From: Ginglymostoma cirratum
Lineage: Eukaryota
Reading direction: 5' to 3'
Assembly (NCBI GenBank): GCA_024137785.1
Contig: JAHRHZ010000002.1
Span: 4,927,258 to 4,991,257 of the forward strand
Length of the DNA stretch: 64,000 bases
Part shown: one piece after another, positions 1-64,000 of the stretch
Numbering within the stretch: the first letter of the stretch is position 1
How the letters are laid out: each line of letters starts with the position of its first letter
Made by a program: the position numbers and the translations under genes
The notes under the pieces: generated by a model
Seen by the model: the letters and a program-made list of their open reading frames with translations, nothing else
What the model was told of the DNA's origin: nothing
Database searches by the model: none

Positions 1-1912
1 ACAGGCTAAAATTGGGTTTAACTAGGGATAATAAGAAAGCTGAAATTGTAACAAAGTAGCCAAGCATATAGATATATCTGAGAAACAGTCAAGTGCAGTG
101 GAGTTAGAGAAAATTAATTGCAAATGAGATAACAGGATTTGGAAGACAAGGAAAGGGAAAGGGGACTGAAACAGTCTGAATTACAGTTAAGAGCAGAGGA
201 AAGAGAAAAGAAGAGAGAAGAAAGGGAAAAAAGAGAGAGTTTGACTTTAAGAAGTTGGCAATTAGACAGGAGAGTCAATTTAAAAGGATAGAGATGAAGG
301 TAGGCTTAATGAGGATGATAGTGATGATGAGCAAATCAATCATAGCCAAAGGCCTGGTAGGGACATATACAAATATGTCAAAACCTTGCCAAAATTTGAT
401 GAAAATGATGTACAAGTCTTTTTCATTTCCTTTGAGAAATTGGCAAAGCAGATGAACTGACCAGAGACTGTGCTGGTAATGTTAGTTCAGACCAAGTTGA
501 TAGGCAGAGCCAGTGAGGTATTTGCAGTGCTGTTGGACAAGGTGTGAGGGGAATATGAAGAAGTAAAACAGGCTATTTTGAGTGCCCACAAATTGACACA
601 CAAAGCGTATAGACAATGGTTCAGAAATGTAAGAAAGTAACCAGGTCAGACTTAAATCGAGTTTGAAAGAATTAAACAGAACAACTTCAATGGATAGATG
701 AGGGTATTAAAGATAGAAAAGACATATCTCTTAGAGATGTTATTCTGCTGGAGGAGTTTAAAAACTCACTTCCAGAAGTGATAAGAATTCATGTTGAGGA
801 ACAAGAAGTTAAAACAGTGAGAAGAGCTGCAGAGATGGCGGATCATTACACCTTAATGCATAAATCGAAATCTAGCTTCCAACAGTAATTTAATTCTGTG
901 AGGGATAGAAATTGGGAAATAGTGGGCATCTTCAATGAAAAATAAGCAGATCACACTGGGAACAGTTTACTATATGTGAGAAAAGAAACCCAACAGGGTG
1001 GAAAAGAAGTGAAAGACCTCAGTTGTTTTCATTGCAAAAAAGGTAGGATACACAAAGTTACAGTGCTGGTAGGTTAAGAAAGACACTGGGAAAAAGGTGT
1101 GCTAAAACCAGTGGGATTATTTAAGGTAGTGAAGGAAATCCCAAGAGAAGTGGAGGAGCTGCAGCAGAGTGCACAGCCTAGTCACGGACTAGATAGTAAG
1201 ATAGCCCCCAATCTTTACAAAGATTTCACCTGACTGGGTAAGATTTACGCAGGTAGAACAGGGGGAGTAGGTAAAGAAGTTAAAATATTGAGAGATATGG
1301 GACCTAGTCAGTCTCTAATAGTAAGAGATGAAAATATTTGCACTCTTTCTGAAATATTGCCGAGAAAGTGGTAACCTGTGGAATAAATGGAAAGTGGAGT
1401 AATGTTCCCGTGTAAGATAAGGCTAGAAAGTCTAGCCAAGACAGGGTAAGTGATAATGGGAGTGACGGAAAAATTGACTATTCCAGGAATTCAGTTTATT
1501 CTTGGAAATGATATAGCTGGATCACAAGTGGGAGTGATGCCCATTGTAGTGGAAAAACCAAAAGAAAACCAGGGAACTGAGGAGTTAAAAGAAAAATACC
1601 CTGGAATTTTTCTAGACTGTGTGCTGACAAGATCCCACAGCCATAAGTTAAAAGAAGAAGGGAAAACAAAAGAGAAAGATCAAGGATTTGAGGTCCGGTT
1701 AGCTGACACTCTGTTTGATGAGATGGTAAAGGAAAAACCTAAGCAGGTAGAAGATCAGATAGAGGTGTTTAGTTCTGAAATACTAATGGAGTTACAACAA
1801 AAAGATGAGATGCTAAAGAATTTATATCATAAAGCCTACTCAGAAAAGGAATCAGAGTGTATTCCAGAATGTGATTGCTTTAAGGATAAAATCTCAAGGC
1901 AGAAATGGAGAC

Positions 1913-1940
1913 CTGATGAAGGGTTTAGGCCCGAAACGTC
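1913..1940 (+). ncRNA. Minimal type I hammerhead ribozyme motif
   Basis: CTGATGA-A-GGGT TTAG GCCC-GAAA-CGTC: conserved core, stem II, palindromic ACGT stem III, GUC site. Confidence 0.75.
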
Positions 1941-2038
1941 AAGTTTTCCTGCTCCTATGATGCTGCTTGACCTGCTGTGTTCATCCAGCCCCATGCTTGT
2001 TATCTCGGATTCTCCAGCATCTGCAGTACCTTTTATCT
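1913..2038 (+). mobile_element. Short Penelope-like terminal unit (hammerhead + 3' tail) inserted into Gypsy pol
   Basis: Matches the 3' end of the PLE copies at 33371-33497 and 53165-53295. Flanked by 15-bp direct repeat CAGAAATGGAGACCT (1900-1914, 2039-2053). Confidence 0.9.
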
Positions 2039-4829
2039 CAGAAATGGAGACCTTGGCAGGTTAGTGCAAATGAGAAATGTGAGGAAGTTCACCAGGTTGT
2101 GTTGCCAGTAGAATACATACAGTAAATGTTGTGGTAGCACACAAATTACCTGTAGGAGGTCATCTAGCAGTAAGGGAAGACTCAGGCTAAGGTACAGAAA
2201 CATTTTATTGAACTGGATTACATAAAAATGTGGTTGAATTTTGCCATACCAGTCGTACATGTCAGATGGAAGGAAGGCCACAGGCAGTAATAAAACCAGC
2301 ATCTTTGATGCCAATTCCAGCATTTGAGGATCCTTTTACACAGGGTATAATTGACTGTGTAGATCCCCTCCCTAAAACCAAAAGTGGGAATCAGTATTTG
2401 CTAACCTTAATGGATGTGTCTGTCAGGTTTTTGGAGGCAATTCCATTAGAGAATGTTAGAGAAAAAAGGTTGTGGATGAATTGCTTGCTTTCTTCACCTG
2501 TTATGTACTACCCAGGGAGATTCAGTCAGACCAAGGGTCCAATTTTACTGCTAAATTATTTAAGGAAGTCACGGCTAGCTTAGGCATCAAACACTTTAAA
2601 TCAAATGCGTACCACCCTGAATCCCAGGGAGCATTGAAAAGAAGGCATCAGATCCTAAAGACAATGTTGAGAGCTTATTGCCAGGATTACCCAAATGATT
2701 GGCATAAAGGTATTTATATTATTTGCATTAGAGATGCTGTAAATGAGTCAGCACAGTTTACTCCATTTGACTTGATATTCAGACACAAAGTAAGAGGACC
2801 TTTAAAATTAATTAAGGAAAAGTTGATAGGTCCGAAGTCAGAGATCACACAGTTGGATTATGTACCTAATGTGACAGAAAAATTAACCGGAGTAGGTGAA
2901 TTAGCCAGACAACATTTGAAGGTAGTACAGCACCTAATGAAGAAAGAAGCGGATAAGAAATCTAAAATTTGTACATTTGCCAGTGGGGATAAGGTATTGG
3001 TGCCATTACCAGTAGTAGGAGATCCCTTCAAAGCAAGGTTTAATGGTCCCTATCAGATTGAGAAGAAATTAAGTCAGATGAATTATCTGGTAAAGATGCC
3101 AGATAGGAAAAAAATTATCGGGCATGTCATGCGAACATGTTGAAACCTTACTATGACAAGGAAAGGGAACCAGAGGAACATTGAGGAGTCAAATCCAGAT
3201 GATTTGGATTTTGATGTACCTCAGAATAACTTGAATAATGAGGAAGTCCTTAAGGAATGGGTTAGGGTAGTGAGTTATCTGTCAAAAAAAAGAGAACCGA
3301 ATTGAAAGACTTGTTACAGTGCTAGGAAGACCTATGTAGAAATTGAATGGGGAGGACTAATACCATAGTACATGAGGTTGTATGTAGGGAATGCTGTTCT
3401 GATAAAACAACAGCCCTACTGTCTTAATACTCTCAAAGCAGAGCAGGTTCAGAAGGAAATGGAAGCGATGCTCGAAGAAGACATCATAGAGACAAGTAAA
3501 AGTGAGTGACGTTTGCTGATCATATTGGTTCCCAAACCTGATGGTACTCAACGATTCTGCATAGATTATCAGAAGATCAACGCAGTAACCAAATCTGACT
3601 CATAACCAATTCCAAGGCTGGAGGATTGTGTAGAAAAAGTAGGACAAGCCACTTACATCACAAAGTTGGGCTTACTTTGCGATTACTGGCAAGTACCTTT
3701 GTTGGAGAGAGAAAAAGAAGTTTCTGCTTTTACAAGCCCAAATGGACAGTATAAATTTAAAGTAATGCCCTTTGGAATGAAAAAAATGCACCAGCCACTT
3801 TTCAAAGGCTTATAAACATAGTTGTTGGAGGATTAACTAATTGTGCTGTCTACATAGATAACTTAGTGATCTTTAGCCATTTGTGGAAAGATCACATGGA
3901 GCATTTGGCAAAGCTCTTTGAGAGACTACAAAGTCAAAGTTGGTCATAAACTTGGGAAATACAGAGTTTGCAAAGGCGGAAGTGACATGCTTAGAGAAAA
4001 ACATCAGATATGGACGGATGATGCTGAGGAACGTGAAGGTGAAGGCTATCGAGGAATTTCCAAGATCATCCGCGAACAAGGAAGTGCTACAATTTTTAGG
4101 ATTGAGCAGATTCTACAGGAAATTTGTACCAAACTTTAGTCCGTAGTAGCACAGTTGAAGGATTTGTTAAAAAAGAACATGAAATTTCGGTGGACAGAAC
4201 AATGCCAGGAGACATTTGAGAATTTAAAAGCAGTGTTAACAACCACACCAGTTTTAGCCACACCAAATTTTTTAAAACACTTCAAAGTCACCATTACAAA
4301 AGCGATGTAGGTGTTGAAACTGTGTTGTAACAGGAGGATAATTGTGGAACTGAAAGATCAATTGGTTATTTTTCAAAAAAACTCAATATCCACGGGGAAA
4401 AAAATTCAACCATTGAAAAAGTTATTGCGTTTGGTAATGGCCTTACAACATTTTAATGTTTATGTTGCAAACAATAGATCAGAGACAATTGTGTATATAG
4501 ATCACAATCCTTTGACATTTCTGGAAAGATTTAAGGACATGAATACCAGATATTTTAATTGGAGTCACATGTTACAAGCATTTTACAGATTGTACATGTT
4601 GCCAGTCATGAAAATACTACTGTGGCTGCTTTATCATGAGTTTAAAAGAAAAATGTTTATATAAAATAAAAACGGTAGTGTTCAATGTTGTATATATATA
4701 CAGAATTAGTATAAAATGCATAAGTCTAGGTTAATGAGCGATGGATTGAGTAATATAAGGGAGTTAAGGGTTTAAAAGAAAAAACCCATCTTTTCGTAAT
4801 GATGTTTCATTTTTTTCTTAAGGGGGGGG

Positions 4830-5782
4830 TGTTACAAAGTTGGATAGAGTACTTGTGAATTGGGAGGCAGGAAGTTAGAACTTGGTGCTGTAAAATGCCA
4901 GGGAATGCATTGTGTGGTGCCTTCAATAAAATGATGTGTTTTTTTCTATGCATAGAGATTTAAAATGGATGTCTGTGAGCAGCAGCGTGAAAGTTTGCAA
5001 GCACGCAGACAGCATCCAAATTGAAACATTTGTATCAAATGGCCGTGTAGTTAGCAGGCCAAGCAGCAGTTTTTACCAAGATAACAAGTTTTGAATTCAG
5101 CCAATTAGTTTGAAACAGGCACTTAGATACCAAAAACCATTTAAATTTAAATCTGATGGTTTTGACAACAAAGGACCAATCCTATTGTAAGAAATACTGA
5201 TATGTCATCAAGGGTACAGAAGAAGGGGGCAGTTGGACAAAGTCCCAGAGCTAACTGCTATCTGCCAGAACTAGCAGCCCTCAGCTGTCAAGAGAGAATC
5301 ACTGGCTCTCACAGCGTCCTCTATGTTTTAGAGAAAGCACCATCTAAATACCAATGGTACCAATGGCACAACTAGTCAATATTCCTGACAGAAGAATCAA
5401 CGGAGAAGGCATTCTTGACAGAAAAATCGACACAGAAGACACATAACATTCTGGAAAACATCACCTGGCTGTAATTTATAAAGACTAAATTCAATTTATA
5501 TATGTATGTGTGTGTGTGACCATTGGAACAGCATACCATTAGAATCTTGTATTATTCCGGAATAGATAGTAGTCAGAAGAGATGTATCCATTTTGTTAAT
5601 AGTTTAGTTAATTTGTTCATTATTAGAGTTAAATAAATAAATTGTAACTTGTTGATTTTGAAATGACTGTCAGGGATTTCTTTTATTTAACCACTAGAAG
5701 TTGCTGAAAGGCAGGTTACACCACCTTTCACATTCCTTTTGCAGATTGTGGGGGGGGGGGGGTCAACCTCTGCTTTATAACG
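4830..5782 (+). repeat. 3' LTR of the Gmr1-like element
   Basis: Polypurine tract AAGGGGGGGG at 4820-4829 directly followed by TGTTACAAAG. Ends CTTTATAACG, an imperfect terminal inverted repeat (CA>CG). AATAAA at ~5632. Confidence 0.75.
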
Positions 5783-5789
5783 AGGTATA

Positions 5790-6030
5790 GAAAGCGATAT
5801 TAGGAGAGATGATGAATAACTTGATCATGAAAATAGGTTTAAAGAAGCATCTGAAAAACAGGAGAGAGATAGAGTAATGGAACAGTTTATTGAGGGAATT
5901 CCAGAGCTTAGCATCTAGGCAGATGAAGGCTTGGCCACCAATGGTGGAATAACTACAATCAAAGGTGCTCAACTGACAAAAATTGGAAGAGCGTAGGGAT
6001 CTCAGAGAGGTGTGGAGCTGTGGTGATTAC
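5790..6030 (-). mobile_element. L2 LINE 3' fragment
   Basis: Minus-strand translation STIGGQAFICLDAKLWNSL is typical of the L2 ORF2 C-terminus. Confidence 0.7.
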
Positions 6031-6039
6031 TAACCTTGC

Positions 6040-6465
6040 CTTAGAACATTCACTCATCACTGAGTCCAAGGTAGTGTGTTTATGTCCACTCCAGAGACTT
6101 AACACTGAGGCTGACACTCCAGTGCAGAACTAAGGACCACTGCCCTGTCTTTCAACTGAGATGTTAAATAACACCTGTTCTGCTTTCCCCCCTCTCTCTA
6201 AGGTGGGTGTAAAAAATCCCATGCAACTATTTTGAAGAAGAGAGGCAGAGTTATCCCAGTCTCCTGATCAACATTAGACCGTAAGTCAACGGTAGTGAAA
6301 GAAACAGATTATCTGGTCATTATTACATTGCAGTTTGTGGAAGCTTGCTGTGCATACCATGGCTGCCACATTTCCTACATCAGAACAATGACCACACTTC
6401 AAAAGTACTTCGTTAGCTCTAAAGTTCACCATGGCATCAGATAATTGTGGAAGTCTTTATTAAGT
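6040..6465 (+). mobile_element. SacSINE1/Deu-type SINE
   Basis: Recognisable segments CCACTCCAGAGACTT...GGCTGACACTCCAGTGCAG, AAAATCCCATGCAACTATTTTGAAGAAGAG, CAGATTATCTGGTCATTAT, GCTTGCTGTGC, ACTTCAAAAGTACTTC. Second copy at 21730-22085. Confidence 0.7.
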
Positions 6466-7134
6466 TTTTTTCTCTGAGAAAGCTACAGAAATGAATTCTA
6501 AAATACAGACAACATGCAGATCCCAGCAGACAAACAGAATTAACCATTCAGCCCACAGGGCATTAACCAGCTTGCAATACGATATAGGCTTCCAATGTCT
6601 TATGTTTAAAAGGTCTGACCTTCAGCATCCTGAAAAACTCTCCCAGCAAAGTAATCCATGCAGAGATTTGTGAAGGGAATCAGTGTAGAACACACATCCC
6701 CTACTAACGGGAAATGCACGTGTTATTGAACGAGTGGACGAAGAGGAAGTGAGTGAGCTGGGCAGCCGGGCAATTAAAGGGACAATTAGATAGGGGAAGG
6801 TAGTTGGGTGCTCATGATGGTGATGTGTCCTCGTCTGGTGGATAGATAGGGTGAGTCAGCGGTAATTAAGGTGTCAGTTTTGAACATGTCCAGGTGATAA
6901 ATAGATTTTAATCTGTCTAACATTTCCGTGGAAGCTATCAAAGATATGAACCGCGTAAGTAAATCAGAGTCAGAGATAGTTACAGGTCCTAGGAAGTAAG
7001 GGAAATTCCCATCGGGAGATCAAACCCAATAGGCAATTCCGACGGAGGTCAGCAAGTAAGAGCATCAGGATTTCCATAGGATCTCAACGTCCATCTCAGT
7101 CATATTTCCGGCCTCTGACTATCCCAAGACTAGA

Positions 7135-7760
7135 GTCCCCCACACATAGAACTCAATAATAGGAAATCAGTAACAATCCTCAGACACTCCGCTCCTCCGA
7201 CAGAATTACACCTTAACTTCTCATATTCAGGAATAAACCATCAACAAAACTCAGCCTGGAAATCAGAAGGGAAATGCTTCCAATAAACACACTCAATATC
7301 CAACACACAGCTCCAGTCAAACAGTTCAGCACAAAGCACTGAGTAAACAGCTCTCTCAGCTGGAACTGCTCACACAGCATAAGGGACATTTCCACCCCTG
7401 ACTGTCCACAGGATAGTCAGGCCGCCTGAAGACTGGTGTGGATATTATGGGACACAATTTGTATTAAAGCTGACCCTTTACTCACCATCTCCTCACTTAG
7501 TTTTCCTTATAGGAAGTGAACCAGCTCTGGAAAAGGAAAAGGTGGGAATGTACTCGCGCGTGTGTGTGTGTGTGTGTGTGTGTGAGATTTCTGATTGACG
7601 TCTTTCACATCCAATCTAACTGACTGAACGAACATTAGTTTCTTGAAACTTGTCAAATTGGTAGGCGAAATGGAGGTGACTTTGAAAAGTAAGTAGCTCA
7701 GACGGAGATTTAAACTTCCTATTGCCTCAATGGAATAAAATCTCAATTATTGCAGCTGCT
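7135..7760 (-). promoter_or_regulatory. ZNF-gene promoter/first-exon module, copy 1 (downstream exon presumably left of window)
   Basis: Aligns over ~600 bp with 28885-29470. CCAAT 7611-7615, ETS-like AGGAAGTG 7511-7518, minus-strand GAGATG|GTGAGT donor at 7486/7485. Confidence 0.6.
7560..7584. repeat. (TG)n microsatellite
   Basis: Direct observation. Confidence 0.95.
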
Positions 7761-8117
7761 ATCCCAGCTCATTTTACAGAGATTTCTGTGTGGGAATGGC
7801 ATTCTACATCCTTGGAGATTCGCAAACAGACAAGTGTGGTACGCGTAACCTTGAATTACCTGGAATTACCCGGCTTCCTATCAAACACATCAAAATTAGT
7901 TGCCTCAGCTATTCCTGTGGGAGCCAGTTCCGTATTCTCATCATTCTCCTGAATTCCTCATCAGATTTATTATTGATCATCTTATATTGATGGCCCCTAG
8001 CTTTGGGACTCTCCTACACTTTTTTACTCCAAAATTCTTAATTTTTAAGATGTCTACCTCAGTCTTTTTTCTAGGGAAAAGAATGCTGGCTTGTTCAGCT
8101 TTTCCTATCACTTGGAC

Positions 8118-9677
8118 ATGCCTTCTGAGGAAATAGAGACGATGGTGTACTTTTTCTAACCATAGTGTTGACTTAGATGGACCAGGACAGATTGTTGGTG
8201 ACCATGACTCCTAGAAACTTGACACCTTTGACCATCTCCACATCAATGCCATTGATACAGGTGGGCCATGTCCTCCACTCCACTTCCTGAGGTTGATGAC
8301 CAGCTCCATTGTTTTGCTGACATTAATGGAGAGATTGTGTCTTTACACCATGCCACTAAGCGCTCAATCTCTTTCGTGTACTCTGCCTTGTTGTTGTTTA
8401 AGATCTGACCCACTATGGTGGTGTGATCAGCAAACTTGTAAATGGAGTTATGACAGATTTGACCACACAGTCATGAGTGTATAAGTACAGTAAGGGGCTG
8501 AGTACATAGCCTTGCGGGGCATCAGAGTTGAGGACTATCGTGGAGGAAGTGTTGTTGCCTATCTTTACTGATTGTAGTCTATGGGTCAGGAAGTTGAGGA
8601 TCCGGTTGCAGAGGTGGGAGCAAGGTCCTAGGTCTCGGAGTTTGGAGGTGAGTTTGGTTGGAATTATGGGTTTGAAGATGAAGTTTTAGTCAATAAGTAG
8701 GCATCCAATGTTGTCCAGATGTTCCAGGAATAAGTGTAGGGCCAGGGAGATGGTGTCTGCCATGGATTGTTGTGACAGTAGGCTAATTGTAGAGGATCGA
8801 GGCAGTCTGGGAAGCTGGAGTTGATGTGTGCCATAACTAACCTCTTGAAGCATTTCATAATTATAGATGTCGGAGCCACCAGGCAGTAGTCATTGAGGTA
8901 CGTTGCTTGATTTTTCTTTGGCACTGGGGTGATAGTCATCTACTTGAAGCAGGTGGGAATATCAGATCATAGGATGGAGAGGTTGAAGATGTCTGTGAAT
9001 ACTCGTGCCAGCTGGTCTGCACTGGGTCTGAGTTCATGGCCAGGGACTTCATCGAGGCCAATTGATTTCTGTGAGTTCACTGTCAAGAAGGCCAATCTTT
9101 AACTATGGATACGGGTGTACTCGAGGTTGTTAGGACAAGTGACATTGTTTCACTCAACTTCCATTCAAAATGAGGGTAGAGTGATTGTTACCAATTTTTA
9201 TGGATGCACCAGATGCATCACAGCATGGTATGGCAACTGCTCTGCCCAAAACCGCAAGAAATTATAGAGAGTTGTGAAGACAGCCCTGTCCATCACACAA
9301 ACTGCCTTCCATCCATTGACTGCGACTTCACTTCCTGCTGCCTTGGGAAAGTAGCTAATTTAATCAACTACCCTCCCACCCGCTTATACTCTCTTCCATC
9401 CTCTGTTGTCAGGCAGAAGATACAAATGTTTGAAAACATGTACAAAACAGATTCAAGAACAGCTTCTTCCCCGCTATTATCAGATTTTTGAATGGACCAC
9501 TCAAATATTAAAATTGATCTCTCTCTGCACCTTCTCTGGAGCTGTAATGCTATATTCTGCATTCTGTTCTATTACCCCGATGTACTTATATATGGTATGA
9601 TCTGCCTGAATATTGGGCAAAATAATACTTTTCATTGTATCTCAGTACATGACGATAATAAATCAAATCAAATCAAA
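8118..9677. mobile_element. Rex1/Babar-type LINE, 5'-inverted (minus segment ~8118-9130, plus segment ~9188-9677)
   Basis: Minus RT: ITPVPKK..LNDY....[13 protein letters not shown]....LDPLQ.AY and HHRLYFLRR. Plus segment: LTNFY..CITAWYGNCSAQNRKKL. 3' tail AATAAATCAAATCAAATCAAA 9656-9677. Confidence 0.8.
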
Positions 9678-9909
9678 GAGAATTTTAAAAAAATTTAAAA
9701 TAGTGAAATGTACATGGATCTGAGCGTGGTAGTGCATTAATCACAGAAGGTTAGTTTCTAATATAGCAAATAATTTAGAAAGATAACAGCATGTAATCAT
9801 TTATTGCAAGCAGAATTCAATACAAAAGTAGGAAGATTATGATGTAATTATATAAGGCTTTGGTGAGACCATATGTGCAGTACAATACAGTACAATACAG
9901 TACGGCAAA

Positions 9910-12474
9910 CAATACTGTGACAGACAAGAAACAATGAGGAATTCTCATGATAGCCTGTGGAGCTGCAGCTTTTTCTTAACTTTCCACGAGGCACCAGATA
10001 CTAAAACCTTTCAAGAATTTATGGACAAAGTTAAGAAATATTATGACCCCGAGCCTCCTCTAATTCCAAGGTGAAATTTTTTTTGCCTCAGCATTTCAAG
10101 AACCAGAGGGATCTGTTGTGGGATTTCCTACTATGTTAGAACTGGCAGAAACATGTGACTTTGGTTTAACCCTTAATGAGATTCTGAGAGACTGTTTGAC
10201 ATGTGGGATTAATAATGTAACAGTGACTAATGCCTACTGGTTAAAGCCCCAGCTGGCCTTCAAACAGGTGCCACAGCTGGGTTTATCATTGGAAAATGCG
10301 GCAAAATGTGAGCAAATGGGTTGCAGGGTATTCCAATGGAAGTGGACACTATTGCCAGTCCAACTGAACTTGGGGAACACCTCTTGAGTACAGACAACTG
10401 CACAGCCATAATTACGACATATCCTAGAATGCATAGGCTAGTATCCTGGAGGGTATCCATGACAGTTCATTCTCTGGAAAGTCCACCCACATCCAGCTGG
10501 AACAGTTAAATTGCTTAGCAACATCGAAATCAGAACCAACAAGATAAACACCTAGTTAAATCATCATCTGGTCCTTATGAAGGTCGATACATTTGGAGTC
10601 AGGAAGTTTGACCAATACTTTTCGTGGTGAAAATTTGTGATAATCACTGACTACAAATCCCTACTTGGTGTGCTTAAAGAGGTCAAGGCGGTGCTGCCCA
10701 TCGCTTCAGGCTGCATTCAGCAGTGGGGTCTAATACTAAGTGCTTGTAATTACAAGTTGGAATACTGTCTGGGAGGCCAAATCATGAATGCGGACGCATT
10801 AGCCGCCTCCCAATAGCAGATACACCACCGGTGGTGCCCCCAGTGGAAGATTCTCTAACGATATTAAGCTTTATGGACATGCTCCCAGTTACACTTGACA
10901 ATATCAGACTTTGGACACACAAAGATCCAATCCTTTCAAAACCGAAACAACTGGTATTAATGGCGGAAACCAAACGGCCCTCACAACTAGAACTTTTTGG
11001 AGCCAGAGAGACCGGCTCATAGTAGAGGATGGCATATTGTTATAGGGAGCGTGGATATTTGTCCTGAGCAAAGATCATCATCAAATATTGGCTGAACCCC
11101 ACCAGGGCCATCCTGGGGTCTCCAAAATGAAAATGTTGGCAAGACGTTATGTCTGGTGGCCAAGTTTGGATGCAGACATAGCCGTGTTGATGGAGCAGCG
11201 TCTAGAGTGCCAACAAGGACAAAATTTACCACCAGCAGGTTCCCCACATCTGTGGGAACGGACGGGTAAACTTTGGATTTGGTTACATGTCAACAATGCA
11301 AGTCCTTTCATAGGTTCAATGTCCTTAGTCATTGTAGACGTGCACTCAATGTGGTTGGAAGTGCATAGAGTCCATTCGTCAAATATGGAGACGACGATAG
11401 AAAAGCTGTGCACAACGTTTTTAACACACTGAGTCCGGGAAGTGTTGGTCACAGATAACAGGCCATTGTTTACTAGCTGGGAATTTGGGTATTTCTTAAA
11501 GTTGAATGGGATTTGACATTTGACAGCTCCATCCCACCCATCATCCAATGACCTAGAAGTAAGAGCAGTCCAAACTTTGAAGGCTGGTTTGAAGAAACAG
11601 TCAGGTAGATAGTACTAGATACCAAGCTATCACGGTTCTTATTTGTTTATAGAACCACCCCACACGCAACTACGAGCAGAGGTGCTAATGGGGAGAAGAC
11701 TCCATGCCAGATTAAGTGTGATCTTCCCAGACCTGGGGAGGAGGGTGAACTGGCATCAGAAATGCCAATACTGGACACAAGAGTCCACCAAGCGAGATTG
11801 TTCGATACATGTGACAAAATTTGATGTAAAATTCATGGAAAAACACCTGCATGGGTAAGAGGCATAATTGACACGAAGTCAGGACCAGTGATGTATAAAG
11901 TTTGGGTGGATCCAACAGTCCTGAACAGGCACATAGACTGTGTGAAAGCTGCAAACTCACAAACGGTGTGGGAGCAAAACATGCCCTGCCCCTTGGAACA
12001 GTCAGAAAAGTTGCTGAAACCGATGTGTTCACTCTCTCTGTCAAATGTTACTGAGTCCTCAAAATTGGAGCTGGACATGATGGATTTAGCCCCTTGAAGA
12101 AAAGAATGAAATTCTACCGAGCTGTTTCTAGCACATGAGATGAGCTCCTATGTGTTACATGGTGCCTGTACCTGACCCGGTGCTACAATGCCACAGAAAC
12201 TCTCCAGGATAAGGGACCGGCCTATGTCTGCGGATTCCAAGGGAAAGGGATGTAGTGATTGTAACATGGTTAGCGACCTAGATCTCGTAGAATATGAGTT
12301 TCTTCACTGGGGCTGTTAATCTGGTCAGGGAGCCCTGGCAGACATATAAAAAGGGTGAGGGTGTCAGAGATACTTTGATACCTCACTCATAATGGGGCAG
12401 TACTAAAGACGAGGACCCTTCATGTGTAAATCAAGGGTGACTTGATGGATACCGGCCTCTGTGTAGTTATTTCA
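9910..12474 (+). mobile_element. Degenerate Gypsy LTR retrotransposon with internal deletion; 3' LTR 12251-12474
   Basis: gag (LNEILRDCLTCGI), RNase H remnant ~10600-10810, integrase zinc-binding and core (HQGHPGVSKMKMLARRYVWWP...WLHVNNASPF...VIVDVHSMWLEV). PPT AAGGGAAAGGGA 12239-12250, then TG...CA LTR. Protease/RT not found. Confidence 0.85.
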
Positions 12475-13249
12475 GGAAGATTGCTGTATGTGTGAGGACT
12501 ACACCCACAGGCTGAATTTTACCCTCCTCCCTCCCTGCCAGAATGTTTGTAGACACTGGGCTCCTGTCCCTCTCAATATATAAACAAGGAGTAGGAGTAT
12601 GCCATTCAACCCTTTGACCTCTTGACTATTCTTTCATTTTGCAGGGGAAGGTGGAAGGATCAGGCAGCCAACTTGCCATTGAGCCCATTGAGGACCTCAA
12701 AAGATCAATTAATGGTCTAATTTACTCATGGCGGGGCAGTACCAGCCCCAGCTCCCTTTCTTGGGTGTCCCAATGTCTGGCAAGACAGGGAAAACCTCCT
12801 TTTGTGATCCCTTGTGTCTACTGGAGGCATTTCCCACAACGCCATACAGCTCCCCACTTTTAATCAACCATCCCCATACTGATAATTAGTCTTTCAAACC
12901 TAGTCTCCCACCCCACTTAGCTGGGGTCTGCCAACAAGGGCCCACCAATAACCCAGATTATCTTGAATTCTAGCCTACCTTCTTTGGTAGCTGCCTGTCG
13001 CAACCTGAACCTGGTACTGAGACCACAGAGCTGTTGGTCAATCAGATGGTAACAAAAGACTCGCTTGATCCAATTAATGTAAAACAGATGCAGGACATCT
13101 AAGTTTTGGTGGACAGTTATCCAACCAATGTTTACATTTTAATCATGGGACAGAATATGGTGCCATATTAAATTCAGCAAGTTAAATCTTTCTTGGAGAC
13201 TGACACATTGTGAAATTTTCCAAAACACTGTTGGCCAGGTCCTCACTCA

Positions 13250-14750
13250 TCCAAGCAGCTGCTCTTAGTCTGGCAGCACCTCACTTTTAAAAGTTTCATC
13301 TTCATTCTCAAATCCATCTGTGGTTTTGTTCTTCCCTATCTATGTAAGCACCGCCAGCGCTACAGCCCTCCAAGATCTCTGTAGTCTTCCAATTTTCTTC
13401 TGAGCATTTCCCACTGTTTAACCATTGTTCAAAGATACGCCTGAGATATTAAACAGAACATGTACTATCAAGTCCTTTGGAACTTGCAAATATTGCTTTG
13501 AGTTATTCTTCAGCTTTTGGAGTTCAGGTTGCAAATATTCACAAAAAGAAACAAGAACAAGCAGTCAGTTTGAATTTCAATGTACACCCAGAGTATTGGT
13601 GCTGTGTTTTTAACCTCACATCTCATAAGGCAATATTTCCAGAACAGCAGACTATGTACTTGATGCATTTTAAATGACTAAATGAGTTGACAGAAGTGTT
13701 CGAGAGAAATGATTCCTCTGGTGGTGGAGTCCAGAACAAGGGGCAGAGCATTAAAATTACAGCATGGCTGTTGAATGGATCATTCAATAAACACTTCGTC
13801 ACAAAAAGGAAATCTCGACCTCCCACCCATAAAAAAAAAACCTGTGCTATGGCCAATTGAAAATTTCAAAATTGAGATTGCTAGAGTAATTGTTAGGCAA
13901 GGGGGTTACATAGTCAAGGCAGGTCGATAATGCTAGGACACAGATCAGCCATGATCTAACTGAATGATGTAACAGGCTCACAGGACTACTTCAGTTCCTA
14001 CGATCCTTTAATTTTTCTCAATTGCCCTCTCCACTCTCAACTCCAACAACAATTAGTTGGTACTACCCTCTTCAACCTCCAACTGAGTTTCTGACCCCAT
14101 ATCCTTTCCACCACAAATATCACCTACTACTCTCTCCGTAATATTCCAACCCTCCCTACAATAGTCCACTTTCTGTTGAAATATTCATCCATGTTTTTGT
14201 TGCTTCTGGACTAGACTGAATCATGCCAATGCCCTCCTGTCCATCTTTCCAGGATCCACCCTCCATAAATATCATCTTAGCTAAAACTGTCCTCTCAATC
14301 ATCTATCAATCCTGTGCTCGCTCACCTACACCAGTTCTCAATCCCTCAGTGCCTCCAATTTAAAATTCTCATTATCAAGACAAATTACTCTATGGCCTTT
14401 CACTCTCCATCTCCTTGTCACTTGCAGTCCCGCCTCCCTCCAATATTGGCATGGGATTTCCTCCAAAATGGCCTTTTGTACATACCCAGTCAACTCCCTT
14501 TATTCAGCTATTGACAACCATGCCATGCAGGTTCCATGCTTTACAATTCCCTGTTTAAATCTCACAGTATATTTACATTTGTCATCTCCTTTAGGACCTT
14601 CCTTAAATCCTATCTCTGATATATTTTTGATCATTTCCTCCTAACATCTCCTTCTCTGTCTCAGTTTTAATTTTTGTCAGGTTACATCTGTAGGAAACAC
14701 TTTGGGATGTTTTATTACTTTAAAGCACTCTAATAAATGCAACTGGTGTC
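13250..14750 (+). mobile_element. Cluster of old L2 and CR1 3' fragments
   Basis: CR1-like 3' end ~13650-14000 (GAGTCCAGAACAAGGGG...CAGATCAGCCATGATCT). L2-like segments 13250-13430 and 14050-14750 (PVLAHLH..IPQCLQFKIL). Confidence 0.55.
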
Positions 14751-14914
14751 CTTTCACATTCCCTTCAGTCCTCAAGGTATGACTGGAAGTCAAACTGCTG
14801 ACATTGACCAGCCTCTAGTGCTCTGGTCAAATTGGCCATTCAGCATGTGGAGAGACAGACAGTGAATGTTGTGAGACAATGGAGACTGTCACAACCGACA
14901 CATCCTGCCCACAA

Positions 14915-15122
14915 TAAAAACTGTAAGAACTGTGGATGCTGTAAATCAGGAACAAAAACAAAGTTGCTGGAAAAGCCCAGCAGGTCTGGCAGCATATGTG
15001 AAGGAAAAAACAGAGTTAACGTTTCAGGTCCGGTGACCCTTCCTCAGAACTGATGGTGGCTGGGAAAACGTCAGTTTATATGTATATAGATGTCCTACAT
15101 ATAAACTGATGTTTTCCCAGCC
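14915..15122 (-). mobile_element. Penelope-like terminal fragment (subfamily B) with fold-back end
   Basis: Same sequence as the PLE terminus at 61772-61945. 27-bp inverted repeat 15058-15084 / 15096-15122. Confidence 0.85.
15015..15050 (-). ncRNA. Minimal type I hammerhead ribozyme motif
   Basis: Minus strand GTT-CTGAGGA-A-GGGTC ACCG GACCT-GAAA-CGTT-AAC (stem I GTT/AAC, stem II with G.U pair). Confidence 0.75.
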
Positions 15123-17558
15123 TGACTTTCCAGATGGTCTTGCTGGTGAGGAATGGGATTCTGGGCTGATTCTCCCCCTGCACAAACCAGAGACACTGAG
15201 GCTAACTGAAGTACCTCCATTGCCACCTGAAGAATGGCTTCTCCGCCAGGAGCTTGTGCTAGTAGATCAGAAGCTGAAGCCTTTCCAACCACAGAGTAAT
15301 TGATTGACTTTTTGGTCAGAATGAGAGTCGGTGAGTGAGTTGTACCTGACGCTGCACTGAAAGGATGCTGAGTTTACATAGGAGCTTCAATACGTATAGT
15401 GATCAGATCAAAGATTAAATTGACCTTGAAATTATTGGATTGATGATGGGAGAGATAGTGATTTGGAACAATACTCCTGTGTAAACATAACACAGATAAC
15501 TCTCAGTGTAACCGACGCTGTCAACCTGGCTCCAAGTTCGTATGGAAAAATCAGTCTGTGGTGAGATGGAAAGAGTGAGCAACCAACAGAATGTTAGGTT
15601 TTGTCTCCTGTTTAGGTTCACTGATGTTCCAGATCTGAAAACTGAGTGAAGGCTTTATCATGGAACTCAAACCAATAGTGTTTCCTGTGTTGATGCACTG
15701 CAAAAACCTGTCCATCTTAGGCATTATAACACTAATTCTGAGAGTCTTCATTCACTTAATTTATCCTTTTAAGACTTTGACATTGCAGATAATGAGATAA
15801 TCTATCGTTTCATAAATTCAGAAAATATTTATTCAGTATAAAGGGTAATAGTTAAAGTTAGACTGTGACTTTAGTGGCTTAGCATAGGCCTTGCCCCTTG
15901 ATTAAGCCTTGGGAGTCAGTTGAAATGTTTCTCCCTCATGTCATTACATCTCCTGTTCAAAGCTGTGTACAATTTCCAGTCTGTATGAGTTCTCAACTTC
16001 AATCTCTGCATCTTTACAACAGAAAGCCACTGGCTTTTAATGCATTGCCTGATGATTATTAAGACTGGTGTTCCTGGTCCATGGTTCAAACAGTGTGTGA
16101 CCAGTCTCTGATCGGGTCAGGCAGTGTTTGATCAGTCTCTGATACATTTATGAAGGGTGGCAGCCACTACTGCTGTCGCTGCCTGTTAAGTGCTGACTAT
16201 TTCCCTCAGATGCCAGTCACTTATTAAGTTGTCCCTCTCGTTACAATGCATTTATTCTTTAATTCAATCTTTCTACCCAAATAACGAGACATCTTATGAT
16301 CGTCTCCTTGAACATTTTTTGTGATAAGGGGGAGCTGGTGATTTCTGGTGCTAATCATAGACTCGAGGCTCATTGTCCTCGAATGTTTAATTGATGCAAA
16401 AGTCTCAATCCTGCAGATCCTTTACAATTCTCATTGAGACAAGCTTTTAATAGAGTTCTGGCCTAAAGTACTGTTTCACTGATGTAGAGTTCAACGGCAA
16501 CTGATACTACTTGACACGGTTTAATTAAATTTAGCAAAAAGTTACAAAAACATACACAGCTTTTAGACTCATAGAAAAGCCACCAACTTAGTTCATACAT
16601 AAAATTTACACATAGCATGCAGAAGTCAGTGCAGAGTTACAGAGTGTAAGGATGTCAGAAGATTCACTGACAAAAACTGCTACATGTTTATAAGTAATTA
16701 GAGCAAAAATTGCACACTGCTAATTAAGAAAATACTTAATTTGTAAGCTTCCAGAACCACAGCTATTATAATAAATTGAAGGAAAGTAAGTGTTTTTCTT
16801 TTAGGCATTGCAAGTTAATGCTACATTAAAAGACTGATCTAATTCAGGATGCAGAACTGAAAACTTCGAAATCCACAGCTGCTTTCTCACACAAAGGGAC
16901 ACTTTCAACATCCCCCTGCATCTTGGATATGACTGATAAATGATCACTGCTGAGAGGTTAACGGCTGCAGACTGTGGTCCATTCAACGTTGATTGAGTTC
17001 ACAGCAACGGCTATACCAATAAATTAAAATGCATAAGTCATAGCATTGCACATAGGTTTAGTTTATGTAGGAGATTTCACTTGTCAGGTTACAGTTGCAT
17101 CTTCACAGACAACAGGTGCAGTGATCATGGAAATAGTGACGCTGATTACAATCAAAACATATAGAACATTAGGTTGACTCAAGTACGTTGATTACTTGAT
17201 CATTACATGTAATGAGACTGCAGACTAATTATTAAACATGATTTTTCTTACAACACTTTCCTGTGTCAAAGTCTAGTAAGACTTGAATGATTTTTCATTG
17301 GTGTGGATTAACTGGTGCTTTGTCAGATCGAAGAAGTGGGTGAATACTGTCTCACAAACATTGCACATCAGGAAGGTTAAAAACAAAGGTCTTATTGCAA
17401 ACCTCATACTTATAGAGTTACTCCCATGTAGATTCTGTGATGGAGCATGAGATATGATGATTCTATAAAGTTTTGTAGTATGTCTTACAAGTGAACAGTT
17501 TCCACTTGTGTGAATATGTTCCTGTGCACAAAGATACCAATGGCTCAGAGGACACAAC

Positions 17559-18590
17559 TCACATAGGAATAGTTTCTCCTGTATGATTGCGCTGATGACT
17601 GACCAGTGCCAATGATTGTGTAAAACCCTCATTACATACCTCACAGACAAATAACTTCTCTCCAGTGTGAACACGTCGATGATTCACAAGTGTTGATGAC
17701 CGTGCAAAGGCTTGGTTGCATATCTCACACCTGAATGGCTTCTCCCCAGTGTGAATGCGTCGGTGATTCACAAGTGTTGCTGATCGTGTGAAAGCTTGGT
17801 CACACAGATCACACTTGAAGGGTTTCTGCCCAGTGTGAATCCTCTGATGCATCAGGAGTTCAGAGGATTGGGTGAAAGCCATCTCACAAACCTCACATGT
17901 GAATGGTTTCTCCCCAGTGTGCATGCGTCGGTGTCTCACAAGTGTTGCTGAACGTGTGAAAGCCTTGTCACACATCTCACACTTGAAGGGTTTCTCCCCT
18001 GTGTGGACCCTCTGGTGCCTCAGGAGATCAGAGGATTGCGTGAAAGCCATGTCACATTCCTCACACTTGAAGGGTTTCTCTGCTGTGTGGTTCCTCTGGT
18101 GCATCAGGAATGATGTTGAGCTGGTGAAGGCTTTGTCGCAGACCTCACACTTAAATGGCCTCTCCCCTGTGTGAATGCGCTGGTGTTTTCGGAAGGAAGA
18201 TGAATGTGAGAATGATTTGTTGCAGACTTCACATGTGAATGGCTTCTCCCCTGTGTGAATGCGTCTGTGGTACAATAGGGTTGATGCCTGTGCAAAACCC
18301 TCGCTGCACACCTCACACTTGAATGGCTTCTCCCCAGTGTGAATGCGTCGATGATTCACAAGTGTTGATGATAGTGTGAAGGCCTGGTCGCACACCTCAC
18401 ACTTGAATGGTTTCTCTCCGGTGTGGATCCTCTGATGTTTCAGGAGATCGCAGGATCGGGGAAATGCTTTCTGACAGACCTCACAAATGAACAACTTCTC
18501 CCCAAGGTGAGTGCTTTGATGATCTATGAGTGTTGATAACTGTGTGAAGTCTTGGTCACATACCTCTTGCTTGAATTGTTTCTCTTCCAT
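17559..18590 (-). CDS. C2H2 (Kruppel-type) tandem zinc-finger protein, 343 aa, 11 intact fingers plus 1 degenerate N-terminal finger; no KRAB/SCAN/BTB seen
   Basis: Repeated CxxC-x12-HxxxH with TGEKPF-type linkers in a continuous ORF. Upstream splice acceptor TTTTCTGTCTTGCAG (AG at 18935-18934). Confidence 0.93.
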   Translation of the reverse strand: MEEKQFKQEVCDQDFTQLSTLIDHQSTHLGEKLFICEVCQKAFPRSCDLLKHQRIHTGEKPFKCEVCDQAFTLSSTLVNHRRIHTGEKPFKCEVCSEGFAQASTLLYHRRIHTGEKPFTCEVCNKSFSHSSSFRKHQRIHTGERPFKCEVCDKAFTSSTSFLMHQRNHTAEKPFKCEECDMAFTQSSDLLRHQRVHTGEKPFKCEMCDKAFTRSATLVRHRRMHTGEKPFTCEVCEMAFTQSSELLMHQRIHTGQKPFKCDLCDQAFTRSATLVNHRRIHTGEKPFRCEICNQAFARSSTLVNHRRVHTGEKLFVCEVCNEGFTQSLALVSHQRNHTGETIPM

Positions 18591-19544
18591 CTGGCTGTCC
18601 TTGTGTTATTCAGGGATCTAATGAGCTTGGCACTTGAATTGCCTCTCAACTGATTCTTTCATGAGTCAGTAGTTCATGAATTTCGATGAATGATCGAAGC
18701 TCTCACCACACTAGGAATCACTACACTTCTTCCCAGTATCACCCTGACCGATCACCCACAGCTGACCGATTTCCAGATGATGGTTTCACTGCCCAACCTT
18801 CTCTGTGTCGGTCACTGCTGTGAAGGGACCGGATATCTTCCCACCGTTGTACAGTTGTTTGTTGGCGATAGTAAGGATCTATCTGTGGTGTCTGTCCTTT
18901 GTGTATTCTCTTGTGTAGTATGGTGTAATCCTTCTGCAAGACAGAAAAACAAAACATGATTTCCTCCAATGTTCTCTTCTGTACTGGCTCCTCAGTTAGA
19001 GACTGTTCCATATTAAGTGCTAGTCTGATGTTCCCCTGTGTGGAGGAAATCACATACAATGCCTTTCTTCTTCCTCACTTGACTGTCAGACATCTTTTAA
19101 TGTTAGATTTTTATTCTATAATACATGCCGATAAAATTTACAATCAGCGTTTTTCACCATCTCAGTATTGTTACAGCAAATAATATTTTTAACTATAAAT
19201 CTGTGAAAAAAACCTTTTTTTAAGATCTGGATCTACATCTTTGTCAAAGGCAAATCCGTGCTTTCTTGGTCCATGTCCTGTGCTTAAATCTGTTAATTTG
19301 TTCCTGAGATATAAACAATAGCAAAATCAGTACTTCTACCCAGCTTCAGTGGTGGAGGTAACTGGCAGAAAAAGGAAGAATCTGGCACTAAACCTTGGTA
19401 GTAATTATACAATTTTACCCTCAAAATGAAATACAATATGGTCCTCAGGGAGCACGGGAATATCCACTCGCGCTGGGTGAGGCTTAACTCCTGGAGTCTT
19501 AAATTGAAAATGTGCCTATCACCATCAAAATTGCTACATGTGTA

Positions 19545-20412
19545 AATGCCACATGACACAAAAATTGGTGGTACAGTGGATAGTGAAAAAGGTTATCTGA
19601 GAGTACAATGGGATCTTGATCAACTTGGCCAGCGGCCGAAGGATTGGCAGATCAAGTTTAATTTAAATAAATGCAAGGAGCTGTATTTTGGTAAGACAAA
19701 CCAAGTTAATGGCAGGGCCTTGGGGAGTGTTGTGGAACAAGAGCTGGTACATAGTTCCTTGAGACTGGTGTCACAGGTAGTCAAGGTAGTGAAGATTTTT
19801 GGCATGCTTGCCTTCATTAGTCAGAAGATTGAGTGCAGGAGTTGGCATGTTGTATTACAGCTGTACAAAACATTGGTAAGGCCAAATTTGGGGTACTGCA
19901 TACAGTTCTGGTCACAATGATATAGGAAAGATGTTATTAAACTTGAAAGAGTGCAAAGAAGATTTACAAGGATGTTAATGAGACTGGAGGGTTTGAGTTA
20001 TAAGGAGAGGCTGGATATGCTGGGACTTTTTTTGTCCTGGAATGTAGGAGGCTGAGGGGTGGCCTTATAGAGGTTTATAAAATCATGATAGGCACAAATA
20101 AGGTGAATAGCCAAGGCATTTCCCCAGGGTAGGGGAGTCCAGAACTAGAGGGTATTGGTTTAAGGTTAAAGGAAAAAGTTTAAAAGGGACCTGAGGAGCA
20201 ACTTTTTCACACAGAGGGTGGTGTGTATATGGAAGTGGTAGAAGCGAGTACAATTACAACATTTAAAAGACCTTTGGACAAGGACTGCAAAGGTTTAGAA
20301 AGTTAGCAGGCCAAATGCAGGCAAATGGGACTTGTTCAGTTTAGGAAATCTGTTCAGCATGGACAAGTTGGTCTGAAAGGTCTGTTTCCGTGCTGTATGT
20401 CTCCATGACTCT
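19545..20412 (+). mobile_element. CR1 LINE 3' fragment
   Basis: DTKIGG.VDSE..YLR.Q.DLDQL, LYKTLVRP.L.YCIQFWS. Tail CTGTATGTCTCCATGACTCTAT. Confidence 0.9.
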
Positions 20413-20449
20413 ATCACAGCCACATCTTTCAGACAGTATGATACTATCC

Positions 20450-20880
20450 AAAGTTTTTCCTAAATCTGCTGCCTGTTTCCTGACTCATATCTAGTATGAT
20501 TCACTCATACCCTCATGCTCGCTGATTTGTACTTACTCTTGGTCCAGCAATGCCTTGCTTTTAAAATTCACATTCTTGTTTTCAAATCCCTTTCATGGCT
20601 TCACTCCGCCTAACTTTGTAATTTTTTGTAACTCTAGAACATCTTGAGATCTCTATACTCTTTAATTTTGGCTTCTTAAACATTTCCCATTTCAAATCAT
20701 TTCATTATTGTTGGTTGTGTCTTCAACTGCCATGGCCTTAATCTCTGGAATTCCTTTCCCAAAACCTTCCACCTCACCTTCCTCCAAGACCCTCCCATCA
20801 AATAACCTCATTTCCCAATTTCTTTTTGCTAATCTGTGAAAATATTATTCTTATGTGAGCCAATGTCAGTGTTTGGTTGA
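20450..20880 (+). mobile_element. Old L2 fragment
   Basis: TTTAAAATTC..ATTCTTGTTTTCAAATCCCT...CCTTAATCTCTGGAATTCC, an L2 3' signature. Confidence 0.55.
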
Positions 20881-21060
20881 TGACAGGCTCCTGGTTGATT
20901 ACAAAAAGATTAATGGAGCTTTATGGAGCTCACTGTCACATTATCTTGAAGTCTAGATTGAGAGATCCCAGAAGCCTTTGTGCTGAAGTTAGGTTTTTGA
21001 CTAAGAGCTTTCTGCTTGATTAAAACCACTTGTTGTGTCACCAACATTAAGCTTGGACTC

Positions 21061-21190
21061 GAGATAGTAGGAACTGCAGATGCTGGAGAATCTGAGATAA
21101 CAAGGTGTAGAGCTGGATGAACACAGCAGGCCAAGCAGCATCAGAGGAGCAGGAAGGCTGACATTTCAGGCCTAGACCCTTCTTCAGAAA
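21061..21190 (-). mobile_element. Short Penelope-like terminal unit with hammerhead variant (21160-21187)
   Basis: Minus strand TTT-CTGAAGA-A-GGGTCTAGGCCT-GAAATGTC followed by the PLE tail. Confidence 0.85.
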
Positions 21191-21419
21191 TCAGAAATTT
21201 CGCAAACTTTTTCTCTCTTAATCTTGGACTCATTATTTTTCCACACTGAACTGTTAAACAATACATGTAAAGATCAAATCTCCACAATCAAGGACTTGCA
21301 AAACTTGCTTTGAATTTTCATTTAATTAATGTTGATTTGATGGGAACTCAGTTTATAGATATTCATATACCCAAACAAGAACTTCAGACCTCAATGTCCC
21401 CCATATTCTACCAGGAACA

Positions 21420-21720
21420 ACAACAACTTGGATTTCTATAGCACCTTTATCATTGTAAAATATCATCAAATGCTTCAAATTACGTTGTCAGACTATGTTT
21501 GACAGCAAGCAACATAAGGCGATTATGAGGAAAGATTGTCAAAAGCTTGGTCAGGGAGGGACGTTTGAAGAAACATCTTAAAGAAGTGCAGAGAGGTGTG
21601 GACGTTTAGTGAGGGTATTTCAGATCTTAGGGCCTAGGAGGCTGAAGGCACTGTCATCAATAGTGAGTAAAATTGCAGGGGAGCAGAGATCTTAAAGGGT
21701 TGTAGAACTGTGTTGATTGT
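21420..21720 (-). mobile_element. L2 3' fragment
   Basis: Similar to 5790-6030 (GAGGGTATTTCAGATCTTAGGGCCTAGG..GCTGAAGGC). Confidence 0.55.
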
Positions 21721-21729
21721 TCACCTTTG

Positions 21730-22085
21730 CTCAACAGGTAATACTTTCACCTCTGAGTCAGCAAGTTGTGTCTTCAAGGTCCTCTCCAGGATGTGACTAT
21801 ACAGGGTGACAATACAATGCATCACTAAGGAAGTACTGAACTGTCCCAGGTCCCACTTTTTAGGTGAAATGTTAAACCAAGGCCCTTTCTGCTCTAAGTA
21901 ACGTGAGAGTATTCTCACAACTTTGAAGAAGAATCGGGAAATTAATCATGGTCTGCAGGCTGACATTAATCCCTTGATCAACATCCCCAAAAAGCAGTGG
22001 TTTGTGGGAGCTTGCTGTGCACATTGTGGCTGCTGCATTTGATACATTATAACAGGGACTGCATGCCAAAAGTACTTCCAATACA
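21730..22085 (+). mobile_element. SacSINE1/Deu-type SINE
   Basis: Similar to 6040-6465. Confidence 0.6.
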
Positions 22086-22349
22086 GGACCCTGAAGAACT
22101 ACCTCGTGCAGAAAGCTAAACAGAGTACTGGGAAGTGGATCGGTGCATAAACCACAATCCCTTTTACTCACTTGCTGTCACATGGTATGTTTAAAAGTTT
22201 AGTCTGAATGTGTCAGGAAGCTTTGTGCAGTCGAGAAGGAGAGATCACATCCAGAGTGATTACACAGTTTGGGGAATTTAGTGCAGAGGTGAATGAGGTG
22301 CTTTTTGTTTACCATTTTTGGCTTATATGGGGGGGTGGGGTGTTATAAT

Positions 22350-23550
22350 ACATATTCCGGCAATGCGATTTGGCTATAATGTGATTGATGAATAGGGGAA
22401 TGCTGTTTCTAAAACGTTGAGTTGGCTGTAACGTAATTCCATCAACCACGCATCGACATCACAGGCTTTGTCAGAGGAAATTTTTTTTTTGATCATTGCA
22501 GATGGTGTAAATGTTCACAGTAAGTCATAATGAGCTCATTTGAAAAAAGTAATTGGATTGTATGCCATGAACCTCAAATATATCATAGAGAGAACAACTG
22601 CCTTATTAGAAAAATACGTGGAGTCTTATGTTAAAGAGTTATGCTGAACACATTAACTGCATCAGCATTATTTAAATGCTAAATTAATGGTATAAGTAAA
22701 AAATGAAATATAGTTTAAAATAATGAGTGCTGTTAAAGTATGCACCTTCGTGTGTAGTATTTTTGCCCAGATTTTGTTACATTTATAAGAACTTTTGAAC
22801 TTGCTTGTGTAAATCATTTATGTCAAAAGTTGTCTATGTTATGACCTGCTCTTTTCCAGCACTATTTTGAATACAATGTTACTCAGGTTTACAATGCATT
22901 TTAATCCTGCAACTAACTTCAATGCCAATGGGCTACATAGGAAAGGAAGGTCAGATTCCGTTGCTTCACCTATTTGAAAATCTATCCAGAAGTCTGTGCC
23001 AATGGAGTATCAGGTCAGATCTGCATTTAAATAGAGGAGGGAATGTTACTAAAAATTGCCAACGTATCAATTTCAGGGAAGTTTCATGGAGGGTTGCTGG
23101 CTGTGACCTCTATCTTACACAACTTTGCATTGCTCACCTCTTTTGAATCATGCTCGCACTATCATGCATTCACCAGAGACAGTACTGACCACTGCTGTCA
23201 TTTCCAGTGACAGAACTCTATCTAAAGCCCAGCTGTCACTTCATTGCAAATACAATGTCAGATTCGTGAATGTATCGCCTCTTTGCAGCATCACCTGTCT
23301 GATAAACTGTAATTATAACTGTAGTTATAAGAATGAAGCTACATAGGTGAGGAAGAATATTGGAAAATATAATTGTTATGTGTCCTTTGTGTAATACTTC
23401 TGAGTGACTTTTAAGTGATTTTGAGTGATATTTCTTGGTGGTCTGCCCCTGATCCTGCTTTTCCCATAGGCCCCGTTATTTCTATAGTGCGATTTCCTAT
23501 AATGTGATGTTGCACTGGAACACAACTATTGCGATATAGCAGAACCCCTG
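22350..23550 (-). mobile_element. Possible decayed Tigger/pogo DNA transposon
   Basis: Related GCGATT..CTATAATGTGAT motifs at both ends. Minus-strand LDRFSNR (~22970-22990) resembles the CENP-B-like HTH motif WLDRFKxR. Highly degenerate. Confidence 0.35.
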
Positions 23551-23789
23551 GACTTTGTAAGGTTTTTTTGACAGGATAAACTGAAGCCCAAAATCAGAGG
23601 CCCAGAACAAAAGAATGACATTACGGGTAAACAATAAGTTCATTGGTTGGTGATAGTCAAATTAATAGCTATCTCTTATAGATTACTTTCAGACAGAAGG
23701 TCAATAGGGGGAAATATTTACAGGTTAGAAATTAAAAGACCAGTACAAAATTTGAATAATCAAATTAAGAACTAAGTAATTAAAATAGA

Positions 23790-26700
23790 AATGCTGGGCC
23801 AGACAACATGTTGTAACTGCATGATGTGGGAGCTGGTGGACTCCAGTGTGGTTCACAGTGACCACATCTGTAGCAATATATTGATTGCTTGAGGAAGTTT
23901 TGCTGAGAGTAGGTGGGGGAAAGAGTTACCTGGATGTTGTGTTTCAGGGGGCAGTCACACTCCTTAGATTAAATAGCTCTAATTTGGTCAGTGGTCAGGG
24001 AAAGGAGGCAGACAGAGGCATCCAAAAAGTACTGCTGAAGAGCTTCACCCTTGAGCTTATCTAACAGATTTGAGATTGTTGTTCCTTTTGTGGATGTGGG
24101 CTGTAGCAAACTAACCATAGCTCCCTGGTACAGGGAGCCATTCAAGAAGGGGAAGAAAACAGAAATGTATTCGTAATTGGAGACAGTATACTCAAGGGAA
24201 TAAATACTGATCTTTGCGGCCAGCATCAAGAGTCCCGGAGGCTGTGTTAACTGCTGCATGCTCAGTTTCAGGATATCTCAACTGGGCTGTAGGGGAACTT
24301 GGAGCGGGAGGGGAAAGATCCAGTTGTCATGGTCCACATGGGTACCAATGATATAAATAGCTTCAGGGAATATGAGCAGCTAGGGGCTAAATTAAAAGGC
24401 AGAATCAAAAAGGTGATAATGTATGGATTACTATCTGAACTACAAGAAAATTGTCACAGGCTGAATAAGATTACAGGTAAATGCTGTGGCTCAAAGATTG
24501 TTGTGGGACAAACAGCTTCGAATTCATGGGTCATTGGCATCAGAACTGGTGAAGGAGGGAGCTGTTCTGATAGGATGGGTTGCACTGAATCATGCTGGGA
24601 CCAGAGTCCTGGCAAATCACATAACTGGAACTGTGGTTTTCAATTAAATAGTGGAGGTGTGGGATCAGTTGTATGGAAAATTATGGGAAAATTTAAAGAG
24701 GGTGAGGGCCCAGTAGAGGCTATTAACATTTCCAGAATAAATAATAGTAGAGAGTGTACGGGAAGAGTCAGGAATCTAACTTCAGGCGCAGCAGGTAAGG
24801 GGACAACTAAAAGAACAGGGGCAGTCAACCAAGAACTGAAGGTATTGTACTTAAATGCACACAGTACACAAAACAAGGTCAATGAGCTTGGAGCGCAGAT
24901 TCGAAATTGGCAGGTGTAATGTTGTGGGTATCACAGAAGCATGGCTGAAAGGGGATCATGGCTGGGAACTAAACAACCAAGGATACATGTCCTGTCAAAA
25001 AGACAGGCAGATAGGCAGAAGGAGTGAGGTTGCCTTGTTCGTAAGAAATTAAATCGATAGCAAGAAGTGATACACAGTCGGAAGGTGTGGAATCTGTCTA
25101 GGTAGAGTTGATGAACTGCAAAGGAAAAAAGGAAAAGGAAAAATGGAAAAACTCCTGAAGGGATAACAAAGTGTGGAGCTGGAGGAACACAGCAGGCCAG
25201 GCAGCATCAAAGGAATAGGAACGCTGACGTTTTGGGTCGGGACCCTTCTTCAGAAAATCGTGATGTGAGTTGTTTTTGGGCTTCCTAGCAGCAGTGGAGA
25301 AGGAAAGCAATCAGGAAATAGAAAAGGCATATAAGAAAGGCCCTATTACAATAATGATGAGTGATTTCAACACAGATAGACTGGGAAAATCAGATTGGTA
25401 ATTGATCTCAAGAAAAGGAATTCATAGAATGTCTGTGAGATTTTTTTTGGAGCAGCTTGTGAACAGCCCACTAGGGAACAGGCAATTCTGGATTTAGTGA
25501 TGTGTCATTAGGCAGACTTGATTAGGGAGCTGAAGGCGAAGGAAACCCTGGGGGACTGTGGCCATAATATGATAGAGTTCACCTTGTTGTTTGAGAGAGA
25601 GAAGCTGGAATCAGATGTAAAAGTATCACAAATGAGTAAAGACATGAGGGAGGAGCTGGTCAGAGTTGATTGGAAGAGGAATCCGGCAGGAAAGGTGGTG
25701 GAGCAGCAATGGCAGGAGTTTCTGTGGGTAATGTGGGAGGCCCAGCAGAAGTTCGTCCAAAGGATGAAGAAACATACTAGGAGGAGGCTGACAAGGGAAG
25801 TCAAGGACAGCATAAAAGCAAAATATAAAGTATACGATGTGGTGAATGTGGGTGGGAAGCTAGAGGGTTGGGAAGCCTTTAAAATCGGCAGAGAATAACC
25901 GAAAATGCGATAAGTGGGAGAAGATGACATATGAGAGTAAGCTAGCCAAAAATATAAAAGAAGATTGCACGAGCTTTTTTATATATTCAAAAGGTAAGAC
26001 ATAAGCAAGAGTGGACTTTGGACTGCTGGAAAATGAGGCTGGAGAAGTAGTAATGGTGAACAAAGAAATGATGGAGGAACCAAATAGCTATCTTACATCA
26101 GTTTTCACAGCGGAAGACACCTGCAGCATTCCAGAACTTTAAAAGAGTCGGGGGGCGGAGGTAAGGATAGTGGAAATCACTAAGGAGAAGGCGTGGGGGG
26201 GAAGGTGAAAGGTCTGAAGGTGGATAAATCACCCAGACCAGATGGACTACACCCCAGAGTTCTGAAGAAGTTAGCTGAGGAAATTGTAGAGGAATCACTG
26301 GAGTCAGAGAGGATCCCAGAGGACTGTAAAATTGCTAATATAACACCCCTGTTTAAGAAGGGAAGGAGGCAGAAGACTGGAAACTGTAGGCTGGTCAGCT
26401 TGACATTAGTCGTTAGTAAGATTTTAGAGTCTATTGTTAAGAATGAGTACCTGGAAGTACATGGTAAAATAGGGCACACTTTATCAAGGGGAGGTCATGC
26501 CTGACGAATCTGTCAAAATTCTTTGAGGAGGTAACGAGTGAGTTAAATAACACAGAGCCAGCAGACGTGATCTATTTGGATTTTCAGAAGGCCTTCGACA
26601 AGGTGCTGTACAGGAAGCCACTAATTCAGATAAGAGTCCATGGTGTTAGGGAAAAGGTACTGGCATGGATTGAGGATTGGCTGAATGGCAGAAAGCAGGA

Positions 26701-27700
26701 AGTAGGGATAAAGGGTTTTATTTCAGGATGGCAGCCAGTGATGAGTGGTGTTCCACAGGGGTCGCTGTTGGGACCGCTATCATTCATGTTATACATTAAC
26801 GAAATGGACAAAAGAACTGACAGCATTGTTGCCAAGTTTGCAAATGACACACAGATAGGTGGAGGGACACGGAAAAACAGGGAGGCTGCAGAAGGATTTG
26901 CACAGGCTGGGAGAGTGGGCAAAGAAGTGGCTGATAGAATACAACATGGGTAACTGTGAGGTTATGTAAGTTGGTTAGAAGAATAGAAGTCTAAACTATT
27001 TTCTAAACAGGTAAAGATTTCGGAAATCTGAAGCTATAAGGGACTTGGGAGTCCTAGATCAAGATTCTCTTAAGGTTAACATGCAGGTTCAGTTAGCAAT
27101 TAGGAAGGCAGACGCATTGTTAGTATTCATTTCGAGGGGGCTAGAATAAAACAGCAGAGCTGTTCCACTGAGACACTATAAGGTTCTGGTCAGACTGCAT
27201 TTGGAAGAGTATGAGCAGTTTTAGGTTAAGGAATGACGTGCTGGCATTGGAGGGGATTTACAAGAATGATCCCAGGGATGAAGGACTTGTCACATGAGAA
27301 GCAGTTGCGAACTCTGGGTCTGTACTTGATAGAATTTAGAAGAATTGGGGAGGATCTGGTTGAAACTTACAGAATACTGAGAATCCTGTATAGAGTAGAC
27401 GTGGAGAAGATGTTTCAACTGGGAGGAGACAGGGGGGTACAGCCTCAGAGTGAAGGGACAACCCTTCAGAACTGAGGCCAGGAGGAATTTCTTCAGCCAG
27501 AGGGTGGAGAATCTGTGGAACTCATTGTTGCAGAAGGCTGTGGAGGCAAAGTCATTGAGTGTATTTAAGACAGAGATAGATAGATTGGTAAGCGGTTTAA
27601 GGATTTCGGGAGAAGGTAAGAGAATGAGGTTGAAAAACATAGCAGAGCAGACTTGATGGGCCTAATAGCCTTATTCTGTTCCTCTATCTTATGGTCTTAT
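23790..27700 (+). mobile_element. Near full-length degenerate CR1 LINE (ORF1 SGNH-esterase-like, ORF2 APE + RT)
   Basis: ORF1 VIGDSIL / VVMVHMGTNDI. APE YLNAHS..NK..EL, VVGITEAWL. RT KSPRPDGLHPRVLK, YLDFQKAFDKV, SGVPQGSLLGP, KFANDT. C-terminus RRNFFSQRVENLWN. Tail TCTTATGGTCTTAT. Confidence 0.92.
25162..25257 (-). mobile_element. Short Penelope-like terminal unit in CR1, hammerhead GAAA box mutated to AAAA
   Basis: Minus strand CTGAAGAAGGGTCCCGACCCAAAACGTC (25226-25253). Confidence 0.8.
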
Positions 27701-27769
27701 ATAGTGAACAGATGGCTACTTGGGCAAGTTGATAAGTGGGTGAGATTGGGAAAGTGGGTGCAACTCTTT

Positions 27770-28200
27770 AAAATTCATTCAAGGGACATAGACTTTGCTG
27801 GCTGGGCCACCATTTATTTGCTCATTCTGAAGTACTCTTGAGAAGTTGCTGGTGAGCTGTCCTCTTGAAATGCTGTAGTCTTCTGCACACTTCCTACGCA
27901 CTGCAGACTGTAGGAACACTCAGTGTTGATAGGAAGACAGTTCCAGGATTTTGAGTTAGCACCAGTGAAGGAATGAAGAAGGGTCTAGGCCCGAAACATC
28001 GACTCTCCTAATCCTCTGATGCTGCCTGACCAGCTGGTTTCCTCCAGCTCCACACTGTATCGACAAGCTGTGATGATATATTTCCAAGTCAGGATGGTGC
28101 CTTACTTAGAAGGGAACTTGCAGCTGTTGTTCCCATGTATCTGCCCTTGTCCTTCTGAATGGTAGACATCACAGGTTTGGAAGGCACTGTCGGAGAAGCA
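27770..28200 (-). mobile_element. 3' end of CR1/L2-group LINE, interrupted by a plus-strand Penelope terminal unit (27974-28064)
   Basis: Same family as 42480-43145. Insert TGAAGAAGGGTCTAGGCCCGAAACATC... Confidence 0.65.
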
Positions 28201-28884
28201 GAAGGTTTCGTGGGTCAGTGAGTGAGGTGGTTAAGTGGGTACAATGCATGATTGGGTCAGGGACCCAGTCAGGAGAGTTAGTTGGGTGTTTAGTGGGGTT
28301 ATCTAGATCAGTTTAGCTAGGAGTTTGGTGGGTAGGGGAGTGGCTGGAAAGTTTTGTTGAGGGGGGAGCGGTTAATCAGGTCAGTCGTTTTTGGACAGCT
28401 GAGGGCAGTTAGCTGGGCTGGGGTAGGGTGGGAGTGCAGGAGACATTTAGATAGTTATTTACTTAGTTACCCTGGTATTAGATCAACTTTTCAGCAGCCT
28501 AACAGGTGCTGGGTAACTACCCAGATGACTGTCAGAAAGACAGACATTCGTGGACAGTCCAGTGAAATGGGAATTGCTGCAAGACCAAACTTCATGAGTG
28601 TTTCTTACATAAGTTAGGACTGCCACAGGGTCCCGGTTAGCATTCATTTCGAAAGGGTTAGAATAAAACAACAGATGTTCTACTGAAACTCTACAAAGTT
28701 CTGGTCAGACCGCATTTGGAACAGTAGGAGTAATTTTGGGCTCCGTATCTAAGGAACGACGTGCTGGCATTGGAGGGGTCCAGAGAAGGTTTACAATTCT
28801 CAATTATATATGTCCTGCCTACGACAATCTCACGACTGGACGATGTGACATGCATGAACGCACACATACAGACAGACAACCCCC

Positions 28885-29470
28885 ACCACACACACAGAAC
28901 TCAACAATAAGAAACCAGGACGAAACCTCAGAAATTGCACCTCCCAGAAAATGACACCCCAGCTTCTCATATTCAGGAATGAGCCACCGACAAAACTCAG
29001 CCTGGAAATCAGAAGGGAAATACTTCCAATAAACACACTCAATATCCCACACACTGCTCCAGTCAAACATTTCAGCACAAAGCACCGAGTAAACAGCTCT
29101 CTCAGCTGAATCTTCTCACACAGCATAAGGGACATTTTCACCCCAACTGCCCACAGGATAGCCAGTCTGCCTGAAGATTGGCGTGGCTATTAGGGGATAC
29201 AAGTTGTATAAAAACTACTCCTTCACTCACCATCTCACTTGATTTTTCAGGCCCTACAGGAAGTGAACCAGTTGTGGAAGAGGAAGAGGTGTGGATGGGC
29301 AGAATGGGCTTTGTGATTGATGTCTCTCACAGCCAATCCAAATTTTTAGGAAGCAAAATGAGTTTCCGGTAGTTTGGGAAACTGATAGGCCAAATGAAGG
29401 TGGTTTTGAGCAGCAGCTCAGGTGGAGATTTAAACTGGTCATTGTCTTGTCTGAATAAAACCTCACTTAC
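28885..29470 (-). promoter_or_regulatory. ZNF-gene promoter/first-exon module, copy 2 (probable exon 1 of the ZNF at 17559-18590)
   Basis: CCAAT 29333-29337, AGGAAGTG 29258-29265, minus-strand GAGATG|GTGAGT (ATG 29233-29231). Aligns with 7135-7760. Confidence 0.62.
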
Positions 29471-29489
29471 AGTTTCTTCAGTAGTGCCA

Positions 29490-29820
29490 GAGGCAGTGGT
29501 GAGGTGATAATGTCTGGATCAGTAATCTGGAGCTAGTGTTCTGAGACATGGGTTTTCAATCCCACACATTGGTAGATGGTGAAAATTAAGTTCAAGAACA
29601 TTTGTAATTAAAAAAAAACTAGCCTAATTACAGCCGTGCAGCCAATTTTGCTTTACATAAATGCTTCATTAATGCTTTTTAGGGAAGGAAATCTGCCAGC
29701 TGACATGTGACTCCAGACACACAACAATTTGGTTCCCTCTTAATCACCCTCTGAAATGCCTGAACAAGCCACTCAGGATGGGAAGCAACACCCACGTATC
29801 ATACGGGAATAAAAATAAAG
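29490..29820 (+). mobile_element. tRNA-derived shark SINE (LINE-related tail)
   Basis: Box-A/B-like head, then AGATGGTGAAAATTAAGTTCAA, AGGGAAGGAAATCTGCC, ACATGTGACTCCAGAC. Minus copy at 48015-48365. Confidence 0.6.
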
Positions 29821-30289
29821 TTTGTCACAAATTCCTAGTGTTGGTTCAGCATTCTTTCTTGGAGGTTTTCAAACTGACAACATTAATATGAGATTTATAA
29901 CCTTAACTTCAGAAAGAAATGCCACTCACCACTGGACAAAACAGAAAATCAGTTGGAAAGAAATAGCAAGCACAAACTGCATAAGGGAGAGAAACGATCT
30001 GAGGACCATAATGTGAAGCAGTGCACCTTCGATCTCCAATCTTAAATGAGACGGGAGCTAAAACGAGGACAGGAGCTTCAGCACAAATAAGGGAGTGAAA
30101 GGTGTAGTAGGGGGAAAGAGGTGGGTATGGGAGTGCAAAGAAGGGGAGATAGAGTTGAGCGCTTTAAAAAATTGGTCTGGGTTTTTGTCACTGGAGTTCC
30201 AGGTGCGCACTTCCAATTTCAGCACTACGCACGTAATGATTAAATAGATTAATTTGCACGTTGACTATGGTTGGGATTTCAATGTATTT

Positions 30290-30480
30290 CTGTCCTTGAC
30301 TGGCTGTGAGAGACGTTGATCGGAGAGCCCAGTTATTCTGCCCACTTTCTGCCCCTCCGCTTCCAGAGCTGCTTCACAATTTGCAGCGAGTGAAAACCAA
30401 ATGAGAGGAGATGCTGAATGAAGGAGCAGGTTTTACACAAGTTGTAATCCAAAATGTCCACAGCGATGTTCAGAACTGAA
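30290..30480 (+). promoter_or_regulatory. ZNF-gene promoter/first-exon module, copy 3 (inverted, decayed), upstream of the ZNF pseudogene
   Basis: Reverse-complement alignment to copies 1 and 2 (TGGCTGTGAGAGAC..ATTCTGCCCA..TTCCAGAGCTG.TTCAC..GAGGAGATG). ATTGG>ACTGG, CACTTCCT>CACAATTT, donor GTGAGT>CTGAAT (30414-30419). Confidence 0.55.
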
Positions 30481-32764
30481 TATCCAAGTATGAAGGAGCC
30501 GTTTTAATACAAAAACTACTTTTTTGTTATTCATTAACAGGTTGTAGAAATTATTGGCTAGGAGAGCATTTATTGCCCTTCTCTAACTGAATGTGGAGGT
30601 GCCGGTGTTGAACAGGGGTGGACAAGGTCAAAAATCACACAACACCATGTTATAGTCCAGCAGGTTTAATTGAAGACACAAACTTTCAGAATCACGCTCC
30701 TTCTTCAGGTGTCAGTGAGAGAGGTGCCATCAGACACAGAATTTATTAACAAAAGATCAAAGGGTCATCGAACTGATGTGAATGTGTTGAACAAACCTAA
30801 GGTGACTGTTAAATCTTTAATCAGTTAGAAGGGATTAATATGCAAATTCCAGAATTTCTTTTCAACTCACTGCCCCTCTGGAGGTTGTTGCTCTGGGCTT
30901 GACATGAATGCTCAAGCCGTCAGCGAATATGTAAATACCAGATTCTTCAGCTGCACTCACAAGGTAGCTCAAAACATCACCCAAGCACAATGCAATGCCA
31001 TCCATGCTCTCAAGATCAATTGCAACATTGTCATCAAACCAGCAGACAAAGGAGGAGTCATCGTCATACAGAATAGAATGGACTACTGCAAGGAACTATA
31101 TAGGCAACTGAACAACCAGGAAGACGACAACTACCTGCCGATCCGACCAAAGAACTCAACAGATTGATCAAGACCTTTGATCCAGTCCTTCGGAGTTTCC
31201 TACACGCTCTCATCCTGTGTACTTCTACTGCCTTCTGAGGATACAAAGTCAACACACCTTGAGGTCCTATCGTATCAGGCAATGGGACTCTGTGTGAGAA
31301 CCTCCCTGGCTATATCGAGGGCATCTTGAAACCCATTGTTGAGGGAACCCCCAGCTTTTGTCGCAACACCACAGGTTTCTGACACAAACTCAGCAACCAC
31401 TGGCCAATTGAACCAGGAACATTCCTCGTCACAATGGACATTTCGGTACTCTACACCAGCATCCCCCAAAACAACAGCATCGCTGCAACAGCCTCAGTAC
31501 TCAGTACCAGCAAATATCAATTTCTAGACACCATCCTCAACTCATCTGCTTCATACTTGACCACAATGTCTTCACATTCGACAATCAGTTCTTCATTCAG
31601 ACACACAAAACAGCCATGAAATCCAGATTCGCACCCCAATATGCCAACATTTCATGCACAAGTTCAAACAAGACTTCATTGCTGCCCAGGATCTCCGACC
31701 AACGCTGTACACCAGGTACATTGATGACATTTTCTTCCTTTGGACTCATGGCAAGGAATGACTGAAACAATTACATAATGATATCAACAAGTTTCATCCC
31801 ACCATCAGACTTACCGTGGACTACTCTTTAGAATCAGTCTTATTCTTGGACACATGCATCTCTATCAATGATGAACACCACAATACCTCACTCTATGCCA
31901 AGACTTTGGATAACATTGCGATGCTGCACCTGTCTAGCTTCCACCCTAACACATTAGAAAAGCCATCCCCTGCAGACAAGCCCCACGCATACACAGGATC
32001 TGTTCAGATGAGGAGGAGTGAGACAGAGACCTGAAGGGTGCCCTCACAAGAATGGGATATGATGCTCAACTTATTGATCACTAGTTCTGACAGTGAAAAA
32101 TCATGATGACCACCACAGAAGACAGACACGAAGATATGACTGATTGGGTACCCTTCATTGTCCAGTACTTCCCGGGAGTGGAGAAACCACACCAAGTTCT
32201 TCACCGCCTTCAACACATCATCAATGACGATGTGCACCTCACCAAGATCTTTTCTGCGGCTCCAGTTCTCGCCGTCAAACAATGGCCAAGCCTTAAACAG
32301 ACCACTGTTCGCAGCAAACAACCCAGCCTTCAGGACAACATCGACCACAACACCATACAACCCTATCATGGCAACCTCTGCAAGACATGTCAGATTTTTG
32401 ACATGGATACTACTATCATACGTGGGAACACCACCCACCATGTGCATGGCAGATACCCATATGTCTCGGCCAATGTTGTCTACCTCACATGTTGCAGGCA
32501 AGGATGTCCTGAGGCAAGGCGTATCAGTGAAATCATGCAGACGCTACTAAAACAGATGAATGGACACCGCGCAACAATTGCTAGACAGGAATGTTCCCTC
32601 CCAGTGGGGAAACACTTCCGGGGTCAAGGAGATTCGGCCTTGGACCTTCAGGATACACAACAATGCAGTGTCACCAAGTAGAGGCTGATAGCCCATGAGG
32701 ATGGCTTCAATTGGGATATTGGGTTCATGTCACACTACAGGTGACCCCATCACACTATAGATTC

Positions 32765-32898
32765 TCACATACACACACTCTCTCACACAAACGCACTCAC
32801 ACACTCACACAGACCCTCTCTCATACACACACACCCTCTCTCTCACACACAAAGACACACTCTGTCTCTCTCCCACACATACACACACACACACACAC
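32765..32898. repeat. (CA)n/(CT)n low-complexity tract
   Basis: Direct observation. Confidence 0.9.
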
Positions 32899-33142
32899 GT
32901 AAATTTATGGGGTGAATTTGCACTTGCAGATTTGTAATTACAGATACATTCTATTTTGTTCAAAAAGCACACAATTTGTACACAATGTGGCATTTTATAA
33001 ATTCCTACTTTGGAAATAAAACCAGGCTGACTCCAAATTAATAAACAGCCAGATTCTAAACAAGGCCTCACACCTAAAATAACAAGGTGTGGGGCTGGAT
33101 GAATGCAGCAGGCCAAGCAGCATCATAGGAGCAGGAAAGCTT

Positions 33143-33170
33143 GACGTTTCGGGCCCAGACCCTTCATCAG
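33143..33170 (-). ncRNA. Minimal type I hammerhead ribozyme motif
   Basis: CTGATGA-A-GGGTCTGGGCCC-GAAA-CGTC on the minus strand. Confidence 0.75.
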
Positions 33171-33370
33171 AAATGGGGGAGGGAAAGAGGGTTCTGAAAT
33201 AAATATGGAGAGAGGGGGAGGCTGATAGAAGATGGATAGAGGAGAGGATAGGTGGAGAGGAGGCAGACAAGTCAAAGAGGCGGGGGTGGAGCCAGTAAAG
33301 GTGAGTGTAGGTGGGGGGGTAGGGAGGAGATAGGTCAGTCCAGGGAGGACGGACAGGTCAAAGGGCATTT

Positions 33371-33398
33371 CTGATGAAGGGTCTAGGCCCGAAACGTC
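33371..33398 (+). ncRNA. Minimal type I hammerhead ribozyme motif
   Basis: TTT-CTGATGA-A-GGGTCTAGGCCC-GAAA-CGTC-AAG. Confidence 0.75.
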
Positions 33399-33839
33399 AA
33401 GCTTTCCTGCTCCTATGATGCTGCTTGGCCTGCTGTGTTCATCCAGCCCCACACCTTGTTATCTCGGATTCTCCAGCATCTGCAGTACCTTTTATCTCTC
33501 ACACCTAAAATGCATTGTCTGACCTGGGATGTCACCTCTGGCGTACTGAGGGAAGTGATAAAACCTTTAGTTATCTCGGGGCAGTGACTTGAAAGAAATT
33601 CTGGAGTTTGCTTATCAATCCTTTCTAACTGATTATTGATTTAACAGCCACCTTAGGTTTGTTCAACTCATTTGCATTAGTTCTATGACCCTTTGATCTT
33701 CTGCTTATAAATTCTGTGTCTGATGGCACCTCTCTCACTGACACCTGAAGAAGGAGTGGAACTCTGAAGGCTTGTGTCTTCAAATAAACCTGTTGGACCT
33801 GTTGGTGTTGTGTGATTTTTGACCTTGTCCCTAAGTGAA

Positions 33840-35640
33840 GATAGTTTAAAGTGTCTTCTTGTCTTGCTGCAAGAGAGTTCTAAGATTTTGACCCATGTGA
33901 ATTACGTGCTGCAAGAATTCCTAGCCCCAGTTCTTTACTTTTGAACACAGCATTTATATGGCTGGTCCAATTCAGTTTCTGGTCAATGGTAAACCCAGAG
34001 ATGTTGATAATGACAGATTCAGTGATGGTAATGCCATTGAATGTCAAGGGGTAATGGTTAGATTCTCTCTCATTTGATGGACATTGACTGGCACTTGTAT
34101 GATGCATGTTACTTGCTACTTCTCTGCCCAAGCATAGATGTTGTTCAAGTTTTTGCAATGTATGGACACAGACTACTTCAGTTTTGAAGGAGTTGCAAAT
34201 GCTGCCAAACATTATGCAACTGTCTGCGAACATCCCCACTCTTGATCTTACGATGGATGGAAGGTCATTGATGAAGCAGCTGAAAATAGTTAGACACAGG
34301 ACATTACCCTAAGGAAGTCCTGTAGTGATGCCTTGTGGCTGCGATGATTGACTTTCAATAATCACAACCACTGTCCTTTGTGCTCGGAAATGATTCTAAC
34401 TTTTCTCCTGATTCCTATTGATTCTAGTTTTGCTAGGACTCCTTATTGCCACACTCAATCAAATTCTGCCTTGTCATCATTTCATTTCTTGAATTCAGGT
34501 GTCTTGCTCATGTCTGGACAAAGATTGTAATGAGTTCAGGAACTGAGTGGCCCTTCCAGAACCCAAATTGGGTATCAATGAGCAGGTTATTGTTGAATGA
34601 GTGACACTTGGTTATACTGTTAATGTTCCCTTCTATCACTTTGCCTGGAGTATGTGTCCTGTATGCATTGGATAGAAGGGCTCAGATGAGTGATTGACAT
34701 GTAAACCCCAAGACCCTAGGAAAAGAAATGGTGTATCAACCAGTTCTCAGAGGCACTTCTCCCTCTTCAGGTGAATGGTTGTCAGGCAGCTATCTCCTTT
34801 GGCTGGAAGCTGGACCAGGAAAAATAGAGAATGACCCACAGGAAAGACCCCATCACTCCACCCACAGAGCAGGGTGCTGCTTTTGCAAGCTATTGAGATC
34901 ATTACATTCTATGCCAACCATCTGTTCGTTCTTTGGTATTAATGAATCACTCTCAATTGTCTAATTGGCAATTCTATCAATCTAAGCCATTGAATTTTAG
35001 TAAACTATCTTTAAATTACTTACAATTACTAACTACGTATATTTTGCAACTGTGAGCCTGAATGCTTGGTCTTACACTTTTTGTTTTTTTGCTCTGATGT
35101 GCAGTTCTCCCCGGTCATTGAGGATGGGATATTTGTGGAGTTTTCTTCTATTAATTACTTAATTTTTTGCAACCATTCATGATGTGACAGGACTCCAGTT
35201 CCATTGGTTGTGGGATTGCTTAGCCTTGGTGATGCTTCTGCTGTTTGACAACCAGGTAGTCCTGTGTTATAACTCCAACATGTTGGCATTTTTAGGTTTG
35301 CTTGGTGCTGCGCTTCCTGCACTCTTCTTTGAACCAGGGTTGATTCCCTGACTTGATGGTGATGGTAGAATGGGGATGTATTAGACCATTAGGGTACAGA
35401 TTGTGCTTGAATGTAATTCTGCTAAATTTATTGCTACTAATTGTTTTCCTAATTTTCTGCCCCAAGAAACTGTCACATAAACATTCTACAACCTCATCTG
35501 CTAAACCACCCTTGTCAGTTTGATTTTACCAGTTTGTATGAGGGCTAAAGTCCCTTACAATCCTTGTATCACCTTTGTTATAAGCTCCAATAATTTATTG
35601 TTTAATGGTATAACTACTCTAAAGAGGCCTATAAATTGCA
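33840..35640 (-). mobile_element. Degenerate CR1/L2-group LINE (its 3' tail lies at ~30520-30590, separated by the PLE insertion)
   Basis: MFADSC (FADD motif), ESNHYPLTFNGITITES.IINI.G.TIDQKLNWTSHIN. Same family as 42480-44200. Confidence 0.7.
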
Positions 35641-37609
35641 CCCACCAAGTGCTTTCTGATTCTTGATAATCCTAATATCCTTTGTAATACCATAAATTTG
35701 CATCTCTGTATATCGTATTTAAAATGCTTCGTCATTCAGATAAGAACTTTTAATTTCATTTTGTTGACTTCAGTTTCGTGCAATGAGTTTTTTGTTGATG
35801 TACAGTTTTTGCCAATAGAACAGTCTTTGTTAAACTTTCTGTCTCTTGCTTCTTTGCTGCTGTGTGACACTGCTATTTTGTTTGCAATGCTCTGAACCCG
35901 AGGACTAACCTGGCCTCCATGCTCCCTCTCCAGCTCTTTAACTCCCATGGCTGTCTCTAGATTCCCCTCTTCCTGGAAAGCAACTCCTGCTTTATGCAGC
36001 AATGGGAAGCTTAGCAAAAAATAGAAGAAGGAGCTCTTCTTTCTCAATGTTCAGTAAATAAAAAAATACACCTGTGTACGTCTTGCATGACCACCTTGCT
36101 GGCCAACAAGTGGAGAAATTTCATTACATCTCCATTGATGAACGCATTATCTATTGAACACATAGCCCATTTCTGTCCATTTTTTTTTAAAAGTTGCCAT
36201 TTAACTCTTTGTGGTCTTCTGAGTCTGGCTAGTTCTGGATGCTTTGGTTGCAGCCTACTGCCCAGACCTCAATGCAGCATAAGTGAAGCAAAGCCCTGGC
36301 CCCAAGTGACCAGAGGACTTGAGAATGCATTTTAAGGGCAATAAAAATATGTAATGCTATTGTAATTGTCCACTTGTAAGTGTAATGATTGTATTTATTT
36401 TAGAACATAACATCATTGTTACTTGGTAATTCTGAGTGTAATTAGTCTTTCTTATTTATTTTATTAAATTGTTATTTGATGATTCCTGGTGAATGAGGCT
36501 GGGTGAGTGAAGCAAAAGGCAGGATGGCAAATGGATAGGTGACAGACAGATAGGTGACCAGCTGGTAGGATGGCAGACAAGTGGGTGAGGGTAAGGGGTA
36601 GGCTGGGGGAGAAGGTTGGGGCCTTTTGAGATAGACCCTGTTGTGGTCAGAGTGGAGGGGATGTAGTGGGCCCAGACGGGCAGTTGTGAGCCTGCTTGTG
36701 GATAGGATTGGGAGTGCCGGTTGTAGAATTGGTTCAGTGGAGTTTGGGTTCGATTGGATTGGATTGGGGGAGTCAGCAGCTCCGATTATTAGGGTGTGAG
36801 GTGTAAGAAGTTGATTCAGGTTGTGGTGGGGATCCAGGGCCGGGGCCATTTCCAGGGTGTTCTGGGGGTTGGGTCACGTTTGGGGTGGGTGGAGGGGCTA
36901 GAGTTAGGTCGGGTCGGGTCTGGCCACGTCATGGGATAGAGTGGATGGAGGAGTGAATCAGGTCAGAGAGGGGCTGGGTCTGGGCAAGGGCCTGTTTCTG
37001 TGCTGTTTTGGGGGAGGGTGTGATTTGGGGTTCAGTTTATTAGTTAACACAGAGTTAGTGCAAGTTTTCATCTATTTAAGATTTTCTGGGTAACTATTTG
37101 ATGAAATAAATTGTAACACTTCAAATTTTTGAGTTTAACTGTGCATTGGGAACTCTTTTGGAGGATTTCAGATACCAGGTCTTCCCAACAATTCCCACAA
37201 GTCAGCTGTCCTGTCTATCTATACTTCAGCAATGATGCTCTTCCAATCAAAATATATGAACCATACTCTACTGGCAAAACTGATCTTTGCCAACATAATT
37301 CAAGCTGATTGTTAACCTTCTTACATGCTATCCAACTGTCTTTTCCATTGCCCTTGTGCTGCCTGGGAAGGCGAGGGTCTGTGTGGAAGAAAGAAAGTGG
37401 CTGTGCTGTCTGCCTGTCTTTGGTATCCAGTGTCTGCTGGAAATAGAGGATATGTGACAATCAAGTGAGGATAAAGAAAGGACTCTCCCACACTGGGGAA
37501 TAGCAGACTGGGACTCACTGTGGAATAGTCTCGAACTGAGGAGTCAGCCCCTTCAGCAAATGTGGAGAAGGGGTTGGAGGAAATAATATTTTCTTTTCCT
37601 GTTTTACAG

Positions 37610-38560
37610 GATTGTATCGCACTACACCAAAGTACATAGAGAGGATAGGCACCTGTAACTTAAGGATAGCTTCATGGCAAAGCAATCATTTACTCAGACC
37701 AAACCTTCACACAGTCATCTGAGCTCATGCAACATAAATATATGCACCCAGCGAAGAAACCATTCAATTGTGACATGTATGATAGAGGAAAATGCATTCA
37801 CATGCAAGCTGCGCAGCTAATTATTTCACAGTCATCAACCCTACATGTAAATGTGCATATTCACATAAGAGAGAAGCTGTTTTCACGTGAGATGTGTGAC
37901 AAAGTCTTCACACAATTCTTGACCCCTGCAACATCAAACGATCCATACCAGAGAGAAACTCTTTAAGTGTCAGGTTTGTGATAACACATTGGCGACATCA
38001 TCAAATCTCTTGATGCATCAGAGAATTCGCACAGGGGAGAAACCCTTCAGCTGTAAGATGGCTTTGCCCCCAATCTTCCAATCTGCTGAAACACCAGAGC
38101 ATCTACATAGAAGGGAAGTGCTTTCACACAGCCGTTGAAGCTTATGCAACGTCACTACGTTCGTACCAGGGAGAAACCATTCCTATGCGAGATATGCAGC
38201 AAATCCTTCTCAAAATCATCAGACCTCCTGCTCCACAGAATAGTAGTCCTTCAGATGTATATTTTTCAAAAAAGATTTCTCGATCTCTTGGACTCACTCA
38301 GGACACCAGAGGATTCATATGGGACAGCAGCTGTGATGTTCGTGAAAAAAAAAACTACAGACCACTCACCTGCTAAAGTGGACTCTCACTGGCTAGAACC
38401 TATTCGGATGTGTGGTGTGTGATAAAGCTTCACAAGTCAATGTGTTTTCTTGTCCATCAACACACTCACACAACAGTAAAACTATTTGGTGTTCTGTTTA
38501 AAAAAAAGTTTTCTCACAGTTGTCAGACCTTCTTCGAACATCAGTGAAGCCACACAGTAG
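37610..38560 (+). pseudogene. C2H2 zinc-finger pseudogene, paralog of 17559-18590
   Basis: Broken fingers in several frames (KKPFNCDM, CDKVFTQ, LFKCQVCD..HQRI.TGEKPF, EKPFLCEICSKSFSKSSDLLLHR). The acceptor region 37510-37612 matches the reverse complement of ~18930-19010. Confidence 0.85.
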
Positions 38561-39074
38561 ACAAACCTTCCAGTGTGATGTGTACAATGATTGTTTCTCC
38601 TCCTCCCTCACCATACACTGACATCACCACACGGTCTTGGAGACAGGTCTTCCATTGCACTGAGAGTTGTCTGCTCTGTTTATCTCCGTTGTGCAAACAG
38701 CGGGGGCTGTCATTCCAAAGCACTGTGTGTCTCAGCAGCGTCTGTCTCAAATCTCTCCCACCATCAGCCCAATTGTTTGAAAAAGGTCATTTTAACCTGT
38801 GACCAATCACCAAACGAAGCAGTCAGAATGCATAGAACAGTTTGCATGGGTACAAATACTACAGTGTCTCTGAGGGAATTCCTCAGCCACAGAAAGTTGG
38901 TGATTTCAGACACTCAGGACTTTCCCTGCTGTGGAACAAGAAGGAAATATCTCAATATTTCTGTGGTGTGATTTTTATCTCTTCTTGAAGATAGTTATGA
39001 TGCTCACATTTCTGAAGTTGGGGTTGAGGAGAGGGAGTGTTAATTTGTTTTCTTCCCAAATGCCTCTAAGTCTT

Positions 39075-40065
39075 TTTGATCTATACATCCTTTGCTTGCT
39101 GTGATCTGCCTGTACTGCTCATAAACAAAGCTTTTCACTGTATTTTGGTACACATGACAATAAATCAATCAATGAATCAAGGCATGAGGTATGGATGTAA
39201 TAAAAGTTCACCAGCTATGAAAACATCAGCTGGAATACCACTGGGGCTGCAGACTTTATTGTCCCTGTTTGTTGCAACTCTCCTGTCAGTGGCGACTTGC
39301 CCATGGATTCTACCATCAGACACTGAACTGAATTGAATTGAATGATTTATTCTCACTTGTGTTAAACAAATAAATACAGCAAAGTGCATAATATGTTGCC
39401 ATGCTCCAGCGCAATTTTGAATTACAAAAGATTTTAACATAAACCTAAAATATAACTAATGGCAGAGTTCTTCCTCCCTTCTTGTTGCTCTGCTGAACAA
39501 CAGGCTCACAGCAATGCCTCTGCATCATAGTCCATTCAGGAATCCTGCTCTGGGGCCACCACCAGCACCACCAGGAGCACCACACTGGGCCCACAACACC
39601 ACCACCGATGCAACCGCTGCTCCCACTGATCTGCGAGGAGTATCAATTTGCACTGATGCAGCTGACTGATGGCAACTGTAGCTGCAACCTTTGCTGACTG
39701 CAAAGGCTGCCCTGTCATCACCTCTGTCTTGAAAACTGGTGCCACTGCCACTGCTTCGACTCCTGCGCTGGGCCCACCAATGTCAAACCTCCGGTGCCAT
39801 CTCTCACATCTGGGCCCACACTCGCTGCTGTTGCAAGCTCTCTGAGGGCTCACTCTCCTCCGTGCTGGACTTGCTGACCCTGAAGAGCCGACATCTGCAC
39901 ATGCCCCGGAAGCCTGGTCTGCTCTCTCCCTGCTGGAAATGTTGAAAAGGCCTAAAAAGAGAAAAAAAAGAGAGCAAAAGCAAAAAGAAAAAAAACTAAG
40001 AAAGCAGACATTAGTGGACGAGTCCCAGGCCAGGAGTTCAAATGCAGCTACTACACTGCCATCTT
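39075..40065. mobile_element. Rex1-type tail (39075-39180, +) and a minus-strand non-autonomous LINE-derived element (~39325-40065)
   Basis: AAGCTTTTCACTGTAT..GGTACACATGACAATAAATCAATCAAT tail similar to 9600-9677. (TTCAA)n tail and AAGATGGCAG start on the minus strand. Confidence 0.45.
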
Positions 40066-40379
40066 GGACTTACTGGGAGATAGTCTGGAGGGTATCAGCT
40101 GCCCCTAGGGCCTCATGGTTGAGGAGCTGTTCAAAATGTTCTTTACAGCATTAATGGATGGAATTGTCATCCTTAAGAAAAGTAACAATATCTTGTAAAC
40201 AAAGGGGATTTCGTTAATTTGACTTTGATAGAGATGGCCTTGGTGACTTTACATGTAATAATGATCAGTGTATTGTTGGATCAATCAGATTTTCTATTCT
40301 CACCTTATGGCCTTTGTTGTCTGGATTCTTTAGGCGCAGCCTTAAACTGTTGAAATAGTGCCTCCTTTAGTTGTGACCT

Positions 40380-40830
40380 TGGGTTATTCTTGAGCTCTAT
40401 TCGCTGCAACTAACTTTGATTATGTCATTTCTGAGCATGCTTTCAATCTGTTTTTGAACCTATGCCAACTTTAGAGGGCTCAGACTATAAGGATTCTGTT
40501 TCATTAGGATAGCATTTCATCATACGTAGCCAGTTTAGTACTTCCAAGTTTATTCTCACATATCGTTCTGTGTGATTGTAATAACTCTTCCAGTTATTTT
40601 GATTTTCCTCAAAGTTCATCAATAATTTGTTCCAATTTTTGAGAACTTTCGCATTGTCCAATTTAAGGCAAGGAATGTCAAAATCAGAATGATCTGAATT
40701 TGGTTCTTCACTTTGAGTTGTAACAAGTGACACATTCTTCTTTTGCTTTCTTTCCCTATCCAAGTACCATTTGATCATATTCACATCACACACACTGTTA
40801 GCTTTCCTTTTATCTGGCATTCTGCTCAAA
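40380..40830 (-). mobile_element. Gmr1-like Gypsy fragment (integrase-RT linker)
   Basis: MPDKRK..VCDVNMIK.Y.DRE...EEPNSDHSDFDIP.LKLDN..VLKNW, homologous to 3090-3480. Confidence 0.7.
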
Positions 40831-42479
40831 TATGGCACTCATCGCAGATGACCTTGAAAGTTGGACCATGACTTCCTCCTCATCCTCTGACTTGTCCTGA
40901 GAGTGCACAATCCTCTTGAGGACTGTAAGCTCTGGTTCTTCTGCTGAAGTCCTCATCCTCCAGGATAGAGTGTCCATTCTCTAGGTCATCTTCTCTCTCA
41001 ATGTCTCCCGATCTGCAGTGCCTGTCTATAACAGCCAAACGCAGCCACTTTCAGCAGCAGATTCAGCTGCTGCTATATGTGGTCTTGGCCCCACCCTTGT
41101 GGCCCATGTGCACATAAGGTGTAAATCAATTGCCAGGTTTTTCTTATGCAACTACTGAAAAAACAGGGTGGATGTATAAAATGGCAGTCAATTGCATCTT
41201 TAATGAGTTCAATTGCCTGGGAATGGTCTCTTTCAAAGTGATGGCCTGCAGTAGGGTGGGGAGGTGGGGGAGTGGTGGTTGTTCCAAAGTCCCCACCCTG
41301 TCATCCTCCACATTAATCGAGACAAATGGAGTGACAAATTTCATACCTAACATCAAGACATCACCTTTCATGCAAGCTTAGGGGCAGCGCGTCTGATTTA
41401 CAACTGCTGTTTGTCTCAGCAATGATCAGCCCATCACACCCTCTCAAATGTATTTAAGCAATAACAATATCTTGCAATTGTATAGTGCCTTTGAGGAAAT
41501 AGGTTCTTCAGAGGAGTAATTAACAAATGCAATTTAAGACCAAATTGCTTAAGCAGCTATTAGGTGATGACCAGGAAACCATTGTCAATTAATGCCTCTG
41601 AGCAATTAGCAACGGGCAATAAATGCTGGCCTACCCAGTGATGCCCTCACCCCGTGAATAAATTTTTAAAAATGGTCAGATGACTGCAAGCTCAGTCAAA
41701 GAGGTAGTTTTGGGCACCTTGAAGGAAGACAGAAAGAGGCAGAGATGTCCAGCGAGTTGGAGAGACACACATTGTTGGTGAAGGGATTAAATCTGAGGCA
41801 ATTTGAAGAGGCCAGATTGGAAGAGTGCAGAGTTCCTGAAGGGTTGTGGGCTTGAGGATATTACAGAGATAGGGAGAAGTGAAACCATGGAGGGCTTTTA
41901 AAATATGTATGAGAATTTGAAAAAATTATTTAACTGGGACCGAAGTGGAGTGGGGGAAATGAGATGTTCACTGATGAAGTGATGTTTGGCACTAAGCATG
42001 AGTTTGAAAACATATTAAACACATAATACTCAAATAGTATTATGAAACATTCCTTGGTAAAGTGAGACACCCATCCTCCAGTCCCTTCCTCTCTGCGCAG
42101 ATTTATTCAAGAATTTAATTGTTATTAAAGATTACATAAAGATGGATTAAATTTTTTTATTGTTAAGCGATTAATTGCTGATTAAATTTTGTACAGTTTT
42201 AAAACCAATTGCTTGATAAAGTACAGTTAACTAATAGAAGATGGAAACATTTGTTCAAACTTTATAGGAAATCCAATTATCTTCAAACACTTTTGAATAG
42301 AATTCAAGCCTTTGATTACCATGAAATTAACATTCCATGCCAGTGCAATAATAGTTTCAGAACAAAATGTTAAACGGTTTCTTTATATTACAATTGTAAA
42401 ATTCAACAAAAGGATATAATTGCCAGGAATTACATAATGTCCAATAATTGAGCACATTTATAATCTGCTATTTGATTAA

Positions 42480-43145
42480 TACAACACACAAATGCTAAGC
42501 TGTGACCATCACGAACAAGACACAATCTAACCACCGCCCCTTGGCATTCAACAGTGTTACCATCACTGAACCCCCCACTATCAATATCGTTAGGGTTACC
42601 ATTGAACAGAAACTCAACTGGACTCACCACATTAACAGAGTGACTACAAGAGCAGCTCAAAAGCTAGGAATACTGCGGCGAATAACTTACCTCTTGACTC
42701 CTCAAAGTCTGTTCACTATCTACAAGGCACAGGTCAGGAGTGTGATGGGATACTCCCCACTTGCCTGGATGAGTGCAGCCCCAACAACACCCAAGAAGCT
42801 TGACACCATCATGGACAAAGCAACACACTTGACTGGCACATCCACAAGCATCCACTCCCTCCACCACCAATGCTCACTAGTAGCATTGTGTACTATCTAC
42901 AAGATGCACTGCAGAAATTCACCAAAGATCCTCAGACAGCACCTTCCAAACCCACAACCACTTCCATCTAGAAGAACAAGTGAAACAGATATGTGGGAAC
43001 ACTACCACCTTCAAGTTCCCCTCCAAGCCACTCAGAATCCTTCACTGTTGCTGGGTCAAAATGCTGGAATTCCCTCCCTGTAATAGCATTGTGGGTCAAC
43101 CCACAGCAGGTGGACTGCAGTGGTTGAAGAAGGCAGTTCACCACA
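42480..43145 (+). mobile_element. CR1/L2-group LINE 3' fragment
   Basis: TIEQKLNWTHHIN..AAQKLGILRR..LTPQSLFTIYKAQVRSVM.YSPLAW. Confidence 0.8.
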
Positions 43146-43159
43146 AAATTCCTACCCCA

Positions 43160-44210
43160 CTGACCTGATTTTGTAGATATAGTATTTATATGTCTGATCC
43201 TGTTCGGTTTCTGGTCAATGGTAACCCTCAGAACATTGATAGTGGGGGATTCAGCAATGGGAAGGCCACTGAATGGCAAGAGATGATGGTTGGATTCTCT
43301 TTTGGAGATGGTCATTGTCTAACACTTGTGTCAGCTGGATGTTACTTGCTACTTAACAGTAGATGTCGGGATCATGTCCAGGCCTTGCTGCATTTGGACA
43401 TGGACTGCTTCAGTGTCTGAAAAGTCATGAATTATGCTGAATATTGTGCAATCATCAGCAAATATCCCCACCTCTGACCTTATATTGGAGGGAAGATCAT
43501 CGACAAAATAGCTGGAGATGTTTGGGCCAAGTGCACTAACCTGAGGAACTCATACAGTGATGTCCTCTGGATATGGTGAGTGAACCTTAACAATTATAAT
43601 TATCATTTATTGTGCTAGATATGTCTCCAACCAGTGGGGAGTTTTCCCCTGATTCCTATTGACTAATTTTACTAGGGCTCATTGAGGTTACACTTGGTTA
43701 AGTAAAACATTGAAATCATTGGCAGTCATCCTTACTTTTCCTCTTGAATTTTCTTTTGTCCATTTTGTACTAAGGCTGTAATGATGTTAGGGGGTGAGTG
43801 GGCCTAGTGCAACCCAAACTGAGCATCAGTGATCAGGTTATTGTGGAGTAAGTTCCACTTGATGGCGCTGTCAATGACACATGTTATAGATTTGCTAATG
43901 ATTGAGAGTAGACTGATAGGGTGGTAACAGGTCACATTGGATTTTTGTGTACAGGATATACCTGGACAATTTTCCATATTCTTGGGTAGACACTAATGTT
44001 GTAGCTGTACTGGATCAGCTTGGCTAGGTGCATGGCTAGTTCTGGACCATAAGTCTTCGTTACTGTTGTTGCAATATTGTTTGGGCATAAAACCTTGATG
44101 GTATCCAGTGCAACATCTGTTAATTTATATCATGTAGAGTGAATTGAATTGGTTGAAGACAGATATCTGATAATGGGGGACCTCAGGAAGAGGCTGGGAT
44201 CATCCATTTG
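43160..44210 (-). mobile_element. CR1/L2-group LINE RT fragment (same family, opposite strand)
   Basis: ESNHHLLPF..ESPTINVLRVTIDQK; GIFADDCTIF on the minus strand ~43440-43470. Confidence 0.75.
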
Positions 44211-44214
44211 TCAT

Positions 44215-47080
44215 GAAATAAAAACAGAATATTTTTAATGATGAGATGCTTCAAGTGATTGTACAGTTACAGAATTAGAAGAAACAGAACGTGAAATTGG
44301 GATGTCATCACTGGAATTAGCCAAAACATAGTTAAAAATGAAAAGACTTGAAATTGCAGAAATGAAAAAGGGTTTAATGAGAAGAGGGGAGAGAGAAAAA
44401 GAGGAAAATAGTGTTCAGAACGTTTGAAATGGCATTCAAAGATCTGTACTCCAAAGAGATAGGAGATAAGAGAACATGAGAGAACTATCCTATAGCTCAT
44501 AACAAAAAGAAAATGAGAAGAGATGGAAGCGGTATTAGATCTACAGAACAGGCAGACAGGCATCAAATTAACAAAGAAGAAAGGCCTGAAGTGAGAAGCG
44601 ATGTAAAAAATCAATATGCATTCATTGTAATAAAATTAGATGTACAAAAGCCAAGAGTTGGAAGTTCAAAGGGAGATTGATTGCAGTAATTAGAATGTCC
44701 AAGGAATCTTCAGATAAGGTGGCCTCAGGAAAAGAAGTAGGTTTTAAAAGTGTAGCTGTGGTACAAAGGGAACATGCAAGGGTTTCTCGCAAAATGTTGA
44801 CTTTCCTGCTTCTCGAACCTGCTCCTCCTGTTGTCTGACATGCTGTGCTTTTCCAGCTTCACATCTACGGACTGAAAGATGGCTCAGGACAGTCATAAAA
44901 ATCATTTTTTGGACATTGGCAAGGAGACTAAGTTCATTTTATCTCAAAAGGTGTTTCAAATCAAGGAGGTAAACCAGTAAAGACATTGAGAGATGCTGGA
45001 GCAAGTCAGTTATTGATGCTGGCTGATGATAGTATTTGTCTAATCCAGTGGGGTTAATGAAGGAGAAATATTAATTGGAGGTACGCATGGATGTTACAAA
45101 CTAGTCTAATTATACAGTATGGATTAATGAGTGACTTGGTAAGTGGGAAAGTTGTGTGAAACAAATTCTAATAGAAGGTATTGGTTTATATTAACAATTG
45201 ATGTGGCAGGTACAAGAATATTGGCTTCACCAAGAATTATAGAATCCATACAGCGTGGAAGCAAGAGCATCCCACCCACACCCCTCCCCCTATAACCCAC
45301 ACATCCCTGAACACTATGGGCAATTTAGCATGGCCAATCCACCTAAGCTGCACATCTTTAGACTGTGGGAGGAAACTGGAGCACCCGGAGGAAACCCACG
45401 CAGACACAGGGAGAATGTGCAAACTCCACACAGACAGTCGCCTGAGGCTGGAGCTGAACCCAGGTCCCTGGTGCTGTGAGGCATCAGTGCTAACCACTGA
45501 GCCACCATGCCGCCCCAAGGGTAGGGAAAGATGTGGTGAGACAACCAGTAGAGGAAAAAAGATATATCATTACAATGGGAACATTGTTTCCTGACTCTTC
45601 TGACGAGGGCAAAACAGAAAAGAATCTAGGAAACAAATGGTGGATTTGAAATTCAGTTATCAGATGCAATATTTCGAGAAAGTAATGAAAATGGATGACG
45701 GTAATAAGAATGAGGCTGATACATTTAGCCCATTTTCTCTGATAGAAACGAAAGAAACAGATTCGGAATTAAAAGTGTAATATGAAACAGACCACATAGA
45801 AACTAACCCATACATTATTTCTTGAAAATCAATGTCGGATAGTGATGAAACCCCAATCCTCAATTAAACCTGCACCTTCCAATAACAGATTTTGAAGAAC
45901 TATTCACCAGGATTTGGTTGGTCCTCTATGGAATTGTGTTGGATCACTTCCTAAAACTGGGAAAAAGAACAATTTAAATCACCCACAATTCAAGGTGCAT
46001 TGGAAAAATGGCATCAAACCTCAAAGTCCATGATTAGAGAGTATTGCCATAATGTCCTGATGGGTGGAATAAAGGAATTCTTTTATTAATATTTCCTATT
46101 CAGGATGCTTCTAATGAGTCCAGAGGACTTAGTCCTTTTGAAATATAATATTGACATGAGGTGAAAAGATTAAATCAAATTAACTCGATTAATTAAATTG
46201 ATGTTGATAAACAAAGGTCAGAAATTATGCTTCCAATCTGTGTGTTGAACTTCTGAGAAAAACCTGACCAACACAGGTGAGCTGGTTAAAAAAACTGAAG
46301 GAGGCTTAATGAACAATGAAAATCTCAAACAACTAAAAAAGCTTAAGTTCAAAATTGTGTTGCAGCAGATAATGAGTTAGCATTGTCACCTGTCTCTGTG
46401 GACTATTAAAAATTAGGTTCACTGGACCCTATCAAAACAATAAAAAACTGAATTCAGCAATTGCAAAATAGGTCATCCGGATAGGCCATAGGATATATGT
46501 TTGTGTCATGTTAACATGTTGAAAAGAAATCATGACAAAGACAGTAAGAGAAAAGTATACAAAAAATTCAAACCATGAACCCACAATCAAATTAGAAAAC
46601 AAGAAAATGCTTAAATAATAGAGAGCATCATGTTTTATCTTCCAGAAAACTATTCAGGTGACATACAAAGGCTAATGCAGAATTATGGAATAATTTATAA
46701 TATAAACCAGGAACACCAATTTTGGCTGCTCATGATGTTAATGTGGAGGGATGTGTTACTTGCAAAACAACACCCATACTCACTCAATCTGGAGATATTC
46801 ACTCAAGTGAGGGAAGAAAATAAGAATATGACATTATTGAACTGAGTCATAGCAGCAGGTGCTCTCCTGTCACGATGGTGCCAAAATCAGATAGGTCACG
46901 ATGATTCTGTAATGATTATCGCAAAGTCAATGTGGTTAAAAAAAGTGGACCTGTACCAAGACAGGAGGACTGAATTGAACAAATGAGATATGCATGATTT
47001 TTCACAAGGAGTGACTTGTGCAAAGTCTGTAAACTAATAGCGTTAAAGAAATATTGGCTTTTGTAACATCAGTGCAAAGT
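44215..47080 (+). mobile_element. Second, highly decayed Gmr1-like Gypsy element
   Basis: CIHCNK knuckle ~44617, protease LRDAGASQ ~44986, integrase GALEKWHQT.KSM ~45995, FTGPY ~46418, RT VPKSD...FCNDYRKVN ~46880. Interrupted by an HE1 SINE and a PLE end (~44780-44870). Confidence 0.75.
45240..45516 (-). mobile_element. HE1-type V-SINE
   Basis: GGCGGCATGGTGGCTCAGTGGTTAGCACTG head; TGTGTGGAGTTTGCACATTCTCCC.GTGTCTGCGTGGGTTTCCTCCGGGTGCTCC central V domain. Confidence 0.9.
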
Positions 47081-47229
47081 AGATTAGAATTTGGATAATG
47101 AAATGCTTATGGTATAAGATACGCAATGTTCTGTATACTTCAATATTTCACTTAGAGTTTTTAACTGAGGTGAGGCTGTCCTTGTGTCGTTTAAACAAAG
47201 TGATCATAAAACCTGTATTCAGTCTCCCA

Positions 47230-47320
47230 GAAACAACACAGTATGGAGCTGGAGGAACACAGCAGGTCAGGCAGCATCAGAGAAGCAGGATGTTTCGGGT
47301 CAGGACTCTTCTTCTGAAAT
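47230..47320 (-). mobile_element. Decayed short Penelope-like terminal unit
   Basis: GGAGCTGGAGGAACACAGCAGGTCAGGCAGCATC...GTTTCGGGTCAGGACTCTTCTTC. Confidence 0.7.
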
Positions 47321-48014
47321 GAAGATAAAATAGAACCAATCAAACTATGTATGTGGAACACTAACTTAAAGATTTAGAAACACATGGTGAGATAAAAGCC
47401 CATTAATCCCAAAACTACTCTTTTACAGTCCTCATGATAAAGAGAATCTCCTGCTCTATTACTTCTATAGAATTAAATTAACTGTGACTTCAACTCCCAG
47501 TCTGGAGAATCTGACCACCTCTTCCTGGAACCCTCGTACACCTGAGCTTAAGCTTTCTTAGCTTCAAGCAGTCTCTTCAGAGTTCTAATCAAACAGTCCT
47601 GATCTTGAACTATTACTAATTCCTTATACTAAGGGAACCTATTAACAAGTGTAAACCATCTTTGTACTTTGTCAGGAGCAACTAATTTGGACATCTACCT
47701 TCAGCCAAGGCTTCTGCAGAACACCGCCACCCCCCCAGCTAATTAAAACGTTTTTATTTCGTACTGTGTGTGTTTCCCCTAAGTTCAAAGAAACAAGTCT
47801 AGAATTTTCAATCAGGAAACCTGGGTACTTTATTTTCTCATTAACTCTCAATGTCAACAATAACCCATAGCACTTGGATGGTTATCTCTCTCAAACATTT
47901 AAAATAAATTACTGTGGCTGCAAAAATATTTTTGAGTTGATCTTTAAAATCCCTTAAACAAACAGAATCCATATGCTACTAGCTCAAGATTCAAAAATCC
48001 AAACTTAAAAATAA

Positions 48015-48365
48015 TTTCCTATTCATTAATGGGATAAGGGCTTGCTGGCTAGGCAGCATTATTGCCCGTCCCAACTGCCCAGAGGGCAGTTTCAAGTCAA
48101 CCACATTGCTGTGGGTCTGGAGCCACATGTAGGCCAGACCAGGTAAGGACGACAGTTTCCTTCCCTGAAGGATATCAGTGAACCAGATGGGTTTTTCCGA
48201 CAATCAAGAATGGATTCATGGTCATCATTAAATTTTTAATTTCAGATATTTTATTAAATTCAAATTCCACCATCTGCCATGTTGGAATTCAAACTCGGGT
48301 ACCCAGAACGTTATCTGGGTCTCTGGATTAACAGTCCAGCGCCTCGAACACTAGGCCAGCGCCTC
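48015..48365 (-). mobile_element. tRNA-derived shark SINE
   Basis: Reverse complement of the family at 29490-29820, better preserved. Confidence 0.7.
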
Positions 48366-48964
48366 ACCCCTGATATTAAAATATCTGTAAATCTCTCACC
48401 TTACATCACTGTGTGTGTGTGGCTGCAAGACAGTGTATGTGAGGCAGTTTGTGACAGAATAAGTGTGTATGAGATACAGCATGTTTCTGAATGTTCATGA
48501 CAATGATTGTGTGTGAAAGCGTGGTGTGTTAGATGGGTGCAGTGTCTGTGTGAATGGTGGGAGAAAGCAGAAAACATTCTCAATATTTTTTGGTTGATTT
48601 TGTTTCCATGAAAACTTCCTAACTTGGTTAACTCGAACCTTCTTCTTCACAGTCAGCAGACAGTCACACATGCTAGAATGGACAGCATTTACTGTTGTCT
48701 TTATTCCCTCCCATTGTCCATTCTTTGTGCTAGAGGGAACTGCCTTTCCTTCTCTGTATTTTATGCTGTATGGAACAATATCAATACCAGCTCCAATCTC
48801 AGTCAACCTGTCCCAGGTGAGTGATGGAGCCTACCAGTAAACCTAGAGTGTTAAAGGTTTACCAGATATACTTGTAGGACATGTAGTGACACCGGAACTC
48901 TCACTCCACCTTGGTCACTGCTGTGTACTGCAATTGATACTCCTGGTGTGGCTGTAACTGAGGG

Positions 48965-49270
48965 ATTGTGAGGAATTCGGATTTATTGGACGTATCCACA
49001 ATTTTCCATTCCTCCTGTTGGGGAGCTCGGTATTCCACCCTGTACCCTGAACTGTCTAGTCATGTTTGTGATTTTTGCCAGTCAAACTGATCATTTCTTG
49101 AAGACTGATCATGTCAAGGTTTGAACACGCAGGCTACTTGTATGGAGAAGGAGTATAGGAAAGTATGCCTTAGAGTGATAATTTGCTAGCAGGAGTTGTC
49201 TGATCAGTTACTGGAGGTTGGATGGAGCAGGCTTATCAGATATTTCGGCCTGATCTTTGGACGAGACACC
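48965..49270 (-). other. Possible terminal exon/3' UTR of the MHC class I gene
   Basis: Weak acceptor ATGCACAG at 49271 and AATAAA on the minus strand at 48987-48982. Confidence 0.35.
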
Positions 49271-49603
49271 CTGTGCATTAACTAACCAGACTCACATGGC
49301 AGAACACAGAGGCAATTGAGGGTGAAGGATTGGAGGGTGAGAGTGTGGAGACAGAGAGTGGAGGGTGAGGAACTGAAAGGTGAGGGAGTGGGGAATGAGA
49401 GATTAAAAAAATGAGGGACTGACAGGTGAGTGACTGGGGTGTGTCGAGTTGAGGAAGAGGAGGATAGGAGACTGGGGATTGAGGGACTAGAGAGTGAGGA
49501 ATGTGGCACATACGTCACCCTGAGTAACACCCAGAGAATGTAACTCTACAGCTTCCAATGCCTTCTATACCATTCCCAACACTCTGTCCCCTCAGTCACT
49601 AAC

Positions 49604-49636
49604 TGCAGGCTCTTGTATAGGTCTCGCTTGGAGAAT
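49604..49636 (-). CDS. MHC class I cytoplasmic exon (33 nt, DSPSETYTRAC, YxxA motif)
   Basis: Acceptor TTTTGTCTCTGCAG, donor GTTAGT. The downstream intron begins with the same ACTGAGGGGACAGA motif as the intron after exon 5. Confidence 0.7.
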
Positions 49637-50023
49637 CTGCAGAGACAAAATAAATGTCTGTTAGGATGGGGAATAGTCCATTCTCAGAGAGTGAGAATGC
49701 AATGTGTGAGGGAATACAGATTATGTAAGAAATTCCCATTCCTACACTTCCCTACATCCTTACATTTTATGGAGATTTGGGAGATCTCTTCCATACAACC
49801 GATATTTAGTCGGTGAGGATGTGAGTGTGTTTGAGGTGGGTTTAATGGACAATATTACAATATTAGACCTGGTCTGAGCCAATCACACAAAGAAAGATCA
49901 GACAGGAAACAAGATGTGTTTATACTTGCATGTGTGGATATTCATCAGTTCCATTCAAAACAGTGCTCTGTACTCCCAGTGCTAGAGGTTACCTGACAGT
50001 CAGTCTGTCCCCTCAGTTCTTAC

Positions 50024-50127
50024 CTAAAGCTTTTTCCAGATGATTATTCCAAATATCGAAGCCATTGCAGTGACTAATCCAATCACAATTACAAGACGGG
50101 AACGTTCCATACTGTTTTCTGGGATTT
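50024..50127 (-). CDS. MHC class I exon 5, connecting peptide + transmembrane (EIPENSMERSRLVIVIGLVTAMASIFGIIIWKKL*)
   Basis: Acceptor TGTTTCAG, hydrophobic stretch then WKK, TAG immediately before donor GTAAGA. Confidence 0.85.
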
Positions 50128-50557
50128 CTGAAACATATTGAATAATATCAGGATGCTCTCTGTTCCTGGATCTATACTCAGTTCTGTTTTAACTGGGTAC
50201 ATGTTTAACTGATTCCCACCCATTAGGAATTGATGAGATTGGTTGAAACGCTGGTTTGACATGCCCAATTTCACTCTCCATTGAAGTCACTAGAGATCCT
50301 GTTGATGGAGCTGTAAAAAATCTAGTGCTGCAATCCTGGACAAGAGAGAACTATCTTCAAGTTAGAGTGAGATCATTTAGGATTGAAATCAAGAAACACT
50401 TCCTCATGAAAATTGGAGTGGATTTCTGGAACTCAATTACCTCCGAGTGCTGACGCTCCATTGAATTTTTCTAGACTTGAGATCATGAGACTTTTGTAGG
50501 GAAAGGGCAGGAAGTGGGTAGAGGGAGTGAGGTAAGTCAGACAAGACTTCACTGAAT

Positions 50558-50787
50558 AAAAGCAGAAGTTGTTGGAAAAGTGCAGCAGGTCTGGCAGCAT
50601 CTGTGAAGAAAAAGTCAGAGTTAACGTTTCGGGTCTGGTGACCCTTCCTCAGAACTGGACTGGACCAGAAACGTTAACTCTGACTTTTTTTTCTTCACAG
50701 ATGCTGTCAGATCTGCTGAGCTTTTCCAGCAACTTCTGTTTTTGTTCCTAATTTACAGCATCCACAGTTCTTTCGGTTTTTATTTAG
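50558..50787. mobile_element. Inverted Penelope-like terminal insertion (subfamily B) in MHC intron 4
   Basis: Arms ~50558-50636 and ~50660-50745 are reverse complements. 13-bp TSD GACTTCACTGAAT (50545-50557, 50788-50800). Confidence 0.9.
50620..50655 (-). ncRNA. Minimal type I hammerhead ribozyme motif (sense to MHC gene)
   Basis: GTT-CTGAGGA-A-GGGTC ACCA GACCC-GAAA-CGTT-AAC. Confidence 0.75.
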
Positions 50788-50879
50788 GACTTCACTGAAT
50801 GGTGGTGGAATAGATTCGAGGGGCTGAAAGGCAAGCTCCTGTTCCCATACTAGATATATGTACACATATATCGATAATC

Positions 50880-50886
50880 TCACACG

Positions 50887-50918
<32 letters not shown>
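50880..50918. repeat. (CG)n(CA)n microsatellite at the start of MHC intron 4
   Basis: Direct observation. Confidence 0.9.
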
Positions 50919-50934
50919 GTAGCCAGCTCCTTAC

Positions 50935-51213
50935 CCCACTGATAGAACTTGGCCTCTGACAGGCTGCTGTGTTCAACTTGACAGGAGTATTGATCATCAT
51001 CCTCAGCACTGATTTCAATCTCTTTCTGGATCTGATGGGTCCCATCATGGTTCGGTCGAATCCCTGAGGATTGTATATCAGACATGACCTCTCCATTCAT
51101 TAGCCAGGTCACCTCGATGTCTACGGGATAAAATCCAGTGACCAGGCAGGAGAGAGTGAGCAGCTTGTCCTGACGATTGGGCTCGCTTCTGGAGATGAAC
51201 ACTTCAGGCTGAA
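50935..51213 (-). CDS. MHC class I exon 4, alpha3 Ig C1 domain (279 nt)
   Basis: LSCLVTGFYPVDIEVTW..RPNHDGTHQ..YSCQVEHSSL..QW. Canonical AG/GT sites. Confidence 0.95.
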
Positions 51214-51321
51214 CTGTGATGGGAAAGGGTGAAAAAACAAACAACAAACAGACGTTGACTGGAATGGGAAAACGGTTTCTGAAAATAAATAAAAACATGG
51301 GATTAAAACTGAAATTCATAC

Positions 51322-51597
51322 CTTTCCGTTCAAAATATCTCTTTCCTGCTTGGAAATATACATTTAAGTCCTGAACAAAAACGTCTTCCAAATGTGTTTT
51401 CCAAAACTTGTTCCAGGTTTCATCAGCATTCCATTTCTCTTTCGTTTTCACTGCATTATGATTGGTTGCGATCCATTTCATTCTGACTGGCTCTAAACTC
51501 AGATAGTCTTTTCCATCAAATCCAACTCGCATCGATTTCTTAATAGAGCCATCGTCAGAGATTTCAACAATAGTTATAAATTGAAAAATGTGAATTC
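51322..51597 (-). CDS. MHC class I exon 3, alpha2 domain (276 nt)
   Basis: CTGCAG acceptor. GIHIFQ..DDGS..GFDGKDYLSL..W.A..AVKTKEKW..LE..YFQAGK..ERK. Donor G|GTATGA. Confidence 0.92.
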
Positions 51598-51899
51598 CTG
51601 CAGGTGTCCAAACAGAGAAAAACAAACAAAACATTTTGCTAATTGAACATTGAAAGTTGTTTGATAAGAGGGGAAAGGGATTGGGTTTCAGTTAGAAATG
51701 GGGAATTAGAGTCACAGTCTCTGATCAGAGGGGAGAGAGGACCTAGTATCAGATAGAAATGGGGGATTAGAGTCACAGTCACCTCAGGAGATTGACTGAG
51801 TGGAGTGACCCAAGGGTCAGTTCTGGGATATGAAGAGAGTGGAATGATTCTGGGTGAAAGCAGATAATCAATGTGCATTCTCTGTAGGTTTGATCTTAT

Positions 51900-52160
51900 C
51901 AGACGTCTGGTTTGTCATTGTCATCATTGCTTTCAGATTCTCTTTAGTCAGCTCTGAATTTGCGTTCACCAAATTTGAGATATGGTCCCAGAATTGAACA
52001 CTGAAATAGTCAGCCATGAACTGTTGCCTGGGGATGCAACGATGGATCACACTGTCATGGTAACCTACTTGGACTCCATTGACCATTGCTACAGATGTCA
52101 CCTCAGGGAAATCTTTAATGCCCGATACTATTGTGTATATCACTGTGTGCGACTTAGTGT
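51900..52160 (-). CDS. MHC class I exon 2, alpha1 domain (261 nt)
   Basis: Acceptor TTTCTCTTTACAG. DTKSHTVIYTIVSGIKDFPEV..MVNGVQVGYHDS..PRQQFM..FWD..NQTS (N86 glycan site). Followed by ATAAGA instead of GTAAGA. Confidence 0.9.
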
Positions 52161-53059
52161 CTGTAAAGAGAAATAATAAAGGAGGTTACCAAACACTAAA
52201 ATAAGCATCATCATGATCAACCTGGACTCTACTGACCACAATAAGCCCAGAAACCTCAGCAGTATCATTAATGCCAAAGACTGCCATGAAATATACTGTA
52301 AAGGTATTACTGTCTATAACCCACAATAACAGGACAGTCAATAACCATGTACACGTATTATCACATGATCAAAGTGACCCTCCTAACCAGGGAACATCCG
52401 AACTGAGGAATTCAGGTTAACCTGAGAGTAGGTCTATGGTTTATTACCATAACCAGAAAAGATGTGGAGTGAGTGAATCCAGATTGAAATAAAGAGAAAC
52501 AAGAATATTTGGGAGGATGAAGTATGAGACCAAGGCAGACAGTCACTGTGTGAACAGTCTCTCTTTCAAACATGGGGATGGACACTCCAGAGCAGGATCC
52601 TCACTGTCCTTCACTGAGCTTTTTAATCACCCCTTTATACATGGTCAGTAGGAGGTTGGTGACTGAGAAAATCCAACCTATTCAACCATGAGGGCATCAC
52701 AACTGGGCCTTGGTGGGTTAAACACGGAGTATCCTTCTCCTCCCGGCAGTGTTTACAAGGCTTCAGACCAGGAACGATGAAACTGGTTTACTTCTCCCAA
52801 TTGATGTGAAAATTAAAATTGTCCATATGGACTATTTCCCAAGCTTCTGTGATCTTGGGGTTTCTATATCCCGCTGCCAGGACACCTGGACACAAATCCC
52901 ATCCGAGTTTCCCAGACTGTGCTTCCTTCAATGTGTAAACTACCAGGCTGGCTGTAAAACAGGCGGCTGGTGAAACGTCCCCCATTTCAAACTCTCACCA
53001 AGAGATTTACATTCATGCCAGAAAGAGGGGGAGAATGGTAAACTGAATTCTGTACTTAC

Positions 53060-53111
53060 CAGGAGAGACCCAGGAAAAACACAGGGAGATGGAGAAAAGG
53101 ATCAGCAGCAT
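53060..53111 (-). CDS. MHC class I exon 1, signal peptide MLLILFSISLCFSWVSP
   Basis: ATG at 53111-53109, hydrophobic 17-mer, phase-1 donor G|GTAAGT. Confidence 0.85.
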
Positions 53112-53157
53112 TCTGGAAATCCACTATCCCTATTCTAATCAGGCACTGGGAATAATA

Positions 53158-56100
53158 CTGTATCAGAGAGAAAAAGTACTGCAGATGCTGGAGAATCCGA
53201 GATAACAAGGTGTAGAGCTGGATGAACACAGCAGGCCAAGCAGCATCATAGGAGCAGGAAAGCTTGACATTTGGGCCTAGACCTTTCATCAGAAATGGGG
53301 GAGGGGAAGAGGGTTCTGAAATAAATAGGGAGAGAGGGGGAGGTGGGGAGAGGATGGATAGAGGAGAGGATAGGTAGAGAGGAGGCAGACAAGTCGAAGA
53401 GGCAGGGATGGAGCCAGTAAAGGTGAGTGTAGGTGGGGGCGAAGGGAGGAGATAGGTCAGTCCAGGGAGGACGGACAGGTCAAGGGGGCGGGATGAGGTC
53501 AGTAGACAGGAGATGGGGGTGGGGCTTGAGGTGGGAGGACGGGACAGGTGAGAGGAAGAACAGGTTAGGGAGGCGGAGATGAGCTGGGCTGGTTTTGGGA
53601 TGCGGTTGGGGGAGGGGAGATTTTGAAGCTTGTGAAATCCACATTGATACCATTGGGCTGCAGGGTTCCCAAGCTGAATATGATTTGCTGTTCCTGCAGC
53701 CTTCGGGTGGCATCACTGTGGCATTGCAGGAGGCCCAGGATGGACATGTCGTCTGAGGAATGGGAGGGGGAGTTGAAATGGTTCGCGACTGGGAGGTGCA
53801 GTTGTTTGTTGCGAACTGAGCGCAGGTGTTCTGCAAAGCGGTCCCCAAGCCTCCGCTTGGTTTCCCCGATGTAGAGGAAGCCACAACGGGTACAGCGGAT
53901 GCAGTATACCACATTGGCAGATGTGCAGGTGAACATCTGCCTGATGTGGAAAGTCTTCTTGGCGCCTGGGATTGGGGTGAGGGAGGAGGTGTGAGGGCAG
54001 GTGTAGCACTTCCTGCGGTTGCAGGGAAAAGTGCCGGGTGTGGTGGGGCTGGAGGGGAGTGTGGATCGGACAAGGGAGTCGTGGAGGGAGTGGTCCCTCC
54101 GGAAAGCAGATAAGGGTGGGGAGAGAAAAATGTCTTTGGTGGTGGGGTCAGATTGCAGATGGCGGAAGTGTCGGAGGATGATGGGTTGGATCCGGAGGTT
54201 GGTGGTGTGGTACGTGAGGACGAGGGGGATTCTTTTTTGGTTATTATTGCGGGGACGGGGTGTGAGGGTTGAGTTACGGGAAATGCGGGAGACATGGTCG
54301 AGGCCGTTCTCGACCACTGTTGGGGGGAAGTTGCGGTCCTTGAAGAATGAGGACATCTGAGATGTACGGGAGTGGAATGTCTCATCCTGGGAGCAGATGC
54401 GGCGGAGGTGAAGGAATTGGGAATAGGGGATGGCATTTTTGCAGGAAGGTTTGGTTGGAGGAGGTGTATTCCAGGTAGTTGTGGGAGTCAGTGGGCTTGA
54501 AATGGATATCGGTTTCTAGGTGGTTACCCGAGATGGAGACAAAGAGGTCCAGGAAGGAGAGAGAAGTGTTGGAGATGGTCCAGGTGAACTTCAGGTTGGG
54601 GTGGAAGGTGTTGGTGAAGTGAATGAACTGTTCGAGCTCCTCGTGGGAGCACGAGGCGGTGCCGATACAGTCATCAATGTAACAGAGGAAGAGGTGGGGT
54701 TTAGGGCCAGTGTATGTACGGAAGAGGGATTGTTCCACGTAACCTACAAAGAGGCAGACATAGCTTGGGCCCATGCGGGTACCCATGGCCACCCACTTTG
54801 TCTGTAGGAAGTGGGAGGAATTGAAAGAGAAGTTGTTGAGGGTGAGGAGGAGTTCGGCTAAGCGGATGAGGGTGTCAGTGGAGGGGGATTGGTCAGGTCT
54901 GCGGGACAGGAAGAAGCGGAGGGCCTTTAGGCCATCTGTATGCGGAATACACTGGCCCTAAACCCCACCACTTCCTCCGTTACATTGATGACTGTATTGG
55001 CGCCGCCTCGTGCTCCCACGAGGAGCTTGAACAGCTCATCCACTCCACTAACACCTTCCACCCCAACCTTAAGTTCACCTGGACCATCTCTAACACCTCG
55101 CTCTCCTTCCTGTACCTCTCTGTCTCCATCTCGGGTAATCACCTAGAAACCGATATCCATTTCAAGCCCACTGACTCCCACAGCTACCGAGAATACACCT
55201 CCTCCCACCCATCTTCCTGCAAAAATGCCATCCCCTATTCCCAATTCCTTCGCCTCCACTGCATCTGCTCCCAGGATGAGGCATTCCACTCCCGTACATC
55301 TCAGATGTCCTCATTCTTCAAAGACCGCAACTTCACCCCAACACTGGTCGAGAACGCCCTCGACCGTGTCTCCCGCATTTCCCGTAACTCAACCCTCACA
55401 CCCCGTCCCCGCAATAATAACCAAAAAAGAATCCCCCTCGTCCTCACATACCACACCACCAACCTCCGGATCCAACGCATCATCCTCTGACACTTCCGCC
55501 ATCTGCAATAAGACCCCATCACCAAAGACATTTTTCTCTCCCCACCCTTATCTGTTTTCCGGAGGGACCACTCCCTCCACGACTCCCTTGTCCGCTCCAC
55601 ACTCACCTCCAGCCCCACCACACCCGGCACTTTTCCCTGCAACCGCAGGAAGTGCTACACCTGCCCCCACACCTCCTCCCTCACCCCAATCCCAGGCCCC
55701 AAGAAGACTTTCCACATCAGGCAGATGTTCACCTGCACATCTGCCAATGTGGTATACTGCATCCGCTGTACCCATTGTGGCTTCCTCTGCATCGGGGAAA
55801 CCAAGCGGAGGCTTGGGGACCGCTTTGCAGAACACCTGCGCTCAGTTCGCAACAAACAACTGCACCTCCCAGTCACGAACCATTTCAACTCCCCCTCCCA
55901 TTCCTCAGACGACATGTCCATCCTGGGCCTCCTGCAATGCCACAGTGATGCCACCCGAAGGCTGCAGGAACAGCAAATCATATTCAGCTTGGGAACCCTG
56001 CAGCCCAATGGTATCAATGTGGATTTCACAAGCTTCAAAATCTCCCCTCCCCCAACCGCATCCCAAAACCAGCCCAGCTCATTTCCACCTCCCTAACCTG

Positions 56101-56463
56101 TCCTTCCTCTCACCTGTCCCCTCCTCCCACCTCAAGCCCCACCCCCATCTTCCGTCTACTGACCTCATCCCGCCCCCTTGACCTGTCCGTCCTCCCTGGA
56201 CTGACCTATCTCCTCCCTATCCCCCCGACCTACACTCACCTTTACTGGCTCCATCCCCGCCTCTTCGACTTGTCTGCCTCCCCTCCACATATCCTCTCCT
56301 CTATCCATCCTCTTTCTACCTCCCCCTCTCTCCCTATTTATTTCAGAACCCTCTTCCCATCCTCCATTTCTGATGAAGGGTCTGGGCCCGAAACATCAAG
56401 CTTTCCTGCTCCTATGATGCTGCTTGGCCTGCTGTGTTCATCCAGCCCCACACCTTGTTATCT
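53158..56463. mobile_element. Young Penelope-like element (subfamily A; RT C-terminus + GIY-YIG) inserted as a large inverted duplication
   Basis: Minus arm 53165-54946 (AMGTRMGPSY, YIDD, NVVYCIRC..CGFLYIGETKRRL) and plus arm 54947-56463. 12-bp TSD CTGGGAATAATA (53146-53157, 56462-56473). Hammerhead variants at ~53266-53292 (-, GAAA damaged) and 56370-56397 (+, ACGT>ACAT). Confidence 0.95.
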
Positions 56464-56889
56464 GGGAATAATATGCTTTGAGGGGGAACAAATTGTTGTT
56501 TGTAAACTGGAAAAAAAACAAAAACATATCCCTGGAGACTTGATTTTACTAAAACTCGGATGAACTGTTGTTTGTACATAAAACTAGAATGAAACAAAGA
56601 AGTTTACCAAGACTTTGATTCACTGTTAAAACTTGATCTTTGATCATCTCCTGACAGCAGAACCAGCGGGTGAATGATTGGTTAATTTTAGTCAAATAAC
56701 CAATTAAAAGATAAATGATTGATTGTCACCAGTTACTGGGAGGAAGAAGTTCAGGGATTTATTATCAGGCAGAGAAATAATTGTGACTCACCTTTGTGTG
56801 GCACACTTGTTTGATGATAGTCTCAGTACTTCCTGAGGTTTTATGAAACAAAGTATGGTAATGTGCTATATAAGGAAATGTTGGACAAG

Positions 56890-57123
56890 ACAAAAACCAA
56901 AAGAACTGCGGATGCTGGAAATCAGAAACAGTAACAGAAATTCTTAGAAAATCTCAGCAGGTCTGGCAGCATCCATGGAGAATTAATGTTTTGGGTCCAG
57001 TGACAGTGACAGTGACTTCAGCATTTTGAAGAAGAGTCACTGGATCTGAAATGTTAATTCTAATTTCTCTCCACTGATGCTACCAGACCTGCTGAGTTTT
57101 TCCAACAATTTCTGTTTTTGTTC
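56890..57123. mobile_element. Older inverted Penelope-like terminal insertion
   Basis: Arms 56925-57004 and 57036-57122 are imperfect reverse complements. Decayed hammerhead TTGAAGAAGAGTCACTGGATCTGAAATGTT. Confidence 0.8.
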
Positions 57124-57239
57124 AGGAACTATTGGGTCAGACAAACAAACATTTTCCCTGAGACTTGTGTGCACCAAGCAGCAAAGGTTGTGCAACACTG
57201 TAGAGATGGAATTGTAGAGCTCAGGGCCCAAGTAGCTGA

Positions 57240-58880
57240 AAACTCCTTGTCGGGTGATTATAGTTCTGGAAGTTTAAAATGTTAGAGTTAGAGAAGGGCA
57301 GATATCTCAGAGGGCTGCGGGGTTGGAGGAGATTACGAAGATAGGGAGAGGCAAGTCCACAGAGCAGTTTCAAAAATTGGACGAGAATTTATAAATGCAG
57401 CTTTGCTTCACCAGGAATGTCCATAGATCAGTGAGCAGAGGGTGATTGAGGAAGAGTTATTGAGTCATAGAGTCATACAGCACGGAAACAGACCCTTCAG
57501 TCCAACTTGTCCATGCCGCCCAAGTTTCCCAAACAAAACTAGTCCTATTTGCCTGTGTTTGGCCTTCATCCCTTCAAAAGTGGCCTCACCAACAACCTGT
57601 ACAACCACAACATGATGTCCCAACTCTGATTCTCTCAATGTTCTGAGCAATGAAGGCATAGATGCCAAACACCTTCTTCATCACTCTGTCTATCTGTAAT
57701 GCAACTTTCAATGATCTGTATATCTGAACCCCTAGGTCTTTCTGTTCTCTAACAGTCCCCAGGGCCCTGCCCTTGTTCACCTTACCAAAATCATTTATCT
57801 AAATTAAACGCCATCTGCCACTCCTTGGCCTGTTCGCCCAATTGATCAAGATCCATTTGTAATCTTAGGTAACTTTCCTCACTATCTACTATACCACCAA
57901 GTTTGCTGTCATCCGCAAACTTACTGACCATGCTTCCTGTATTCTCATCCAAATTGCGTATATAAATGACGAACAACAGTAGACCCAGTACCAATCCCTG
58001 CGGAACACTGCTGGCCACAGGCCTCCAGTCTGACAAACAGCCCTCCAGCACTACCCTCTTTCAGGTCTGTTGTATTCCATTCTGGCCAACTTGCATGCCA
58101 CTTGCTTGGAGTTAATACTATTGCTAATTTTCCTTGTAAGCCATGGTTTGGCCACCCTTCCTGTTTTACTTTTGCGCAGAAAGGAATGAACAGTTGTTAT
58201 GCCTTTTCAATGTTTGCCATCGCCTTTCCACTGTCACACTTTTAAGTAATATTTCCCAATCTATCATAGCCAACTGCAACCATCTACCATCGTATTTTCC
58301 TGTATTTAGATTCAGGACCTTAGTCTCCAAAATCAACTCCGTCACTCTCCATCTTGATGAAGAATCCTATTATATTATGGTCACCAAAGGGCCTCACACA
58401 GCTAGATTACCAGTCATTCCTTTCTCACTACACAATACCAAGTCTAGTTTGGCTTGTTCTCTAGTTGGTTCCTCAATCTAATGGTCCAGAAAGCCATCCC
58501 ATATACACTCCAGGCATTCCTATTCTGCGGTATTAGTAATTTAGTTTGTCCAACCCATATGCGATTAAAGTCACCCAGAATTAAGGGTAGAAATTCCAGA
58601 GCTCAGGGCAGCCACCATTGGTCAGCCCAAAAAGAAGATAGGGAATATTTAGAGAGCTGGAAGACCAACAATATATTGAAAGTTGTAAGGCTGGAGAAGG
58701 GTGCAGGAATAGTGGGGGAGCTACCGATGGATTTGAACATGATGATAAGAATTTTAAAATGGTGGTGCTTGAGAACAATGAACTTATGTAAATCAACAAT
58801 CATAGGGATAAAAATGGGTGATCAGGACTTACATCAGGTTAGTGATGCAACATTTTGGATGAATTCACATTTTCAGATGA
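57240..58880 (-). mobile_element. CR1 fragments (57465-58580) flanked by L2 fragments
   Basis: SSVPQGLVLG, SKFADDSKLGG, EQKDLGVQI; tail TGTATGACTCTATGACTC. L2-like flanks at 57240-57450 and 58600-58880. Confidence 0.8.
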
Positions 58881-59369
58881 TATAAGAGGGGGGAGGAACA
58901 AGACTTCCTCAGCCCTGAGAGGGTCCAACAGATTGCACACTCCATGGGGATGCAGGGACTCCAACAGCGACGAGACCTTGGGTAAACAGACGTTGGGTTT
59001 CTGGCAATTTCTATAAATCTTAAATAGGTTTAAAAATAGCTAGGATTAACATGTAATGTTAAATTGACCATGCAGTGCATTTCCATTTTGACCTACCTGG
59101 CCAACTGAAAAGCGGACCTGCTGTTTCTGCAGGAGTGCAGGATACCACACCTTGGCAAGTATGAGAAATGGTCAAGCTTGTGGGCCCATAGGCCTTCAAT
59201 TTGTTCGGGGGCAATGACTGCTGTTCCTCCCGCCTGGGTATTCTGCTGCGACGAGGCAACTTCAATATCTCCAAAGTTAAGGAGGCAGTGGTGGGCATCT
59301 CTTGGTAGCAGATGTTATGTACAGAAACGTTCCTGAGAGACTAATTAATGTGTATGGCCTGTTGGTAAA

Positions 59370-60733
59370 GAGTGAGTGGCTGGCTGACCTTCGTAGCTCC
59401 CATTGCTGTTGGCAATGTCCAAGCCAGTCACTTTGACTGGAGACTTCAACTGCATCATCGATGCAAGTGGAAGATCTGAAGGGGCTGACAGCAAACTGGA
59501 CACCACATCTAGATTCCTGATGGAAAGGGTTAAAAATGCCAAGTTACACTTACCTTCAGCATCCCTGCAGATGGAGCGCAGCATAGATACACCAGGTCGC
59601 GACCAGACAGGTGTATTTGCTCAAGGATAGATTTCCTGTTTGAGCCCTGAGTGTTCTCAGTCAGATCCACTGACGTCAAGCCAGTGTTCTTTACTGATCA
59701 CTGCCTCTGACTGTCACCTACAGGATGACCGGTGGGTTGACAAGGGAACGTGGAAGCTGAATGTGGAACTGTTGACCAAAGAACGCATGGAGGAGCTCAA
59801 AGTAGGTTACACAAGTCGGAGAAGCATGAAACCCATCCTTGAGTTGCCAGTGGACTGGTGGGAAACAGTCAAGGGAACATTAAGATGTCCTTTATCCTCA
59901 AAGGTCTTCTGAAAGCAAGAGAGAGAGACGGGATAAACTGCCAAAACTTCTGAAAGGTATGCAGAACTTGCTGCTGCTGCAATGATGGGGGTCGATGTCA
60001 CAGAGAATCTTCAGGAGGTGAAGAGCCAACAAGCCTTGCTCTTTGATTTGGAGGACTCCAAGATAATCTTCCAGTTCACAGTCTGCTCCGTGGAGCAAGA
60101 TGAGATGTGTTCGTGTTTCTGTTTCCAGAAGGTACACAGGGAAAATGCTGTGATCTGCAGTCTGAAGGAAGAAAATGGCTTGGTGACATCATCTCAGTCT
60201 GACATCCTGAGTATCAGCAAATCCTTTTATGCCAGACTGTATGACACGAAGCCCCTAGACAGTGTGGCCTCCCAGTTGTTCCTGTCTTCTATCATGGTGG
60301 TCTTAGACAACAGCATGCAGGAGAGACTGGACCAGCTGTTATCTCTGAATGAGCTGACCAAGGCCCTCAAGTCCTTTGAAAAGAATAATATTCCCAGCTG
60401 AGTTGTATTTGGCTCTGTGGGTCTTGATAGGCTAGGATCTGCTGGAGGTATACTACAGTATGCTTCTAGCAGGTACTATGTGCGAATCCGTGAGGAAAAG
60501 TATGATCACCCTCATTTACAAGTGGAAGGGGGAGGTATTGGGAATTAGGAACTGGTGATCAATTTCATTGTTGAATTTGGATTACAAAATCCCATCCCAA
60601 TCGGGTCAAGTCTGCCCTGGAATTGGTGATTCAGCTCGATCAAACCTGTGCTGTCCTGGGCAGGAAGATCTCTGCGCTCCTACATGCAGAACAGGGGGTG
60701 GATGTTGTCCCATCAACCTGGACCGGGAGAAGA
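59370..60733 (+). mobile_element. Tx1/L1-clade LINE ORF2 fragment (APE + start of RT)
   Basis: GDFNCIID, RIDF, GTWKLN..LL, WWETVK, FQKVH, ISLLNLDYKI, QTCAV.GRKI, INLDREK. Confidence 0.8.
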
Positions 60734-61771
60734 CTGTATGGTGGGGCAAAAATCCCCGTCAGTTTACGGACAGACCCTGGACTTAAATCCCTCCAAAGGC
60801 AGAAGTTGTGGAAATTACATTGGATTACAGTCACTGGGATTCCAGAAACCGTGGACTGCAACTGAGCCAGGAAGAGGCTGGCTAGGATAGACTGGGGAAT
60901 ATATAAGCCCAGGGACATATGTCTGGGACAGGGGTTAGCTAACAGAAACTGAAGGAAGATCACCCCACCGCCACCACATTCATGCCTCAGCTAAAATAAT
61001 GCTAGCCAGTCTGCAGGAAACAAACAACTTCAACAATTTAAGACCCTTCGGAGCCTACACAGGTATAAAACAATTCAATTCCAAATTAGTGCTCAGGCAC
61101 AAAGTTACTGAACATTCCACACGATTGTACTGCATGCAAACCTGTTTCACCTTGGATGTTAAAAAAAAAATTCACACCACTGTGCAGACCGAACAGATAC
61201 CCATCCAAGGGAAATGCTGGACATTCCAAAACCATCAAAGCCATTCACTTCAATCGAAAAATGATTCTCACCTACTTCAGTGCCCAGGAATCCCTTTCAG
61301 CTCCGAGAGGAGAAACAACAGCTCCACAGATTTGGCTGGGGATTAGTGGGGCAGGGGGAGCTGGTGCGGTGGGGTGCTGCAGTTGGGTATAACTGGAGAT
61401 CCTGAGCCCCAGCACAGGAGTGAGGGAAAGAGAAGCAAGTGATGAAAAGAGAAGCAAGTACAGGCAAGAGAAGTGAGGGAAAGAGAGTGAGTGTACTGAG
61501 AATCCTGCACTGTGAGTGGGGCACTGCGAGACCAGCACTGTGATACCAACCACTGAACACCAGCAACTAACTGCGAACCTCCACTTGATGCCTCGAGGCG
61601 ACCGAAGGCATTCTGAGGTGCGAAACACTAACTGGGGCAACACCAGCAACATTCACCACCATCAGCAACAGCAACCCACTCGCAAGGACCACCAGGAGGA
61701 GGAAGAAAACCAGGATACTCACCAGGCCGGTCCCACAAGTCCAACTGCACAGACAGTCTCCACTAGCCTGA

Positions 61772-64000
61772 CTAAAAACCAAAAGGACTGTGGATGCTGT
61801 AAATCAGGAACAAAAACAAAGATGCTGGAAAAGCTCAGCAGCTCTGGCAGCACCTGTGAAGGAAAAAACAGATTTAACGTTTCGGGTCTGGCGACCCTTC
61901 CTCAGAACTGATAGTGGCTGGGAAAGCGTCAGTTTATTTGCAGAAAATAGGGAGGTGGGTGGGGTAGGGAGTACGTGATAGGATAGAGCCCAAAGAGAGA
62001 GAAAGACAGTTGAACAGATAAAGGAGTTGCTAAGGATCAGGCTGGGAGGGTGAGTAGTTGTTAATGGCGACTGTTAGTGACTAACAACAGAGGGTGAGTA
62101 AAGGCAGGCTAAATGGTAACAAGGCCTGGTGTGTTGGGTGGGGGGCTGGGACATGGTAGAGTTTCGGCCGTAAAATTATTGAACTCAATGCCCCGGAGGG
62201 CTGTAGGGTCCCCAAGCGGAAAATGAGGTGTTGTTCCTCCAGCTTGCGTTGGGCTTCGCTGGAACACTGCAGAAAGCCAGAGACAGACATGTTGGCCAGG
62301 GAGCAGGGTGGTGTGTCAAAGTGGCAGGAAACATGTAGCTCAGGGTCTTTTTTGTGAGCAGAACATAGATGTTCTGCGAAGTGGTCGTCAAGTCTACGCT
62401 TCGTTTCCCCAATGTAGAGGAGACCACATTGTGAGCAGCAAATGCAGTAGACCAGATTCTGGGAAGTGCAGGTGAAGTGTTGCTTCACCTGGAAGGCATG
62501 TTTGGGCCCTTGGATGCTGGGGAGGGAGGAGGTAAATGGGCAGGTGTTGCACCTTCGCCGGTTACAGGGGAAGGTGCCGTAGGGCTGTGGGGAGGTGTTG
62601 GGGGTGAAGGAAGTGTGGACCAGGGTGTCCTGGAGGGAACGGTCCCTGCGGAAGGCGGACAAGGGAGGGGAGGGGAATATGTGTCTGGTGGTGGCATCTT
62701 GCTGGAAGTGGCGGAAATGGCATCTGATGATCTTCTGGATGTGTATGCTGGTGGGATGGTAGGTAAGGATAAGGGGAACCCTATTGTTGTTGTGGGAGGG
62801 AAGAGAATGGGTGAGGGCAGAAGTGTGGGAGATGGGTCGGACCTGGTTGAGGGCCCTGTCGACAATGGAGCTGGGGAAACCTTCGTTGAGGAAGAAGGTG
62901 GACATTTTGGAGGCTCCCTTGTCGAAGTTGGCCTCATTTGAACATATGCGACGGAGATGGATGAACTGAGAGAATGGGATGGAGTCTTTGCAGGAAGTGG
63001 GGTGTGAGGATGTATAATCCAGACAGCTGTGGGAGTCAGAGGGTTTGTCGTGGATATTGGTGGCCAGTCTAACCCCAGAAATGGAAACAGAAATGTCGAG
63101 GAAGGGAAGGGAGGAGTCAGAGATAAGCCAGGTGAACGTAATAGAAGTGTGGAAATTGGAGGCGAAATTGATGAAGTTTACCAATTCCAGACGAGAAAAG
63201 GAAGCAGCATCGACGATATCATCGATGTATCGGAGAAAGAATTGTGGGTGGGGGCTGGAATAAGACTGGAATAAGGAATGTTCCATGTACCCCATGAAGA
63301 GACAGGCATAATTGTGGGTACCATGGCAACCCCTCTTACTTGAAGAAAATGAGAGGAGTTGAAAGAGAAGTTGTTGAGGGTGAGGACAAGCTCGGCCAAG
63401 TGGAGGACGGTGGTGGTGGGTGTAGATGGTTCAGGTCTTTGCTCCAGGAAGAAGCCCTGAGACCCTCATGGTGGGGAATGGACGTGTAAAGGGATTGCAC
63501 GTCCATGGTAAAGAGGAGGTGGCTGGAACCGGTAAACTGGAAGTTTTGAAACCGACGTAAGGCGTCAGAAGAATCATGGATATACGTAGGCAGGGATTGG
63601 GCCAGCGGGCAGAAGACTGAGTCAAGGTAGAAAGAAATGAGTTCTGTGGGGCACGAACAGGCTGAAACAATGGGTCTGCCCAGACAGTCCTGTTTGTGGA
63701 TTTTCGGCAGGAGGTAGAAACGAGGGGTTGAGGGACTGTTAGCTTGAAAACGGAGTTGGGGAGATCACTGGATGAAATGAGATCAGCTACAGTGGTGGAT
63801 ACAATGGCCTGATGTGTCATGGTGAGGTCATGGTCCAGGGGAAGGTTGGAGGAGGTATCTGAGAGTTGGCACTCAGCCTCTGCAAGGTAGAGGTCAGTAC
63901 GCCAGACTACAACATCACCACCCTTATTGGCAGGCTTAATGACAAAGTCAGGGCTAGATCTGAGTGCACTGAGTGCAGTCCGTTCGGAGGGAGATAGGTT
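61772..64000 (-). mobile_element. Penelope-like element (subfamily B), RT + GIY-YIG, 5' part outside window
   Basis: ORF 62081-63295: RYIDD, LPFLDISVS, CNRRRCNTC, NLVYCICCSQCGLLYIGETKRRL. Upstream IKPANKGG motif ~63940-63915. 3' terminus shared with 14915-15084 and 50558-50787. Confidence 0.93.
61874..61908 (-). ncRNA. Minimal type I hammerhead ribozyme motif
   Basis: GTT-CTGAGGA-A-GGGTC GCCA GACCC-GAAA-CGTT-AA on the element's coding strand, ~100 nt before its 3' end. Confidence 0.75.

What the first reader, a model, noticed from the sequence alone, without database searches (positions are those of the whole stretch)
1913..61908. A dispersed family of minimal hammerhead ribozymes carried by three Penelope subfamilies
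Seen: CUGANGA-A-[stem II]-GAAA-CGUH with intact cores at 1913-1940(+), 15015-15050(-), 33143-33170(-), 33371-33398(+), 50620-50655(-) and 61874-61908(-). Decayed copies at 21160, 25226, 27974, 47290, 53266, 56370 and 57026; a third type (CAC-CTGAAGA-A-GGAG..(C/T)TCT-GAA..-GTG) at 30677-30711 and 33742-33776. Stem II differs between subfamilies but keeps pairing, stem I covaries (TTT/AAG, GTT/AAC, CAC/GTG), and stem III is reduced to a palindrome (ACGT). Established: Penelope-like elements encode minimal type I hammerheads thought to cleave as dimers, and an extra A after A9 is tolerated. Inference: this genome is seeded with potential self- or trans-cleaving RNA motifs, about one per 4-5 kb here, none visible in the ORF track.
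Basis: partly seen in the sequence, partly recalled or inferred. Interest (0 to 1): 0.8.

Follow-up and report, generated by a model that had tools for sequence, protein, structure and literature searches.

The report
Penelope retrotransposon tails with hammerhead relics
The repeated motif is real: it is the minimal hammerhead ribozyme that Penelope-like retrotransposons are already known to carry, seen here in three shark families, and most copies are short, decayed insertion debris, not working ribozymes.

Summary
They are copies of three repeat families (A, B, C), not chance matches. [quoted passage not shown] The insertions show the published PLE hallmarks: 5' truncation, head-to-head inverted arms, an optional 30-36 nt tail and 10-13 bp target-site duplications.

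Covariation inside the window is weak. Eighty related PLE loci from metagenomes supply the comparison: 27 of 49 usable loci carry the same motif on the ORF strand about 105-275 nt (mostly 106-165) past the nuclease domain, with compensatory changes in stems I and II.

Only three copies meet every rule (33143-33170, 33371-33398, 50620-50655). Six of 13 A/B copies read ATGT or ACAT in place of the ACGT stem III palindrome. No two intact copies lie in tandem. Rfam's hammerhead models do not detect any copy.

This is a known kind (Cervera & De la Peña 2014), and this scan has flagged it repeatedly in this genome.

One side observation: half of the insertion arms begin within 7 nt of the ribozyme's 5' edge, about 30 nt after a TATA-like box.

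The parts
1913..2039 (+). Family A mini-insertion (127 nt). The hammerhead core lies at 1913-1940, the 5' strand of stem I is absent, and the tail is the long form. It is flanked by the 12-bp duplication AGAAATGGAGAC at 1901-1912 and 2040-2051.
21061..21191 (-). Family A mini-insertion with a decayed motif at 21160-21187. It reads ATGT where intact copies read ACGT, and has G.U at 10.1/11.1. About 27 nt of inverted tail-like filler lie at its 5' side.
25162..25256 (-). Family A mini-insertion with a short tail. The motif at 25226-25253 reads AAAA where GAAA is expected.
27974..28055 (+). Family A mini-insertion. It starts inside or at the CTGA box and reads ACAT where intact copies read ACGT.
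33081..33498 (.). Family A head-to-head fold-back made in one event, with the 13-bp duplication TCACACCTAAAAT at 33068-33080 and 33499-33511. The minus arm runs to 33365 with an intact hammerhead at 33143-33170. The plus arm is 33366-33498 with an intact hammerhead at 33371-33398. The whole insertion is nested in the 3' region of the family C element.
47225..47324 (-). Family A mini-insertion, heavily decayed. It reads CAGA where CTGA is expected and ACAT where ACGT is expected, and has a deletion after the cleavage site.
53158..56463 (.). Family A large fold-back with two 1.5-kb inverted arms (53196-54715 minus, 54947-56467 plus) that are 95.3% alike. Each arm carries PLE ORF relics (YIDD, GIY-YIG) and ends in a decayed motif, at 53266-53292(-) and 56370-56397(+). 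The duplication GGGAATAATA lies at 53148 and 56464.
14915..15122 (-). Family B insertion with its hammerhead at 15015-15050 (G.U at 10.1/11.1) and a long tail. Its 5' end forms a hairpin at 15058-15122, which Rfam scores weakly as a microRNA precursor.
50558..50787 (.). Family B head-to-head fold-back. The minus arm (50554-50657) has an intact hammerhead at 50620-50655 and a short tail. The plus arm (50663-50788) starts inside stem II and has the long tail. The 13-bp duplication GACTTCACTGAAT lies at 50545 and 50788.
56892..57123 (.). Family B head-to-head fold-back, decayed. The minus arm is 56892-56971 and the plus arm is 57024-57123. The motif relic near 57026-57060 reads TTGA where CTGA is expected and ATGT where ACGT is expected.
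61760..64000 (-). Family B Penelope-like element that runs off the window. ORF relics lie at 62081-63295 (404 aa: YIDD, a CX4CX2C linker, GIY-YIG) and upstream RT pieces reach 64000. The hammerhead is at 61874-61908, 173-176 nt after the stop codon, and the tail runs to about 61760.
30620..33830 (+). Family C Penelope-like element. It has an inverted 5'-truncated arm at 30620-30876(-) with a hammerhead-like motif at 30677-30711, a decayed ORF at 30847-32675(+), and a 3' end at 33578-33830(+) with a motif at 33742-33776. Both motifs depart from the rules.

Best explanation
The motifs are copies of the minimal type I hammerhead that sits in the pseudo-LTR of Penelope-like retrotransposons. Three families (A, B, C) of an elasmobranch genome carry it here.

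Inferred layout of the master elements: a TATA-like box, then about 30 nt, then the hammerhead, then 16-22 nt, then the ORF start codon. Reverse transcription starts 50-90 nt into that ORF. Every insertion therefore ends in a 'hammerhead plus first ~30 codons' tail, with or without a 30-36 nt extension.

The ribozyme has no helix III of its own. Its ACGU palindrome can pair only with a second copy, giving a domain-swapped dimer. Cleavage after GUC or GUU would therefore happen only on RNAs that hold two units, or with help from the element's protein. That cleavage would free a unit-length RNA just upstream of the start codon.

Shown here: identity of the carriers, insertion anatomy, conservation and covariation of the motif across PLE families, and its fixed position.
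Inferred: the promoter and start-codon layout.
Taken from the literature: cleavage itself and its dependence on a dimer or protein.

The copies in this window are by-products of integration. They are truncated, often folded back, and decaying neutrally, and are not expected to act.
For: 1. Motif copies at all listed sites, far above chance.
2. PLE ORF relics beside each family.
   - The 404-aa ORF has 101 homologues, the best from sharks and rays, several with RVT_1 plus GIY-YIG.
   - It aligns to residues 271-630 of such a protein. The family A GIY-YIG piece aligns likewise. The family C ORF was found by tblastn.
3. PLE insertion hallmarks as described in PMC8557442.
   - Inverted 5'-truncated arms, with the tail present on one arm only.
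   - 3' ends at about +97/+103 or +133 from the CTGA box.
   - Target-site duplications.
4. In 80 related PLE loci, a motif-only descriptor and a covariance model give 32 matches on the ORF strand.
   - 27 of 49 loci with enough downstream sequence have one about 105-275 nt (mostly 106-165) after the nuclease domain.
   - All have the bulged A, G10.1-C11.1, ACGU and H17.
5. Covariation across families.
   - 90% of cells are paired against 67% in shuffles, 7 of 8 pairs change on both sides, and 0 of 500 shuffles reach the score. The result is the same on 38 distinct sequences.
   - Stem I pairing was not a search criterion.
6. In a motif-blind count over 29 unalignable tail families, hammerhead words (CGAAACG, GAAGGGT, CTGAGGA, GAAACGT, CTGATGA) are among the most over-represented shared 7-mers.
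7. A full-length relative (L011) has the hammerhead 23 nt upstream of the ATG of a 1011-codon frame. Shark tails keep an ATG 16-22 nt after the cleavage site, open to the end of the tail.
8. Literature.
   - The min-HHR rules and the dimer model are in PMC4209133.
   - The Anolis PLE hammerhead cleaves, with C3/G8 rescue, only with its protein, and reverse transcription starts inside the ORF (PMC11167929).
Against: - No cleavage was or could be shown here. Only assembled contigs of sequencing runs were available, so no RNA ends could be seen.
- Rfam's hammerhead models give no hit, even at E <= 10 on 301 nt.
- Nearest-neighbour folding disfavours the active dimer. For family A it is -3.5 kcal/mol against an MFE of -37.2, because the near-palindromic stem II prefers a 12-bp intermolecular duplex. 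For family B it is -17.5 against -28.5.
- Helices are at the short end of the published range (stem I 3-4 bp, stem II 4-5 bp).
- A sub-lineage with C in place of U4 is multi-copy in the metagenome loci.
- Published work shows that hammerhead mutants still insert in vitro (PMC11167929), and that hammerhead-less Naiad PLEs thrive (PMC8557442). The ribozyme is therefore not essential for transposition.
- No insertion arm begins at the cleavage site.
Confidence: 0.85

Rival explanations
1. The conserved 30-nt block is not a working ribozyme. It would instead be a protein-binding or promoter-proximal RNA/DNA element of the pseudo-LTR, for example an anchor for the PLE ribonucleoprotein or part of the 5' leader. 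Its likeness to a hammerhead would then be ancestral baggage.
For: - The predicted stability of the active fold is low.
- Published in-vitro activity of min-HHRs is low, and cleavage is dispensable for insertion.
- A core-mutant (C4) lineage is still multi-copy.
- Arm 5' ends pile up at the block's edge, and a TATA-like box lies 30-39 nt upstream.
Against: - The invariant positions across families with 30-45% protein identity are exactly the catalytic nucleotides, plus G10.1-C11.1 and the palindrome. Both stems covary.
- The Anolis PLE motif does cleave, with C3/G8 compensatory rescue.
Confidence: 0.1
2. The 100-140 nt units are not debris of autonomous elements. They would be a self-standing non-autonomous family (retrozyme- or SINE-like) with its own master copies, mobilised in trans by PLE proteins.
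For: - The 5' ends are uniform, within 7 nt of the motif in 7 of 14 arms.
- Tails have far higher word depth than the ORF in sequencing runs.
- A 2026 preprint links vertebrate non-LTR retrozymes to PLE pseudo-LTRs.
Against: - There is no head-to-tail array in the window.
- The short units are 90-97% identical to the tails of the ORF-bearing copies.
- Many short units are one arm of a fold-back made in a single event with its own target-site duplication.
- Excess of tails is what 5' truncation alone predicts.
Confidence: 0.12
3. The matches are chance occurrences of a loose pattern in AT-poor repeats and have no common origin with hammerheads.
For: - Rfam models do not score them.
- In-window covariation is not significant.
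Against: - Shuffles give 0.01 expected against 3 observed for the full pattern.
- The same architecture sits at a fixed distance from the ORF in independent PLE families, with compensatory changes.
Confidence: 0.01

Closest known systems
Minimal hammerhead ribozymes (min-HHR) of metazoan Penelope-like elements (Cervera & De la Peña 2014, PMC4209133)
   Same: - CUGANGA and GAAA boxes, one unpaired base between A9 and 10.1, and a G10.1-C11.1 pair.
- No loop 3, with a palindromic 15.x/16.x.
- Location in the pseudo-LTR.
- Mostly solitary copies, plus pairs on opposite strands 100-700 bp apart.
- Many consensus families per genome.
   Different: - The helices are shorter than the families drawn there (stem II 4-5 bp against 6-8, stem I 3-4 bp against 4-5).
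- The host is an elasmobranch, which that paper does not list.
- Family A's stem II is itself nearly palindromic.
Poseidon PLE of Anolis carolinensis (PAc; PMC11167929)
   Same: - The hammerhead lies at the ORF start inside the pseudo-LTR.
- Insertions end 50-120 nt into the ORF at two alternative sites, which gives the optional 30-40 nt tail.
- Both target strands are used, which fits the head-to-head arms.
   Different: - In PAc the start codon lies inside the motif, with the cut site 26 nt downstream of the ATG. Here the ATG follows the cut site by 16-22 nt.
- The shark proteins have the CX4CX2C linker of the Neptune/Nematis type rather than Poseidon. Clade assignment was not resolved here.
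Non-LTR retrozymes of animals (Cervera & De la Peña 2020, PMC7229834; 2026 preprint 10.64898/2026.07.22.740005)
   Same: A type I hammerhead with a weak helix III on short non-coding units related to PLE pseudo-LTRs.
   Different: Retrozymes are head-to-tail arrays that give circular RNAs. The window has no array, only solitary or inverted units with their own target-site duplications.
Rfam Hammerhead_1 (type I) and related Rfam hammerhead families
   Same: The same catalytic core and helix order.
   Different: There is no helix III, no loop-loop contacts and an extra base after A9. The Rfam models give no match at any threshold tried.

Membership tests
PLE minimal hammerhead (min-HHR, PMC4209133) | CUGANGA box, stem II hairpin and GAAA box in type I order | tested here: met
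   All 13 A/B copies show the layout. The boxes are letter-perfect in 8 of them.
PLE minimal hammerhead (min-HHR, PMC4209133) | One unpaired nucleotide between A9 and 10.1 | tested here: met
   An A is present in every window copy and in every related family from the metagenome loci.
PLE minimal hammerhead (min-HHR, PMC4209133) | G10.1-C11.1 closing pair of stem II | tested here: met
   G-C is seen in 37 of 37 distinct related sequences and in the intact A/B copies. It is G.U in 15015-50, 21160-87 and both type C copies.
PLE minimal hammerhead (min-HHR, PMC4209133) | Palindromic 15.x/16.x with no loop 3, so that helix III forms only between two copies | tested here: met
   ACGT is present in 7 of 13 A/B copies. 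The other six read ATGT or ACAT at the CpG. It is not met in the type C copies, which read AGTT and GGCT.
PLE minimal hammerhead (min-HHR, PMC4209133) | Stems I and II supported by compensatory changes between families | tested here: met
   Not significant inside the window. Strong once related PLE families are added (0 of 500 shuffles reach the score).
PLE minimal hammerhead (min-HHR, PMC4209133) | Lies in the terminal repeat of an element that encodes RT plus GIY-YIG | tested here: met
   In family B the motif is about 175 nt past the stop codon, and in A and B about 290-300 nt past the last conserved nuclease residue. In 27 of 49 related loci it is about 105-275 nt (mostly 106-165) past that residue.
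PLE minimal hammerhead (min-HHR, PMC4209133) | Self-cleavage after H17 as a dimer | not testable with these tools
   Only contigs of public runs were available. Folding energies disfavour the active dimer, most of all in family A.
Rfam hammerhead families (Hammerhead_1, _3, _II, HH9, HH10) | Covariance-model score at or above the gathering threshold | tested here: not met
   No hammerhead family is listed at the gathering threshold or at E <= 10 on the whole window, nor on 301 nt around two intact copies.
Penelope-like elements with C-terminal endonuclease | One ORF with an RT (YxDD) followed by a GIY-YIG nuclease | tested here: met
   - YIDD is visible in the ORFs.
- GIY-YIG matches lie below Pfam's cut-off (17.4 and 20.8 bits).
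- The ORFs align at 34-38% to the matching part of P0079, which passes both Pfam cut-offs.
- The RT part of family B runs to the window end.
Penelope-like elements with C-terminal endonuclease | Insertion anatomy: 5' truncation, adjacent inverted truncated copy, optional 30-40 nt tail on one side | tested here: met
   Five head-to-head structures are present. The 3' ends fall at two sites 30-36 nt apart, and in both family B fold-backs one arm has the tail and the other lacks it. The anatomy is as described in PMC8557442.
Neptune/Nematis clades of PLEs | [quoted passage not shown] | tested here: inconclusive
   CX4CX2C is present in the family B ORF and invariant in the 13-protein alignment (C244, C249, C252). 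No phylogeny with named clade references was made.
Non-LTR retrozymes | Head-to-tail tandem array of hammerhead-bearing units | tested here: not met
   The self-comparison shows no same-strand adjacent units. All paired units are inverted.

The most novel reading that the evidence does not exclude
The pseudo-LTR promoter of these shark PLEs may fire at the 5' edge of the hammerhead, so the element's own RNA begins with the ribozyme.

The very abundant 100-140 nt 'hammerhead plus tail' insertions would then be run-off cDNAs. They would arise when reverse transcriptase enters at the initiation site nearest the RNA's 5' end.

The dimer-only ribozyme would serve to tell read-through or tandem transcripts (two motifs, cleaved) from unit-length ones (one motif, spared).

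Support in this window:
- 7 of 14 arm 5' ends fall within -5 to +1 of the CTGA box.
- None starts at the cleavage site.
- All three families, and one invertebrate family, have a TATA-like box 33-41 nt upstream.
Probability: 0.3. Interest if true: 0.5.

Novelty: new member of a known kind. Interest (0 to 1): 0.25.

Why it matters
This confirms that cartilaginous fishes carry the same ribozyme-bearing Penelope-like elements as bony fishes, amphibians and reptiles. It also shows that a sequence-only reader can spot them where Rfam models fail. That is useful for annotation: the hairpin at 15058-15122 would otherwise pass as a microRNA-like locus.

It does not change what is known about hammerheads. 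The only part that could add to the field is the layout inferred here: a TATA-like box, arm 5' ends at the ribozyme edge, and the start codon 16-22 nt after the cut site. This gives a testable account of why tiny 'hammerhead plus tail' insertions dominate, and of what a dimer-only ribozyme at the very 5' end of the transcript might be for.

Tried and rejected
- **Rfam scans.** Run at gathering and E-value thresholds, on the whole window and on 301 nt. No hammerhead family was found. This is a limit of the models, not evidence against the motif.
- **RNA evidence.** The run finder offered only assembled contigs, most of them of guessed RNA type. Laying four runs showed that the family is hugely repeated, with tails deeper than the ORF and other copies reading the intact ACGT. 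It gave no ends, no strand and no proof of transcription.
- **The look-up of encoding contigs.** Metagenome loci were used instead.
- **Single-strand and two-strand folding.** The minimum-energy folds are not the hammerhead. This is uninformative for a motif that depends on tertiary contacts or protein.
- **Type C as a SINE with a tRNA-like head.** Rejected. Its shared 5' end is the truncation point of an inverted arm of a third PLE.
- **Ribozyme-cleaved RNA as the template of the mini-insertions.** Rejected. No arm begins at the cleavage site.
- **A 5'-junction hot spot in the invertebrate 'GCT' family.** Not seen. Most inverted arms there extend well past the motif.
- **The weak model hit at 41963-42016.** Read and dismissed, because it has no stem II.
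Full report

Reading the listed sites on the stated strands shows the motif at every one. In families A and B it reads CTGANGA, an extra A, a GC-rich hairpin, GAAA, CGT, then C or T.

- The pattern CTGANGA-N13-GAAACGT occurs 3 times against 0.01 expected from shuffles.
- The looser CTGANGA-N8-30-GAAAC occurs 8 times against 1.46.
- The family A word from stem II to the cleavage site occurs 6 times with up to 3 mismatches against 0.
- A covariance model built from 11 copies, run without filters, finds 13 A/B copies at E <= 4e-5 and one partial inverted arm. It finds the two 'third type' sites only weakly, at 15.1 and 8.6 bits.
- A broader model finds nothing more. One marginal hit at 41963-42016 has no stem II.

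The excess over chance comes from repeat copies.

**2. What carries the motifs?**

*Family B.* The copy at 61874-61908 lies 173-176 nt after the stop of a 404-aa ORF (62081-63295, minus strand). That ORF shows YIDD, a CX4CX2C linker and a GIY-YIG-type block.
- Pfam gives only a sub-threshold GIY-YIG match.
- The word search returns 101 homologues. The best are from sharks and rays, and several combine RVT_1 and GIY-YIG.
- The ORF aligns at 34% to residues 271-630 of one such protein, which passes both Pfam cut-offs.

*Family A.* This family has a 3.3-kb structure at 53158-56463, made of two 1.5-kb inverted arms that are 95.3% alike.
- Each arm has YIDD and GIY-YIG pieces and ends in a motif copy.
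- Its protein pieces are 91-94% identical to an annotated whale shark protein. The genome is therefore an elasmobranch, probably an orectolobiform shark.

*Family C.* tblastn finds a third, older PLE ORF at 30847-32675 (plus strand).
- The 258-nt type C unit at 30620-30876 (minus) abuts its 5' end in inverted orientation.
- The unit at 33578-33830 (plus) is its 3' end.
Its common 5' end is a truncation point, not a SINE head.

**3. Insertion anatomy**

Alignments of all copies with their flanks and exact searches for the duplications show separate insertion events:

| Insertion | Target-site duplication |
|---|---|
| 1913-2039 | 12 bp |
| 33081-33498 (two abutting inverted arms) | 13 bp |
| 53158-56463 | 10 bp |
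| 50558-50787 | 13 bp |

- The 3' ends fall at about +97/+103 or +133 from the CTGA box in family A, and at two sites 36 nt apart in family B.
- In both family B fold-backs one arm has the extension and the other lacks it.
- These traits are the published hallmarks of PLE insertions (PMC8557442): 5' truncation, an adjacent inverted truncated copy, and a 30-40 nt tail on one side only.
- They also fit the two internal reverse-transcription start sites shown for the Anolis element (PMC11167929).

**4. Is it a hammerhead?**

*Inside the window the comparative signal is thin.* Stem II differs between A and B only by U.G versus U-A and by the loop. Stem I has one compensated pair. 60 of 500 shuffles reach the covariation score. 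No Rfam hammerhead model scores the sites, even at E <= 10 on 301 nt.

I therefore fetched 80 metagenome loci that encode relatives of the ORF at 28-48% identity.

*The motif recurs at a fixed position.*
- A descriptor of my own asked only for the two boxes, a stem II of at least 4 bp, any palindrome and H17. It gave 16 hits on the ORF strand and 4 on the other.
- A covariance model built from 13 sequences of distinct families gave 32 hits on the ORF strand and 10 on the other.
- 27 of 49 loci with enough downstream sequence have a match about 105-275 nt (mostly 106-165) after the last conserved nuclease residue.
- Most opposite-strand hits lie upstream of the ORF, as inverted arms do.

*Conserved features and covariation.*
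- Every family has the extra A, G10.1-C11.1, ACGU and C or U at position 17.
- Stem I reads UUU/AAG, GUU/AAC, CUA/UAG, ACA/UGU, GCU/AGC, UUC/GAA or CUCA/UGAG in different families.
- Stem II reads GGGU/GCCC, GGGUC/GACCC, GGGC/GCCC, GAGAC/GUCUC, GGUG/CACC or GGGC/GCUC.
- On the 13-sequence alignment 90% of cells pair against 67% in shuffles, 7 of 8 pairs change on both sides, and no shuffle reaches the score. The same holds on 38 distinct matches.
- Stem II pairing was part of my descriptor, so it is partly circular. Stem I pairing, the extra A, the identity of the palindrome and the position relative to the ORF were not.

*A motif-blind check agrees.* I counted shared 7-mers over one representative of each of 29 unalignable tail families. 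CGAAACG, GAAGGGT, CTGAGGA, GAAACGT and CTGATGA rank among the most over-represented.

These are the features that Cervera and De la Peña list as emerging beyond their search descriptor (PMC4209133). Membership in that class is therefore met on every feature that can be tested in silico.

**5. State of the copies here**

- By the strict rules, three copies are intact: 33143-70, 33371-98 and 50620-55.
- 1913-40 lacks the 5' strand of stem I because the insertion starts at the box.
- 61874-908 keeps 2 bp of stem I.
- 15015-50 has G.U at 10.1/11.1.
- Six of 13 A/B copies read ATGT or ACAT where intact copies read ACGT. Others have changes at C3, U4, G10.1 or G12. All six losses of the palindrome are CpG transitions, the signature of neutral decay of methylated DNA.
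- Type C copies have G.U at 10.1/11.1 and read AGTT and GGCT at stem III. One has GAAG in place of GAAA, so neither is intact.
- The two intact family A motifs are on opposite strands of one fold-back. One transcript would hold one motif and its antisense, not two ribozymes. No two intact same-strand copies are adjacent.

**6. How it most likely works**

*Helix III.* The motif has no helix III of its own. ACGU of one copy can pair only with ACGU of another. This also swaps stem I between the two RNAs, so each active site is built from both strands (topology worked out).

*Folding energies.* Nearest-neighbour energies do not favour this dimer.
- Family A: -3.5 kcal/mol against an MFE of -37.2, which uses the near-palindromic stem II as a 12-bp duplex.
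- Family B: -17.5 against -28.5, and the MFE looks much like the active fold.

This agrees with the low in-vitro activity of min-HHRs and with the protein-assisted cleavage of the Anolis motif.

*Position relative to the ORF.*
- In the full-length relative L011 the motif lies 23 nt upstream of the ATG that opens a 1011-codon frame.
- In shark families A and B an ATG follows the cleavage site by 16-22 nt. Its frame stays open to the end of the tail, with similar peptides in A and B.
- The tail is therefore probably the first ~30 codons of the ORF, and the ribozyme sits just upstream of the start codon.
- Cleavage of a read-through or tandem transcript would release a unit-length RNA with a short leader. 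This is the role proposed in PMC4209133.
- It is an inference. The literature also shows that cleavage is not needed for insertion in vitro, and that PLE clades without hammerheads prosper.
- Here, a lineage with C in place of U4 is multi-copy.

**7. A pattern beyond the finding**

- Seven of 14 insertion arms begin within -5 to +1 of the CTGA box: 1913, 21191, 25256, 27974, 33366, 50657 and 57024.
- With a generous null of 100-200 possible positions, this has a probability of 2e-5 to 2e-7.
- No arm begins at the cleavage site, so cleaved RNA was not their template.
- All three shark families have a TATA-like box 33-39 nt upstream of the box. One invertebrate family has a conserved CATATAAAC at about -38. 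The chance of such a box in a 9-nt window is about 1.5% per family.
- A start of transcription 3-9 nt before the motif would explain the clustered 5' ends as run-off at the RNA's 5' end, after reverse transcription enters at the site nearest that end.
- In Drosophila virilis the Penelope transcript also starts in the pseudo-LTR shortly upstream of the motif, though from a TATA-less promoter (PMC2377424; PMC4209133).
- The hot spot was not seen in the inverted arms of the invertebrate family.
- Another reader of this scan noted the same clustering elsewhere in this genome.
- I give this reading about 0.3.

**8. RNA evidence**

Only Logan contigs were on offer, most of guessed type.
- Laid on 53100-57200, they show tens of thousands of contigs in organism A.
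- Tails are several-fold deeper than the ORF.
- Other copies read the intact GACGTTTCGGG word.
- A few ORF contigs appear in a poly(A) RNA library of another organism.
- None of this shows ends or transcription.

**9. Verdict**

The thing is a known kind, described in 2014 for many animals. This scan has already found it several times on other stretches of this genome. It is of low interest apart from the 5'-end layout.

Noticed in passing
window 50792-51634 (-), with 50545-50800: A 280-aa ORF has MHC class I alpha-2 and C1-set (alpha-3) domains. The family B fold-back inserted exactly at its stop codon: the 13-bp target-site duplication at 50788-50800 contains the TGA. The insertion lies just 3' of the ORF, in a UTR or intron.
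   Followed up: partly
window 15058-15122: A near-perfect hairpin scores 36-38 bits against the mir-3688 and mir-2831 models, below their thresholds. It is the folded-back 5' end of a family B Penelope insertion, not a microRNA gene.
   Followed up: yes
seven arm starts: 1913, 21191, 25256, 27974, 33366, 50657, 57024: The 5' ends of 7 of 14 Penelope insertion arms fall within 7 nt of the hammerhead's 5' edge, and none falls at the cleavage site. A TATA-like box lies 33-39 nt upstream of the motif in all three shark families.
   Followed up: partly
L014, L030, L038, L049, L075 (metagenome PLE loci): A sub-lineage of an invertebrate PLE family has CCGACGA in place of CUGACGA, a change at the conserved U4. 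It is still present in several loci, which hints that an intact core is not needed for spread.
   Followed up: no
L027:1998-2030 (-): A canonical type I hammerhead lies next to a PLE ORF in a metagenome contig. It has a real helix III (an 8-nt palindrome) and 6 bp of stem I, and resembles the Schistosoma or retrozyme type.
   Followed up: no
window 17559-18590 (-): A 343-aa ORF made of about 11 C2H2 zinc fingers, probably an exon of a zinc-finger gene.
   Followed up: no
window 48295-48365 (-): A tRNA-like sequence scores 30 bits, just above Rfam's threshold of 29, with several unpaired acceptor-stem positions. It is probably a pseudogene or a SINE head.
   Followed up: no
window 2472-3143 (+) and 26567-26953 (+): Other retroelement relics are present: an integrase (rve / p58 C-terminal) fragment, and an RVT_1 fragment that does not match PLE proteins in tblastn.
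   Followed up: no
window 33399-33498, 14915-15017 and the other tails: The tails of families A and B keep an ATG 16-22 nt after the cleavage site, and the frame stays open to the end of the tail. The peptides are alike in A and B. This is probably the start of the element's ORF, as in the full-length relative L011 (ATG at 374).
   Followed up: partly

Follow-up and report, generated by a model that had tools for sequence, protein, structure and literature searches.

Organization of the MHC class I gene

The 64-kb stretch of nurse shark (Ginglymostoma cirratum) DNA analysed here, hereafter the window, carries on its minus strand an MHC class I gene, for which Pfam matches to MHC_I and C1-set were obtained. 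The exon set of a class I heavy chain is complete, with leader, alpha1, alpha2, C1-set alpha3 and transmembrane exons joined at phase-1 junctions, and all three ectodomain exons (alpha1 to alpha3) have open frames. The region 51322..52160, singled out in a preliminary description of this DNA, covers the exons for alpha1 and alpha2. No other class I gene was detected by tblastn within the 64-kb window. The features of the locus are listed below; "family" refers to the group of shark relatives described in a later section.

53158..56461, no strand assigned: retroelement insertion of 3.3 kb, Penelope-like (GIY-YIG) copies inverted relative to each other, 34 bp before the ATG
53060..53111, minus strand: leader exon, ATG at 53111, phase-1 GT donor, in agreement with the family leaders
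52190..52332, minus strand: relic of a second alpha1 exon (5' half, AG acceptor included), immediately upstream of the real alpha1
51900..52160, minus strand: alpha1 exon, frame open, with V7, F59, M84, the N86 sequon and an unpaired cysteine at about position 45
51898..51899, minus strand: broken alpha1 splice donor, AT in place of GT, the exon end reading G and the intron ATAAG
51322..51597, minus strand: alpha2 exon, no cysteine (V101, F164), T143/K146/W147, Y123 and Y171 retained, private D129>V
50935..51213, minus strand: alpha3 C1-set exon, both cysteines present, conserved P235, Q242 and H263
50024..50127, minus strand: connecting/transmembrane exon of 104 nt, in-frame TAG at the donor, cytoplasmic tail cut off
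49604..49636, minus strand: first cytoplasmic exon, SPSxTY motif as in the family tails, unreachable beyond the TAG

The search for the last cytoplasmic exon gave no confident candidate; a possible degenerate form with a PAPS motif lies at about 49215-49270 on the minus strand, without a clear in-phase acceptor. The intron between alpha3 and the transmembrane exon includes a very high-copy short repeat (50560-50790, plus strand) and, after it, a CA microsatellite (50897-50918). Elsewhere in the window, an apparently intact C2H2 zinc-finger array ORF of 348 amino acids occupies 17559-18605 (minus strand), more zinc-finger-like fragments lie near 38186, and broken LTR-retroelement remnants extend over 1450-3143 (plus strand) with an integrase core match at 2460-3140.

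Loss of the alpha2 disulfide and the peptide anchors

As claimed in the preliminary description, translation of the alpha2 exon yielded no cysteine. Alignment by phmmer to solved class I chains placed valine (codon GTT) at position 101 and phenylalanine (TTT) at position 164 and bore out the replacements H159 and D167 as well as the retention of T143/K146/W147, Y123 and Y171, while a multiple alignment with Triakis classical sequences recovered V7, F59, M84 and the N86 sequon as described. Shark classical UAA (Triakis P0143-P0145; PDB 6LUP) shares with the window gene the exon layout, the class I fold, the beta2m-facing residues, T143/K146/W147, Y171 and the N86 sequon, but keeps C101-C164 and the anchors Y7, Y59, R84, Y159 and W167, all of which are missing from the window gene. 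The identity between Triakis UAA and the window gene amounts to 23-27% for alpha1 and to 36-38% for both alpha2 and alpha3.

Loss of both alpha2 cysteines is rare among class I sequences. A survey of 50%-identity representatives (the best 150 of 229) gave 190 alpha2 domains, of which 11 were dropped for not covering both sites; among the remaining 179, both cysteines are present in 167 and C101 alone in nine, all outside the family, while the three domains without either cysteine all belong to it. The nine unnamed non-family domains with C101 but without C164 are found under P0174, P0175, P0179, P0182, P0187, P0190 and P0272.

The unpaired alpha1 cysteine at about HLA position 45, a position that lines the B pocket, was absent from the preliminary description. 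It is shared by 28 of the 71 family rows and is the commonest cysteine there. When a replacement for the alpha2 disulfide was sought in the family, no second conserved cysteine column was found. The beta2m-facing and alpha3 core residues H93, Q96, G120, D122, W133, P235 and Q242 are kept in 71 of 71 family rows.

A shark family sharing the cysteine loss

Two homolog searches (120 of 153 matches listed for the second) yielded 120 cluster representatives, consisting of 84 family members (alpha2 covered, at least 50% identity), 17 distant class I outgroups and 19 partial rows that were left uncounted. Among the representatives listed, C101 is found in none of the 84 family members and C164 in seven, as opposed to both cysteines in 17 of 17 outgroup proteins; V101 is present in 78 of 84, and leucine, phenylalanine or tyrosine occupies position 164 in 59, including F164 in 22. 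The replacements of the window gene are the usual ones of the family also at other sites (V7 in 51 of 77 rows, H159 in 31 of 84). T143, K146 and W147 are retained in 60, 76 and 84 of the 84 members, respectively, and the anchors for the peptide N-terminus are gone.

A tree of the 89 rows having all three domains, built by a quick IQ-TREE search with no bootstrap, placed the window gene inside a clade of 72 rows (SH-aLRT 99), separate from the Triakis classical sequences, and, within this clade, in a set of five rows (support 97) together with genes of sawshark, bamboo shark, epaulette shark and zebra shark. The named family rows among the matches listed come from 13 shark species, with no ray or chimaera, and one row is unnamed. 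The family is multigenic, each species having many distinct clusters on a single chromosome-scale contig, as in the white shark with 12 rows, isoforms and fragments included. The best listed relative reaches at most 75% identity to the window gene over alpha1-3.

Two further proposals of the preliminary description agree with this picture: the gene is nonclassical, being placed apart from the classical sequences and outside UAA in the tree, and the absence of cysteines is a lineage trait and not random decay, since it is common to the whole shark family, including the closest paralogs, which lack both. An unpaired C164 is kept by seven of 84 family rows, including P0020, P0107, P0013, P0014 and P0032. 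Two such rows branch basally in the family tree, with weak support, hinting that C101 was perhaps lost before C164.

Relationship to published lineages

UEA was reportedly described by Almeida et al. in 2021 as a shark-only multigene lineage distantly related to dogfish UCA; its anchor residues are said to be replaced and its groove hydrophobic, and the published sublineages are said to number three. UEA genes are placed in the MHC class Ib cluster, with brd2/b2m on one side and rxrb on the other. The family around the window gene is likewise multigenic, is confined to sharks among the matches listed, and has replaced anchors together with a hydrophobic groove, as scored on a list of positions for which the family range overlaps the classical one. 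PMC10751288 and PMC12562908 treat UEA as a multigene family; multicopy UEA genes are mapped in PMC10751288, and its supplement lists, for white shark chr19, at least 16 MHC-Ib genes between 79.6 and 81.7 Mb.

None of the entries in File 10 of the PMC10751288 supplement bears the label UEA. The published reference that matches the window gene, a nurse-shark sequence in that file, carries the label UCA; as compared by eye and by hand counts, it lacks both alpha2 cysteines and is identical to the window gene at 55 of 92 alpha2 and 78 of 92 alpha3 residues. By eye, spiny dogfish UCA (AF515705) also lacks both alpha2 cysteines and has V at 101, but it is without the TK.KW motif (143-147) that the window gene keeps, and it is not closely similar, a hand count giving only 31 identical alpha2 residues of 92, where the nurse-shark reference has 55. 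Since the file is without a UEA label even though PMC10751288 maps multicopy UEA genes, the nurse-shark entry was read as a representative of UEA.

The UAA, UBA, UDA, UFA and UGA references of the same supplement keep both alpha2 cysteines by eye, and this two-cysteine feature of UBA, UDA, UFA and UGA is not shared by the window gene. The CD1-like UFA and UGA resemble it in being nonclassical shark class I molecules for which a hydrophobic ligand has been proposed (lipid binding is given in PMC12562908 as a personal communication), but they are of single or low copy number, and their references are, by eye, distant in sequence. Elimination, together with a multicopy distribution confined to sharks, makes UEA the most likely identity of the family. 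The UEA-like placement offered in the preliminary description is supported in this sense, whereas the new sublineage offered along with it is not, because the window gene nests in a family of 13 species.

Nor is the trait a surprising one, the cysteine loss being already plain in published reference sequences. In the literature listings and passages searched, no mention of lost cysteines in UEA or UCA was encountered, although one may still be published. Another sequence of the same supplement, the distant Pamandae_UHA, also has no alpha2 cysteine by eye, possibly representing a second, separate loss.

Three lesions in the window copy

The window copy differs from the UEA lineage, which it otherwise resembles, by three lesions: a broken splice donor, a stop at the end of the transmembrane exon, and an upstream insertion. 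None of the three was in the preliminary description, nor was the relic alpha1 half-exon. Read-through past the alpha1 donor runs into a stop after 11 intron codons. In runs X1 and X4, contigs that align gap-free over 51215-52487 with 43-44 differences in 1273 positions (96.6% identical) carry the canonical G at the donor, so that the AT of the window copy is derived. Of the GT[A/G] sites considered as substitute donors, the sole in-frame open one was 102 nt upstream, and its use would delete the alpha1 helix. U12-type introns have the 5' consensus ATATCC; an intron of this type was rejected by eye, the 5' end being unlike the consensus and the acceptor being AG. In P0036, a white shark gene model from which part of alpha2 is missing, the alpha1 end runs on into D-K-I exactly as in the window copy, which is likely to reflect loss of the same donor on a separate occasion.

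A stop at the end of the transmembrane exon is present in none of the 50 family rows with a recognisable transmembrane end, and the reading frame of the relatives implies that the lesion is a 4-nt shortfall. The insertion upstream of the leader, in which a GIY-YIG match was obtained, has inverted arms at 53196-54715 and 54947-56467, which are 95% identical. It is flanked by a direct repeat of 12 bp (53146-53157 and 56462-56473), a 12-mer that occurs exactly twice in the window and is read as a target-site duplication, and the 3.3 kb of inserted DNA likely separate the promoter from the leader. Canonical splice sites, a full cytoplasmic tail and an uninterrupted upstream region, as expected of a functional gene, are thus all wanting in the window copy.

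Alpha1 exons of two subfamilies

The relic half-exon gave a DNA alignment score of 95, as compared with a maximum of 60 in 500 shuffles, and is closest to alpha1 of the P0107/P0039 type, a subfamily type different from that of the real alpha1. The gap-free X1 and X4 contigs span the relic too, and it therefore predates the donor mutation. The subfamily with which the real alpha1 clusters (support 97) is not the one that attracts alpha2; 33 selected rows entered the AU tests (p=0.017 and 0.061), for which the groups were defined once the trees had been seen. This is suggestive of the window gene being an alpha1/alpha2 exon-swap mosaic. Its alpha1 and alpha2, apparently from different subfamilies, and a groove among the most hydrophobic of the family further set it apart from the UEA lineage.

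State of the window copy

Altogether, the observations are best accommodated by a multicopy nonclassical shark family, likely UEA, in which the alpha2 disulfide has been lost throughout, with the window copy likely non-functional through the three lesions; we assign this reading a probability of about 0.7. The window copy is then an ordinary, probably disabled member of a known nonclassical lineage, not a new one, and would be a casualty of birth-and-death evolution, unable to splice an intact alpha1-alpha2 platform. A gene that is functional in the species, the window holding a null allele or assembly errors while other alleles make the disulfide-free molecule, seems unlikely, yet has several observations in its favour. 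Apart from the open alpha1-3 frames, the decay is mild (eight deviations at conserved columns as against a median of four, with 10 of 71 relatives as high), and the X1 and X4 contigs have the GT donor. In addition, a 213-nt contig of run X12 matches alpha2 without a difference over 185 nt, the private D129>V included, and leaves the window sequence at the exon edge; because it stops there, transcription and splicing of this gene, or of an allele nearly identical to it, are possible. A search of sequencing runs listed no RNA holder, and X23, possibly an RNA run, was of no help at the alpha1 junction. The kind of run that X12 is, however, is not on record, and the remaining 28 letters of the contig could be the leader exon, to which alpha2 might be joined since skipping of alpha1 keeps the frame, both junctions being of phase 1. 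Moreover, the lesions are of three different kinds (a substitution, a 4-nt shortfall and a 3.3-kb insertion with a target duplication), which makes sequencing errors improbable.

That the window gene represents a new lineage or sublineage, distinct from published UEA, is considered very improbable. The identity of at most 75% to any listed relative over alpha1-3, the different subfamily groupings of alpha1 and alpha2 under the AU tests, in which the groups were picked afterwards, and the lack of the name UEA on any of the matches would fit such a proposal, but the gene nests deep in the family, within the well-supported five-row set of sawshark, bamboo, epaulette and zebra shark genes, and the published nurse-shark reference belongs to the same family. 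Disabling lesions would also be expected of a decayed pseudogene of classical or UBA type that lost cysteines and anchors at random. This origin is refuted by the family alignment and the tree and is given practically no weight: the replacements V7, V101, H159 and F164 are those of intact relatives, the identity to Triakis classical alpha2 is as low as 36-38%, and neither cysteine is missing from the UBA references.

Predicted fold, groove and ligand

The fold of a relative with V101 and F164, P0001, was predicted by AlphaFold2 as a class I platform with pLDDT of 84-95 per ten-residue block, a confidence that is no measure of stability, and with a less confident alpha3. A fold search with this model returned generic class I and MR1 matches, which give no pointer to the ligand, and no solved structure named as belonging to the family was found in the structure and fold searches. 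In intact members, V101 and F/L/Y164 would pack hydrophobically at the former disulfide site, and the heavy chain would still pair with beta2m.

Mean hydropathy over 39 groove positions is 0.65 for the window gene; the family averages 0.09, with values from -0.52 to 0.83, as against -0.30 in 12 classical-like outgroups. Values as high as that of the window gene are found in three of 71 family rows, and the family-average groove is just modestly more hydrophobic than the classical one, with overlapping ranges. An aromatic, hydrophobic groove of this kind would bind a lipid-like or lipopeptide ligand and not a classical peptide held at both ends; a non-peptide ligand, the possibility raised in the preliminary description, is a reasonable suggestion, and the ligand is likely hydrophobic. 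According to PMC6926029, the alpha2 disulfide C101-C164 of HLA-A2 is required for TAPBPR binding, which is abolished by its mutation, and loading of the intact family members is on this ground likely to be chaperone-independent, probably taking place outside tapasin/TAPBPR editing.

Implications

The locus itself is of little consequence, being probably a dead copy in a described multigene family. Of some use is the family, which provides a natural example, spread across sharks, of a class I platform devoid of the alpha2 disulfide. More speculatively, and in our estimation quite doubtfully, the disulfide-free platform could keep the half of its groove that takes the peptide C-terminus (N77, T143, K146, W147) while the half for the peptide N-terminus has turned into a hydrophobic pocket that binds lipopeptides, and could diversify by swaps of whole alpha1 exons between subfamilies, of which the mosaic and the relic half-exon would be the trace. 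If true, sharks would possess in such a lipopeptide-binding, exon-swapping repertoire an equivalent of CD1/MR1-type antigen presentation with a different fold detail. The intact members of the family offer a ready test of class I folding and loading without the alpha2 disulfide.
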